Below are positions 1 through 32,007 of a stretch of 32,007 bases of DNA, one piece after another (the stretch's first letter is position 1; the number at the start of each line of letters is the position of its first letter). The position numbers were made by a program, and so were the translations under genes. The notes below the pieces were generated by a model. That model did not search any database. It had not been told where the DNA came from and worked only from the letters and a program-made list of their open reading frames with translations. This DNA is from an uncultured Gammaproteobacteria bacterium (lineage in GTDB: Bacteria > Patescibacteriota > Patescibacteriia > 2-01-FULL-39-33), in NCBI GenBank assembly GCA_964608895.1, contig CAZSPT010000003.1, positions 1 through 32,007 of the forward strand. Reading direction: 5' to 3'.

Positions 1-712
1 CCCCGAAAGGCAACGGCGACTTCGGCTTTTTCCAACCGGCCGCCAAAAGAACGATTGCCACCGCCGCTCCCAGAAGATAAGCGGTAAACAAAGCAATAAT
101 TGCTCCTTTCCAGCCAACCATTAAACCGATTAAGGCGCCCAGCCGGAGATCGCCGCCGCCAATCCAACGCCCTCGGGAAAACAGGAATTGAACTCCGAAA
201 AAACCAAACCCGAGCGCCGCCCCCGCCAGAAGATCCAGCCAGCTCTTTCCCAGCAAAAGATTAAACAAAAAAGCAATTGCCATTGCCGGAAAAGTAATCT
301 TGTCTAAAATCTGATACCATCTAAGGTCATAGACAAAAATCACCGCCAAAATGGAAAGAAAAACCAAATTTCTCAGCCAATACCAGAAAATATTAAAATC
401 AGCCAAAAAAATCTCCGGCGAAGTTTCACCAAGAAGATTATAGGCGCTAAAAACGAACAATCCGCCGGTCGCCAACTCAACCAAAGGATATTGCCAGGAA
501 ATCTTCTTTCGGCAGTAGCGGCAGCGTCCTCTTTGAAGGAAAAAGCTGATTGCCGGAATTAAATCCCGCCAATTAAGATTTTGACCGCAGAAAGAGCATC
601 GCGAACGACTAAAAACAAACTTTTCGCCGGTCCTTAAACGACAAATCACAACATTAAGGAAACTGCCGACAATCATTCCAAGAATAAACAAAAAAAAGTA
701 AAACATAGTCAT
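1..712 (-). CDS. pilD: Prepilin peptidase (peptidase A24, PilD/GspO-like); C-terminus cut by window edge
   Basis: Not in the ORF track because it has no stop in the window. My translation of the minus strand from ATG 712-710 gives MTMFYFFLFILGMIVGSFLNVVICRL, then CSFCGQNL..(21 aa)..CRYCRKKISWQYPLVEL (the CxxC-x21-CxxC block typical of PilD). VYDLRWY and GGGDLRLG match the two catalytic Asp contexts of A24 peptidases. Hydrophobic helices continue to position 1. The ATG lies 2 nt after the stop of the upstream ORF. Confidence 0.8.
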   Translation of the reverse strand, partial: MTMFYFFLFILGMIVGSFLNVVICRLRTGEKFVFSRSRCSFCGQNLNWRDLIPAISFFLQRGRCRYCRKKISWQYPLVELATGGLFVFSAYNLLGETSPEIFLADFNIFWYWLRNLVFLSILAVIFVYDLRWYQILDKITFPAMAIAFLFNLLLGKSWLDLLAGAALGFGFFGVQFLFSRGRWIGGGDLRLGALIGLMVGWKGAIIALFTAYLLGAAVAIVLLAAGWKKPKSPLPFG

Positions 713-714
713 TA

Positions 715-1134
715 TCATTCGCCAGCTAAAACAATCCCCTGCTTGCTCAACTGATAATCGCCTGGCGGCAATCCGGCCGCTCCGGATTCCAAAGAAAAAT
801 AAATCTTAAAATCCTCTCGGGATAAATCTTTAACCAAATATTGAAACCGTCCCTGATTGATCGGATCAATTAATTCCCTAAAATCAAGTCCCGGCGAATC
901 AGGCCGGCCGCAGAAATTTATCAAAGAACCCTTTTGACAGTCCAGAAGCCGATAACTGTTAAATCTAAAAAAATAATCAGTCATTTTGGAGTGAATCACT
1001 TTAATATCGCCGAGACGCTGATAGTCGCGACTTTGGCCGAGATTAAAAAAATGCCACCAAACAACGGCCGTCAAAGCAATGACCGCTAAAATCAAATAAA
1101 TTATCACCTTAACCCGAAAACGAAGAAGTCGCAT
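715..1134 (-). CDS. Single-pass membrane protein with pilin-like globular motifs but no class III (prepilin) signal
   Basis: ORF track, 139 aa. It has an N-terminal hydrophobic helix (VIIYLILAVIALTAVVWW). SRDYQRLGDIKVIHSKM and DPINQGRFQYLV...FKIYFSLE resemble the conserved helix-end and DPxxxxxYxY...LE blocks of GspG/type IV pilin cores. There is no G/FTLIE motif and no Glu5. It is tightly coupled to pilD. Confidence 0.5.
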   Translation of the reverse strand: MRLLRFRVKVIIYLILAVIALTAVVWWHFFNLGQSRDYQRLGDIKVIHSKMTDYFFRFNSYRLLDCQKGSLINFCGRPDSPGLDFRELIDPINQGRFQYLVKDLSREDFKIYFSLESGAAGLPPGDYQLSKQGIVLAGE

Positions 1135-1145
1135 AATTTTTTTTT

Positions 1146-1154
1146 ATTATACCA
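1146..1154 (-). promoter_or_regulatory. Extended -10 element (TGgTATAAT on minus strand) for the 715..1134/pilD unit
   Basis: The plus strand reads attatacca at 1146-1154. Only 11 nt (1135-1145) separate the hexamer from the ATG at 1134, which implies a leaderless or near-leaderless mRNA. I see no good -35. Confidence 0.3.
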
Positions 1155-1164
1155 CAAATCAGGA

Positions 1165-1203
1165 AAAACAAAAACGCCCCTTTTAGAAAAAAGAGGCGTT
1201 TTC
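1165..1203 (-). terminator. Rho-independent terminator after the pilin gene
   Basis: The minus strand reads aaaacgcctctttt-ttct-aaaaggggcgtttt, a roughly 14-bp stem with one G-U pair, followed by tttttgttttt. It lies directly downstream of the pilin stop at 1220. Confidence 0.6.
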
Positions 1204-1219
1204 AAAAAGCAAGCAAAAA

Positions 1220-1603
1220 TTATTCACAGGCGGTGCCAGTCGGTCCAGTCGTAACTATTCCGGCAAAACCAGTGGAATCAGCGCAAAAATAACCATCTTC
1301 TTTGCAAAGGTCGCCATAGGCAACAAAACCGGTTGAATCAGAGTTTAGATTATAGTCGGTATCGTCACTGCAACTGGGAGGAGTCAAACTCGGCTCCACA
1401 TCGGTAATCGCTATGCTGGTATAATCACCGTCAGGATGTTCAGCTATTTGCCAATTTCTAAACTGGGTAAGATCGCTTTTAATCTGAGCGTCATAAGCAC
1501 TGTTCCTGGCGTTGGAATAAGAAACAACAGCCACTCCAGCCAAAATTCCAATAATAGCGATTACCACCAAAAGTTCAATTAAAGTAAAACCTTTTCTGTT
1601 CAT
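1220..1603 (-). CDS. Type IV pilin / pseudopilin with canonical prepilin signal
   Basis: [27 protein letters not shown] is a textbook class III leader: G|FTLIE with Glu5, followed by a hydrophobic alpha1-N helix. The 127-aa protein has four Cys in its C-terminal half and a reiterated DSTGF motif. It has its own promoter-like element and a strong terminator. Confidence 0.9.
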
Positions 1604-1719
1604 AGAACTTTTTATTATTTATTATTTTTTTGTTTTTTTTACTCGAGTAAAAAAATCGACCTTTTAAAATTAATATTTAAATAAAATAATCCACAGCTTA
1701 CAATTTTAAACTTTTTCTT

Positions 1720-1748
1720 ATTATATCACAAAACATCTAAAAATTTAA
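1720..1748 (-). promoter_or_regulatory. Candidate promoter of the pilin gene (extended -10 TGaTATAAT, weak -35 TTAAAT)
   Basis: Plus strand attatatca at 1720-1728 is TGATATAAT on the minus strand. TTAAAT sits 17 nt upstream at 1743-1748. This would give an AT-rich leader of about 110 nt. Confidence 0.35.
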
Positions 1749-1755
1749 AATAAAA

Positions 1756-2544
1756 CTATTTTTTTTGTTTGAAAAATCCAGCGGCTCTTTTGGTTATTTT
1801 AGCGAAAAAACCGTTTTGCTTCTCGGTGTTTTTCCCAATCAGCCGGCCAAGCTCCTCTAAAAGAAGGCTGTCTGTTTTCTCCTTAATTCCTAAACCGGCC
1901 GGGATTTGGCGGGCGGCAACCATCGCTCTGATTTCGGCTCTGGCATCTTCCCAAGACCTTTTTTGAAAATAATTGCGTTCAACCAACTGAAAAAGACGAT
2001 TCCGAAGCCGGGTGATATTATTCAAAAGATCTGAACGGATCATTCCGGCAATTACTACCTGATTTTGGGAATTTTCCTTAAACTGATTAAAAATTCCAAT
2101 CAATTGATCAAAATCTTTCGCCCGGCTGATTGCCCGGCGGGCGTATTCCCGGGAATTTTCCCGAAACAGCCGCTTCATTTTTTCTTGAAGCAGTTCTTTC
2201 GCCCGCTGTTTTACTCCTTCGGGCTGGTCGGGAAGCTTAGTGAAAATCCGGGCAAAATTTCGGGCCGGTTCATCTTTTTCCCCGACAATTTCGGAAATAA
2301 TAACCGAATCAATATTTTCTTCTAAAAAATCGTCCAGTTCTTTCAGGCCATTTTTTAACTCTTTAGATTCAGCCGGAAGATTTTCCAAAATCTGCTCAAA
2401 ATCCAAATCAGGATTTTCAACCGGCTGTTCCAACCGGCGACTGGAAGATTCCAAGCGCTCCCGAGCCGATTTTTTTTCAGTTTTCAAAAACTGAGATTTT
2501 CCGATAAACGATTCTTGAGATTGTAATTCCGGAGAAACACCCAT
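1756..2544 (-). CDS. Hypothetical soluble, highly charged helical protein (262 aa) inside the pilus operon
   Basis: The ORF track gives 1756..2643, but its first 33 codons overlap pilC. The in-frame ATG at 2544-2542 (MGVSPELQ...) lies 4 nt after the pilC stop. There is no TM segment or signal peptide and I recognise no motif. Confidence 0.6.
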   Translation of the reverse strand: MGVSPELQSQESFIGKSQFLKTEKKSARERLESSSRRLEQPVENPDLDFEQILENLPAESKELKNGLKELDDFLEENIDSVIISEIVGEKDEPARNFARIFTKLPDQPEGVKQRAKELLQEKMKRLFRENSREYARRAISRAKDFDQLIGIFNQFKENSQNQVVIAGMIRSDLLNNITRLRNRLFQLVERNYFQKRSWEDARAEIRAMVAARQIPAGLGIKEKTDSLLLEELGRLIGKNTEKQNGFFAKITKRAAGFFKQKK

Positions 2545-2548
2545 ATTA

Positions 2549-3760
2549 TTAAAAATTACTTGAAAGCTGCCAAAGAGGCAGAAAGATGGCGGCGACAAAT
2601 CCGCCGACCGCCACTCCCAGAATAACGATAACAATCGGCTCAATCAAAACAGTTAAATTACTCACCTGATTGTCAATTTCTCGGGAGTAAAAATTGGTTA
2701 ATTTCTCCAACACCAACTCCAATTTTCCTGTTTCCTCGCCAACATTTATTATCTGGGAAACCAGCGGCGGAATGTCTTTACTGGCAACCAAACTGTCGGA
2801 AATTGAAGAACCTTCCCTGACTTCTCGAACCGTCTTTTGGAGAACCTCCTCAAAGACTCGGTTGCCAACCACTTTTTCGGCAGTTTCCAAAGCTTTGGCC
2901 GCCGGCACCCCTCCTTGAAACAAAGTGGCGAGATTTCTGGTGATTCTAACCAGATAAATATTCCGGAAAATTGAGCCAATCAAAGGCATCCGAATACTCC
3001 AAAGGTCAAAAATACGCCGGCCGGCTTCGGTTTTTTTAATCGCGACCGTCACTCCGACAACAAGCGCCAAAACCGCCAAAATAACCAACCACCAAAAATT
3101 ATTCAAAAAATTAGATATAGCAATAAGAATTTTGGTCAGTATGGGAAGTTCAGTCCCGGATTTTTCAAGCATCTCGGTCAACTGGGGGATGACAAAAGTA
3201 ATCATAACAAAACCGACTATTAGCAAACCAACAATAATCACCGAAGGATAAATCATGGCGTTCTTAACTTTCGCCCGGAGATCATAATCTTTTTCCTGCT
3301 GGTCGGCAAGATAATTCATTACTTCGCTCAACCGGCCGGAAGTTTCTCCCGAAGCGATGACATTAGTATAGAATTCGCTGAAAACCCGGGGATGGCCGCC
3401 CATCGCCTGGGAAAGCTTGGCTCCCCCATCAACCTCGTCGGCGATTGAAGAAATAACGCTCTTCAAATACTTGTTGCTTGTCTGACGGACGATGATTCTA
3501 AGCGACCTGACCACCGGCATGCTTGATTCCACCATTAAAGCCAGCTGGCGGAAAAAAATCACCAAATCTTTGGTTTTGACTCCGGTCAAAACTTCAATGT
3601 TGAATTTGTCGAAAAACCCTTTAGGTTTTGGAGCGATTGAAACAATCGCTAGTTTCTTGTTTTCTAAAAGTTCGGCAACCGCCTGTTCGTCGGCCGCTTC
3701 AACGACTCCTTCAATTGTTTCTCCGGCTTTGTTTTTCGCTTGATAAGAAAAAAGAGACAT
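2549..3760 (-). CDS. pilC: Type IV pilus platform protein PilC (GspF family)
   Basis: 403 aa. The GspF signature occurs twice (ASGETSGRLSEVM and VGEETGKLELVL), each followed by TM helices. This is the typical two-repeat polytopic architecture. Confidence 0.9.
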   Translation of the reverse strand: MSLFSYQAKNKAGETIEGVVEAADEQAVAELLENKKLAIVSIAPKPKGFFDKFNIEVLTGVKTKDLVIFFRQLALMVESSMPVVRSLRIIVRQTSNKYLKSVISSIADEVDGGAKLSQAMGGHPRVFSEFYTNVIASGETSGRLSEVMNYLADQQEKDYDLRAKVKNAMIYPSVIIVGLLIVGFVMITFVIPQLTEMLEKSGTELPILTKILIAISNFLNNFWWLVILAVLALVVGVTVAIKKTEAGRRIFDLWSIRMPLIGSIFRNIYLVRITRNLATLFQGGVPAAKALETAEKVVGNRVFEEVLQKTVREVREGSSISDSLVASKDIPPLVSQIINVGEETGKLELVLEKLTNFYSREIDNQVSNLTVLIEPIVIVILGVAVGGFVAAIFLPLWQLSSNF

Positions 3761-3766
3761 AAGCTG

Positions 3767-4153
3767 TTATTTCACCATTTTTTTTATTTTTTCAACCACT
3801 TCCGACGGCATAAAATGGGCTTTAATTAAATAATCGTCAGCACCCATTTCCAGACCTTTATCAACGTCGGATTTTTGACTTAAATTTGTTAAAAGAATTA
3901 CCGGAATATCTTGAAATTTCTTGCTCTCTTTTAGTTTTTCCAAAACGTCAAAACCGCTCATCTTCGGCAGGATTAAATCTAAAAGAATCAAATCCGGCTG
4001 CTTTTTTTTGATAATTTCCCAGCCTTTTTCGCCGTCATAAGCGACATAGACTTGAAAATCTTCCAACTCAAATTTCGTCCGGTACAAATCAGCCAAAAAA
4101 ACATCGTCTTCAACTATTAAAGTGGTAATTGTTTTTTGTTTTTTCTTAGCCAT
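3767..4153 (-). CDS. Stand-alone response-regulator receiver domain (CheY-like)
   Basis: The start is trimmed to MAKKKQKTITTLIVEDD (ATG 4153-4151), because the longer ORF would overlap pilB. Receiver motifs are present: acidic pair EDD, phospho-acceptor context LILLDLILPKMSG, LLTNLS, and Lys in DYLIKAH. There is no output domain. Confidence 0.85.
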   Translation of the reverse strand: MAKKKQKTITTLIVEDDVFLADLYRTKFELEDFQVYVAYDGEKGWEIIKKKQPDLILLDLILPKMSGFDVLEKLKESKKFQDIPVILLTNLSQKSDVDKGLEMGADDYLIKAHFMPSEVVEKIKKMVK

Positions 4154-4169
4154 TAAAAAATTATTATTT

Positions 4170-5969
4170 CTAAGACAATGGTTTGGAAACCGGCTTTTTA
4201 TCCGGTTTGGCTTCTTCGCCCTGCTGTTCCCTGATTTCTTCGGAAACCCGGACAATCTCTTCAATAGTCGTCACTCCCTGAACGGCCTTCAAAATTCCGT
4301 CTTGGGCAAGCCGAATATAGCCCTGACGATTCATCTGCTCAAGCGCGTCCTGATAGCTGAAATCCTTGGCAATCAGATTTTTGAACCGCTGGTCAATTTC
4401 CAAAACTTCGCTGACGACCGTCCGGCCGATGTAGCCGGTATTTTTACATTTTGAACAGCCTTGGCCGCGGTAGAATTTAAGTTTTCCTTTAAGCTTCTTG
4501 GCGAAATCCGGCGGCATTCTATCTATCTCTCCCTTAACTCTTTCTTCGGCTTTGGGAGAAATTTTGACTTCTTTCCGGCAATCAGGGCAAATTTTTCTAA
4601 CCAGCCGCTGTGCCATCACTAAATTTAAAGTTGAGGAAAGAAGAAACGGCTCAACTTGCATATCAAGGAGCCGGGGAACCGCTCCCCAGGCATTATTAGT
4701 GTGGAGAGTTGAAAAAACAAGATGGCCGGTTAAACCGGCGTGAATCGCCAGCTCGGCGGTTTCATTATCCCGAATTTCTCCAACCATGATAATATTGGGG
4801 TCTTGGCGAAGAATCGCCCGAAGACCCGAGGCAAAAGTATAGCCGATTTCCGGATTTATCTGGGACTGATTAACTCCTTCAATATAATATTCAATCGGAT
4901 CTTCCAAAGTGGTAATATTATTATCCTGGGCGTTAAGCATATTAAGAACGGAATAAAGGGTGGTAGTCTTTCCGGCTCCGGTCGGCCCGGTCAAAAGAAA
5001 CAGTCCGAACGGCTTTTTAATGTTGCGATCAATAATTTCAATGTGGTGGTCAAGGAAGCCGAGTTCGGCCAGAGTCGGCACTCCGGCCGAAGTGTCCAAA
5101 ACCCGCATAACCACTTTTTCATAATCCAAAGTCGGCAAAACCGAGACCCGCAAATCAATCTGGTGGTCGCCGACATTAGCCCGAATCCGGCCGTCTTGAG
5201 GCAACCGGGTTTCATCAAGCTTCAAATTGGCCAGCACTTTAATCCGAGAAACAACCGCGTTATAGAGATTGGGCGGCAGTGAAAGCGAAGAATGAAGAAT
5301 ACCGTCAACTCGGTAGCGAACTCGGCCGCCGCTCCGGCCGGGTTCAATATGGATATCAGAAGCTCCTCCTTCCAAAGCGTGCTTAATAATCACTGAAACT
5401 ATTTTTGCCACCGGAGCACTCTTAATCGCCGCCGTCAAATCTTTTTTACCCTGATTTTCAAGAACTTTTTCTTTTTCAGAAAACTTTACTTTGGCTGACT
5501 CCAAAGCGGTTCCGATTTCCTCTTTAAAACCCTGATAGCGCCGGGAAACTCGCTGAAAATCCCTTAAAGAAATGGCGAAAAATTCCGGCCTTAGGCCTTG
5601 TTGAGTCGCTAAAAACTCAATCGCTTCCCGAGCCTGAAAATTTCCGGGATTAACCAAGCCGGCCTTAAGCGCTCCTTCTTTTCGCTCAAAAACAACCATC
5701 TGATAGTTTTTAGCGACTTTCTGGCTCAGAGTGTTTAAAACCTCCGGAGAAATTTCCCGCTGGGATAAATCAGCCTTTTTCAGCTTGAAAATATCGGCTT
5801 TTGCCTGGGTTAATTTTTCTTCGGAAATCGCTTCTTCAGCCAGAAGAACTTCTTCCAAACTTTTACCGCTTTTAGATGTTTTGGCTTCGGCGGCGGTTAG
5901 AACTTTGGCGTCAATCAGCTTATTCTTTTTGAGAAAATCGTTTAATTTCCGATCAAGATTATTGACCAT
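4170..5969 (-). CDS. pilB: Type IV pilus assembly ATPase PilB (GspE family)
   Basis: 599 aa with an N-terminal GspE_N-like region. Motifs: Walker A GPTGAGKTTT, Walker B IIMVGEIRD, His box GHLVFSTLHTN, and the tetracysteine motif CPDC...CSKCKNTGY. Confidence 0.92.
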   Translation of the reverse strand: MVNNLDRKLNDFLKKNKLIDAKVLTAAEAKTSKSGKSLEEVLLAEEAISEEKLTQAKADIFKLKKADLSQREISPEVLNTLSQKVAKNYQMVVFERKEGALKAGLVNPGNFQAREAIEFLATQQGLRPEFFAISLRDFQRVSRRYQGFKEEIGTALESAKVKFSEKEKVLENQGKKDLTAAIKSAPVAKIVSVIIKHALEGGASDIHIEPGRSGGRVRYRVDGILHSSLSLPPNLYNAVVSRIKVLANLKLDETRLPQDGRIRANVGDHQIDLRVSVLPTLDYEKVVMRVLDTSAGVPTLAELGFLDHHIEIIDRNIKKPFGLFLLTGPTGAGKTTTLYSVLNMLNAQDNNITTLEDPIEYYIEGVNQSQINPEIGYTFASGLRAILRQDPNIIMVGEIRDNETAELAIHAGLTGHLVFSTLHTNNAWGAVPRLLDMQVEPFLLSSTLNLVMAQRLVRKICPDCRKEVKISPKAEERVKGEIDRMPPDFAKKLKGKLKFYRGQGCSKCKNTGYIGRTVVSEVLEIDQRFKNLIAKDFSYQDALEQMNRQGYIRLAQDGILKAVQGVTTIEEIVRVSEEIREQQGEEAKPDKKPVSKPLS

Positions 5970-5980
5970 GATGAATAAAA

Positions 5981-6265
5981 TTACTTAGGAGTAAAAGGAT
6001 TGCCTCGGCCGGGGCTTAAGGAAACCGCCTTAAGCGGCCATTCTCCGTACTGCTCAAATTCTTCATTAAGCCGGGAAATAATTTCGGCCCGCAAAGCAAT
6101 AATCCGCCGGCCGGCCTCCGGAAAAAACGACTCAAGGTTAGAATTTTCCAAATTGTCAGCCGACTGACTAATTGAATAAACACTGTAGCCGGCCGTCGCC
6201 AAAGCGACCACCGCCACTAAAGCAAGGATTAAATACTGGACTAATTGTTTTTTCTTGGCCGTCAT
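5981..6265 (-). CDS. Small single-pass membrane protein, possibly PilP-like
   Basis: The start is trimmed to MTAKKKQLVQYLILALVAVVALATAG (ATG 6265-6263, 1 nt after the pilO stop). It has an N-terminal TM helix and a C-terminal GRGNPFTPK that resembles the (D/N)PF motif of PilP-type proteins. Its position after pilO fits. Confidence 0.4.
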   Translation of the reverse strand: MTAKKKQLVQYLILALVAVVALATAGYSVYSISQSADNLENSNLESFFPEAGRRIIALRAEIISRLNEEFEQYGEWPLKAVSLSPGRGNPFTPK

Positions 6266-6266
6266 A

Positions 6267-6884
6267 CTATATTTTTGGATAATAATAAGTAGTAATTTCA
6301 AACTGGGAATTAGGTTCGGTTAACCCCAGCAAGAGTGAATTAACGTCAAAAAGCATAATACTTGATTCTAAGCCACCGAGCAGGCGCTTGAGCTGGGGAT
6401 AGCCGTCAGCAACCACTTTAGCTGAAATTTTAACCTTATTGATTCCGGAAATTTTGGGGCTAAAGCTTTCTTCGCCGGCTCGCTTTCTAACCGCTTCGGC
6501 CGGCTTGATTTCCAAACCGCTCAACTGACACCCATGGTTTTTGACCAACTGGCTGATTTGAATAATAATCGCCGGAACATCAAGTTTGGGCGGCAGAGCG
6601 AGATTAAGCAGACGAGCTTCGCTTTCAGAAAAATTTACCGGCGGCTCCTTGGCTAATTCAATCCGGCGCTCCTCCAGCCGAGCTAATTCCTTGTCCAGAC
6701 CATCCGTCTGCTGCTTAAGGGAGAATAAATTTTGAAACGGAGATTCCAAAATTAAAAAATAACCACCGGCCAAAAGTAAAACTCCAAGAAATCCGGACAA
6801 AAGAATCAAATAACGATTCAAAAAACCAGCAGTCAGTTTTTTGGTCTTGGTTTTTTCTTTTTTCGGTTGTTCTTGGTTAGTCAT
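6267..6884 (-). CDS. pilO: PilO-like pilus alignment protein
   Basis: 205 aa: a short basic N-terminus, one TM helix (YLILLSGFLGVLLLAGGYFLI), a coiled-coil segment (DGLDKELARLEERRIELAK) and then an alpha/beta domain. The call rests on gene order pilM-pilN-pilO. The sequence itself is weakly diagnostic. Confidence 0.6.
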   Translation of the reverse strand: MTNQEQPKKEKTKTKKLTAGFLNRYLILLSGFLGVLLLAGGYFLILESPFQNLFSLKQQTDGLDKELARLEERRIELAKEPPVNFSESEARLLNLALPPKLDVPAIIIQISQLVKNHGCQLSGLEIKPAEAVRKRAGEESFSPKISGINKVKISAKVVADGYPQLKRLLGGLESSIMLFDVNSLLLGLTEPNSQFEITTYYYPKI

Positions 6885-6897
6885 AGAAATGTATTGA

Positions 6898-8451
6898 TTA
6901 ATCTAATTTTTTGAAAACTTCAGGGGCGATCTTCAAATTTAAATCGCAGGAAACTCCGGCAACTCCCCCACCGGGTTCGGAAACCAGGCTGATATTATCA
7001 ACCGAAACTTCTTTGACAAAATTATTTGATTGCTCAAAAGCGACAATTTGCCGCGCCAAAATTCCGTAATTGATCGCTTCAGTCGGCAAAACAAACTCTC
7101 CCGACAAATCAGCCGAGAATGACTTGTAATGAACTCCGTCTAAAGTGTATTTTTCCAAAAGCTCAAAAAAATCGGTCCAATAAACATGCTCTTTCCAAAG
7201 CTGGTCTATTTTTTCAACTTTTTTCCGGAGATAGCGGTTCTCTCGCCAATAATCCTCCCGCGGCCGGAGCTCTTGCTTCAATTCTCGGATTTTTTGATTT
7301 TGAACGGCAATTTTTTCCTGCTCGCTCTGACAAGCCAAAACAATCAACCAATAACAGCCAGCGATAACAACAGCCGGCAGAACCACCGCCAACACCAAAG
7401 CGAACACTTTTGTCCGGCGGCCGGGATGTTTAACCGATCCAAGCTCTTCAGGCATCAAATTAACCTCAAAATTACCTTTCTGCCGCTGGGGAGCAAGATG
7501 GTACTTTGATTTATTTTTTTTGTTGTCTTCCTGTTTTTGGTCCATTTGTTTTTGTTTTTGATTTTCTTTTTCCTTTTTTTTAAGCTGTCTTTTTCTTTCT
7601 TTTTCAGCTTGTTTTCTTCGCTCAGCTTCTTCTTTTTCCTGCCGCTTTCGTTCTTTTGCGGCTTGTTTTTCTTGTCTTTTTCTTTCTTTTTCAGCTTGTT
7701 TTCTTCGCTCGGTCTCTTCTTTTTCCTGCCGCTTTCGTTCTTTTGCGGCTTGTTTTTTCCGGCGCTTTTGCTCCTGCTCAGCCTGTTTTCTTTGAGCCGC
7801 CTCCTCTTGCTCTCTTTGTTTCCTGATTTCGGCCCGGCGCCGTTCAATTATTTTTTCCCGGCGATCCGGCTTATCGGCCGAGGGCTGAACCGACGGTGGA
7901 GCAGCTTTAAGCGGCACCAATTTCGGCTTAGCCGGCCGGGAAGCTCCGCCCATCCTCCAACGGCTGGATAATTTATTCCAAAAACTCTTCCAAAACGATT
8001 TTCGCGGCGGCCGGAAAGAAGTTTCCGGCTTAACCGGCTTAAATTCCGGAGAAGGCCGCCGGCTTGGCGGCCGGGATTTTTCTTCCAAATTTTTTATCGG
8101 CGACCGTGGCCGGCCGACCACGCTTTGCCAGCCGGATTTCTTCGGCCGCTGCTCCTTCGGCGGCTGACGATAAGAAATTTTTTGCCGCCGAGCCGACTTT
8201 AAAATATTCTGACTGGGCGTCTTGACCGGTTTAGGAACAACTGGCTCAATCTTCGGCTTTTTGGAAGGAAATTTTTTAAATAATTTATCCCAAAAAGATG
8301 GTTTTGACTTGGCTGAAATTTTTTCCGGCGAACGCTGCCGAGCCGGCTGGGAAAGTCCTATTTCAATCTTTTGGGACTTTCTCGCCCGCCTTTTCCGAAG
8401 TTTTTCTTCTTTTCGGCGGAGATCTTCCGGCAGTAAATTTATTTCAGCCAT
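6898..8451 (-). CDS. pilN: PilN-like protein with a very long charged cytoplasmic extension
   Basis: The N-terminus MAEINLLPEDLRRK matches the PilN INLLP motif. A second copy, FEVNLMPEELGSVK, sits just before the single TM helix (VFALVLAVVLPAVVIAGCYWLIVLA, about residues 349-373). A C-terminal periplasmic domain of about 145 aa follows. Between the two motifs lie about 320 residues rich in Pro/Lys/Arg and then in Glu/Arg/Lys. Confidence 0.7.
   Translation of the reverse strand: MAEINLLPEDLRRKEEKLRKRRARKSQKIEIGLSQPARQRSPEKISAKSKPSFWDKLFKKFPSKKPKIEPVVPKPVKTPSQNILKSARRQKISYRQPPKEQRPKKSGWQSVVGRPRSPIKNLEEKSRPPSRRPSPEFKPVKPETSFRPPRKSFWKSFWNKLSSRWRMGGASRPAKPKLVPLKAAPPSVQPSADKPDRREKIIERRRAEIRKQREQEEAAQRKQAEQEQKRRKKQAAKERKRQEKEETERRKQAEKERKRQEKQAAKERKRQEKEEAERRKQAEKERKRQLKKKEKENQKQKQMDQKQEDNKKNKSKYHLAPQRQKGNFEVNLMPEELGSVKHPGRRTKVFALVLAVVLPAVVIAGCYWLIVLACQSEQEKIAVQNQKIRELKQELRPREDYWRENRYLRKKVEKIDQLWKEHVYWTDFFELLEKYTLDGVHYKSFSADLSGEFVLPTEAINYGILARQIVAFEQSNNFVKEVSVDNISLVSEPGGGVAGVSCDLNLKIAPEVFKKLD
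7587..7760. repeat. Tandem 87-bp duplication (2 units, about 94% identical) inside pilN
   Basis: Units 7587-7673 and 7674-7760 both begin gtctttttctttctttttcagcttg. Each encodes 29 aa of the KQAAKERKRQEKEE(T/A)ERRKQAEKERKRQE repeat. More degenerate copies flank them. Confidence 0.85.
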
Positions 8452-8456
8452 AAAAA

Positions 8457-9575
8457 TTATTCTATATTTCTCATCGCCAAACCAATCGCAACCGCGAACC
8501 TCGCTCCCAGACGATCAAGAATCGGCTTTAATTCAGTCGGATAAACTACTCGAGCCCAGGGATCACCGAGATGAACATTTAAATCAAACCGCTTAGACAA
8601 GTAGCCGGAAAGATTTCCCAAAAGGCTTGCTCCACCAGTCAAAATTATTTTTTCAACTTTTTTGCCGCTCTGTTGTTGATAAAGATTTAAAGTATATTTA
8701 ATTTCATTAATTGTCGTTTCCAAAGATTTTTCAACCACTTTGGGTAAAGAACTTTCGGCTCCTTCCTTGCCCAAAGCCAAATCCTGCTTAAACTGTTCGG
8801 CCCGCTCCATATTAACGTTAAGATTCTCGGAAATACTCCGGCTGACCATAAAGCCGCCGGCTTTAATACTCCGATTCATTAGAGGAATTCCTTTTTCAAC
8901 CACTGAAACACTTGAAGTGGAGGCTCCGAGGTCAACCACCATCACTATTGATTTGTCATTGCCGACTAAAGAGCGGATAAGAGCGAAATTTTCAGTTTCT
9001 AAACTTAGTAAATCAAGACCGCTCTCTTTAAAAATTCCAATGTATTTCTGAACCAAAACCTTGCTTGAGCCCGTCAAGAGGATTTTGAGATTTTTCTTTG
9101 GCTTGGAAAAAATCTTTTTCAAAGAATTGACCTGCTGGGAAATTTCACTTGCTTGAAATTCTTCCGGCCGCTCTTTATTAATCGGCAGTTCGCCAACAAC
9201 CTTCCAATCAAGAATCAGCTCCTCCAGCGGCATTGGAATAATTTTCTTCGCTTCCCAAGTAATTGCCGAGGCAAGCTCCTTTTTCGGCATTTCCGGCAAG
9301 GTAATAACCGAAGTAAAAACCGAAAAATTTGAAATGGCGGCAATTGCCTTACGGGAGGAAATCCGAGATTTCCGGCAGACGCTTTCAATCACTTCAGCGG
9401 TCTCTTTAACTTCGCCGAGCCGGCCGTCTCCGTTCCAGCGAGTCGGATCTTTTTCAGTAAAACCATAGGTAACCAACTTTGGCCGGCCTTTAAAATTTTC
9501 CAACTCAACCACTTTGACCGAAGAGGTCCCGATGTCAATTCCTAAAAAACTTTTGTCAGAGGAAAATAGTCCCAT
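8457..9575 (-). CDS. pilM: Type IV pilus assembly protein PilM (actin-like ATPase fold)
   Basis: 372 aa. Motifs: FLGIDIGTSSVKVVEL (phosphate-1), VVDLGASTSSVSVV and IILTGGASLLGNL. It lies directly upstream of pilN. Confidence 0.9.
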   Translation of the reverse strand: MGLFSSDKSFLGIDIGTSSVKVVELENFKGRPKLVTYGFTEKDPTRWNGDGRLGEVKETAEVIESVCRKSRISSRKAIAAISNFSVFTSVITLPEMPKKELASAITWEAKKIIPMPLEELILDWKVVGELPINKERPEEFQASEISQQVNSLKKIFSKPKKNLKILLTGSSKVLVQKYIGIFKESGLDLLSLETENFALIRSLVGNDKSIVMVVDLGASTSSVSVVEKGIPLMNRSIKAGGFMVSRSISENLNVNMERAEQFKQDLALGKEGAESSLPKVVEKSLETTINEIKYTLNLYQQQSGKKVEKIILTGGASLLGNLSGYLSKRFDLNVHLGDPWARVVYPTELKPILDRLGARFAVAIGLAMRNIE

Positions 9576-9589
9576 ATTTTAAATTAAAA

Positions 9590-11425
9590 TCAAAAACTTC
9601 TGATAACCGGAAGGCCTTCAACAAATCCTCCCAGTCCCGGCGGCGGGTTGGCCGCCAACCGGCCGTCGTAGATAATCCTTTCCGAGCCCTGGCTTGGAGA
9701 AGTGTAAGTTCGGCGGAAGTCAAAGGCGTGGGCGATAACCACTCCTTTGGCGGTAAGCGGGTAGTTTGAAAATCCGGAAAAAAAGACTCCGCAACCGTTT
9801 GTCTGATACTCAGGGTATTCAGGATCGGAACCGGCTGTTTCCTGGCAAGAATTGCCGTTTCCCAAAAGAATAAAAGCGCCGACAATATCTTTAACATCCG
9901 GAGCGACAACAATATCTCCTTTGACTATCCAAGCGACCGAAGGCAGTTGATTTAATTCAGCCGGAAAAGCCCCGCTTTCATAATCAAAATCCCGATTAAG
10001 ATACAAATCTCCTTCAACGACAATCAGACCATTGCCGTAGCCGCCAAGCGGACCAATACCGAATTCATCCAAATTATTTATAGTCAAATCCCCGGCAGTA
10101 TGATAATAGACTTTGTCGCCCGGTCTAACTGTTCCGACAAATTCATCCGCCAAATCTCCGGCGATAATCTCTTGGCCGTATTTGTTATAATTTCTGCCAT
10201 TGGCAGTTTGGTAGACGGTGGTCAAACCGGCCAAATCAATCCGGCCCAAAGCGTTCCGATAAACTCTGCCGGCTCCCTCTTCTAAATAACCGAGCTCAAC
10301 ATCCTTAATCACTCCCTGCTGGCAATTGCTTGAAGAAACATTCTGGATGTCGTCGGCAAAAATACAGTAGCTGGCGTTCGCTCCCCCGCTCCCGGCCTTT
10401 TGCCGAATCTCTTTGCCGCTGTAAATACTGCCGAACTGGGTTTCCAACCAAGGCAAAACCACTAAAGCTCCTCCTGACAAAGGATTTAAATGGAGCCAGC
10501 CGGCGCCGGTCAGGCCGCTGGCGGTTCCGTCCCAAGCCCAGCCGACAATTTCACCGCTTTTCCAGTCAACATTGGTTCCGTAGAGCTCGCAGCTCGGACA
10601 ACTGTCGCATTCAATCCGAAAACTGCCGTCAATCGCGGCGACTTTCTGACAACCGGTGCAACAGTTTGAACAGCAGGTCGCTCCGGTACAAGCGGGGTCG
10701 GGTTCAGAATTGCCGCGGCCGCTGCCGGTGCAGACAAATTCGCTTCCCCGGTAAACCGGATCGTCGCCCGCCACTCCCGAAGGATGCTGACAATCAAGGT
10801 CGCAATTTGAGCCGGGTTCATAATTTCCCGAAGGCAGTCCTTCGCAAAAACAAGTATTACTAAAGCAAGTGAGGCAGTTTTCAAACTCGGTTTCGGAAAA
10901 ATCCAGACAGGGATCGCTGTCAACACAAACTTCTTCCCCTTGAGGAGTCGTCTGGCAGTTCTGGGTCCAAGCAAGACATTTTTTTTCACAGTCATAGCAT
11001 TGGTAGCCGGCCTGACCGCCGACTGAACCGCCCCGGCGGAAATGAATCCAACCGTCTTCCCCCAAAGAAACCACTTGGGCATAACCTTCAATTTTTCCGG
11101 AATTTCCATCCAAGCTGGCGGTTCGGCCGACCGTCGCTCCAAAACCGATCCAACCAAGATTGCTTGACCAGCCATAGCCGCTAAGATTGTTATTGGAATC
11201 AACTTGGACGCTGTAGTAATTAGAGCAGGTATCAACAGTGCAACTCGGCTGAGTATTGGCGATATTCAAAGAAATCCAACCGTAATTCTCCGACCAAGCC
11301 CAACCGCTTAAAGGATATTCTCCGGCTTGAGCACTTGTTTCTTGAAAATGAAAAACTAAAACAAAGACCGCCGCTAAAATAATCAGGGCTGATGAAAAGA
11401 ACAATATTTTCAAAAACTTAAGCAT
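9590..11425 (-). CDS. Secreted Cys-dense protein with Trp-rich GWAWS..GWI repeats (611 aa), function unknown
   Basis: It has a Sec-type signal (MLKFLKILFFSSALIILAAVFVLVF...TSAQA). Repeats: LSGWAWSENYGWISLN, LSGYGWSSNLGWIGFG, EDGWIHFR and IVGWAWDG...GAGWLHLN. The central core is extremely Cys-rich (CYDCEKKC, CLTCFSNTCFC, CCSNCCTGC, CDSCPSC). The C-terminal third is Cys-poor. Its stop is 14 nt before the pilM ATG. Confidence 0.75.
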   Translation of the reverse strand: MLKFLKILFFSSALIILAAVFVLVFHFQETSAQAGEYPLSGWAWSENYGWISLNIANTQPSCTVDTCSNYYSVQVDSNNNLSGYGWSSNLGWIGFGATVGRTASLDGNSGKIEGYAQVVSLGEDGWIHFRRGGSVGGQAGYQCYDCEKKCLAWTQNCQTTPQGEEVCVDSDPCLDFSETEFENCLTCFSNTCFCEGLPSGNYEPGSNCDLDCQHPSGVAGDDPVYRGSEFVCTGSGRGNSEPDPACTGATCCSNCCTGCQKVAAIDGSFRIECDSCPSCELYGTNVDWKSGEIVGWAWDGTASGLTGAGWLHLNPLSGGALVVLPWLETQFGSIYSGKEIRQKAGSGGANASYCIFADDIQNVSSSNCQQGVIKDVELGYLEEGAGRVYRNALGRIDLAGLTTVYQTANGRNYNKYGQEIIAGDLADEFVGTVRPGDKVYYHTAGDLTINNLDEFGIGPLGGYGNGLIVVEGDLYLNRDFDYESGAFPAELNQLPSVAWIVKGDIVVAPDVKDIVGAFILLGNGNSCQETAGSDPEYPEYQTNGCGVFFSGFSNYPLTAKGVVIAHAFDFRRTYTSPSQGSERIIYDGRLAANPPPGLGGFVEGLPVIRSF

Positions 11426-11452
11426 AATAATTTTTCAAAAAAATCAACTTTC

Positions 11453-14400
11453 TTATTGGGAAGCAACCTTTAAGCATCTGAAATGAGCATAGCCATCATT
11501 TCCAAACCATCCATTGGTCACCCTGACTTCCCATTCCCGGCTGCCGTATAAGGTTTCAGCGTTGTCATCATTCAACGCAGAGGTGACCGGAGCAGAATAT
11601 ATTGTCTTGTACTTATCCTCCCAGTTAGACGACCCGACTCCGCCGCCAATAGCAACATATCCTTCCGGACAGCGGACTCTAAGCATATTAGAGCCCCATT
11701 TGCTCGGTATGCATTCCGATTCCGGATAAAGACATCCATCTTGAGCACAAGTGCAAGTAATAACTCCCAGAGAAAGATTATTAGTGATTTCTTGATTAAG
11801 GGAACCAAGACAATTTCCAGAACCATCGCAGACTTCTCCATCGGCGGAAATATCCCCTCCAACATTAAGATTGCCAGCGCTGTCAATGGTCATCTTGGTC
11901 GTCTCTTGACCATTTGTGGATCCGGGAGAAAAAACTATATCCCCATATTCCCTAAACTCCATTTTATTTTCATCTCGCCTAAACAAAATACGGTGATTGT
12001 TATCAAGACTCCTAATCTGGCCGTTGTCGGCAAAAAATATCTCTTGGCCAGAATTAAGATTAAAATCCCCTCTAACTTTCAAATTATCAGTCAACTCAAA
12101 GCGGGATTCACTATTATCCCAAAAAAGCTGCTTGCCAGTTCCCAGGGTTCCAAAAACAAGATTAATATCATCATCGGTAGGATCTTTATCCTGGCCGATA
12201 AGGGTTAGTTGGCCGTAACCGGTCAATTTTGCCTTAGAATTGCTACTGGGCACTCCGCCAATACCGACATTGCCGTTGCTGTAATAAATTCCGTCACTAT
12301 GCTCCTCCCAAAATCCGCCGCCACTGGCGCCGGCAATATCTGAAAGACAATTTCCAGAACCATCGCAGACTTCTCCTCCGGCAGAAATATTTCCATCCAA
12401 CATTAAGTTTCCATCAATTTTAACATAATCTTCAACTGATAAATCAATAATCGTTTGATCATCATGATGAGAAACTAAGTAATTAGTCTTAAGACTATTA
12501 GTGGCCTCAAAGTTAGTGGCCTCAAAGTTAGTGGCCTTGACCGAACCGCTGTAGTAAATTCCCTGACTGTCCTCCTCCCAAAATCCGGTTAACTCTTCAA
12601 CTGGATAACAGTTAGTGCCGTCCTGATTGCAATAATTTGAAGCTTGGATATTTCCGGAAACATAGAGATCGTTTGAAAACTTAAAATAATTATTAGCGGA
12701 AGACCAAAACAGCTGTTGCCAATTATTATTGTAATCCCCAAAAATAAGATGAATGTCCTGATTGGTCGTTTGACTGCCTTGGCCGATCCTTAAATTTCCC
12801 AAGTTATCAATAACCAGCCGATTTGCCTGAGAGTAATTTTTTTCTTTCCAAAATCTTAATTCATCAGTGCCTTGGTCGTGATAAATTGCCCAATGGTTGG
12901 TGCCGTCAAGAAAGCCGCCGCTCTGAATGTCAATCTCGGCGTTTCCGCTTTCTTGATAAACATGAATATTGGCGTTTGGACTAGCAGTGCCGATTCCGAC
13001 CTGACCGCTTCTTTTAGCGGCAAAAAAAGGATTAGTTTTGTTTCCTTCATAAAGGACAAAATCACTGTATTCGCTGTAGATTTCGCCATCATGCTCAACC
13101 ACCAGCCGATCCCGGCCGCCGGCTGACTGAACACTGAAAAGAGGGGCGCCGGAATAGGGATTGGATTCCGGCCGAATCGCGACGCCGGTTGAATAGTTGG
13201 AAGCGTCTTGTTCGTTGATAGAATATTTGTTGCCGCTCGGGTCTAAAACATGAACTTCGCCTTCGTAAATGATTTGGTCAGCTCCATCCTGCTCCCAAAA
13301 TCCGCCGCCACTGGCGCCGGCAATATCTGAAAGACAATTTTTAAAACCATCGCAGACTTCTCCTCCAACATCAAGATTGCCAGCATAAATTTCAAAATTT
13401 CCGGATGAATCAAATCTTGCTCTCTCCACATTATTGGTGAATATCCCCAGCTGGTCGTCTCCTTGCTGCTGAAAGCCGGTATCATTGTCTCCAATCGCCA
13501 ATTGGAGCGCCGGGTCATCAACGGCGTGTGTGCTACCGGCAGTGAGGGATTTTCCAATACCGACATTGCCGTAGTCACTATCTTTAATAGTAAAAACATC
13601 GCTAAAACCGTTTCGCCTGATAACGAAATTTTCGCTGTCATTTTTTCCAGAATACCATTTTTCATTACTGCCTGACTTAATAACAGTGCCGACATATTCG
13701 CCCTCTGCTCCTTTGATAGTAATTATATCTCCCTGGTCAGAGCCGTTGCCAACAGTTAAACCGGAGGTTCTCGCCTGAAAAAAAGAATTAGTTTTGTTTC
13801 CTCCGTAAAGGACAAAATCACTGTATTCGCTGTAAACTTCGCCGGCGTGCTCAACCACCAGCCGATCTCGGCCGCCGGCTGACTGAACACTGAAAAGAGG
13901 GTCGCCGGAATCGGGATTGGATTCCGGCCGAATCGCGACGCCGGTTGAATAGTTGGAAGCGTCTTGTTCGTTGATAGAATATTTGTTGCCGCTCGGGTCT
14001 AAAACATGAACTTCGCCTTCGTAAATGATTTGGTCAACTCCATCCTGATCCCAAAATCCGGCTGCGCCGCCGCCGGCGCCACCGGCACCAACATTTGAAA
14101 GACAATTGCCGTTAAAACACGCGTCAGATGAAAATTCAAATTGTTCATCAACATTATTCCAAGATAAGGTTTGATCATCTTCATTAACAGCGCTATTACT
14201 GAATATTAAAGATTTATTTCCTTCTCTTTCTTTTCCAATTTCCAAATCCCTTCCTCCAACTGATAATTTTCCCGACCCTGAAAGTAAATCAGTCGTGCCA
14301 ATACCGACATTGCCGTCAGTATCAATTTTCATCATAACGGTTCCGGGAGTTTCAAGCCCAGGCTGGGTAAAAATCCTGAAATCATTATGATTTGGATGCT

Positions 14401-15340
14401 TGTCAATAAGCCAAATTAAATTATTTTCCGGATCTTTTTCATCTCCCAATATTATGCGAGGCTGGGAGCCGTTAATTAAAAGTTTATCAACAACATGCAA
14501 ATCAACTTTAGGATCAGTCGTGCCAATTCCGACATTGCCGTCAGTATCAATTCTCATTCCTTCAATAAAGCCACCTACTCCATCACCATGAATAAATGAC
14601 AATGAATTTCGACTTGAAGCTTGATCACCTCGATTTGAAATATGCCAAGTCTTATTATTATCACTGTCAGAAAGAATTAAACGGCCGGCATGTTGAACGT
14701 CTAAACCGCTTGAATCAACTATTAAATTTCCGTAAAAACTGGCGTCGCCGTCAGGATTAATTGTGAAAGTTTTTAAATAATTTTCATTATTGTCTTTCCG
14801 CCAAATTTCAAAATTATGATTATTATCCTTGCGGTGATACAACCCCCAATTCCAACTGTCTCCCTGGAGTAAAACTCCGGAATATTGATATATATCTCCG
14901 TCACCGCTAAGATTTAAAAAAGCAGCATTATTTCCAGTTCGCGGTCCAATATAGACATTTCCCTGGCTATAACCAATACCGTCATTACGCAATTTCCAAT
15001 ATCCACTCTTTGAATCACTACACTCCCAATGGCCGACGTCGTGATAAGTCAAAATCTCTCCTTCATTGCATTCCATAATGCTTAAAAAAACTTTCTCTTT
15101 ATTGTCACTCCAGTTGCCAAAAATTTCGCCATCAAATTGGGTATCTTGGTTTAAAGGCGGGGCAATATTTCCTTGAGGTGGCGGCGAAGAAGGCTCTTGC
15201 CAAGCAGCTGAAGCAAAATTAAAACCAGCCCCGAAGAACAGTCCGAAAATCACTGCCAGGCTGGTCAAAATCTTTAATTTTAGCCAAAATAAACCAAAAT
15301 TAAGGGATGGTTTTTTACCCTGTCTGCCACCTTCCGTCAT
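11453..15340 (-). CDS. Giant secreted/surface protein (1295 aa) with phage-tail-fibre-like reiterated modules
   Basis: Signal or anchor LKILTSLAVIFGLFFGAGFNFASA is followed by AWQEPSSPPPQGNIAPPLN. DTDGNVGIGTTD occurs twice. A (G)GEVCDG(S/F)(G/K)NCL..GGFWE module occurs three times, plus one degenerate copy (CFNGNCLSNVG..AGFWD). Two units of about 100 aa are nearly identical. The C-terminal domain of about 110 aa contains Cys (CPEGYVAIGGG...FRCLK). Its stop is 27 nt before the next gene. Confidence 0.8.
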   Translation of the reverse strand: MTEGGRQGKKPSLNFGLFWLKLKILTSLAVIFGLFFGAGFNFASAAWQEPSSPPPQGNIAPPLNQDTQFDGEIFGNWSDNKEKVFLSIMECNEGEILTYHDVGHWECSDSKSGYWKLRNDGIGYSQGNVYIGPRTGNNAAFLNLSGDGDIYQYSGVLLQGDSWNWGLYHRKDNNHNFEIWRKDNNENYLKTFTINPDGDASFYGNLIVDSSGLDVQHAGRLILSDSDNNKTWHISNRGDQASSRNSLSFIHGDGVGGFIEGMRIDTDGNVGIGTTDPKVDLHVVDKLLINGSQPRIILGDEKDPENNLIWLIDKHPNHNDFRIFTQPGLETPGTVMMKIDTDGNVGIGTTDLLSGSGKLSVGGRDLEIGKEREGNKSLIFSNSAVNEDDQTLSWNNVDEQFEFSSDACFNGNCLSNVGAGGAGGGAAGFWDQDGVDQIIYEGEVHVLDPSGNKYSINEQDASNYSTGVAIRPESNPDSGDPLFSVQSAGGRDRLVVEHAGEVYSEYSDFVLYGGNKTNSFFQARTSGLTVGNGSDQGDIITIKGAEGEYVGTVIKSGSNEKWYSGKNDSENFVIRRNGFSDVFTIKDSDYGNVGIGKSLTAGSTHAVDDPALQLAIGDNDTGFQQQGDDQLGIFTNNVERARFDSSGNFEIYAGNLDVGGEVCDGFKNCLSDIAGASGGGFWEQDGADQIIYEGEVHVLDPSGNKYSINEQDASNYSTGVAIRPESNPYSGAPLFSVQSAGGRDRLVVEHDGEIYSEYSDFVLYEGNKTNPFFAAKRSGQVGIGTASPNANIHVYQESGNAEIDIQSGGFLDGTNHWAIYHDQGTDELRFWKEKNYSQANRLVIDNLGNLRIGQGSQTTNQDIHLIFGDYNNNWQQLFWSSANNYFKFSNDLYVSGNIQASNYCNQDGTNCYPVEELTGFWEEDSQGIYYSGSVKATNFEATNFEATNSLKTNYLVSHHDDQTIIDLSVEDYVKIDGNLMLDGNISAGGEVCDGSGNCLSDIAGASGGGFWEEHSDGIYYSNGNVGIGGVPSSNSKAKLTGYGQLTLIGQDKDPTDDDINLVFGTLGTGKQLFWDNSESRFELTDNLKVRGDFNLNSGQEIFFADNGQIRSLDNNHRILFRRDENKMEFREYGDIVFSPGSTNGQETTKMTIDSAGNLNVGGDISADGEVCDGSGNCLGSLNQEITNNLSLGVITCTCAQDGCLYPESECIPSKWGSNMLRVRCPEGYVAIGGGVGSSNWEDKYKTIYSAPVTSALNDDNAETLYGSREWEVRVTNGWFGNDGYAHFRCLKVASQ
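12307..12379. repeat. Dispersed intragenic repeat (73 bp), copy 1, encoding the GEVCDG.GNCLSDIAGASGGGFWE module
   Basis: cccaaaatccgccgccactggcgccggcaatatctgaaagacaatttccagaaccatcgcagacttctcctcc recurs at 13294-13366 with 3 mismatches. A partial 36-bp copy lies at 11808-11843. Confidence 0.85.
12499..12538. repeat. 15-bp tandem repeat (about 2.6 units) encoding ATNFEATNFEATN
   Basis: tagtggcctcaaagt occurs twice, followed by a partial third unit. It is in frame within the giant gene. Confidence 0.8.
13031..13304. repeat. 274-bp intragenic direct repeat, copy B
   Basis: It aligns without gaps to 13787-14060 (offset 756 bp = 252 codons). I count about 12 mismatches by eye, and the central stretch of about 120 bp is identical. 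It encodes FWEQDGADQIIYEGEVHVLDPSGNKYSINEQDASNYSTGVAIRPESNP... Confidence 0.9.
13294..13366. repeat. Dispersed intragenic repeat (73 bp), copy 2
   Basis: Same string as 12307-12379, except tttttaaaacc replaces tttccagaacc. Confidence 0.85.
13787..14060. repeat. 274-bp intragenic direct repeat, copy A
   Basis: Partner of 13031-13304. It encodes FWDQDGVDQIIYEGEVHVLDPSGNKYSINEQDASNYSTGVAIRPESNP... Confidence 0.9.
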
Positions 15341-15429
15341 AAGAATATAATTTTTATTTTCTTATATATTTTTTGATTTCAAAAACTTGAAAAATTCCAA
15401 ATTTTTAAACTTTTAAAAAAATTCCTTAA

Positions 15430-15458
15430 TTGACTTATCAACAATTGTATTATATAAT
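15430..15458 (+). promoter_or_regulatory. Sigma70-type promoter for the lemA-htpX-clpC unit
   Basis: TTGACT (15430-15435), a 17-nt spacer, then TATAAT (15453-15458). It lies about 60 nt upstream of the lemA ATG in an AT-rich divergent intergenic region. Confidence 0.55.
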
Positions 15459-15519
15459 ACCCGCATAGCAAAAGCAATTTTTTAAATTATAACATAAAAC
15501 TAATTAACTTAACAAATCT

Positions 15520-16086
15520 ATGCCAACCAACATTATTCTCTGGATTGTTTTAGCCGCGGCGGCAATAATTGTCATCTGGCTGGTAATTATTTTTAATTCG
15601 CTAATCAAACTGAAAAATCAGACTGAAGAAGCGATTTCCGACATTGATGTCCAATTAAAAAGACGCTATGACCTTATTCCCAATCTCATTAATACCGTCA
15701 AGGGTTATGCCAAGCACGAACAAGAAACTTTGGAAAAAGTGGTTAAAGCGAGAAATAAAGCAATGGAGCAGAACCCGGAAAATGTCAAAGAAAAAGCCCA
15801 AGCTGAAAACGCTCTTTCCGGAACCTTAAAATCTTTATTTGCTTTGGCTGAAAATTATCCCGACCTTAAAGCTAATCAAAATTTTCTTAAGCTCCAAGAC
15901 GAACTAACCGACACTGAAAACAAAATTCAAGCCGCCCGGCGCTTCTATAACAATAATGTCCGGGACTTTAACATCAAAACCCAAACAATCCCGAACAATC
16001 TGGTCGCCGGCATTCTCGGCTTCAATCAATTTGATTATTTTGAAGCTGACGAAGGCGAACGAGAAAATATTGAGGTAAAATTTTAA
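15520..16086 (+). CDS. lemA: LemA family membrane protein
   Basis: 188 aa with an N-terminal TM helix. NSLIKLKNQTEEAISDIDVQLKRRYDLIPNLINTVKGYAKHEQETLEKV and ENYPDLKANQNFLKLQDELTDTENKIQAARRFYNNNV are typical LemA blocks. Confidence 0.85.
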   Translation: MPTNIILWIVLAAAAIIVIWLVIIFNSLIKLKNQTEEAISDIDVQLKRRYDLIPNLINTVKGYAKHEQETLEKVVKARNKAMEQNPENVKEKAQAENALSGTLKSLFALAENYPDLKANQNFLKLQDELTDTENKIQAARRFYNNNVRDFNIKTQTIPNNLVAGILGFNQFDYFEADEGERENIEVKF

Positions 16087-16111
16087 AAACCGCTAAAATC
16101 AGCCAATCTTT

Positions 16112-17005
16112 ATGTATTCGCAAATAGATTCCAATAAGCGGAAAACTTTTATTTTAATTATAATTTTCGTCAGTCTGCTCGCTTTAATTGGCTATATTTT
16201 GAGTTATTTGACTGATTCCGGCTACTTATTCTTGATTATCGCGATTATCGCGGCAATCGCAATGGCCTTGGGCGGCTATTTCAAAGGCGATAAAATGGCT
16301 TTAACAACCGCCGGCGCCTGTTCGCTCAGCCGCCAGCAAAGCCCTTATCTCCATCGGATTGTGGAAAACCTTTGCATCACCGCCGGCCTGCCCAAGCCGA
16401 AAATTTACCTAATTCCGGACAATTCAATCAATGCTTTCGCCACCGGCCGGGATCCCAAACACGCTTCAATCGCTGTTACTAAAGGCGCTTTAGACAAACT
16501 GGAAAACGAAGAACTTGAAGGAGTAATCGCCCACGAACTCTCCCATATCAAAAACTATGACATCCGGCTGATGACATTGGTAATTGTCTTAGTTGGAACA
16601 GTTGTTCTAATTTCAGACTGGTTTCTCCGAATTATCTTCTTTAGCGGCCGAGGCGGCGGCAAGAAAGGCGGCGGCAACGCCATTTTATTGATTGTCGGAA
16701 TCGTTTTAATCGTTTTATCACCGATTTTCGCCCAGCTGATCAAGCTGGCCATTTCTCGGAAAAGAGAATATCTTGCCGACGCTTCCGGCTCACTTCTAAC
16801 CCGCTATCCCGACGGCTTAGCCAACGCTTTGGAAAAAATTAAAAATGACCCGGCCAAAATGGCCCGGGCCAGCCAAGCGACCGCTCACCTCTATATTGCC
16901 AATCCTTTAAAAAACAGCCAAACCAAAAAATTTTTCAAAAAAGCTTTTTCAACCCATCCGCCGGTTGACGAACGAATTAAGCAATTAAGAAAAATGACTG
17001 CTTAA
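16112..17005 (+). CDS. htpX: HtpX-like M48 zinc metalloprotease
   Basis: 297 aa with two N-terminal TM helices, the HExxH site in GVIAHELSHIKNYD, two further TM helices, then EYLADASG and the C-terminal HPPVDERI. Confidence 0.85.
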   Translation: MYSQIDSNKRKTFILIIIFVSLLALIGYILSYLTDSGYLFLIIAIIAAIAMALGGYFKGDKMALTTAGACSLSRQQSPYLHRIVENLCITAGLPKPKIYLIPDNSINAFATGRDPKHASIAVTKGALDKLENEELEGVIAHELSHIKNYDIRLMTLVIVLVGTVVLISDWFLRIIFFSGRGGGKKGGGNAILLIVGIVLIVLSPIFAQLIKLAISRKREYLADASGSLLTRYPDGLANALEKIKNDPAKMARASQATAHLYIANPLKNSQTKKFFKKAFSTHPPVDERIKQLRKMTA

Positions 17006-17012
17006 CAACCAA

Positions 17013-19553
17013 ATGGAAATAAACAATTTACCGGACAAATTTTCAAATAACTATAAAAAAGCACTGCAAACAGCGACTGCTTTGGTTTTGGAGCTGGGTC
17101 AGAATTTGATTAAACCCGAACATATTTTTTTCGGCCTGGCCAAGCAAAAAGGAAGTATTGCCGCTGAACTGCTTACCGGTCAGAAAATTAAGCCGGAAGA
17201 CGTTAAAAATTGCCTGATTCAACTTTCTCAATCCAATACCGGTTTTTGGGAAAACCAGCCTGAAAAACAAGAATTTCCAAATCAGCAAAAGCCCAAAAAT
17301 CCGGAATTTTCCAAACCAGCCAAAAAAACCATCCAAAAATCAATCCAAATTGCCTATCTTAACCATCACCGCTATGTTGGAAGCGAGCATCTTCTGGCCG
17401 CCCTACTCCAAGCTGGCAGTCCGGAGATAAAAAAAATTCTCCAGCGGTTAAAAATCCAAGAAAGTCAGCTCGTCCGGCAAGCGGTTAGCTCCTTGAAAAA
17501 CACTTCCCGGTTTCCTCAACTCATCAACACTTTTAAGGCCTCCAAAAATCAGGAAAGTTTTTCCGGCGGAAAAACTCAAGCCGGCCGGCCGGAAAATGTT
17601 CTGGAAGCTTTTGGAGCCAACCTTACTTCAGCCGCCTCGGAGAAAAAAATAGACCCGGTTATCGGCCGGACCGAAGAAATCACCCGAATTGCCCAGATTC
17701 TTTCGCGGCGCAACAAAAATAATCCAATTATTCTCGGCCCGCCGGGAGTCGGAAAAACCGCGATTGTTGAAGGCTTGGCTAAAAAAATCGCCAATCAAGA
17801 GGCGCCGACCGCTTTAAGGAATAAAAAAATCTACGCCCTGGACTTAAGCTCAATAGTTGCCGGAACAATCTACCGGGGAGAATTTGAAAGCCGGCTGAAA
17901 CAAATTATTGAAGAGGTTAAAAACCGACCGGAAATAATTCTTTTTATTGACGAAATCCACAACATCGTCGGAGCCGGCTCAGCTTCAGGTTCCATGGATA
18001 TGGCCAATCTAATCAAACCGGCTCTGGCCAAAGGAGAAATCCGCTGCATCGGAGCAACCACTTTTGAAGACTACCGAAAAACGATTGAAAACAGTCCGGC
18101 TCTTGAAAGAAGGTTTCAACCGATAAAAATATCAGAGTCAAATCCGGAAAGAACCAAAGAAATCCTGCTCGGCCTCCAAAAATATTTTGAAAAATTCCAT
18201 CAAGTTAAAATCACCGAAGCGGCGATTAAGGCGGCAATTTCTTTAAGTCAGCGCTATCTTCCGGAAAAATACCTTCCGGACAAGGCGATTGACCTGATTG
18301 ACGAAGCCGCCGCCGCCGTTAGGGTGAACCGGGAAATCTCTCCGCTTGAAAAAAAACTCAAGGAAATCACCCGGCAGCTTGAAAAAACCGACCAGGAAAA
18401 ACGCCGGACAATTTTAAGCGAAAAATTTCAGGAAGCAATCAAACTGAAAGGCCAAAGCGACCAACTAGCCAAAGAACTTAATCATTTGAAAAAAATGCTT
18501 GCCGGCCAAAATCGCCGGCTGAGAGGAAAAATCACTGAAAAAAATATCGCCGCCGTTCTGGCGGCCGCCAGCGGTATTCCGACTAAAGAGCTTTTAAGCT
18601 CGGAAAAGCGCCAAATTCTAAAAATTGAAAAAAAATTAAAAGAAACCATTATCGGCCAGGACGAACCTTTGGAAATTATCGCCAAATTCATCAAAAAAGC
18701 CAAAGCCGGCTTGACCGCCGACAATCGGCCGCTGGCTTCGTTTTTATTTGTCGGCCCGAGCGGAGTCGGAAAAACCTACACCGCCAAACAACTGGCCAGA
18801 CTCGTCTTCCAAAGCGAAGAAAACCTGATTAAAATAGATATGTCAGAATATTCCGAGAAAATAAACGTTTCCAAATTAATTGGCGCTCCGGCCGGCTATG
18901 TCGGCTACCAAGAAAGCGGACAGCTGACCGAAAAAGTCAAACACAAGCCTTATTCAGTCGTTTTATTGGACGAAGTTGAAAAAGCCAACCCGGAAATTTT
19001 TGACCTGCTTCTGCAAGTGCTTGAAGACGGCTATCTTACCGATGCCTCGGGAACAAAAATAAACTTCAAAAACACCGTCATTATTATGACCTCCAATCTC
19101 GGCTCGGAATATTTCGCCTCCAACCAGGAAATCGGCTTCAATTTTGAAACTTCGGAAGAACCGGAACAAAAACTGTCTCCGGAACTGAAAAACAAAATCA
19201 TCGCTGAAGCAAAAGATTTCTTTAAAATAGAATTCCTCAATCGGCTGGACAAAATAATCTGCTTTAATCCCCTTTCCCAAACCGACCTTAAGAAAATCGT
19301 CCGGCTTGAATTAAAAAATCTTCAAAAACGGCTGACTGAAAAACAACTCGCCCTGGAGCCGGCTCCTTCGGTAATCAACCTGCTCGCCAAAGAAAGCCTG
19401 GAAGCCGAACAAGGAGCCCGGGGAATCAAAAAAACAATCCAGGAATTGGTTGAAACCGAGCTTTCCCAGCAAATTCTGGAAAACAGACTCGCTCCCGGCC
19501 AAACCGCCGAACTTTCCGCCCTAAAAAACACTATACAAATCACGGTAAAATAA
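17013..19553 (+). CDS. clpC: Hsp100/Clp AAA+ chaperone, ClpC-type
   Basis: 846 aa with two Clp_N-like repeats. D1 has Walker A GPPGVGKTA and Walker B ILFIDEIHN. A short coiled-coil M-domain follows. D2 has Walker A GPSGVGKTY and Walker B VVLLDEVEKA. The IGF tripeptide (QEIGFNFE) sits where the ClpP-docking loop is expected. Confidence 0.85.
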   Translation: MEINNLPDKFSNNYKKALQTATALVLELGQNLIKPEHIFFGLAKQKGSIAAELLTGQKIKPEDVKNCLIQLSQSNTGFWENQPEKQEFPNQQKPKNPEFSKPAKKTIQKSIQIAYLNHHRYVGSEHLLAALLQAGSPEIKKILQRLKIQESQLVRQAVSSLKNTSRFPQLINTFKASKNQESFSGGKTQAGRPENVLEAFGANLTSAASEKKIDPVIGRTEEITRIAQILSRRNKNNPIILGPPGVGKTAIVEGLAKKIANQEAPTALRNKKIYALDLSSIVAGTIYRGEFESRLKQIIEEVKNRPEIILFIDEIHNIVGAGSASGSMDMANLIKPALAKGEIRCIGATTFEDYRKTIENSPALERRFQPIKISESNPERTKEILLGLQKYFEKFHQVKITEAAIKAAISLSQRYLPEKYLPDKAIDLIDEAAAAVRVNREISPLEKKLKEITRQLEKTDQEKRRTILSEKFQEAIKLKGQSDQLAKELNHLKKMLAGQNRRLRGKITEKNIAAVLAAASGIPTKELLSSEKRQILKIEKKLKETIIGQDEPLEIIAKFIKKAKAGLTADNRPLASFLFVGPSGVGKTYTAKQLARLVFQSEENLIKIDMSEYSEKINVSKLIGAPAGYVGYQESGQLTEKVKHKPYSVVLLDEVEKANPEIFDLLLQVLEDGYLTDASGTKINFKNTVIIMTSNLGSEYFASNQEIGFNFETSEEPEQKLSPELKNKIIAEAKDFFKIEFLNRLDKIICFNPLSQTDLKKIVRLELKNLQKRLTEKQLALEPAPSVINLLAKESLEAEQGARGIKKTIQELVETELSQQILENRLAPGQTAELSALKNTIQITVK

Positions 19554-19570
19554 GGTATAATAAAGAAAAG

Positions 19571-19600
19571 TCCTTAAAACTTTAATTTAAGGAATTTTCT
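19571..19600 (+). terminator. Weak AU-rich hairpin after clpC
   Basis: tccttaaa (19571-19578) pairs with tttaagga (19586-19593) and is followed by attttct. The stem is low in GC, so termination efficiency is uncertain. Confidence 0.3.
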
Positions 19601-19619
19601 AATAGCTTGTCTTGTTTCA

Positions 19620-20354
19620 ATGGCGGAAACCGCCCTGAAATCAAATTTTAACCAACCAAACGGAATCCCTTCCGCCAAGGGTTCTTTATCTTGGGAAAAA
19701 TCCTTAAACCGAGAAAAACAGCGCCAAAAAATCAAAGCGGAAACAAACTCGCTTTCCGGCTACCAGCAAAACCGATTAAATCAAAGCCCGAAAGCAGAGA
19801 AAAAAACCAATTCCTCTTCAGAAACAGCTGGCGCGAGAACTGCCTCAAAATCAGCCGAAAAAGCCTCTTTTAGCGTCCAGTTGGCAAAAGCCAGAGAAAA
19901 TGCAAAAAATCAAACCGTTTCAAAAAAACCGGCTGAAAAAAAATCAACAGCCGCACAAGAACAAACTATTTCAGCAACGGTCAAAAAAGCAAGTCAAGCT
20001 TCCTTAACCAGTTTTTGGGGTTCGGTTTGGCTTGACTGGACATTTTTCTCCTTGATTTATCTCAACGGTCATCTGGCCGCCTCTTTATTTTTTCCCAACC
20101 AGGTCTGCCAATTTGGAGAAGATAATTTATTTGGAAAATGGATTCCAATGAAATCACTGGCAAAAATAACCGAAATAATTTTTCTGATAATTATTGATGT
20201 GATTATTTTGGGAATTATTGTCATCACAATCTATTTCATTTATCAAATTTCAAAATTTGGCCTCAGAGACTGGGCAGGAATCGGCCTGCGCGGCGCGATT
20301 CCCGGCGGTGAAACCGCCACTGAAGCTATTTTAAGAAAAGCTACTGAAAAATAA
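19620..20354 (+). CDS. Hypothetical membrane protein with Ser/Lys/Ala/Gln-rich disordered N-terminal half
   Basis: 244 aa. Residues 1 to about 130 are low complexity. The C-terminal part has hydrophobic helices (WLDWTFFSLIYLNGHLAASLFF and ITEIIFLIIIDVIILGIIVITIYFIY). The start is not supported by an SD. It is the first gene of a tightly packed operon. Confidence 0.55.
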   Translation: MAETALKSNFNQPNGIPSAKGSLSWEKSLNREKQRQKIKAETNSLSGYQQNRLNQSPKAEKKTNSSSETAGARTASKSAEKASFSVQLAKARENAKNQTVSKKPAEKKSTAAQEQTISATVKKASQASLTSFWGSVWLDWTFFSLIYLNGHLAASLFFPNQVCQFGEDNLFGKWIPMKSLAKITEIIFLIIIDVIILGIIVITIYFIYQISKFGLRDWAGIGLRGAIPGGETATEAILRKATEK

Positions 20355-20368
20355 TAACCAATCCTTTA

Positions 20369-21616
20369 ATGAATTTTGACTGGAAAAAAATCGGCTTAAT
20401 CTTCCTGCTTGTTTTGGCAACCGCCGCCTTGGGTTTTTTAATCTATTTCTTTATCTGGCGGCCGCTCCTAACGCCGACTGAAGAACCGACTCCGACCAAT
20501 CTTAATCAGGAAGAGCCGGACCAAGGACAACTTCCGATTACCATTAACATCAACGGCAGAATTTTTAATCTTAACCTCAACCAAGGATTGCCCGACCAAG
20601 AGCCAGAAATTTCAGTTCCCAGCGGTCAAGAAATTCCGGATTCCGAAGCGCTGGGAAAAATCACTAAGATTGAAACAATTATTCCCAAACCGACCCGTTT
20701 CAGCTCCTTTGATGAAAACAATCTAATCTATTACGACCCCGGAGCCGACAAATTCCGAAAAATCTCCGCTAATGGAGAAATTTCCGACTATCACCGCCAG
20801 CTTTTTTACAATGTTCAGGAAGTGAGCTGGTCGCCTGATCGCCGCCGAGCGATTCTTGAATATCCCGACGGTTCCAATATTCTCTATGATTTTGAAACCG
20901 ACCGCCAAATCACTTTGCCAAAACATTGGCAAAATTTTTCTTTTTCCGGAAACGGCCAGGAAATTGCTTTCAAAAGTATTGGCTTAGACGAAGAAAACAG
21001 ATATTTGACTATTTCCCGGCCAGACGGCTCCCAACCGAGAATTTTGGAGTCAATCGGCGGAGTTGAGGACCAATTTGACCCGAACTGGTCGCCGTCCGGC
21101 CAAATCGCTGCCACTTTCACTAAAAGCCGGGACTATGATCGATCTGAAGTTTATTTTATCGGACAACATAATGAAAATTTTAAAATGATGATTGTTGAAG
21201 GCCGGGATTTCCGGGGAAAATGGTCGCCGGACGGCCAAAAAATACTCTATAGCGTCTACAGCTCCCGCCAAGACTATCGGCCGCAGCTCTGGATTTCCAA
21301 CGCTGTTCCCGGAGACATCGGAGCCAACCGAAAATTTCTCAACCTCCAAACTTGGGTTGAAAAATGCTCTTTTGCCGACAAAACAAAAATTTATTGCGCC
21401 GCTCCAAAGGAGCTTCCTTTTGGCATCGGGCTTGAACCGGAACAGGCGAAAAATATTTCCGACCAAATCTACGAAATAAACCTGAAAACCGGCACTCAAA
21501 AATTAATCGCCATTCCCGAAAAAGACTTGAGCGTCAGCAAAATTCTGATTTCTCCAAACAGCCGGGAGCTTTTCCTAACCGACAGCCGCGGTCGAATTCA
21601 TAAAATAAAACTTTAA
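20369..21616 (+). CDS. Membrane-anchored TolB-like (PD40) beta-propeller protein
   Basis: 415 aa with an N-terminal TM helix. PD40-type repeats recur: WSPDRRRAIL, FSGNGQEIAF, WSPSGQIAA and WSPDGQKILYS. Confidence 0.6.
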   Translation: MNFDWKKIGLIFLLVLATAALGFLIYFFIWRPLLTPTEEPTPTNLNQEEPDQGQLPITININGRIFNLNLNQGLPDQEPEISVPSGQEIPDSEALGKITKIETIIPKPTRFSSFDENNLIYYDPGADKFRKISANGEISDYHRQLFYNVQEVSWSPDRRRAILEYPDGSNILYDFETDRQITLPKHWQNFSFSGNGQEIAFKSIGLDEENRYLTISRPDGSQPRILESIGGVEDQFDPNWSPSGQIAATFTKSRDYDRSEVYFIGQHNENFKMMIVEGRDFRGKWSPDGQKILYSVYSSRQDYRPQLWISNAVPGDIGANRKFLNLQTWVEKCSFADKTKIYCAAPKELPFGIGLEPEQAKNISDQIYEINLKTGTQKLIAIPEKDLSVSKILISPNSRELFLTDSRGRIHKIKL

Positions 21617-21618
21617 TA

Positions 21619-22338
21619 ATGTTTTTCAAGAAAAAAATTCCAAACCGCCTCGGGCCGATTTTGATAGTCTTATTCTTGTTCACCGCCGTAATTTTCGGAT
21701 TAATCGGCTGGCGGGCGGCTGCTTGGCGGGCGGAAATTCTCAATTATTTGGAAAATTATCCGGATCAAACCCAATCAAAAGAATTAATTTCCCGAAACTT
21801 GGTAAGCTACCGGGAGCCGCCAACCGCCACTAAGCCGGAAATAACCGCTGATTCTCCGACTAAAGGACTGGCAGAAGCGCCGATAACCATTTTTGAATTT
21901 TCTTCGTTTGACTGCTCCTACAGCCGGGAAATCCAGCCGATTCTGGAAAAAATTATCGCTCAATATCCCGAGCAAATAAAACTGGTTTGGAAGGACCTGC
22001 CGATCAGCGATCAAGCCCGGCCGGCTCACTTGGCCGCCCGCTGCGCCCAAAATCAAGGAGAATTCTGGGACTATCACGATAAACTTTGGGAAAATCAAAA
22101 AAATCTAACCACTGACAAACTTAAAAAAATCGCCCAAGAACTCGGACTTAGCCAAAATCAATTCAATTCTTGTCTGGAAGAAAAGCAAACCAAATCAACG
22201 GTTAATCAAGATATTGAAGAAGGAAATATCCTTTTAATCAGCGGCACTCCCCACTTCTACCTTAACAGCCAGGAACTGTTCGGCCTGGCGACTCTTGAAG
22301 ACTTTCAAAAAATAATTGAAATTGAATTAAGCAAATGA
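21619..22338 (+). CDS. DsbA-family thioredoxin-fold protein with a CxxS (CSYS) active-site motif
   Basis: 239 aa with an N-terminal TM anchor. ITIFEFSSFDCSYSREIQPIL aligns with the usual (E/D)F.D..CP.C block. The downstream AARCAQNQGEFWDYHDKLW and ISGTPHFYLN blocks are typical of the DsbA/Thioredoxin_4 family. Confidence 0.7.
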   Translation: MFFKKKIPNRLGPILIVLFLFTAVIFGLIGWRAAAWRAEILNYLENYPDQTQSKELISRNLVSYREPPTATKPEITADSPTKGLAEAPITIFEFSSFDCSYSREIQPILEKIIAQYPEQIKLVWKDLPISDQARPAHLAARCAQNQGEFWDYHDKLWENQKNLTTDKLKKIAQELGLSQNQFNSCLEEKQTKSTVNQDIEEGNILLISGTPHFYLNSQELFGLATLEDFQKIIEIELSK

Positions 22339-23141
22339 AAAAAACAATTATTCTAACCGCCGCCGGCCTGGCCGTTCCCGGCCTTAGCCGGGCAATCATA
22401 TTAAACACTCCGCTCGGGCAACAAACAACCATTGAAAATTTTGCTCAATATATTTCAGCATGGTACCAATTTATCATCGGAAGCGTCGGGGTTTTGGCGG
22501 TCTTGATGATAATGTGGGCCGGCTTCCGCTGGCTGACTTCCCGGGGCAACCAGGAAATCATCAGCGACGCCAAGGACAAAATCTGGTCGGCGATCATCGG
22601 ACTGGTTTTGGTTTTTTTAATTTATACCATTTCCTTCATTATTAATCCCGAACTGACTAAAATTGAACTCCCCAAGCTGCCAACCGCCGAATGGAGTGCG
22701 CCGAACATTCCTAATCCCGAATTAACCGAAGACATTTTTTTAGATAACGAGATAGATCAAGAAGTCAGAGATAGACTTGAAGACGAAGGGATTCTTGTCA
22801 AAGATAATTTTCCAGCTACTCAAGTAGGCGGACTCCAAGAAGAAACAATCCAAGGTATTATCGCCCTGAACGAAGACTATCAGGACTATTTTAATGAAAA
22901 CTGCGACCCGATAATGATAACCGGCGGAAATGAAAACTGGACTCATTCCCCAACCGGCGGCCATCATCAAGGGATTAAACTTGATATCCGAGCGACTGAT
23001 GATTTCAACAATTATATGACCAACTCACTCCTGTCAACTTTCAATCCCGCAGGAGAAACCGTAAATAATTATCAAATATATCAAAGAGGAAATATGACTA
23101 TCATTAACGAACTTAATCACTGGGATATAAAATGGGAATAA
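22335..23141 (+). CDS. VirB2/TrbC-like (T4SS-pilin-like) two-helix membrane module fused to a C-terminal domain with an LAS-peptidase-like H-x6-D...H pattern
   Basis: 268 aa. Signal peptide MKKTIILTAAGLAVPGLSRA, then helix 1 (WYQFIIGSVGVLAVLMIMWAGFRWL), the loop TSRGNQEIISDAKDKI and helix 2 (WSAIIGLVLVFLIYTISFII). This layout matches what I recall of TrbC/VirB2 and the CPR T4SS_pilin family. The C-terminal part reads ITGGNENWTHSPTGGHHQGIKLDIRA...NELNHWDIKW. ATGA start/stop overlap with the dsbA-like gene. Confidence 0.55.
   Translation: MKKTIILTAAGLAVPGLSRAIILNTPLGQQTTIENFAQYISAWYQFIIGSVGVLAVLMIMWAGFRWLTSRGNQEIISDAKDKIWSAIIGLVLVFLIYTISFIINPELTKIELPKLPTAEWSAPNIPNPELTEDIFLDNEIDQEVRDRLEDEGILVKDNFPATQVGGLQEETIQGIIALNEDYQDYFNENCDPIMITGGNENWTHSPTGGHHQGIKLDIRATDDFNNYMTNSLLSTFNPAGETVNNYQIYQRGNMTIINELNHWDIKWE
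22338..22704 (+). repeat. 367-bp direct repeat, copy 1 (5' module of the twin genes)
   Basis: Identical to 23150-23516 (offset 812 bp) except a/g at 22674/23486. Identity stops abruptly at 22705/23517. Confidence 0.95.
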
Positions 23142-23953
23142 TTTTAAACAAAAAAACAATTATTCTAACCGCCGCCGGCCTGGCCGTTCCCGGCCTTAGC
23201 CGGGCAATCATATTAAACACTCCGCTCGGGCAACAAACAACCATTGAAAATTTTGCTCAATATATTTCAGCATGGTACCAATTTATCATCGGAAGCGTCG
23301 GGGTTTTGGCGGTCTTGATGATAATGTGGGCCGGCTTCCGCTGGCTGACTTCCCGGGGCAACCAGGAAATCATCAGCGACGCCAAGGACAAAATCTGGTC
23401 GGCGATCATCGGACTGGTTTTGGTTTTTTTAATTTATACCATTTCCTTCATTATTAATCCCGAACTGACTAAAATTGAACTCCCCGAGCTGCCAACCGCC
23501 GAATGGAGTGCGCCGAGTAATGCCGACCAATCCGAAACCGACCAATCCGAAACCGACCAATTCCAAATTCCCAGTTCTTCAAACGGCATGACCGAAGCGG
23601 TTAACCGTTATCTCGCGCTTCGCCAAGAAATTGAACAAGAAGCAAACGATCCAAATATTATAACTCAGGATGAAATAGGCGCGCTCCGAACCACTCTGAA
23701 CGGAACCTATCAAAGACTGCAGGGAGAATATCCAGAAGCGGATATTTATTTTCTTCCGGGCGATATAACAAGAGCAGATGAAATTCCCGGAGATATAATC
23801 CCGGCCGGAGAAGGAAATGGAGAAGGAAATCTTATTGAAGGATTAAACACTTTTTTGGAAGAACGAGAATTGCAGATAGCAACAATTGAAACTTTTCAAA
23901 GCGACAACGGAGAATATATCTCGGCTTTGGTAATAGAAGAAATTTCCAACTGA
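23132..23953 (+). CDS. Paralogous VirB2/TrbC-like module fused to an unrelated acidic C-terminal domain
   Basis: 273 aa. Residues 7 to about 128 are identical to the preceding protein apart from one K/E change. The tail is unrelated (SNADQSETDQSETDQFQIPSS...EGNGEGNLIEG...). Its start overlaps the previous stop by 10 nt, and a terminator follows. Confidence 0.6.
   Translation: MGIILNKKTIILTAAGLAVPGLSRAIILNTPLGQQTTIENFAQYISAWYQFIIGSVGVLAVLMIMWAGFRWLTSRGNQEIISDAKDKIWSAIIGLVLVFLIYTISFIINPELTKIELPELPTAEWSAPSNADQSETDQSETDQFQIPSSSNGMTEAVNRYLALRQEIEQEANDPNIITQDEIGALRTTLNGTYQRLQGEYPEADIYFLPGDITRADEIPGDIIPAGEGNGEGNLIEGLNTFLEERELQIATIETFQSDNGEYISALVIEEISN
23150..23516 (+). repeat. 367-bp direct repeat, copy 2
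   Basis: See 22338-22704. Confidence 0.95.
23523..23562. repeat. 15-bp tandem repeat (about 2.6 units) encoding DQSETDQSETDQ
   Basis: ccgaccaatccgaaa occurs twice, followed by a partial unit. It lies just after the end of the shared module. Confidence 0.8.
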
Positions 23954-23964
23954 ACCAAATCGCG

Positions 23965-23990
23965 AAAAACTTCCAGTTGGAAGTTTTTTT
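23965..23990 (+). terminator. Rho-independent terminator closing the five-gene operon
   Basis: Stem aaaaacttcc, loop agtt, stem ggaagttttt, followed by a T run extending to 23990. Confidence 0.65.
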
Positions 23991-24036
23991 AATTTGACTA
24001 AATTTCAAAACCGCAATACACTATAAAAAAATAATT

Positions 24037-25383
24037 ATGACTGATAATTCCTTTCTCTACAGCTGTTCCAACTGCGGCGCCCAATATCCCAAATGGCAAG
24101 GGCGCTGTTTAGAATGCGGAAAATGGGGCACAATCAATCAGCAACCCGAAAGTTCTTTTAAGGGAAAAATCTCGCCGGCTTCTCCGGACCGGCCGATCAA
24201 CCTCGCTGAAACCGCCTTTAACGTCCAAAAAAGATTAAAAACCGAAATAACCGAGCTTGACCGGGTGCTCGGCGGCGGACTGGTCGCCGGCAGTGTCGTT
24301 CTCCTGGCCGGCCAACCCGGAGGAGGAAAATCAACCCTGGCCGGACAAATCGCCAAAGGAATTTCCGGCGCTCTTTATGTTTCCGGAGAAGAATCAGCCG
24401 AACAAGTGAAAATTAGAAGCGAAAGAATCGGTCTGGACTTGGCTAAATTCCAATTTCTCCCCCAGACTGAAGTTGAAAAAATCGTCGCCACCCTAAAAAA
24501 AATCAAACCGCCGGTCGCGATAATTGATTCAATTCAAACTCTCCACTCTCAAGAACTGCCGGCCGGCCCGGGCAGTCTTAACCAAATCACCGCCAGCGCC
24601 GCCAAACTGATTGAAGCCGCCAAAACAAGCAAAATTCCGATTTTAATCATCGGCCATATCACTAAAGAAGGAACAGTCGCCGGACCAAAAGTCCTGGAAC
24701 ATCTCGTTGACACGGTTCTTTATCTTGAAAACGACAGTCAAAATTTCTATAAAATCCTCCGAAGCGTCAAAAATCGTTTTGGCTCAACCGGAGAAATCGG
24801 AATTTTTGAAATGACCCGGAACGGCTTGGAAGAAATAACCGACCCAAGCGCTCTTTTTCTGGCTGAAAAAAATCAGCCGGCCAACGGCTCAATTACCACT
24901 ATTGTTCTGGAGGGAAGCCGGCCATTCCTGGTTGAAGTCCAGGCCCTAACCGTCAGAACAATTTTCGGCTATCCTCAAAGAAAATCAACCGGCTTTGACC
25001 TCAACCGACTCCAAATGCTTACCGCCGTGTTGGTAAAAATCGGCAAAATAAATCTCGGCAATCAAGATATCTATCTAAACATCGCCGGCGGATTAAAAAT
25101 AAAAGAAACCGCCTCGGATTTGGCGGTTTCACTGGCAATTGCTTCAGCCTTTCTTAATTTGCCCATCCCCCGAGACGCCCTGGCTTTCGGCGAAGTCGGT
25201 TTGGCCGGAGAAATCCGACCGGTCGCCCAGTTCAAAAAAAGAATCGCCGAAGCTGAAAAACTCCAATTCAATAAAATCATCGGCCCGGAAACCAACTTAG
25301 CCGCTCCCGGACTTTTGAAAGCAAAAACAATCAGCGAAGCAATCTCGCTTCTAAAATCACTAAATGAAAAAAGAACGACCTGA
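24037..25383 (+). CDS. radA: DNA repair protein RadA/Sms
   Basis: 448 aa. N-terminal zinc finger CSNCGAQYPKWQGRCLECGKWGT, Walker A GQPGGGKST, the KNRFG motif and a C-terminal Lon-protease-like domain (NIAGGLKIKETASDLAV). Confidence 0.92.
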   Translation: MTDNSFLYSCSNCGAQYPKWQGRCLECGKWGTINQQPESSFKGKISPASPDRPINLAETAFNVQKRLKTEITELDRVLGGGLVAGSVVLLAGQPGGGKSTLAGQIAKGISGALYVSGEESAEQVKIRSERIGLDLAKFQFLPQTEVEKIVATLKKIKPPVAIIDSIQTLHSQELPAGPGSLNQITASAAKLIEAAKTSKIPILIIGHITKEGTVAGPKVLEHLVDTVLYLENDSQNFYKILRSVKNRFGSTGEIGIFEMTRNGLEEITDPSALFLAEKNQPANGSITTIVLEGSRPFLVEVQALTVRTIFGYPQRKSTGFDLNRLQMLTAVLVKIGKINLGNQDIYLNIAGGLKIKETASDLAVSLAIASAFLNLPIPRDALAFGEVGLAGEIRPVAQFKKRIAEAEKLQFNKIIGPETNLAAPGLLKAKTISEAISLLKSLNEKRTT

Positions 25384-25395
25384 GTCGTTCTTTTT
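25371..25395. terminator. Bidirectional hairpin terminator between radA and the convergent Zn-ribbon gene
   Basis: Stem aagaacgac, loop ctga, stem gtcgttctt, with an A run on the left and a T run on the right. It overlaps the radA stop codon. Confidence 0.6.
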
Positions 25396-25402
25396 ATGTT
25401 CT

Positions 25403-25669
25403 CTATGAACACTCAATCGGAATTCTGCTGCCGGTGACATCCCTGATATTTTCGTTCTCAAGCTGTCTGCCGCATTTCCGGCAATAGAATTCTCGGTTGT
25501 AAAGAGTAATTTTCCCTTTTTCCAACCCTTCCTGACAAGAAACGCAAGTTCTGACATCTCTCCCCATAAATTCTACCCTTTTGGAATGAATCACTCTCCC
25601 GCAGAAGGTACAATGTACCTTTGCTTTTGTTCTGCTGCCTTTCTTAGTGGCCTGTTTTGTTCTGGGCAT
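25403..25669 (-). CDS. Small basic zinc-ribbon protein (88 aa), function unknown
   Basis: The start is trimmed to ATG 25669-25667 (MPRTKQATKKGSRTKAKVH...), preceded by AGGAGGG 5 nt upstream. There are three CxxC pairs (CTFC, CVSC, CRKC) plus a C-terminal Cys. The N-terminus is Lys/Arg-rich. Confidence 0.65.
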   Translation of the reverse strand: MPRTKQATKKGSRTKAKVHCTFCGRVIHSKRVEFMGRDVRTCVSCQEGLEKGKITLYNREFYCRKCGRQLENENIRDVTGSRIPIECS

Positions 25670-25788
25670 TTCTTCCCTCCTGATTGTCCAATTGATTGTC
25701 AATTTCCACCATAATTTGCGTTTTACCTCCTTTCTAAACGCAAACTTTCACGAACTTCATTTTTACCGCCTAAAACAACTTCTTTTAA

Positions 25789-25817
25789 TTATATCTCAAA
25801 AAATAAAAGCTGTCAAA
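25789..25817 (-). promoter_or_regulatory. Perfect consensus sigma70 promoter (TTGACA-17-TATAAT) for the Zn-ribbon gene
   Basis: Plus strand attata at 25789-25794 and tgtcaa at 25812-25817, with a spacer of exactly 17 nt. This predicts a leader of about 110 nt containing a 9-bp hairpin (25715-25744). Confidence 0.6.
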
Positions 25818-25820
25818 AAA

Positions 25821-26339
25821 TTATCCCCAAATAAACCGCCAGGGTTTTTCGCGGTATTCTCCGGCATAATCCACTCCGATTCTCGGAGCAGTGATAATTT
25901 TTTTAGGAGATTTTCCGGGTTTAATCGCCAACCGAGCTTTTTTTTCAAAAGCCGATGTTTTGTTGAAACTTTTGTCAATTCCAAAAGCTCGAGTTAACCG
26001 GCCCGGGCCGTCAAGTCGGACTGATTCAAATCCTTTCAAAGGCCTGGCCGCTCTGATTAAAACAGCGGCTGGATAATCTTTATTTTCAGTAACAATATTT
26101 AGACAATAGTGAATTCCGTAAATTAAATAAACATACCAAAAACCGGCCGGACCGAACATCACCGCCGTCCGGGCGGTTCGGCCGCGGCTGGCGTGAGAAG
26201 CTAAGTCAGCCGGACCGCAATAAGCTTCAGTTTCAGTGATGACCGCTTCAAAATTATTTTTAACCAGCCGACAGCCAAGCAGGCTTTTAGCGACTTTTAA
26301 AGTCTTTTGGCGATAAAATTTTTGAGGCAGAAAAACCAT
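25821..26339 (-). CDS. mpg: 3-methyladenine DNA glycosylase (AAG/Mpg family)
   Basis: The start is trimmed to ATG 26339 (MVFLPQKFYRQ...). The blocks LLGCRLV, ITETEAYCGPADLASHA, GRTARTAVMFGPAGFWYVYLIYGIHYCLNIVT, VLIRA and GPGRLTRAFGI match the conserved Mpg signature as I recall it. Confidence 0.85.
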   Translation of the reverse strand: MVFLPQKFYRQKTLKVAKSLLGCRLVKNNFEAVITETEAYCGPADLASHASRGRTARTAVMFGPAGFWYVYLIYGIHYCLNIVTENKDYPAAVLIRAARPLKGFESVRLDGPGRLTRAFGIDKSFNKTSAFEKKARLAIKPGKSPKKIITAPRIGVDYAGEYREKPWRFIWG

Positions 26340-26347
26340 AAAAAAAC

Positions 26348-26375
26348 TTGACAAAATTTTTCAAAATGTTATATT
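26348..26375 (+). promoter_or_regulatory. Near-consensus promoter (TTGACA-16-TATATT) for the 69-aa ORF
   Basis: -35 at 26348-26353 and -10 at 26370-26375. It overlaps the 5' end of the divergent mpg gene. A strong SD, AAAGGAGG (26427-26434), sits 8 nt before ATG 26443. Confidence 0.55.
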
Positions 26376-26442
26376 GACAACAGTTCTTATCTTCTTATCT
26401 TGATTGGCTTGAGGTAGCAACTCGAGAAAGGAGGCGGTCACC

Positions 26443-26652
26443 ATGGAAAATGAAGATCGTCTGGCAAAAGAAATCAGAAAAGTGCTGGGGCATGTCGGCG
26501 GAACAATAACCGCTCAGGAGGCAATCGGCAGAATCAAAGTCCTAATCGAAAAGGACGAAAGACTGATTTGGCCGGAATTCCATCCACCTTTCCCGCCTTT
26601 CTTGAAAATAAGCGGGAAAAACTGGAGACCGAGCCAAATCTGCGCCAATTGA
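26443..26652 (+). CDS. Hypothetical 69-aa protein
   Basis: An ORF with a good promoter, a strong SD and a GC-rich terminator. I recognise no motif. The tail is Pro/Trp-rich (WPEFHPPFPPFLKISGKNWRP). Confidence 0.55.
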   Translation: MENEDRLAKEIRKVLGHVGGTITAQEAIGRIKVLIEKDERLIWPEFHPPFPPFLKISGKNWRPSQICAN

Positions 26653-26658
26653 CCTTCC

Positions 26659-26688
26659 GCCGCTTCGGAAATCCGAAGCGGCTTTTTT
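26659..26688 (+). terminator. Rho-independent terminator
   Basis: Stem gccgcttcgg, loop aaat, stem ccgaagcggc, followed by tttttt. It abuts the recG stop. Confidence 0.75.
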
Positions 26689-28774
26689 ATTCCTGATGAC
26701 CGGCAAAATCCGCCGCGGCCAGTCTTTCTTGAAGAACAGGATAATTTTCCAGAGAATCTTCCGCGGCCAGCTCTTTGGCCGCCTCTTGAGTTTGATTTAT
26801 CATTGCGGCGTCGGTTAAATCAGCCAGTTTGAAATTATTGAAACCAGACTGCTGGTAGCCGTAAATCTGACCGGCGCCCCGAAGCTCAAGATCCCGCCGA
26901 GCCAGAGTAAGACCGTCATGGCAACGGCAAAAAATTTCCAATCTTTTTCTAACTGCCTCTTCAAAAGAATCACTGAATAAAAAGCAATAAGACTGACGGG
27001 AGCTCCGTCCGACTCGGCCCCGGAACTGGTGAAGCTGAGCCAGCCCAAATCGCTCGGCTCCTTCAATTACCATTACTGAAGCATTGGGAATATCAACTCC
27101 AACCTCCACTACCGAAGTGGAAATTAAAATCGCCAACTTTCCTTGAGAAAAATCAGAAACTACCTTTTCTTTTTCTGATGATTTTAGCCGACCGTGCAGA
27201 ATACCAACCGAAAGATTGGGAAAAACTTCCCGGTTTAATTTTTCAAACTCTTGATTAACCGAACGAACTCCGAGCTTGTCAGAAGGGTCAATCAACGGAC
27301 AAACGACAAAAACCTGGCCACCCCGGCCGACTTCTTCGGCAATGAAATTGTAAGCCGCCTGCCTTTTTCCATCCGAAACCAGCCGAGTAATCACCTTTTT
27401 TCGGCCCGGCGGTAGCTGGCGGATCACCGAAAGGTCCAAACTGCCGTAGAGAGTTAAGGCGAGCGACCGGGGAATCGGAGTGGCGGTCAACGAAAGCAAA
27501 TGGGGTGTTTTTTCGGACTGAAATCCCCCGCCTCGGGAAAGAAGCTCTCGCTGCTTGACTCCGAAGCGATGCTGTTCGTCAATAATTACCAAGCCAAGCC
27601 GCTTGAAAAAAACTTCTTTTTGAATTAAAGCATGAGTGCCGACGACCACTGAAATTTCTCCCCGGCGGCCGGCGGCTAAAAAATCCTTCTTGGAAATTTT
27701 CTTTTTCTTTCCGCCGGCCGGACTAACCAGCCGCTGTTCCCGGGTCAGCAGTCCGAAAACAAAATCTTTGGAAACCCCTTTATCGGCCAATTTGGTTAAA
27801 GTTTCAAAATGCTGACGGGCGAGAATTTCAGTCGGCGCCATAAAAACGGCTTGAAAACCGTTGCCTACCGCTTGCACAATGGCAATCGCCGCCACCGCGG
27901 TTTTACCGGAACCGACATCGCCTTCAAGCAACCGGGTCATCGGCCGGGACTCTTTCAAATCTTTTATAATCTCCCAAGCGGATTTTTTCTGGTCGTCGGT
28001 GAGCGAAAAACCAAACCCGGCCACAAACTTTTTAGTCTTTTCCCGGCAAAATTTCAGACTGAAGGCCGGCCGGGCTTCTTTTTTTTTCTTTAAAATTTGA
28101 GACCAAAGTTGAACTAAAAAAAGCTCGTCAAAAGCCAGCCGCTGCCGAGCGGCCGCCAAACTCTGATAATTTTCAGGAAAGTGAATTTCTTTAACCGCCG
28201 TCAAAAGATTATTTAGGGAGTATTTTTTTCTGATTTTTTCAGGAAGATAATCTTGGAGTTGACTGCTGAATTTAAGGGCTGTTCTAACCAAGAATCTGAG
28301 CTGTTTTTGGCTTAATCCTTCGGTTAGGGAATAAATCGGAACCAACCGGGCGGTATGAGTGCTGATTTTTGTCGCTCTTTCATAACTAGGAGAATTTAGA
28401 TAAAGATCAAAGAGATTGCCGGCGGTTTTTCCGGAGAGATAGACTTCGGTTCCGGGCCGAAGATTCTTGGCAATCCAAGGCTGATTGAACCAAACAACTC
28501 TGAGAGAATCGCTCTGGTCGCTAACAACCGCTTCGGTGATAATTTTCTTACGCCGAGGAGTCCGGCGATTCTTTAAAATCTCAATTTTTCCCCGAACAGT
28601 CGCGGTTATCCCGGGTTCAAGGTCTTTAATCGGGACAATCTTGCTAAAATCCTCGTAACGGAAGGGATAATAAAAAATGAGATCCTTAACGGTCTCAATC
28701 CCTAATTTTTTCAGCCGAGCGCCAATCGTCCGGCCTACTTTATTCAATTGATTAACGGGACTTTCTAAAGTCAT
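26687..28774 (-). CDS. recG: ATP-dependent DNA helicase RecG
   Basis: 695 aa. N-terminal wedge/OB region (YYPFRYEDFS), helicase motif I GDVGSGKT, motif II IIDEQHRFG, TATPIPRS and motif VI HQFRGRVGRS. Confidence 0.92.
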   Translation of the reverse strand: MTLESPVNQLNKVGRTIGARLKKLGIETVKDLIFYYPFRYEDFSKIVPIKDLEPGITATVRGKIEILKNRRTPRRKKIITEAVVSDQSDSLRVVWFNQPWIAKNLRPGTEVYLSGKTAGNLFDLYLNSPSYERATKISTHTARLVPIYSLTEGLSQKQLRFLVRTALKFSSQLQDYLPEKIRKKYSLNNLLTAVKEIHFPENYQSLAAARQRLAFDELFLVQLWSQILKKKKEARPAFSLKFCREKTKKFVAGFGFSLTDDQKKSAWEIIKDLKESRPMTRLLEGDVGSGKTAVAAIAIVQAVGNGFQAVFMAPTEILARQHFETLTKLADKGVSKDFVFGLLTREQRLVSPAGGKKKKISKKDFLAAGRRGEISVVVGTHALIQKEVFFKRLGLVIIDEQHRFGVKQRELLSRGGGFQSEKTPHLLSLTATPIPRSLALTLYGSLDLSVIRQLPPGRKKVITRLVSDGKRQAAYNFIAEEVGRGGQVFVVCPLIDPSDKLGVRSVNQEFEKLNREVFPNLSVGILHGRLKSSEKEKVVSDFSQGKLAILISTSVVEVGVDIPNASVMVIEGAERFGLAQLHQFRGRVGRSSRQSYCFLFSDSFEEAVRKRLEIFCRCHDGLTLARRDLELRGAGQIYGYQQSGFNNFKLADLTDAAMINQTQEAAKELAAEDSLENYPVLQERLAAADFAGHQE

Positions 28775-28785
28775 TTTCTTACCAA

Positions 28786-28859
28786 CGTCCCCGGCAGGAT
28801 TTGAACCTGCGATCTTTGGCTCCGCAAGCCAACGCTTTATCCAGCTAAGCTACGGGGAC
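28786..28859 (-). tRNA. tRNA-Arg, anticodon GCG
   Basis: The minus strand reads gtccccgtagcttagctggataaagcgttggcttgcggagccaaagatcgcaggttcaaatcctgccggggacg. Acceptor gtccccg/cggggac, anticodon stem ttggc/gccaa with loop ttGCGga, and T arm gcagg-ttcaaat-cctgc. No CCA is encoded. Confidence 0.85.
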
Positions 28860-28865
28860 CGATTA

Positions 28866-29369
28866 TTAAAACTTGAGCCAGCGGCCAATTTGATCAAACA
28901 ACGGCTCTGCTTCCTGGTCAAGGTCCTCCTTGAGAAAATCATTCAGAAAATCCCTGATTGAAAGCGGATTCTGACTCTCCAGAAGAATAGCTAAACGCCC
29001 TCGGAGCGGATTTCGAAAGTTGAAATAAAGTTTTTTCGTCCCATTTTCCCGATAGATAATAAAAAATGACTTAAAATCTTGATAGGGATAAAAATAACCA
29101 CCGAATTCAACTCCGTCCGGCGTCAAAACACATTTGACAATTTTTGAGCCGCGGAATTCATAAAGAAGGATTAAAGCATAGAATAAAATCAAAAAAACGG
29201 CAAAAAGATAATTAGCCACGAGAATTGCCCAACCAACGGCCAGTAAAAAAATAACCGCTGAAATCAGATACCAAAATGTTCCCTTGGGATGCTTTTGAAA
29301 TTCCGGGCAGGACCAGCTAAAGGCAATTTCCAACAGCTGGTCTGTTCGCTTCTCTTCTTCCTCCGGCAT
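28866..29369 (-). CDS. Hypothetical two-TM membrane protein with a small soluble C-terminal domain
   Basis: 167 aa with an acidic N-terminus, a hairpin of two hydrophobic helices (FWYLISAVIFLLAVGWAILV and YLFAVFLILFYALILLY) and a beta-rich tail of about 95 aa. No family is recognised. Confidence 0.6.
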   Translation of the reverse strand: MPEEEEKRTDQLLEIAFSWSCPEFQKHPKGTFWYLISAVIFLLAVGWAILVANYLFAVFLILFYALILLYEFRGSKIVKCVLTPDGVEFGGYFYPYQDFKSFFIIYRENGTKKLYFNFRNPLRGRLAILLESQNPLSIRDFLNDFLKEDLDQEAEPLFDQIGRWLKF

Positions 29370-29434
29370 ATTTAATTCCTTAATAATAAACTGTTTTTAT
29401 TATACCTGATTTTATTTTTTTTTTCAATCAAATA

Positions 29435-29463
29435 TTTACAAAACCGAGCAATAGTGGTAGAAT
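29435..29463 (+). promoter_or_regulatory. Promoter for tRNA-Ser (TTTACA-17-TAGAAT)
   Basis: -35 at 29435-29440 and -10 at 29458-29463. The mature tRNA 5' end lies 12 nt downstream. Confidence 0.5.
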
Positions 29464-29474
29464 TAAACCAATTC

Positions 29475-29567
<93 letters not shown>

Positions 29568-29602
29568 GTCCAATTTCGAACCTTACTAATCATGGACAAA
29601 AT

Positions 29603-30448
29603 ATGGCGGTTGCAAACAAAAAAATTTTAGATAGCGTAAAAGATAAACCTTACTTCAACAAGGATAATTTTGTTTTATATCAAAACGACAGTTTGAAATT
29701 TTTAGAACAACTGCCAGAGAATTCTATTGATATGATTTTTGCCGATCCGCCTTATTTCTTATCATCAGGTAGTTTTACTTGCCAAAACGGTAAAATGGTC
29801 AGTGTTAAAAAGGGAAACTGGGATTTAAGCAACGGACTAAAAAAAGATTTTGAATTTCATCTCGACTGGACAAAAGCATGCCATAGAGTTTTAAAACCGG
29901 GCGGAACAATTTGGATTTCGGGAACTTATCATTCTATTTATCAGTGTGGTCTTGCTTTGCAAACTAATAAATTTCATATCTTAAATGATATTGCTTGGTT
30001 CAAACCCAATGCCTCGCCGAATTTAAGTTGCCGTTTTTTTACTGCCAGTCACGAGACGCTTATTTGGGCAAGAAAAGACAAAAAGGGAAGGCATAAATTT
30101 AATTATGATTTGATGAAAAATAGCGATTGGCCAGAGGATTTTATTAAAAAACCGAATTTGCAAATGAGAAGTGTTTGGGCAATTTATCCGCCCAAAAAAG
30201 AAGAAAAGACTTTTGGTAAGCATCCCACCCAAAAACCAATGGATTTATTAAATAGAGTTGTTTTAGCCGGCACAGATAAAAATGATATTGTTTTGGATCC
30301 TTTTACTGGTTCGTCAACTACTGGTTTGGTTTGTATTTTAAATAATAGAAAATTTATCGGCATTGATACGGAAAAAAAGTATTTGGATTTGTCAATTAAA
30401 AGATTTGACGAATTGGCTAAAAAACAAGGCAGTAAGCTAAAATTTTAA
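29603..30448 (+). CDS. Beta-class N6-adenine DNA methyltransferase (DPPY), DpnA/HinfI-like
   Basis: The start is trimmed to ATG 29603, because the longer track ORF runs through the tRNA. Motif IV IFADPPYF comes before motif I LDPFTGSSTTG, which is the beta-class order. Other blocks: GTIWISG, PNLSCRFFTASHETLIWARK and GKHPTQKP. The target sequence cannot be read from the sequence alone. Confidence 0.85.
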   Translation: MAVANKKILDSVKDKPYFNKDNFVLYQNDSLKFLEQLPENSIDMIFADPPYFLSSGSFTCQNGKMVSVKKGNWDLSNGLKKDFEFHLDWTKACHRVLKPGGTIWISGTYHSIYQCGLALQTNKFHILNDIAWFKPNASPNLSCRFFTASHETLIWARKDKKGRHKFNYDLMKNSDWPEDFIKKPNLQMRSVWAIYPPKKEEKTFGKHPTQKPMDLLNRVVLAGTDKNDIVLDPFTGSSTTGLVCILNNRKFIGIDTEKKYLDLSIKRFDELAKKQGSKLKF

Positions 30449-30452
30449 TTTT

Positions 30453-31073
30453 ATGAAAATCGTTACAAGGGCTACGGCCATCAAAAATTTAAAGAAACAC
30501 ATTGGACAAGATTTAGCCGAACTGTCTAAGAAATTTGGAATTACCACCTACAAGAATGGCAAGCAGAACAAGGGTTGGAAAGGTTTAATATTGGAGAGGT
30601 TAGCTGGGCTTGAATGCAATGTTTCTAAGGCGCCAAATGGTTTGTCTTATGAACTAAAATCAGTGGCCTTCCACTATGTAAAAGATAAACTTGTGCCAAA
30701 AGAAACAATGGCAATAACCATGATTAATCCGCAAGAATTGAAAGAACACGATTTCCTTGAAAGCCATTGTTGGGCGAAATTAAAATCAATCGTTTTTTGT
30801 GCTGTTATGTGGCATGGTCAAAATGCGACTAAAGCTGAATTATTGGAAGTAGAAAGTTTAGATTTTCTAGAAGACGATGACTTGATAAAAGAAATTAAAG
30901 CCGATTATGATTTTATTCGAGAAAAATTGATAAAACACGGATTCGAAAGTTTGACGGGCAAAGATGGCAAATGGATTCAAGCAAGAACCAAAGGCCCGGG
31001 ACACGGTTCAATCAGCAGGGCTTTTTACGCCCGAAAAGAATTAGTCGAAAAAATATTCGAAATTGGGGAATAA
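30453..31073 (+). CDS. MutH/Sau3AI-family endonuclease (putative restriction partner of the methyltransferase)
   Basis: 206 aa, starting 4 nt after the methyltransferase stop. NKGWKGLILERLAG...LSYELKSV aligns by eye with MutH DKGWIGVLLEIWLG...LGVELKTI. GKWIQARTKG and RAFYARKEL align with MutH GEYLQIRPKA and RGFYLKKNF. Confidence 0.6.
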   Translation: MKIVTRATAIKNLKKHIGQDLAELSKKFGITTYKNGKQNKGWKGLILERLAGLECNVSKAPNGLSYELKSVAFHYVKDKLVPKETMAITMINPQELKEHDFLESHCWAKLKSIVFCAVMWHGQNATKAELLEVESLDFLEDDDLIKEIKADYDFIREKLIKHGFESLTGKDGKWIQARTKGPGHGSISRAFYARKELVEKIFEIGE

Positions 31074-31094
31074 TTAATTATAGAATAGATATGA

Positions 31095-31970
31095 TAGGGT
31101 AAAGTTCAATATTTGAACCTACGATGATTTAATTATCCGCTTAAACAAAAGGTTTTCCTGCTCTTTTAATGATAGATTTCTATGATTGTATCTCCAGACG
31201 TATTCTCCAAGGTAAATAGGCAGTCTTTTTCGTCTGATTCCGCCCCTGGCCGCCAGCTTTCTTTTCAGGTATCCCCAGAACCCCTCCAGTCCATTGATAT
31301 GGTTTCCTTTCTTATCAGAATACTCAAATTCAGAATGTTTAACCAGTCGATGAACATATCCTCTTAAAGCAATACCGGTATATCCTCTCCAAGTATCGGA
31401 GCAAATAGTTGAACCCTTTCTAACCTGTTTTTCAATCAATGGTTGCAAGTCAACGGCTTCGGTCTTGTCCATTACTTTAGCCCAGACCTTGCCATTGCGG
31501 CAAAGGATGCCAAAGATCGGTTGTTTGATTGTCCCGAATCCTCTGGTTCGCTTGCTTCTTTTCTGATATTTAAGCCGTTCTTGGAGCTTTCGGTTTTTCA
31601 TCTGTCCGCCCAGATAGGTTTCGTCCACTTCGACATAGCCGTCAAAGACATCAGGCAGATCTTTGGTCATTTCCATTCTTAACAGCGTTAATGTTTTTAA
31701 CAATTTGTATTTAGAAACATTAACTCTGGCCAGAATGATATTGGTGGAATGTTCCAGGATTAATTCAGAGATGATTTGTTTAAGAATCTTATTCGGAATA
31801 CTCGCTTGGTTTGTTTTAGGAGTGAAAAGACAACGGCAATTTCTGCATTTCAATCTCTTGTCAGATACTTTCCAAAATTTAGATTTAGAACACTTAGGAC
31901 ACTTGGTTTGAAATGAATTCATGATGATAGAATTTTATCATCTTTGGTTCACTTTTCAAACTTTACCCTA
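31095..31970 (-). mobile_element. IS1595-family insertion sequence (876 bp)
   Basis: Terminal inverted repeats: 31095 TAGGGTAAAGTTcaatattTGAACC against the reverse complement of 31946-31970, TAGGGTAAAGTTtgaaaagTGAACC. The first 12 bp are perfect and 19 of 25 match overall. It contains one transposase gene. I found no convincing target-site duplication. Confidence 0.8.
31119..31922 (-). CDS. IS1595-family (ISXO2-like) DDE transposase with N-terminal zinc ribbon
   Basis: 267 aa. Motifs: CPKCSKSKFWKV...CRNCRCLF, VEVDETYLGG, IFGILCRNGKVWAKV, ICSDTWRGY, HINGLEGFWGYLKRKL and YLGEYVWRYNHRN. Confidence 0.85.
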   Translation of the reverse strand: MNSFQTKCPKCSKSKFWKVSDKRLKCRNCRCLFTPKTNQASIPNKILKQIISELILEHSTNIILARVNVSKYKLLKTLTLLRMEMTKDLPDVFDGYVEVDETYLGGQMKNRKLQERLKYQKRSKRTRGFGTIKQPIFGILCRNGKVWAKVMDKTEAVDLQPLIEKQVRKGSTICSDTWRGYTGIALRGYVHRLVKHSEFEYSDKKGNHINGLEGFWGYLKRKLAARGGIRRKRLPIYLGEYVWRYNHRNLSLKEQENLLFKRIIKSS

Positions 31971-32007
31971 AAATATTTTTAATTGAAGCAAAACACCTTA
32001 ACACATC

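Follow-up and report, generated by a model that had tools for sequence, protein, structure and literature searches.

This locus raises the question of why two genes for very large secreted proteins lead a type IV pilus gene block in a CPR/Patescibacteria bacterium. CPR bacteria represent a large part of bacterial diversity, and those in cultivation live on the surface of other microbes; of their possible means of attachment, only type IV pili have been shown to be important. The window that we analyzed (the whole stretch of 32,007 nucleotides) belongs to a Buchananbacteria-like lineage within the Falkow-/Komeili-/Uhr-/Kerfeldbacteria group. Its sequence is present only in low-depth DNA runs from a microbial mat (~3x coverage). 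A check of the ORFs of the 32-kb window confirmed the 13 co-directional genes that the first-pass annotation had described on the minus strand, running from position 15340 to the window edge:

11453..15340, minus strand: 1295-aa mosaic fibre protein (ORF, without Pfam or NCBIfam match)
9590..11425, minus strand: 611-aa secreted cysteine-rich protein, 'CYS611' (ORF, 28 Cys)
8457..9575, minus strand: PilM, pilus alignment protein of actin-like ATPase fold (Pfam PilM_2, E 1.2e-42)
6898..8451, minus strand: 517-aa bitopic protein at the PilN position (position, topology, synteny)
6267..6884, minus strand: 205-aa bitopic protein at the PilO position (position, synteny)
5981..6265, minus strand: small single-TM protein of ~94 aa at the PilP position (kept in relatives, without family match)
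4170..5969, minus strand: PilB extension ATPase (Pfam T2SSE, E 1.9e-124; N-terminal MshEN, E 2e-9)
3767..4153, minus strand: stand-alone CheY-like receiver (Pfam Response_reg, E 6e-25)
2549..3760, minus strand: PilC platform protein (Pfam T2SSF in two stretches, E 2e-60)
1756..2544, minus strand: orphan of 262 aa, charged, helical, without signal peptide (ORF only)
1220..1603, minus strand: major pilin with class III signal MNRKG/FTLIELL, cut G/F (N_methyl, E 5e-10, TIGR02532)
715..1134, minus strand: pilin-like protein of 139 aa (N-terminal hydrophobic helix, without G/FxxxE cleavage motif)
1..718, minus strand: PilD prepilin peptidase (A24_N_bact, E 3e-32; Peptidase_A24, E 4e-14), cut by the contig end

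When the first ATG is taken as the start, the first nine gaps measure, in gene order, 27, 14, 5, 13, 1, 11, 16, 6 and 4 nt. The pilin gene is flanked by gaps of 152 and 85 nt and is followed by a 4-nt overlap between the pilin-like gene and pilD, so that the spacing of 1-27 nt noted earlier, with its exception at the pilin gene, was recovered. The junctions between the fibre and 611-aa genes and between the 611-aa gene and pilM are short and AT-rich. A consensus scan detected no terminator-like site in either of them (11426-11452 and 9576-9589), which bears out the previous statement that these 27-nt and 14-nt junctions contain no terminator-like hairpin. The following signals were found, the promoter-like sites being consensus matches only:

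15486..15515, minus strand: promoter-like site TTGTTA-18-TATAAT with TG, upstream of the fibre gene in the lemA/fibre divergent intergenic region
15430-15458, plus strand: promoter-like site facing lemA
2573-2545, minus strand: promoter-like site before the orphan ORF
1749-1720, minus strand: promoter-like site of the pilin gene
1204-1169, minus strand: strong terminator with a 16-bp stem, 3' of the pilin gene

We infer that the two large genes are co-transcribed with the pilus machinery.

The block is an ordinary secretin-less type IVa pilus operon of a monoderm-like CPR/Patescibacteria bacterium. The T4aP core was identified with Pfam: PilB, PilC with two T2SSF domains, PilM, PilD and the pilin, which bears a class III signal. 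The PilN-, PilO- and PilP-like names given in the first-pass annotation are supported by position, membrane topology and synteny, but no profile supports any of the three. Indeed, the proteins at the PilN and PilO positions had no Pfam, NCBIfam or PDB match above threshold, and their position, single TM segment and synteny are all conserved among relatives. The 517-aa protein at the PilN position presents a long K/E/R-rich cytoplasmic extension, an 87-nt tandem duplication in its gene, a weak NCBIfam match to the Amuc_1101 PilM-like family (E 0.002) and a C-terminal part that is kept in synteny. No protein encoded at this locus is better conserved than the receiver, which shares 73% identity with its counterparts in relatives, and the 139-aa pilin-like protein is also conserved there. 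The orphan ORF had no family match and no tblastn match in 83 related loci, which indicates that it is unique to this contig.

Domain searches of the full 32-kb window detected no Secretin C-domain and no N0/N1 domains in any ORF, no second T2SSE ATPase (PilT), no further N_methyl gene and no minor-pilin set, in agreement with the first reading, which had seen no pilQ, pilT or minor pilins. However, its description of the locus as secretin-less and not canonical reflects a comparison with Proteobacteria: PilQ is absent as a rule in CPR bacteria (PMC6744442, PMC7143001), a secretin is neither needed nor expected in this operon, and the gene order is the standard order of the organism's own clade. 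Previously described CPR T4aP loci (Meheust et al. 2019, PMC6744442; Saccharibacteria T4P-1/T4P-2, PMC12206443) contain the same cluster of PilM/N/O/B/C/D and pilin without PilQ. They likewise present a DsbA/MdbA-like oxidoreductase nearby (here, a DsbA-like oxidoreductase gene lies 6 kb away) and a host-attachment role is expected for them. The present contig differs from these loci by the orphan gene that separates pilC from the pilin gene, and from its closest relatives by the absence of pilT, which those relatives carry between the receiver and pilC. This gene may be located elsewhere in the genome; since it is absent from the window, a retraction-based mechanism should not be assumed here. 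Minor pilins very probably lie just past the window edge, because pilD is found at the contig end and eight relatives carry pilin-like genes (170-210 aa) directly 3' of pilD. The secretin-less layout itself is ordinary and constitutes no discovery. The novelty lies in the two leading genes: the published descriptions of CPR T4aP loci mention neither a conserved 600-aa protein upstream of pilM nor an operon that opens with a fibre gene.

The 611-aa protein starts with a signal or anchor helix (aa 2-28, AQA site), followed by a GW-repeat domain (aa 35-135), a Cys-rich insert (aa 136-285; 22 Cys), a fourth GW hairpin, a conserved linker (aa 323-395) and a beta-solenoid with a conserved tail (aa 396-611). 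Its repeats are hairpin motifs of ~15 aa (GWxWSxNxGWIxF) spaced by 30-40 aa. No Pfam, NCBIfam, PHROG, PDB or significant Foldseek match was found for this protein, and the repeats gave no Pfam match to the Listeria-type GW module (PF13457, an SH3-like domain of ~80 aa). We identified 41 homologues, all in Patescibacteria-type MAGs. A wider count over GTDB species genomes gave at least 510 relatives, whereas the IMG/VR viral contigs gave none. The protein thus belongs to an unannotated family of Patescibacteria. The protein resembles PilY1 (Pseudomonas/Myxococcus) and PilX2 in being large, beta-rich, extracellular, tied to T4P and equipped with a Sec-type or non-canonical signal, and differs from both by its cysteine-rich insert and its beta-solenoid C-domain. 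It lacks the marks of a PilY1/PilC tip adhesin: it presents no PilY1 domain and no propeller match, and its gene lies at pilM, not at the minor pilins.

Homologues of the large genes had been proposed as a check on their linkage to pilM. We found the C-terminal domain of the 611-aa family directly upstream of pilM (pilM ≤800 nt downstream) in 46 of the 49 loci that could be evaluated; the median distance between the two is 113 nt. This pair spans several candidate phyla and two upstream contexts (LemA-M48-ClpB vs LepA-RecJ-RNaseH). The protein shows ~40% identity over its full length, which is the level of the pilin and PilD, and many of its Gly, Trp and Cys residues are invariant. The first-pass annotation had suggested that both large proteins are pilus-associated adhesins or cargo; the linkage to the pilus locus supports the association, but the full-length conservation of the 611-aa protein is more in line with a component associated with the machine than with cargo or a variable adhesin. 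Being tied to pilM in hundreds of species, a linkage counted in those 49 loci, this family could be a missing extracellular pilus part in bacteria without an outer membrane. About three-quarters of the loci of the 611-aa family presented no fibre gene in the sampled flanks, so that the protein must have a role independent of the fibre.

The fibre protein is a mosaic. Its Sec signal peptide (aa 1-45; ...ASA/AW, cut A/A) is followed by a conserved N-terminal module, by tail-fibre/MAT-like repeats (GNVGIGT), by a duplicated 100-aa insert and by a unique Cys-rich C-terminal tip (aa 1166-1295). Pairs of cysteines (C-x5-6-C) are found at the module junctions. The N-module occupies:

14921..15205, minus strand: mature N-terminal module of the fibre, aa 46-140, WQEPSSPPPQGNIAPPLN... 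(phmmer, motif)

It consists of the motif W-x-E-P...PP...N...P-L-N directly after the signal peptide and of ~90 further aa, and no other part of the fibre is conserved. Only 5-10% of the length of the fibre matches anything. The earlier label of tail-fibre-like protein holds for the repeats, which match a PHROG tail fibre (E 7.6e-10) and contain the capping motif of beta-helical repeats (GNxGIGT...P...L.V); the sole match among PDB sequences is the Bdellovibrio MAT prey-recognition fibre Bd2133 (E 3e-4). We found no S74 domain (PF13884) in a Pfam search of the fibre, although some proteins sharing its repeats carry one, and the fibre would thus be of the non-S74 type. The structure models reached moderate to low confidence (pLDDT 69 and 64; pTM 0.45 and 0.31), and the top Foldseek matches of the N-terminal fibre model (Bd2133 and T4 gp34) were both non-significant. 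Since the models match nothing significantly, no fold-based function was assigned. The 1295-aa protein would form a trimeric fibre.

An exhaustive phmmer search recovered 31 other representatives of the N-module. The proteins that carry it range from 127 to 1752 aa, and in every one of them the match is N-terminal. Thirty-six of the ~130 related proteins share the N-module and none shares the duplicated insert or the tip, which points to the tip as a variable or exchangeable C-terminus. Each class-1 locus contains the motif a single time, and reversed-sequence controls never matched it. In 13 distinct loci, the gene immediately preceding the 611-aa homologue encodes an N-module, and such a gene also stands at the locus head in four of the five independently retrieved homologues, so that the linkage of the 1295-aa gene to the pilus locus, also raised previously, is found in relatives as well. 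The N-module gene consistently has the divergent promoter region on one side and the 611-aa gene on the other. A regular-expression search for the motif further revealed four distant CPR loci without pil genes where N-module genes abut genes with GW repeats only (L062; L065, with a 13-nt gap; L077, with two pairs; L083), against zero matches in reversed-sequence controls. The recurrence of these pairs without pil genes suggests that the two leading genes form a cassette. The pair is probably a recurring and undescribed CPR cassette that heads the pilus operon here and couples host recognition to the pilus machine.

The closest parallel in layout is the MAT fibre of Bdellovibrio bacteriovorus (Bd2133, PDB 8ond), with a signal peptide, a conserved N-domain, a repeat shaft and variable, swappable tips; its surface anchor is unknown (PMC10769870). 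The repeats of both fibres are homologous (MRIDTxGNxGIGTxxPxxxLHV), the S74 domain is absent as in the MAT NS74 subgroup, and Bdellovibrio, too, lives on other bacteria. In contrast, the tip is unique and the gene lies inside a pilus operon beside a dedicated conserved partner gene. The homology to MAT was established on the repeats, the N-module being comparable to the MAT N-domain in its place after the signal peptide; trimer formation and glycan binding, as in MAT, would be putative properties of the present fibre. A link between such prey-recognition fibres and pili has hitherto been speculation only. Phage long tail fibres (T4 gp34, T5 pb1-type, PHROG 18345) contain the repeat motif, too, and are likewise built from modules, with an N-terminus that docks on a conserved partner and a distal C-terminal end that varies. 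However, the 1295-aa fibre carries a Sec signal peptide, its surroundings present no phage context and it had no tblastn match in 50,697 phage genomes. The locus offers two candidates bearing on host choice in CPR bacteria, the 611-aa family and the mosaic fibre.

We favor, with guarded confidence, a model in which a host-recognition fibre and a conserved 611-aa surface partner are both made with the pilus machine of an ordinary CPR operon. The promoter region shared with lemA would drive both large genes together with the machine. The fibre, of MAT/tail-fibre type, would be exported by Sec, its N-terminus remaining fixed while shaft modules and tip are freely exchanged. The disulfide-rich GW-repeat partner would also be Sec-exported; in this clade it carries an extra C-terminal beta-solenoid domain and is genetically locked to pilM. 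It may sit on the outer face of the membrane and cell wall, at or beside the PilM-N-O complex, and bind the fibre N-module, and the variable tip would then be presented next to the pilus, where it would recognize host cells and attach to them.

Several other explanations were weighed against this model. The 611-aa protein might instead be a pilus-tip or priming adhesin of the PilY1/PilX2 type, exported by Sec, loaded on a minor-pilin tip complex and carried out by the pilus. The large size of this secreted, beta-rich protein and its strict linkage to T4P speak for it; a precedent is PilX2 of the saccharibacterium Nanosynbacter lyticus TM7x, a candidate T4P adhesin that combines a beta-propeller with a non-canonical signal peptide (PMC12206443); proteins with the GW-repeat N-domain adjoin pilins or PilD in some Saccharibacteria-type loci (L054, L056, L073); and the 611-aa model has weak, non-significant Foldseek matches to propeller lectins. 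We nevertheless consider this unlikely, given the lack of a PilY1 Pfam match or structural match, a conservation level typical of a machine part and not of a host-binding tip, and a gene that adjoins pilM when the minor pilins of relatives lie at the opposite end, after pilD. It is very doubtful that the protein is an oligomeric collar or conduit crossing the peptidoglycan and S-layer in functional replacement of PilP/PilQ. Adjacency to pilM-N-O and conservation with them, as for pilP/pilQ of diderms, would fit such a collar, as would an extracytoplasmic, disulfide-rich nature, and the conserved aa 324-393 and C-terminal tail, unfolded in the monomer model, could reflect a need for partners. 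However, the searches revealed no similarity of the protein to secretins or PilP, it shows no sign of ring formation, type IV pili in Clostridia and streptococci are not known to need an envelope-crossing collar, and the GW-repeat/N-module cassettes outside pilus loci would be left unexplained.

It is distinctly unlikely that the two genes encode ordinary CPR surface proteins that are mere neighbours of the pilus genes, transcribed and acting independently. CPR genomes commonly encode giant surface proteins with a putative role in attachment to hosts (PMC8080830), the fibre body is hypervariable, most 611-aa-family loci have no fibre gene and cassettes exist away from pil genes. Yet the adjacency of the C-domain to pilM across candidate phyla and both upstream contexts, the intergenic gaps of 4-60 nt without terminator-like sites and the consistent place of the N-module gene next to the divergent promoter region all argue against chance neighbourhood. 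Export of soluble proteins occurs in some type IV pilus systems, and the large proteins could likewise be cargo released through the pilus machine. This is scarcely credible here: the shared locus is the only point in its favor, both proteins bear ordinary Sec/SPase I-type signals and an envelope without outer membrane needs no further export step.

The model of a fibre and its 611-aa partner could be extended in a speculative and rather improbable direction, where N-module fibres and GW-repeat proteins would constitute an undescribed, Patescibacteria-wide surface display system; the C-terminal domain gained in Buchanan-/Falkow-/Uhrbacteria would plug the GW-repeat protein into the PilM-N-O complex. 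The GW-repeat protein would then be a dedicated surface receptor or assembly partner for N-termini of the W-x-E-P...PP...N...P-L-N type, and interchangeable host-recognition fibres would be mounted at the pilus base. If so, the missing anchor of MAT-type fibres would be found, and the pilus machines of the monoderm type would gain a further core component. The pairing of the genes also yields a specific interaction hypothesis, that of the fibre N-module with the GW-repeat protein.

Comparative genomics supports the proposal of the first-pass annotation that the two large genes heading the type IV pilus block belong with the pilus. The roles of their products differ from that proposal, which regarded both as pilus-associated adhesins or cargo: the 1295-aa protein is probably a variable adhesin of a MAT/tail-fibre-like type, the 611-aa protein appears instead to be a conserved, undescribed component of the locus, and together the two genes form a recurrent cassette.

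The block consists of thirteen minus-strand ORFs running from position 15340 to 1 of the 32,007-bp contig (G+C about 43%), exactly as first annotated.

Minus-strand genes of the pilus block, in order from position 15340
15340-11453 (-), 1295-aa protein (fibre)
11425-9590 (-), 611-aa protein
(-), PilM (Pfam, E 1e-42)
6898-8451 (-), protein at the PilN position
(-), protein at the PilO position
(-), protein at the PilP position
(-), PilB (Pfam T2SSE, E 2e-124, plus MshEN)
3767-4153 (-), stand-alone receiver (Pfam)
(-), PilC (Pfam, two T2SSF repeats)
1756-2544 (-), orphan ORF, 262 aa
(-), pilin (Pfam N_methyl signal)
715-1134 (-), pilin-like protein, 139 aa
(-), PilD (Pfam), truncated by the contig end

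The first-pass names PilN, PilO and PilP-like stand on gene position, single TM segments and conserved synteny; none of the three proteins gave a profile match, and a PDB sequence search for the PilN and PilO positions was uninformative. Compared with its counterparts in relatives, the PilN-position protein is extended by about 100 aa, which form a K/E/R-rich cytoplasmic stretch with an 87-nt tandem duplication (96% identity; repeats at 7586-7792) that is marked by a strong AT-skew anomaly. No protein of the locus is better conserved than the receiver (73% identity to relatives vs 60% for PilB and PilM), which retains the acidic pocket, the phospho-acceptor Asp, and the Thr and Lys residues; no kinase gene is encoded in the contig. 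The 139-aa pilin-like protein is conserved in relatives and presents a pilin-style hydrophobic N-helix and a SRDYQRLGDIK segment resembling CPR pilins, without the G|FxxxE motif for prepilin cleavage; it may represent a pilin derivative that stays uncleaved in the membrane.

Measured from first-ATG starts, the successive intergenic gaps are 27, 14, 5, 13, 1, 11, 16, 6 and 4 nt; the pilin gene is then flanked by 152 and 85 nt, and a 4-nt overlap follows. A consensus scan confirmed that the two junctions behind the large genes (27 and 14 nt), both AT-rich, contain no terminator-like site. The same scan placed promoter-like sites before the first gene, in the stretch that it divergently shares with lemA, and ahead of the pilin gene, as well as a terminator with a 16-bp stem directly after the pilin gene. 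Only two microbial-mat DNA runs contain the contig sequence at a depth of about 3x. Apparent joints in contigs of the source metagenome DNA runs X1 and X2 (window positions 1594->3234 and 6868->7558, skipping 1639 and 689 nt) were rejected as deletion variants: they are probably cross-matches from related strains, since their matching sides span only 23 nt. The sole RNA run that we found matches only the conserved N-terminus of the pilin (90-95% identity) and is uninformative on this organism.

The contig contains no secretin gene, no second T2SSE ATPase gene and no further gene with a class III signal. This secretin-less arrangement, initially viewed as non-canonical, is ordinary for the phylum: CPR bacteria cluster PilB, PilT, PilC, PilM, PilN, PilO, PilD and pilins without PilQ, and their envelope is Gram-positive-like (PMC6744442, PMC7143001), so that the missing secretin is expected here. 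In the closest relatives (loci L001, L002, L005, L007, L011-L016 and L085), a PilT of 355-358 aa sits between the receiver and PilC. Receiver and pilC are only 6 nt apart in the window (3761-3766), and pilT is therefore absent from its locus; it is also missing at this position in L027 and in Falkow-/Uhrbacteria-type loci. Minor pilins just outside the window were among the findings that, by the first-pass annotation, would make the locus ordinary. They probably lie there, because in eight relatives pilD is directly followed by at least two genes for pilin-like proteins (170-210 aa) that bear GFTL[IV]E signals, a position beyond the contig end here.

The orphan ORF between pilC and the pilin gene encodes a highly charged, helical protein without a signal peptide. 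It gave no family match and has no counterpart in 83 related loci, where the spacer measures only 150-330 nt; a promoter-like site lies just upstream (2573-2545). A decayed pilT was ruled out, as the ORF has no Walker A motif.

The 611-aa protein starts with a hydrophobic N-terminal helix, and a conserved A-x-A-like site comes right behind it. The protein carries four GWxWSxNxGWIxF hairpin motifs and 28 cysteines, 22 of them within aa 143-279, and its Cys-rich insert varies in length. The AlphaFold model leaves a strongly conserved segment (PWLETxYGSIY...NATYCIFA) disordered and confidently predicts a beta-solenoid at aa 400-570; the tail is conserved (GSERIIYDGRLxANPPPGL...LPxIRDF). Nothing significant was found in Pfam, NCBIfam, PHROGs, a PDB profile search or Foldseek against PDB and BFVD, and the family has no relative in IMG/VR viral contigs. 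Likenesses to ice-binding proteins (DUF3494) and to a fucose-lectin propeller were faint, below any threshold, and were not relied on. A pilin-type (class III) signal was ruled out for both large proteins, because they lack the G|FxxxE motif and have AxA-type sites.

The homologues of the 611-aa protein are all from Patescibacteria-type MAGs, and the nearest named sources are Buchananbacteria, then Falkow-, Komeili-, Uhr- and Kerfeldbacteria, lineages of the GTDB class ABY1. With this family as the only seed, a scan that covered each GTDB species by one genome yielded at least 510 relatives. The anticipated linkage to pilM was borne out: among the 49 retrieved loci with the C-terminal domain and sufficient downstream DNA, pilM lies within 800 nt downstream in 46 (median gap 113 nt). 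This pairing occurs in two distinct upstream contexts, LemA-M48-ClpB, divergently transcribed as in the window (class 1), and LepA-RecJ-RNase H (class 2). The 611-aa protein shares about 40% identity with its class-1 relatives over its full length, and the pilin and PilD share 45% and 49%. The pilM linkage and this full-length identity, similar to that of the pilin and PilD, suggest that the 611-aa protein is a constant part of the pilus locus and not a variable adhesin. Its N-terminal GW-repeat domain (GW domain) alone is far wider across Patescibacteria, in proteins of 250-1600 aa whose genes often lie within 5 kb of pil genes and adjoin PilD, PilB, PilM or pilins in L053, L054, L056, L067, L073, L079 and L080. 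Three Uhrbacteria-type loci (L031, L035 and L060) encode a second GW-repeat protein of 511-550 aa, directly after RNase H; the C-domain gene linked to pilM lies 4-5 kb downstream of it. Gene models between the two are ambiguous in these GC-rich genomes, and the entire stretch may code for one very long protein.

Full-length searches with the 1295-aa protein returned matches covering only 5-10% of it, namely GNVGIGT-type repeats common to very large tail-fibre-like proteins, some with an S74 domain. Residues 776-861 match a PHROG tail-fibre family (E 7.6e-10), and tblastn against 50,697 phage genomes gave no match; a prophage origin was ruled out because the surroundings present no phage context. 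The only match among 177,635 PDB sequences was Bd2133, a MAT fibre of Bdellovibrio bacteriovorus (E 3e-4), over the repeat MRIDTxGNxGIGTxxPxxxLHV. With a low-confidence model of aa 1-250, Bd2133 and T4 gp34 topped the list without reaching significance. In MAT fibres, which recognise prey, the signal peptide precedes an N-domain of about 130 aa that is invariant across the family; next come a beta-helical shaft in trimeric form and C-terminal tips that can be swapped. No surface anchor has been identified for these fibres, and a connection with type IV pili has been suggested as a possibility (PMC10769870). Judged by sequence, the 1295-aa protein appears to follow this layout. Immediately behind its signal peptide, which ends in ASA, come AWQEPSSPPPQGNIAPPLN and a small beta domain with two Cys. 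This mature N-terminus (aa 46-140, the N-module) is the sole part conserved in relatives: an exhaustive phmmer search of 1.84 billion representatives recovered it in 31 others, always N-terminal, in proteins of 127-1752 aa, unlike a word-indexed search with the first 140 aa, which found no match. Segment-wise BLAST detected the N-module in 36 related proteins; neither the duplicated insert of 100 aa nor the tip at the C-terminus (aa 1166-1295) gave a match in any. The insert corresponds to two 300-nt copies (13022-13321 and 13778-14077) with 94% identity, a recent internal duplication, and C-x5-6-C cysteine pairs sit at the module junctions. Overall, the 1295-aa protein appears to be a mosaic, fast-evolving fibre. 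Module junctions in its gene also carry several repeats of 40-106 nt, and a perfect tandem lies at 12498-12537 (15-nt x 2.7, encoding ATNFEATNFEATN); together with the 300-nt duplication, these repeats may serve as substrates for recombination that shuffles the fibre.

In class-1 loci the first gene behind the divergent promoter region is always the one with the N-module; 0-2 other genes for large secreted proteins separate it from the 611-aa homologue, and pilM comes next. The N-module motif was found once in each of 13 distinct loci, never in class-2 loci and never in reversed-sequence controls. Four of five N-module proteins retrieved independently of pil genes occupy the same place (P0060, P0064, P0066 and P0067), the exception being P0082. 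A looser motif search revealed distant CPR loci without pil genes in which N-module genes lie directly beside GW-repeat-only genes: L065 (13-nt gap), L062, L083 and L077, the last with two alternating pairs. The pairing within and outside pilus loci suggests that the window's two leading genes are a recurring cassette of an N-module protein and a GW-repeat protein, which appears to be attached to the pilus operon in the window's clade. The pairs of L077 (9637-17018) and L083 (7868-11182) are interspersed with small single-TM proteins (95-120 aa), reminiscent of the small TM proteins encoded in the pilus locus.

At the sequence level, both large proteins present Sec-type signals and paired cysteines, and a DsbA-like gene lies nearby. 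We propose that the two large genes would be co-transcribed with the pilus genes and that the 611-aa protein would be placed outside on the envelope, at the PilM-N-O complex or close to it, with its GW domain binding the N-module of the fibre. The variable tip of the fibre would recognise a host cell, and the pilus would give reach or tethering. Since the fibre gene is absent nearby in most loci with the 611-aa family, the 611-aa protein must also serve the pilus machine in a way that does not depend on the fibre.

The 611-aa protein could alternatively be a PilY1/PilX2-like tip or priming adhesin, as PilX2 of TM7x offers a precedent (PMC12206443); the lack of a fold match and the wrong gene position make this unlikely. 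That the two large genes are mere neighbours of the pilus operon, a reading at odds with the comparative genomics, seems quite improbable. We see a slim chance that the 611-aa protein forms a wall-spanning collar in place of PilP and PilQ, and the view of the large proteins as pilus-dependent cargo is scarcely credible.

Elsewhere on the contig, region 21619-23953 (+) encodes the DsbA/thioredoxin-like protein and, behind it, two paralogues with T4SS_pilin (TrbC/VirB2-like) domains whose genes overlap; these represent a second pilin type unrelated to the type IV pilin. In region 29475-31922, a tRNA-Ser (29475-29564) overlaps an N4/N6 DNA methyltransferase ORF called from a GTG start, and the real start of this gene must therefore lie further downstream. 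A gene for a MutH/Sau3AI-like endonuclease follows, and the two likely constitute a restriction-modification pair. At the contig end there is an IS1595-family transposase.

What the first reader, a model, noticed from the sequence alone, without database searches (positions are those of the whole stretch)
6898..8451. PilN with two INLLP-type motifs separated by a ~320-residue polybasic / ER-K spacer
Canonical PilN proteins carry one short cytoplasmic INLLP peptide, which binds PilM, about 20 residues before the TM helix. Here that position holds FEVNLMPEELGSVK (about residues 328-341, with the TM at about 349-373). A second, better copy (AEINLLPEDLRRK) sits at the extreme N-terminus. Between them are about 190 residues rich in Pro/Lys/Arg/Ser, then about 110 residues of uninterrupted Glu/Arg/Lys/Gln repeats. 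These repeats include an 87-bp tandem duplication at 7587-7760. That composition is typical of charged single alpha-helices or coiled coils. The protein could bind two PilM copies, or hold a PilM ring far from the membrane. The tandem DNA repeats make the spacer length evolvable.
Basis: partly seen in the sequence, partly recalled or inferred. Interest (0 to 1): 0.65.

Follow-up and report, generated by a model that had tools for sequence, protein, structure and literature searches.

The report
PilN with two PilM-docking motifs
This gene encodes the PilN membrane component of a type IV pilus machine from an uncultured Patescibacteria (CPR) bacterium; its cytoplasmic tail is about ten times the usual length and carries the PilM-docking peptide twice, a layout shared by most of the closest 150 members of a large, apparently undescribed PilN family.

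Summary
ORF 6898-8451 (-) encodes a 517-aa single-TM protein between pilM and a pilO-like gene. It has INLLP at residues 4-8, VNLMP at 330-334 (14 residues before the TM, 349-374), a polybasic Pro-rich stretch (21-195), a 121-residue ER/K stretch (196-316) and an 87-bp x2 tandem repeat.

This is a family trait. Of 138 complete homologue representatives, 108 carry both motifs, 29-575 residues apart (median 224). Chance background for the strict motif is 2 hits in 42,875 positions. The two motifs match each other over 14 columns (hhalign 92%). The membrane-proximal copy aligns with the INLLP of Myxococcus PilN. The N-terminal copy heads a conserved ~60-residue module that ends in an aromatic-basic amphipathic helix (KKSFWxKIFG). 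The long ER/K rod and its repeat are specific to this lineage (6 of 109 spacers).

Best reading: a divergent PilN that offers two PilM-docking peptides, one at the machine base and one on a polybasic tether that probably lies on the membrane. Binding is inferred. AlphaFold chimeras were equivocal: N-terminal motif pLDDT about 67, proximal below 40. Repeat-number variation could not be tested. I found no description in the searched literature. New variant of a known kind.

The parts
6898..8451 (-). pilN-like gene, 517 aa plus stop codon
   Evidence: ORF. Lies between pilM and the pilO-like gene. The family profile hits PilN 3jc8_Na. Pfam PilN hits 30 of 90 homologues.
8410..8451 (-). N-terminal INLLP-type motif, residues 1-14 (MAEINLLPEDLRRK)
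   Evidence: Family consensus is M-x-[DNE]-I-N-L-L-P-[ED]-[DE]-L-R-x-K, with N in 96, L in 99 and 105, and P in 98 of 108. Matches the proximal motif profile over 14 columns, hhalign probability 92%.
8269..8451 (-). Conserved N-terminal module, residues 1-61: INLLPEDLR, a charged helix, a KIEIGLSQP element and the amphipathic KPSFWDKLFKKF
   Evidence: Alignment A5 of 50 homologues. The aromatic motif lies 42-45 residues after INLLP in most. AF2 predicts helices at PilN residues 9-31 and 53-57.
8269..8304 (-). Aromatic-basic amphipathic helix 1, residues 50-61 (KPSFWDKLFKKF); proposed in-plane membrane anchor
   Evidence: Among the highest hydrophobic moments in the cytoplasmic tail (0.64, against a maximum of 0.70). 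Motifs of this type average 1.0 per spacer against 0.036 in shuffles. W54 is at least 90% conserved. Membrane binding is inferred.
7867..8268 (-). Polybasic, Pro/Ser-rich disordered spacer, residues 62-195. Includes the element KKSGWQSVVGRPRSPIK (103-120), shared by close relatives.
   Evidence: Composition. Alignment with L001-L003. Family spacers are K 17%, P 10%, with net charge positive in 106 of 109.
7954..8004 (-). Aromatic-basic amphipathic motif 2, residues 150-166 (RKSFWKSFWNKLSSRWR)
   Evidence: Comparable SFW/SWW motifs recur in the L001, L002 and L008 spacers.
7504..7866 (-). ER/K segment, residues 196-316; probably a single alpha-helix about 17 nm long. Lineage-specific.
   Evidence: E 26, K 30, R 22, Q 19, A 11, no Pro or Gly, 5 hydrophobic residues, and dense i/i+3 and i/i+4 opposite-charge pairs. 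Only 6 of 109 family spacers have an ER/K run of 30 residues or more. Helicity is inferred; this segment was not modelled.
7586..7757 (-). 87-bp tandem duplication (2.0 copies, 96%), encoding two 29-aa repeats (residues 234-262 and 263-291)
   Evidence: TRF. Copies compared in codon register. Copy number is not independently covered by other assemblies.
7435..7476 (-). Membrane-proximal INLLP-type motif, residues 326-339 (GNFEVNLMPEELGS), 14 residues before the TM
   Evidence: Family consensus is [LF]-[DN]-[VI]-N-L-[IM]-P-E-E-L, with N in 99, L in 101 and P in 104 of 108, lying 17-24 residues before the TM window. It is the copy that aligns with the INLLP of M. xanthus PilN.
7330..7407 (-). 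Single transmembrane helix, residues 349-374
   Evidence: The only hydrophobic segment in the protein, Kyte-Doolittle peak 2.65.
6901..7329 (-). Extracytoplasmic part, residues 375-517: a helical stalk, then the PilN-type domain (conserved HxYWTxFFxLLEKYTLD...)
   Evidence: 1616 representatives match this part at E<=1e-3. Pfam PF05137 aligns to this domain in homologues, for example P0003 residues 308-387 to profile positions 2-77 of 78. W425, F428, F429, L432, E433 and T436 are nearly invariant or invariant.
8457..9575 (-). pilM (372 aa), the presumed partner of both motifs; its stop is 5 nt before the pilN ATG
   Evidence: Pfam PilM_2 1.2e-42. TIGR01175 1.6e-50. The AF2 model best matches PilM structures 5eox, 5eou, 2ych and 3jc8.
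6267..6884 (-). pilO-like gene (205 aa; single TM with a coiled coil)
   Evidence: Position and topology. The same gene follows pilN in L002, L003, L006 and L008. No significant Pfam hit.

Best explanation
The gene encodes the PilN subunit of the PilM-PilN-PilO platform of a type IV pilus machine in a Patescibacteria (CPR) bacterium.

The architecture and family membership below are shown, and I hold them at about 0.9. In this PilN family the cytoplasmic tail has grown from the usual 20-30 residues to 100-600 residues. The 12-14-residue PilM-docking peptide is present twice.
- Copy 2 (residues 326-339) keeps the canonical place, about 15-20 residues before the TM helix. I infer that it holds a PilM against the membrane at the base of the machine, as in Thermus, Pseudomonas and Myxococcus.
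- Copy 1 (residues 1-14) opens a conserved 60-residue N-terminal module that ends in an aromatic-basic amphipathic helix (KPSFWDKLFKKF).

The binding steps are inferred. I propose that the N-terminal module is a second, self-contained PilM adaptor: a docking peptide plus an in-plane membrane anchor. It would be joined to the machine by a polybasic, Pro-rich disordered tether that lies along the anionic inner leaflet. Each PilN would then capture two PilM molecules, or keep one PilM on a leash while it leaves and re-enters the proximal site. This would raise local PilM concentration and could build a wider or double PilM scaffold under the membrane.

In this organism the tether also contains a 121-residue ER/K stretch, probably a stiff single alpha-helix about 17 nm long. 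A recent 87-bp tandem duplication lengthened it. This is a lineage-specific way of setting tether length, not part of the conserved mechanism.
For: Identity as PilN:
- The operon order is pilM-pilN-pilO-like-small TM protein-pilB-response regulator-pilC. The part from pilM to pilB recurs in L002, L003, L006 and L008.
- The family profile hits M. xanthus PilN 3jc8 at E 7e-4, with the proximal motif aligned to its INLLP.
- Pfam PilN hits the C-terminal domain in 30 of 90 members.

Both motifs are selected:
- 108 of 138 complete representatives carry both, each with its own consensus.
- The strict motif has a background of 2 in 42,875 positions.
- The two motif profiles align over 14 columns, dINL[LI]PE[DE]L, at 92% probability. 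That is the length of the PilN peptides crystallised with PilM: PilN1-12 in 5eou (title) and PilN1-15 (PMC6325625).
- PilM is the only known receptor for this peptide. Per the cited literature, PilN's N-terminus binds the IA-IC cleft of PilM and recruits otherwise soluble PilM to the membrane (PMC7613929; PMC6325625; PMC13039148).

The tether:
- Spacers are K 17% and P 10%, and net positive in 106 of 109.
- Aromatic-basic motifs average 1.0 per spacer against 0.036 in shuffles, and sit at a fixed 42-45 residues after motif 1.
- KPSFWDKLFKKF has one of the highest hydrophobic moments of the tail (0.64).

AlphaFold2:
- In the chimera PilN1-62+PilM+PilN306-347, PilN residues 1-10 have mean pLDDT 67 and residues 11-20 have 87, with no alignment rows for that part.
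- The PilM part superposes best on the two PilN-bound PilM crystal structures: 5eou_B at rmsd 3.8 and 2ych_A at TM 0.86.
Against: - No binding was shown.
- In the competition chimera the proximal motif stayed at pLDDT 34-39.
- When the N-terminal motif was fused directly to the PilM C-terminus, its I-N-L residues fell below pLDDT 50.
- Only pLDDT and secondary structure were visible, not contacts. A highly charged helix can score well on its own.
- One pilM gene is seen in the 32-kb window, and pilM and pilN look translationally coupled. That suggests roughly 1:1 synthesis rather than 2:1.
- Membrane binding by the aromatic-basic motifs and helicity of the ER/K stretch are inferred from composition only.
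- The window protein itself gets no Pfam PilN hit.
Confidence: 0.55

Rival explanations
1. Division of labour. Only one copy binds PilM. Given the AF2 preference this would be the N-terminal one; given the canonical position it would be the proximal one. The other copy has been retained to bind a different partner, for example the N-terminal MshEN domain of the PilB ATPase, PilC, the operon's response regulator, or the cytoplasmic end of the PilO-like protein.
For: The flanks of the two copies differ consistently: LR-x-KE-x-KE after copy 1, a preceding [LF][DN] and a following hydrophobic stretch for copy 2. In the AF2 competition only the N-terminal copy gained confidence. PilM in other systems also contacts PilB (PMC6325625), so the base of the machine has several cytoplasmic partners.
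Against: The two profiles share the whole 14-column core, and N, L and P are equally conserved in both. No receptor for INLLP other than PilM is known. No candidate partner was tested.
Confidence: 0.22
2. Intramolecular competition or switch. The two copies compete for the single cleft of the same PilM. PilM is handed between a membrane-proximal (engaged) and a tethered (disengaged) position, which regulates extension versus idling.
For: Near-identical cores. One pilM gene next to pilN, with apparent translational coupling. A long flexible tether allows the N-terminus to fold back on its own base.
Against: No signal-sensing element was found in the tail. Spacer length varies 20-fold (29-575 residues), which fits poorly with a tuned switch. 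Untested.
Confidence: 0.13
3. The polybasic tail is mainly a nucleic-acid-binding or crowding element, resembling histone-H1-like K/P/A-rich tails. It would be linked to pilus-dependent DNA uptake, and the N-terminal INLLP would be an evolutionary relic of a duplication.
For: Net charge is up to +98 with a median of +20, and the composition is K/P/S/A-rich with SPIK/KPKK-type elements. CPR pili are discussed in connection with DNA uptake (PMC6744442).
Against: A relic would not keep N, L, L, P at about 90% or more across clusters sharing under 50% identity. PilN's tail is not on the known DNA entry route. Untested.
Confidence: 0.06
4. Artefact. The long ORF results from a wrong start (true start Met333) or from an assembly or frameshift error in low-complexity DNA, and only a short, ordinary PilN is made.
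For: The low-complexity DNA also yields spurious overlapping ORFs on both strands. The repeat region 7715-7836 is not covered by independent contigs. An internal ATG exists at 7455.
Against: The same architecture, with an uninterrupted ORF, appears in L001-L003 and L006-L008 and in 108 of 138 representatives. Residue 333 is I, M, L or V in homologues, and a start there would cut the motif. The N-terminal module is conserved at the protein level. The ATG lies 5 nt after the pilM stop. None of 23 genes in the window has an upstream GGAG or GAGG element (one has only AAGG), so the GAGG before Met333 carries no weight.
Confidence: 0.03

Closest known systems
Canonical PilN of type IVa pili (Thermus thermophilus, Pseudomonas aeruginosa, Myxococcus xanthus; Pfam PF05137; PDB 2YCH, 5EOU, 3JC8)
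   Same: Bitopic N-in protein encoded directly after pilM and before pilO. It has an INLLP-type peptide about 15-20 residues before the TM helix, an extracytoplasmic helical stalk and a PilN-type domain. The family profile aligns to M. xanthus PilN over the motif, TM and stalk.
   Different: Canonical PilN has a cytoplasmic tail of about 30 residues with one motif at the extreme N-terminus (PMC7613929; M. xanthus motif at residue 3). Here the tail is 348 residues (100-600 across the family). The motif occurs twice, and a conserved 60-residue N-terminal module and a polybasic spacer lie between the copies. Sequence divergence is large: the window protein gets no Pfam hit.
GspL / PulL of type II secretion and the Amuc_1101-type PilM-PilN fusion proteins (NCBIfam NF045709)
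   Same: These are another way of changing how the PilM-like and PilN-like parts are connected. Residues 325-435 weakly match the PilN portion of NF045709 (E 2e-4). PulL is described as a PilM-PilN fusion (PMC10191384).
   Different: Those proteins have a folded actin-like PilM domain covalently joined to the TM segment. Here PilM is a separate gene, and the N-terminal extension is low-complexity with short linear motifs, not an actin fold.
FtsN-FtsA interaction in the divisome
   Same: A bitopic membrane protein uses a short cytoplasmic peptide to bind the IA-IC cleft of an actin-like protein related to PilM. Per the paper, peptide binding changes the polymer state of FtsA to double filaments (PMC7613929). 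This is a precedent for peptide valency affecting the assembly of an actin-like scaffold.
   Different: A different machine, a different binding mode within the cleft, and one peptide per FtsN. FtsA has its own C-terminal amphipathic membrane helix. Here the amphipathic helix sits on the PilN tail.
ER/K single alpha-helix (SAH) domains, known for example from myosin lever-arm extensions (from general knowledge)
   Same: A run of about 120 residues made almost only of E, K, R, Q and A. It has no Pro or Gly, almost no hydrophobic residues, and dense i/i+4 opposite charges.
   Different: Its helicity and monomeric state were not tested. It sits in a bacterial membrane protein's cytoplasmic tail, and only 6 of 109 family members have one of 30 residues or more.

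Membership tests
PilN (type IVa pilus alignment/platform protein) | Encoded in a pilM-pilN-pilO gene cluster together with the pilB ATPase and pilC platform genes | tested here: met
   pilM at 8457-9575 (PilM_2 1.2e-42), pilB at 4170-5969 (T2SSE 1.9e-124), pilC at 2549-3760 (T2SSF 2.1e-60), and a pilO-like gene at 6267-6884. The same order from pilM to pilB is seen in L002, L003, L006 and L008.
PilN (type IVa pilus alignment/platform protein) | Bitopic topology: cytoplasmic N-terminus, one TM helix, extracytoplasmic C-terminal part | tested here: met
   One hydrophobic segment, 349-374, preceded by basic residues (RRTK). Orientation is inferred from the positive-inside rule and from homology.
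PilN (type IVa pilus alignment/platform protein) | INLLP-type peptide about 15-25 residues before the TM helix | tested here: met
   VNLMP at 330-334, 14 residues before V349. Aligned to the INLLP of M. xanthus PilN. Present in 111 of 138 homologues by the strict pattern.
PilN (type IVa pilus alignment/platform protein) | C-terminal PilN domain recognised by Pfam PF05137 | tested here: inconclusive
   The window protein has no hit even at E<=10. Among homologues, 30 of 90 hit at E<=0.01, best 4.1e-7. The hit maps to the C-terminal domain, but the one member whose score was printed (P0003, 20.7 bits) lies below the gathering score of 22.8. No 3-D model of this domain was made.
PilN (type IVa pilus alignment/platform protein) | Short cytoplasmic tail (about 30 residues) with a single motif at the extreme N-terminus | tested here: not met
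   The tail is 348 residues with two motifs. This is the point of difference, so the protein is filed as a variant rather than a typical member.
PilN (type IVa pilus alignment/platform protein) | The N-terminal peptide binds the IA-IC cleft of PilM | tested here: inconclusive
   In the AF2 chimeras, N-terminal motif pLDDT was about 67 when free at the N-terminus and below 50 when fused directly to the PilM C-terminus. The proximal motif scored 34-39. Contacts could not be inspected.
ER/K single alpha-helix (SAH) domain | Long run rich in E, K and R with i/i+4 opposite charges, no Pro or Gly and no hydrophobic heptad | tested here: met
   Residues 196-316: E 26, K 30, R 22, Q 19, A 11, P 0, G 0, and 5 hydrophobic residues. 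The charge-pair score is 0.3-0.54 per residue, against 0.1 or less in most of the rest of the protein.
ER/K single alpha-helix (SAH) domain | Stable monomeric alpha-helix in solution | not testable with these tools
   Needs CD and SAXS of the isolated segment. This segment was not included in the two AF2 jobs.
GspL / PilM-PilN fusion (NF045709 Amuc_1101 family) | Actin-like PilM domain covalently N-terminal to the PilN-like TM segment | tested here: not met
   No PilM, FtsA or actin hit in residues 1-345. Only residues 325-435 match the PilN portion of NF045709 (E 2e-4, 20 bits against a cutoff of 650).

The most novel reading that the evidence does not exclude
Each PilN in these CPR pilus machines binds two PilM molecules at once. 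The cytoplasmic face of the machine would then be a double or laterally extended, membrane-pinned PilM scaffold (2:1 PilM:PilN) rather than the single PilM ring of model bacteria. Scaffold reach would be set by a fast-evolving tether, here an ER/K rod that grows by tandem duplication. By analogy with FtsN-driven FtsA double filaments, bivalent PilN would control PilM polymer state. It would be a CPR-specific solution for coupling the motor ATPases to the platform.
Probability: 0.3. Interest if true: 0.75.

Novelty: new variant of a known kind. Interest (0 to 1): 0.6.

Why it matters
Type IV pili are among the few systems enriched across Patescibacteria and are needed for their attachment to host bacteria and for motility (PMC6744442, PMC12206443). 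How PilM couples the membrane platform to the motor ATPases is still an open question even in model organisms.

A large natural family in which the PilM-docking peptide is duplicated gives a ready-made experiment on stoichiometry and tethering in the PilMNO platform. The copies are separated by 29-575 residues. The family comprises 1616 representative clusters at E<=1e-3, and 78% of the closest 138 complete representatives carry both copies.

It also gives simple, testable predictions: a 2:1 complex, membrane binding by the aromatic-basic helices, and separate phenotypes for mutations in each motif. For annotation, this family is missed or scored below threshold by the Pfam PilN model, so its members are probably often annotated only as hypothetical proteins.

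Tried and rejected
1. Pfam and NCBIfam on the window protein and on its C-terminal 200 residues gave no PilN hit. The only signal was a weak match to the PilN part of NF045709.
2. The search for homologous proteins with the C-terminal 200 residues and with the N-terminal-module profile returned nothing, because of the word index and the E-value scale. The exhaustive representative search worked instead.
3. The N-terminal-module profile against PDB sequences gave only chance hits.
5. Read-level repeat variation: only two microbial-mat runs hold the locus, as low-depth Logan contigs (2-9x) that break in the repeat. There are no RNA runs. The protein is a singleton at 90% identity, so no near relatives exist for comparing copy number.
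6. An internal start at Met333 was rejected.
7. A coiled coil for the ER/K stretch was rejected: 5 hydrophobic residues in 121 and no heptad.
8. A degenerate PilM domain in the extension (GspL-like) was rejected.
9. The idea that the whole N-terminal module is a duplicate of motif plus TM was tested by hhalign. Similarity stops after 14 columns, so only the peptide is demonstrably duplicated.
10. Literature searches on PilN with INLLP, Patescibacteria, candidate phyla radiation, Parcubacteria, or disordered/extension found no description of a dual-motif PilN. The library does not cover most subscription journals.
Full report
**The observation**

The window holds one uninterrupted ORF at 6898..8451 on the minus strand (517 aa). 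It starts at the first start codon after the upstream stop, 5 nt after the stop of the preceding gene. The translation shows:
- MAEINLLPEDLRRK at residues 1-14.
- FEVNLMPEELGSVK at residues 328-341.
- A single hydrophobic segment at 349-374.
- A K/P/S/R-rich stretch at residues 21-195.
- A stretch at 196-316 made of E 26, K 30, R 22, Q 19 and A 11, with no Pro or Gly and five hydrophobic residues.

Tandem Repeats Finder reports an 87-bp unit in 2.0 copies at 96% identity at 7586-7757. This corresponds to two 29-residue repeats, 27 of 29 identical.

**The gene and its organism**

The flanking genes form a type IV pilus operon on the minus strand:
- pilM at 8457-9575 (Pfam PilM_2 1.2e-42; TIGR01175 1.6e-50).
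- This gene.
- A 205-aa bitopic pilO-like gene.
- A small protein of about 94 aa with one TM.
- pilB (T2SSE 1.9e-124).
- A response regulator.
- pilC (T2SSF 2.1e-60).

Among the best 120 PilM relatives (listed hits range from 67% down to 49% identity), every one that carries a taxon name is from Patescibacteria: Buchananbacteria, Falkowbacteria, Portnoybacteria, Kerfeldbacteria or Parcubacteria. The only runs holding the locus are microbial-mat metagenomes.

The window protein gets no Pfam PilN hit. An exhaustive phmmer search with its last 200 residues finds 1616 representative clusters at E<=1e-3. A profile of 90 of them hits Myxococcus xanthus PilN (PDB 3jc8) at E 7e-4, across the motif, the TM and the stalk. 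Pfam PilN hits the C-terminal domain in 30 of those 90, best 4.1e-7. It is a divergent PilN.

**The double motif is a family trait**

In seven related loci whose PilM is at least about 50% identical, the gene after pilM starts M-x-x-INLL[PK] and carries a second [DN][IV]N[LF]xP just before the TM. The loci are L001-L003 (genome scan) and L006-L008, labelled Buchanan-, Falkow-, Portnoy- and Kerfeldbacteria or simply "bacterium". L007 has the INLLK variant.

Of the best 150 representatives, 138 look complete. Of these, 108 (78%) carry both motifs by a loose pattern and 87 by a strict one. Many of the remainder show degenerate versions or truncated gene calls. The strict pattern occurs only twice in 42,875 background positions.

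The distance between the motifs ranges from 29 to 575 residues, median 224. Each copy has its own consensus:
- N-terminal: M-x-[DNE]-I-N-L-L-P-[ED]-[DE]-L-R-x-K-E-x-K.
- Proximal: [LF]-[DN]-[VI]-N-L-[IM]-P-E-E-L, lying 17-24 residues before the TM window.

Profile-profile comparison aligns the two copies over 14 columns at 92% probability, and no further. That is the length of the PilN peptides that were crystallised with PilM: PilN1-12 in 5eou and PilN1-15 (PMC6325625). The proximal copy is the positional equivalent of the canonical motif. The N-terminal copy is the addition.

**The tail between the motifs**

The first roughly 60 residues form a conserved module. It consists of INLLPEDLR, a charged helix (KE-x-KE...), an element resembling (R/K)PKVFEVELSxP, and, 42-45 residues after the motif in most members, DKPKKS[FW]WxKIFG.

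In the window protein this last element is KPSFWDKLFKKF (50-61). It has one of the highest helical hydrophobic moments in the tail (0.64), and AF2 predicts a short helix there. A second such element, RKSFWKSFWNKLSSRWR, lies at 150-166. Motifs of this kind average 1.0 per spacer, against 0.036 in shuffled spacers.

Family spacers are K 17% and P 10%. They are net positive in 106 of 109, with a median charge of +20. By composition this looks like a tether that lies on an anionic membrane surface, pinned by in-plane aromatic helices. That is an inference.

The ER/K stretch is not a family feature. Only 6 of 109 spacers have any ER/K run of 30 residues or more, and the 117-residue run here is the longest. 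Close relatives have Pro/Lys-rich or His-rich sequence at that place. Its composition fits a single alpha-helix rather than a coiled coil. At 0.15 nm per residue it would be about 17 nm long.

**Is the long ORF real?**

The same uninterrupted architecture appears in independent assemblies and in more than 100 clusters, and the N-terminal module is conserved at the protein level. Residue 333 is I, M, L or V in homologues, so it cannot be a conserved start, and starting there would cut the motif.

A GAGG lies 8 nt before that ATG. However, none of 23 genes in the window has an upstream GGAG or GAGG element (one has only AAGG), so this means nothing here.

Logan contigs from two runs match several parts of the gene exactly. 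They break in the repeat and leave 7715-7836 uncovered. The protein is a singleton at 90% identity. The two-copy state and any copy-number variation therefore could not be checked.

**Test of PilM binding**

Two AlphaFold2 jobs were available, and only pLDDT and secondary structure are returned.
- PilM followed directly by PilN1-62: the I-N-L residues scored below 50, and the following helix scored 80-86. This design leaves no linker, so it is uninformative for the motif.
- PilN1-62 + PilM + PilN306-347: mean pLDDT was 67 for PilN 1-10 and 87 for 11-20. The proximal motif stayed at 34-39.

The PilM part is a confident PilM fold. It superposes best on the two PilN-bound PilM crystal structures, 5eou_B (rmsd 3.8) and 2ych_A (TM 0.86). 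This is weak support for docking of the N-terminal copy and no support for the proximal copy under competition. It does not settle the question.

**Mechanism**

Established knowledge, as stated in the cited papers:
- PilN's N-terminal peptide binds the IA-IC cleft of PilM (PMC7613929).
- PilM is soluble alone and becomes membrane-bound through PilN, and PilM must be bound to PilN to stimulate the ATPase (PMC6325625).
- PilN-PilO bind a ring of PilM (PMC13039148).

Two equally conserved copies of the whole docking peptide, with PilM as the only known receptor, make a bivalent PilM tether the most economical reading. One PilM would sit at the canonical site. A second would be held by an N-terminal adaptor module with its own membrane anchor, or the same PilM would be kept on a leash.

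I put about 0.9 on the identity and architecture and about 0.55 on both copies being PilM-docking sites. The rivals are:
- Division of labour between the copies (0.22).
- A competition switch (0.13).
- A nucleic-acid-binding tail with a relic motif (0.06).
- An artefact (0.03).

**Comparison with known systems and novelty**

The protein works like PilN and belongs to the PilN family by context, topology, proximal motif and family-level profile hits. It fails the "short tail, single N-terminal motif" feature, so it is a variant. It is not a GspL-type or Amuc_1101-type PilM-PilN fusion, because the extension has no actin fold.

Full-text searches found no description of a dual-motif or long-tailed PilN. 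The CPR PilN family is mentioned only as a CPR-enriched family (PMC6744442). The library lacks most subscription journals, so prior description cannot be excluded.

**Verdict**

The finding is a new variant of a known kind, of moderate to high interest, because it affects a whole family central to CPR biology and gives direct, cheap tests.

Noticed in passing
window 9093-9203 (-), PilM residues about 125-161: Relative to the Pfam model, PilM has an inserted loop that AF2 predicts as disordered (pLDDT below 50 at residues 135-153). The loop ends in KKIFSKPKKN. In the alignment of 120 PilM relatives the consensus there is KKIFSKPxKN, and it resembles the basic-aromatic KKSFWxKIFG motif of the PilN tail. 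It may share a partner with that motif, possibly the membrane.
   Followed up: partly
window 9590-11425 (-) and 11453-15340 (-): Two large genes directly upstream of pilM encode a 611-aa Cys-rich protein and a 1295-aa protein. Both have N-terminal hydrophobic segments and no Pfam hit. Proteins of similar size (608 or 614 aa, and over 769 aa) also precede pilM in L006 and L008. They may be pilus-associated surface proteins.
   Followed up: partly
window 13022-13321 and 13778-14077; also 12299-12404 and 13286-13391: The 1295-aa gene contains a 300-nt direct repeat at 94% identity, 756 nt apart, and a 106-nt repeat at 86%. This points to recent internal duplication of a domain of about 100 residues.
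   Followed up: partly
whole window, 22 nt upstream of 23 gene starts: No gene has a GGAG or GAGG Shine-Dalgarno element upstream; only one has even AAGG. The upstream regions are A/T-rich instead, so this organism apparently does not rely on Shine-Dalgarno pairing.
   Followed up: partly
window 3767-4264 (-): A stand-alone response-regulator receiver gene sits between pilB and pilC. A receiver gene also follows pilB in L003 and L006, which suggests phosphorylation-dependent control of this pilus machine.
   Followed up: no
window 22335-23141 (+) and 23132-23953 (+): Two adjacent paralogous genes match the type IV secretion pilin family (T4SS_pilin, about 1e-9; TrbC/VirB2 weakly). They lie just after a DsbA-like thioredoxin gene (21619-22338).
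   Followed up: no
window 29489-31922: This low-GC end (0.35-0.375, against about 0.44 elsewhere) holds an N6/N4 DNA methylase, a MutH-like endonuclease and an IS1595-family transposase. It is probably a mobile restriction-modification island.
   Followed up: no
window 7455-7847 (-) and 7537-7971 (+): ORFs of 130 and 144 aa in other frames overlap the ER/K and polybasic coding DNA. Their products are low-complexity (K-rich, or F/L/S-rich), and they look like by-products of the repetitive purine-rich sequence.
   Followed up: partly
L004:5984-7318 and L005:7074-7847: More distant PilN relatives (PilM 41-45% identical) differ. L005 has a short tail with a single Pro-less motif (VNLVKDE). L004 has a long K-rich tail and the same Pro-less proximal motif (ANLIKDQ), but no clear N-terminal INLLP. 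They may mark the state before, or after loss of, the duplication.
   Followed up: partly
window 7477-7503 (-), residues 317-325: A short element YH[LS]AP[KQ]x[EQ]K lies just upstream of the proximal motif in the window protein and L001, L003, L006 and L008. A pattern of this kind occurs in 24 of 150 representatives. Its function is unknown.
   Followed up: partly

What the first reader, a model, noticed from the sequence alone, without database searches (positions are those of the whole stretch)
22335..23953. Tandem genes sharing a 366/367-identical 5' module but with completely unrelated 3' halves
Nucleotides 22338-22704 and 23150-23516 differ at one position (22674 a / 23486 g). Similarity vanishes abruptly after them. 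The shared part encodes a signal peptide plus a VirB2/TrbC-like two-helix module and a short linker (PELTKIELP(K/E)LPTAEWSAP). The downstream parts encode a candidate metallopeptidase-like domain in one gene and an acidic domain of unknown function in the other. A constant delivery or anchoring module joined to swappable C-terminal domains recalls polymorphic-toxin or cassette-exchange systems. The near-perfect identity argues for very recent duplication or active gene conversion. I am not aware that this architecture has been described for VirB2-like modules.
Basis: partly seen in the sequence, partly recalled or inferred. Interest (0 to 1): 0.7.

Follow-up and report, generated by a model that had tools for sequence, protein, structure and literature searches.

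The report
Twin pilin genes with swappable wall-enzyme ends
Two adjacent genes of an ultra-small (Patescibacteria) bacterium share a nearly identical secretion-pilus-type membrane module but end in different outer domains (one a cell-wall peptidase); about 25 related genomes show the shared part is kept alike by gene conversion while the outer domains are exchanged, a layout I could not find described for this pilin family.

Summary
Bases 22338-22704 and 23150-23516 differ at one of 367 positions (a Lys/Glu codon), and the flanks are at random identity. The repeat encodes a signal peptide, a two-helix T4SS_pilin (PF18895, VirB2-like) module and a linker. Gene A ends in a LAS/M15-type (Hedgehog/DD-peptidase) cell-wall peptidase domain. 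Gene B ends in an acidic domain with no detectable relative among 1.84 billion representative proteins.

This is not a lone duplication. The same locus (ClpC-x-x-DsbA-pilin1-pilin2-RadA-RecG) holds such a pair in about 25 other Patescibacteria of the ABY1 type, 6-8 kb from VirB4/TraC-like/PrgI type IV secretion genes where the flanks reach. Module cores are more alike within a genome than between genomes (third codon positions 0.75 versus 0.41), up to 100% in independent genomes. That is concerted evolution by gene conversion.

C-terminal domains differ between genomes (M15, SLT, GH24 lysozyme, YkuD, many unknown). Two collinear genomes differ only by an SLT-for-M15 swap placed exactly after the module.

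Most likely these are VirB2-like anchors or pilins that carry VirB1-type wall hydrolases. I rate it a new variant of a known kind. The function is inferred, not shown.

The parts
21619..22338 (+). DsbA-like thiol-disulfide oxidoreductase gene. Its stop overlaps gene A's start (ATGA). It is the conserved upstream neighbour of the pair.
   Evidence: Pfam Thioredoxin_4 at 2.3e-23 and DSBA at 9.3e-21. It lies directly upstream of the pair in most related loci.
22335..23141 (+). Gene A (268 aa): signal peptide, VirB2-like two-helix module, linker, and a LAS/M15-like peptidase domain.
   Evidence: ORF. PF18895 38.4 bits. AF2 model with helices 36-68 and 73-103, and a C-domain at block-mean pLDDT mostly 83-92 over residues 141-230.
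22338..22704 (+). Repeat copy 1, the conversion tract: signal peptide from codon 2, TM hairpin, and linker PELTKIELPKLPTAEWSAP.
   Evidence: 366/367 identity to 23150-23516. GC3 is 0.58, against 0.36 in A's C-domain.
22335..22394 (+). Predicted Sec signal peptide of A (MKKTIILTAAGLAVPGLSRA). The cleavage site after SRA is inferred.
   Evidence: A hydrophobic segment centred at residues 13-14. The cleavage site was read from the sequence and not computed.
22440..22643 (+). Two hydrophobic helices joined by the invariant loop W-L-T-S-R-G-N. This is the VirB2-like hairpin.
   Evidence: AF2 helices 36-68 and 73-103. Hydropathy peaks at 48-57 and 90-99. S69, R70 and G71 are invariant in 16 relatives.
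22704..23138 (+). C-terminal domain of A (aa 124-268): LAS/M15-type (Hedgehog/DD-peptidase) domain. It has H210-x6-D217 (22962-22985) and H262-W-D264 (23118-23126).
   Evidence: Leave-one-out profile E 1.1e-12. H, G and D are invariant in the family alignment. Cluster profile against PDB hits Hedgehog and VldE at E 0.003. Foldseek top hit is VldE 9flk at E 0.03.
23132..23953 (+). Gene B (273 aa): the same module joined to an orphan acidic C-terminal domain.
   Evidence: ORF. PF18895 38.2 bits.
23150..23516 (+). Repeat copy 2, the conversion tract.
23516..23950 (+). C-terminal domain of B (aa 129-273). It has a (DQSET)n linker followed by a predicted alpha-alpha-beta-alpha-beta-beta domain, and contains no His or Cys.
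   Evidence: phmmer against 1.84e9 representatives found only itself plus two short weak hits. No Pfam hit. AF2 single-sequence mean pLDDT 64. No meaningful Foldseek match. No relation to the M15 profile.
23964..23989 (+). Terminator-like hairpin (11-bp stem then a U run) directly after gene B. It marks the end of the operon.
   Evidence: Fold energy -14.2 kcal/mol, z -3.4 against shuffles.
24037..25383 (+). RadA gene, the conserved downstream neighbour of the pair. Included as context, not as part of the pair.
   Evidence: Pfam. Synteny in 16 other distinct loci (14 with a tandem pair).

Best explanation
Genes A and B are an ancient, chromosomally fixed tandem pair of 'modular' VirB2-like (T4SS_pilin) proteins of an ABY1-type Patescibacterium.

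Each protein is exported by a Sec signal peptide. It sits in the membrane as a two-helix hairpin with a short cytoplasmic loop (WLTSRGN...). A Pro-rich linker then presents a roughly 145-aa C-terminal domain on the outside.

A's outer domain is a LAS/M15-type zinc peptidase fold that acts on peptidoglycan peptide stems. B's outer domain is a fast-evolving partner of unknown activity.

The shared module docks both proteins to the same machinery, most likely the nearby monoderm-type type IV secretion system. There they would act as anchors or as minor pilus subunits. The wall-cutting function that VirB1 supplies in other T4SSs is thus delivered where the apparatus or pilus must cross the bacterium's own wall or the host's wall.

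Recurrent gene conversion between the two tandem modules keeps them alike; in this genome only one difference is left. The non-homologous 3' halves escape conversion and are occasionally replaced by other hydrolase cassettes.

Shown here: the anatomy, the domain families, the synteny, the concerted evolution and the C-domain swapping. Inferred: the topology, T4SS dependence, enzymatic activity and target wall.
For: Module family. PF18895 is above its gathering score in A, B and most relatives scanned; a few fall just below it. A signal peptide plus two hydrophobic helices are present. The module is very conserved, with 68% mean column identity and an invariant S-R-G loop, whereas the C-domains cannot be aligned.

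Conserved locus. ClpC-x244-x415-(DsbA)-pilin1-pilin2-RadA-RecG occurs at 16 distinct related loci (14 with a tandem pair, one with a single pilin gene), although RadA is only 47-60% identical to the window's. After the metagenome scan there are 26 non-redundant loci with two or more modules, counting the window.

Concerted evolution. In-register nucleotide identity is high only in the module core and falls to about 25% on both sides in all 14 first-set pairs. Third-codon-position identity averages 0.75 within a genome (range 0.49-1.00) against 0.41 between genomes. In 24 of 28 genes the own-genome partner is the nearest module. In L015 and L016 the modules are 100% identical within each genome but about 80% between them, while the gene-2 leaders are orthologous. 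Module GC3 exceeds C-domain GC3 in 28 of 31 genes, which fits GC-biased conversion.

Cargo. There are clusters of C-domains of M15-like, SLT (PF01464) and GH24 (PF00959) type, plus YkuD and M23. A belongs to the M15-like cluster. The cluster profile and the fold search both hit VldE, whose zinc ligands are H-x6-D plus the second His of H-x-H.

Cassette swap. L019 and L020 are collinear at 72-82% nucleotide identity. Their gene 2 is 83% identical over the first 202 aa, then unrelated: SLT in one, M15 in the other.

T4SS linkage. A VirB4-like ATPase lies 6-8 kb from the pair in L001, L043 and L044, and L043 also shows TraC-like and PrgI genes beside it. The literature notes that ABY1 T4SS loci include recG, radA and comF, and that most VirB2-bearing Patescibacteria lack a recognizable VirB1. 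In Southlakia the essential T4SS cluster holds a Hedgehog/DD-peptidase-domain protein and a lysozyme-like protein next to VirB4, plus short PF18895 pilins.
Against: No T4SS gene lies in the window itself. The place where relatives have ComF/VirB4/PrgI is occupied by a methylase, a MutH-like gene and an IS1595 transposase, and the window then ends.

TrbC/VirB2 PF04956 is below threshold. The module profile finds no solved pilin by sequence. Pilus formation by any PF18895 protein has not been demonstrated.

A itself does not reach any Pfam M15 model. Its structural matches are weak (E 0.03, TM 0.19-0.38).

The position of the third zinc ligand reads H-W-D in A. The closest relative has H-W-H and the rest have W-H-[IV]-D, so A may be catalytically altered or inactive.

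The locus sits among housekeeping genes, which fits an ordinary autolysin role equally well.

B's function is unknown.
Confidence: 0.6

Rival explanations
1. These are housekeeping membrane-anchored autolysins. The two-helix module is only a membrane anchor or dimerization device. The pair remodels the bacterium's own wall during growth or division and has no role in type IV secretion or in host interaction.
For: The locus is chromosomal and syntenic with ClpC, DsbA, RadA and RecG, and with two conserved envelope-type genes (x244, and x415 with a PD40-like repeat). There is no match in plasmids. No T4SS gene lies in the window.
Against: The module is a PF18895 member, and its cytoplasmic loop is far better conserved than a plain anchor needs. 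T4SS genes lie 6-8 kb away in three relatives, and published work links radA/recG loci to the T4SS in ABY1. The same two hydrolase classes are essential T4SS-cluster genes in Southlakia.
Confidence: 0.25
2. This is a polymorphic effector-immunity pair. A is an antibacterial wall-degrading effector delivered to host or competitor cells. B is its cognate, rapidly co-evolving immunity protein, held at the producer's membrane by the same module.
For: A hydrolase gene is followed directly by a hypervariable partner gene, and C-terminal domains are exchanged between genomes, as in polymorphic toxins. Partner domains are mostly singletons.
Against: Some pairs hold two hydrolases (L016 GH24 plus M15; L012 SLT plus a LAS-like domain). 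Some have the hydrolase second (L019, L020), and one genome has three genes. No module-less orphan cassettes follow the pair; only 83 nt and a terminator separate B from RadA. Nothing suggests that B binds A.
Confidence: 0.08
3. The near-identity in this window reflects a very recent partial duplication of A's 5' module onto another reading frame, not conversion between old paralogues.
For: In the window the identical tract covers the whole 5' module from codon 2, signal peptide included. In most relatives the leaders differ. B's C-domain has no orthologue, so its age cannot be shown directly.
Against: The same two-gene layout occupies the same position in about 25 genomes that are deeply diverged (RadA 47-60% identical). 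Identity between partners forms a continuum from 0.71 to 1.00. L015 and L016 show homogenization after speciation, with orthologous gene-2 leaders.
Confidence: 0.1
4. The repeat is an assembly artefact.
For: A 367-nt exact repeat exceeds short-read k-mers. A related contig (L066) shows a chimeric third gene whose junction lies in a 65-nt exact run, which could be a misassembly. The two products are not indexed on any other contig.
Against: Both copies are followed by different unique sequences, and the order matches about 25 independent assemblies from several pipelines. L016 independently shows a 365-nt exact run. P0008's pair is present on 24 or more contigs.
Confidence: 0.02

Closest known systems
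VirB2/TrbC-type T4SS pilins and the PF18895 'T4SS_pilin' arrays of Patescibacteria (Wang et al. 2023, PMC10633639; Quinonero-Coronel et al. 2025, PMC12102498)
   Same: Same Pfam family. Both have a signal peptide plus a two-helix hairpin, tandem arrangement, Patescibacterial hosts, and linkage to a monoderm-type T4SS and to recG/radA in class ABY1.
   Different: The described arrays consist of short pilins (about 95-190 aa) that are divergent in sequence: a mean of 25% and a maximum of 54% identity within an array. Here the proteins are 226-420 aa with large C-terminal enzyme or unknown domains. Their pilin modules are homogenized, up to 100% at the DNA level.
VirB1-type and monoderm T4SS peptidoglycan hydrolases (PrgK, TcpG, CwlT; Southlakia SEML1_0006/0007)
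   Same: The same catalytic classes are associated with a T4SS: lytic transglycosylase or lysozyme, plus a peptidase of the Hedgehog/DD-peptidase fold.
   Different: Those enzymes are separate, often multi-domain, proteins without a pilin module. Here each catalytic domain sits on its own VirB2-like module, and the genes lie 6-8 kb from virB4.
LAS / MEROPS M15 zinc peptidases (VldE of S. pneumoniae, VanY/LdcB, phage T5 endolysin, Hedgehog N-domain)
   Same: The motif T-[SG]-G-x...H-x6-D is present. The alpha/beta fold is predicted. The profile and the fold search both hit VldE and Hedgehog.
   Different: A lacks the canonical second His of H-x-H (it reads H-W-D). It lacks the Arg of 'SGYR', and on its own it reaches no Pfam M15 model.
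Modular type IV pilins of type 4 pili (S. sanguinis PilB/PilC; PMC8179133)
   Same: The same design principle: a pilin module with a functional module grafted onto its C-terminus, so that the filament or anchor carries an activity.
   Different: It is a different, unrelated pilin superfamily. Type IV pilins have a class III signal peptide and a single N-terminal helix. Neither A nor B has an N_methyl motif, while the window's true type IV pilin at 1220-1603 does.
Polymorphic toxin systems (Rhs, CdiA, MafB) and pilE/pilS-type cassette recombination
   Same: A constant N-terminal part, abruptly unrelated C-termini, evolutionary replacement of the C-terminal cassette at a fixed junction, and recombination between repeated conserved segments.
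   Different: There are no truncated orphan cassettes and no demonstrated immunity gene. Both genes are complete and translationally coupled. Conversion homogenizes the constant part rather than diversifying the variable part.
Concerted evolution of bacterial tandem paralogues (for example tufA/tufB; from my own knowledge)
   Same: Paralogues are more alike within a genome than orthologues are between genomes, including at synonymous sites.
   Different: Here only a module of about 200-370 nt within each gene is homogenized. The remainder of the two genes is not homologous at all.

Membership tests
T4SS_pilin (Pfam PF18895), VirB2-like pilins | Score above the Pfam gathering threshold for PF18895 | tested here: met
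   A scores 38.4 bits and B 38.2 bits against a cutoff of 26.6. Most of the 20 close relatives scanned also pass; three fall just below the cutoff.
T4SS_pilin (Pfam PF18895), VirB2-like pilins | Cleavable signal peptide followed by two hydrophobic helices joined by a short loop | tested here: met
   Three hydropathy peaks. AF2 helices at 36-68 and 73-103. Cleavage and orientation are inferred only.
T4SS_pilin (Pfam PF18895), VirB2-like pilins | Match to the classical TrbC/VirB2 model PF04956 | tested here: not met
   20.6-20.8 bits against a cutoff of 27.9 (E about 5e-4). The best relative reaches 24.9 bits. The module profile finds no solved pilin.
T4SS_pilin (Pfam PF18895), VirB2-like pilins | Encoded with T4SS core genes (VirB4, VirB3/PrgI, VirB6) | tested here: inconclusive
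   None lie in the window. In relatives a VirB4-like gene lies 6-8 kb away beyond RadA/RecG, and in L043 TraC-like and PrgI genes lie beside it.
T4SS_pilin (Pfam PF18895), VirB2-like pilins | Polymerizes into a T4SS-dependent pilus | not testable with these tools
   This needs microscopy or biochemistry. It has not been shown for any Patescibacterial PF18895 protein.
LAS / M15 zinc peptidase (Hedgehog/DD-peptidase fold) | H-x(3-6)-D zinc-binding motif | tested here: met
   H210-x6-D217. H, G and D are invariant in the 9-sequence and 6-sequence alignments. The motif aligns to the Hedgehog/VldE motif.
LAS / M15 zinc peptidase (Hedgehog/DD-peptidase fold) | H-x-H motif whose second His is the third zinc ligand (VldE H373-x-H375) | tested here: not met
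   A reads H262-W-D264. Orthologue P0026 reads H-W-H and the others read W-H-[IV]-D. The VldE ligands are taken from PMC11667670. Asp could replace His as a ligand, so activity is uncertain.
LAS / M15 zinc peptidase (Hedgehog/DD-peptidase fold) | Significant match to a curated M15 model or to family members | tested here: inconclusive
   A alone has no Pfam hit. Three of nine cluster members hit PF08291 (best 7.8e-9). A matches a profile of the other eight members at E 1.1e-12.
LAS / M15 zinc peptidase (Hedgehog/DD-peptidase fold) | Fold similarity to solved LAS enzymes | tested here: inconclusive
   The Foldseek top hit is VldE 9flk (E 0.03, probability 0.69). LdcB 4jid and MepA 1u10 rank lower. 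TM scores are low because the query included the membrane module.
Polymorphic toxin / cassette-exchange system | Constant N-terminal region joined to unrelated C-terminal domains, with replacement seen between strains | tested here: met
   The window pair. The L019/L020 swap. Multiple C-domain classes occur at one locus.
Polymorphic toxin / cassette-exchange system | Downstream orphan C-terminal cassettes lacking the N-terminal region | tested here: not met
   Only 83 nt and a terminator hairpin separate B from RadA. Every extra gene in the relatives carries a full module.
Polymorphic toxin / cassette-exchange system | Cognate immunity gene immediately after the toxin | tested here: inconclusive
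   A variable partner gene follows in many genomes. However, order and content vary: two hydrolases, hydrolase in second position, or three genes. Binding was not testable.
Concerted evolution by gene conversion | Paralogous segments more similar within genomes than between genomes, including at synonymous sites, while the flanks show orthology | tested here: met
   Third-position identity is 0.75 within genomes against 0.41 between them. In 24 of 28 genes the nearest neighbour is the own-genome partner. The L015/L016 comparison. Conserved synteny.
Type IV (type 4 filament) pilins | Class III signal peptide / N-terminal methylation motif | tested here: not met
   A and B have no N_methyl hit. 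The window's genuine type IV pilin at 1220-1603 has one.

The most novel reading that the evidence does not exclude
The PF18895 module is a true polymerizing pilin. A, B and their relatives would co-assemble, as minor or tip subunits, into a T4SS pilus studded with wall hydrolases and binding domains. This 'lytic pilus' would let an epibiotic Patescibacterium open its host's cell wall. Gene conversion would be the mechanism that keeps differently armed subunits co-polymerizable, and recombination at the module would let lineages re-arm with new enzyme cassettes.
Probability: 0.2. Interest if true: 0.85.

Novelty: new variant of a known kind. Interest (0 to 1): 0.65.

Why it matters
Type IV secretion genes and VirB2-like pilin arrays are essential for the epibiotic life of the one genetically tractable Patescibacterium. 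What they do is unknown, and most of these genomes seem to lack a VirB1-type wall hydrolase.

A conserved gene pair in which VirB2-like modules are physically fused to M15, SLT, GH24 or YkuD wall enzymes acts as a 'Rosetta-stone' link between the pilin module and wall cutting. It says where the missing hydrolase function may reside in class ABY1.

It also yields concrete candidates for biochemistry: muralytic assays, and tests of host versus self wall specificity.

The locus is a clean natural example of module-restricted gene conversion combined with cassette replacement. That is useful for understanding how reduced genomes diversify surface functions.

Tried and rejected
- Single-sequence Pfam and PDB searches of both C-domains found nothing.
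- Word-indexed homologue searches with the N-module alone gave 5 short pilins, and with A's C-domain gave none. Only the full-length B query recovered the informative relatives.
- Exact-product look-ups of A and B found no other contig.
- A metagenome scan for close relatives of the module found none, so the strain-level variation of this genome could not be examined.
- B's C-domain stayed unidentified in every test: exhaustive phmmer, an AF2 model with Foldseek, hhalign against the M15 profile, and phmmer among all partner domains. The idea that B is a degenerate M15 domain is rejected, because B has no His and shows no profile signal. The idea that all partner domains form one family has no sequence support.
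- The module profile against PDB gave no pilin hit.
- A plasmid search found nothing, so I dropped the idea that this is a mobile-element cargo.
- The consensus terminator scan missed the hairpin after B. Direct folding found it.


Full report
**Observation**

The window holds two overlapping, same-strand ORFs: A (22335-23141, 268 aa) and B (23132-23953, 273 aa). Bases 22338-22704 and 23150-23516 are identical at 366 of 367 positions. The one mismatch is 22674 A against 23486 G, an AAG Lys codon in A and a GAG Glu codon in B. In-register identity is 32% just upstream and 27-30% downstream, which is random. A 39-mer from the repeat occurs exactly twice in the window, against 0 expected. The repeat runs from codon 2 of A (codon 7 of B) to one base past the linker '...PTAEWSAP'.

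A's start overlaps the stop of a DsbA-like gene (ATGA). B's start overlaps A's end by 10 nt. A strong hairpin with a U run follows B. The genes therefore close a translationally coupled operon. Each repeat copy is followed by different unique sequence, so the tandem layout cannot be an assembly loop. Only the exact count of differences could be affected by read collapsing, and I could not check reads.

**What the parts are**

Both N-terminal parts match Pfam T4SS_pilin PF18895 above its gathering score (38 bits against 26.6). They match TrbC/VirB2 PF04956 just below threshold. Hydropathy and an AF2 model give a signal peptide and two long helices (36-68 and 73-103) joined by the loop WLTSRGN.

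A's C-domain has no direct Pfam or PDB sequence hit. It does belong to a cluster of C-domains found on related pilin-module proteins:
- BLASTP to P0026 gives 4e-13.
- A leave-one-out profile gives E 1.1e-12.
- Three of nine cluster members hit Peptidase_M15_3 PF08291.
- The cluster profile hits the Hedgehog N-domain and the pneumococcal L,D-endopeptidase VldE in the PDB over the motif TSGyR...H-x6-D.
- Foldseek with the AF2 model (C-domain block-mean pLDDT mostly 83-92 over residues 141-230) also ranks VldE first. VanY-like LdcB and MepA rank lower, and all scores are weak.

VldE binds its catalytic zinc through H-x6-D and the second His of H-x-H. A has H210-x6-D217, but its C-terminal motif reads H262-W-D264. 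Its closest relative has H-W-H and the others have W-H-[IV]-D. A is therefore LAS/M15-like in fold and ancestry, but its activity is uncertain.

B's C-domain is an orphan. It is acidic (pI 4.05, much like A's 4.14) and has no His or Cys. phmmer against 1.84 billion representatives returned only itself and two short weak hits. Its single-sequence AF2 model (pLDDT 64) has no meaningful structural neighbour. It is unrelated to the M15 profile.

**The pair is old and widespread**

A full-length query recovered 25 related proteins of 161-408 aa, all but one of them 226 aa or longer. Their modules are 43-66% identical to the window's, and several carry SLT, GH24 lysozyme, YkuD, M15_3 or M23 domains. 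Many sit in pairs on the same contigs.

Fetching those contigs and scanning GTDB species genomes showed the same locus at 16 further distinct loci, 14 of them with a tandem pair: LemA-M48-ClpC-x244-x415-(DsbA)-pilin1-pilin2-RadA-RecG-x167. The record names include Buchananbacteria, Kerfeldbacteria, Falkowbacteria and 'Patescibacteria group'. A later metagenome scan raised the number of non-redundant loci with two or more modules to 26, counting the window. The window's RadA is only 47-60% identical to theirs, so the arrangement predates deep splits.

Where the flanks reach far enough, a VirB4-like ATPase lies 6-8 kb beyond RadA/RecG; in L043 TraC-like and PrgI (VirB3-like) genes lie beside it. 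This agrees with a published note that ABY1-class T4SS loci include comF, recG and radA. In the window that position is taken by a methylase, a MutH-like gene and an IS1595 transposase, and the window then ends.

**Concerted evolution**

In all 14 first-set pairs the two genes are highly identical in register only across the module core. Identity drops to about 25% on both sides. The longest exact runs are 365 nt (L016), 336 nt (window), 104, 86 and 84 nt.

Third-codon-position identity of the core averages 0.75 within genomes (range 0.49-1.00) and 0.41 between genomes. In 24 of 28 genes the nearest module is the partner in the same genome. The exceptions are L019 and L020, two closely related genomes in which the orthologues are still closer.

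L015 and L016 are related genomes. Their modules are 100% identical within each genome but about 80% identical between them. Their gene-2 leaders are more alike between genomes than to gene 1 of the same genome. This is the classical signature of gene conversion after speciation, not of one recent duplication. Across the enlarged set, identity within a genome forms a continuum from 0.71 to 1.00.

Module GC3 (0.58 in the window, 0.47 on average elsewhere) exceeds C-domain GC3 (0.34-0.36 in the window, 0.33 elsewhere) in 28 of 31 genes. This fits GC-biased conversion. It could also reflect foreign origin of the cassettes, so it is not decisive.

For the window itself, conversion is inferred by position and analogy, because B's C-domain has no orthologue. 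I put it at about 85% against a recent partial duplication.

**Swappable C-termini**

C-domains at the locus fall into an M15-like cluster (including A), an SLT cluster, a GH24 cluster, YkuD, and many singletons without Pfam hits. Some apparent 'partners' are further LAS-like or transglycosylase-like domains when read by eye.

Combinations vary. There are hydrolase plus unknown, unknown plus hydrolase, two hydrolases (L016: GH24 plus M15), and three genes (L044: GH24, M15 and unknown).

L019 and L020 give the most direct evidence. They are collinear at 72-82% nucleotide identity over 10 kb. Their gene 2 is 83% identical over the first 202 residues and then unrelated, with SLT in one and M15 in the other. 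That is a cassette replacement placed exactly after the module.

More distant Patescibacterial loci carry the same N-module in front of Ig-like (Big_5, TIG), M23 and C39-like domains.

**Mechanism proposed**

Shown: the anatomy, the domain families, the synteny, the concerted evolution and the cassette replacement.

Inferred: Sec export, cleavage after SRA, a hairpin with a cytoplasmic basic loop, and the C-domains facing outward. The module is conserved far beyond what an anchor needs (68% mean column identity, invariant S-R-G). The locus is linked to the T4SS. In Southlakia, essential genes next to VirB4 encode a Hedgehog/DD-peptidase-domain protein and a lysozyme-like protein, alongside short PF18895 pilins.

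I therefore favour the view that the module docks these proteins to the T4SS, as membrane-pool pilins or as minor pilus subunits. The C-domains would supply the VirB1-type wall-opening function that most VirB2-bearing Patescibacteria otherwise seem to lack. Conversion would keep differently loaded subunits compatible with one machinery.

The main rival (about 25%) is a plain housekeeping autolysin pair that uses the hairpin as an anchor. An effector-immunity reading (about 8%) fits the hypervariable partner but not the variable order and content. An assembly artefact is very unlikely.

**Comparison with what is known**

VirB2-like pilin arrays in Patescibacteria are published. They are described as short and divergent in sequence (mean 25%, maximum 54% identity within arrays), and no fusion to wall enzymes is mentioned. 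Over their full length A and B share roughly 45% of residues, so such pairs may be hidden in those statistics.

Modular pilins are known for type 4 pili, which is a different superfamily. T4SS hydrolases are known as separate VirB1-type proteins.

Full-text searches found no description of PF18895-hydrolase fusions or of their concerted evolution. The search covers open-access papers and bioRxiv only. The proteins themselves are already in databases, annotated as 'pilin'.

**Verdict**

It is best classed as a new variant of a known kind: modular, conversion-homogenized VirB2-like proteins carrying exchangeable wall-hydrolase domains. Interest is 0.65. The evolutionary conclusions are solid. 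The functional model is plausible but untested.

Noticed in passing
L066:2727-5769 compared with L001:6449-8412: Two contigs from the same aquifer site are 99.7% identical, but L066 has three pilin genes. The middle gene joins gene 2's leader and 5' module to gene 1's 3' module and M15 domain. There is a single switch, inside the 65-nt exact run the modules share. This is either an unequal-crossover duplication or a repeat-induced misassembly.
   Followed up: partly
window 29489-31922: An N6/N4 DNA methylase, a MutH/Sau3AI-like endonuclease gene and an IS1595-family transposase occupy the position where relatives have ComF-like, VirB4-like, TraC-like and PrgI genes. The window ends 85 nt later.
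   Followed up: partly
window 715-15340 (minus strand): A type IV pilus cluster is present: PilM, a PilB-like ATPase, PilC, a response regulator, and an N_methyl pilin. With it are three large ORFs (1295, 611 and 517 aa) that have no Pfam hit.
   Followed up: no
window 23526-23565: A 15-nt unit, GACCAATCCGAAACC, is repeated about 2.6 times. It encodes the (DQSET)n acidic linker at the start of B's C-domain.
   Followed up: no
window 23118-23126 (A residues 262-264): A reads H-W-D where its closest relative reads H-W-H and the other family members read W-H-[IV]-D. Among the nine aligned domains, A is the only one with Asp at the presumed third zinc-ligand position.
   Followed up: partly
L012:4182-5978: One 598-aa ORF carries two pilin modules in series (about 55% identical to each other), followed by an SLT domain. 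This could be a fused gene pair or a four-helix variant.
   Followed up: no
L018:4785-5678 and L044:10001-13252: Copy number at the locus varies. A Kerfeldbacteria genome has a single pilin gene. L044 has three: GH24, M15 and unknown.
   Followed up: partly
P0009, P0017, P0022, P0024; L019/L020 gene 2 leaders: Many relatives have CX3C...CX3C motifs in the region between the signal peptide and the module, and a DsbA gene lies directly upstream of the pair. The window's A and B lack this leader; A has a single Cys and B has none.
   Followed up: no
L025, L030, L034, L037, L040, L041: More distant Patescibacterial loci hold arrays of 4-8 short PF18895 genes. They also hold proteins of 300-520 aa with the module at the C-terminal end rather than the N-terminal end.
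   Followed up: no
window 19620-21616: Two conserved genes of unknown function precede DsbA throughout the syntenic loci: x244, and x415 (an N-terminal TM helix plus a weak PD40 repeat hit). They may belong to the same envelope operon.
   Followed up: no
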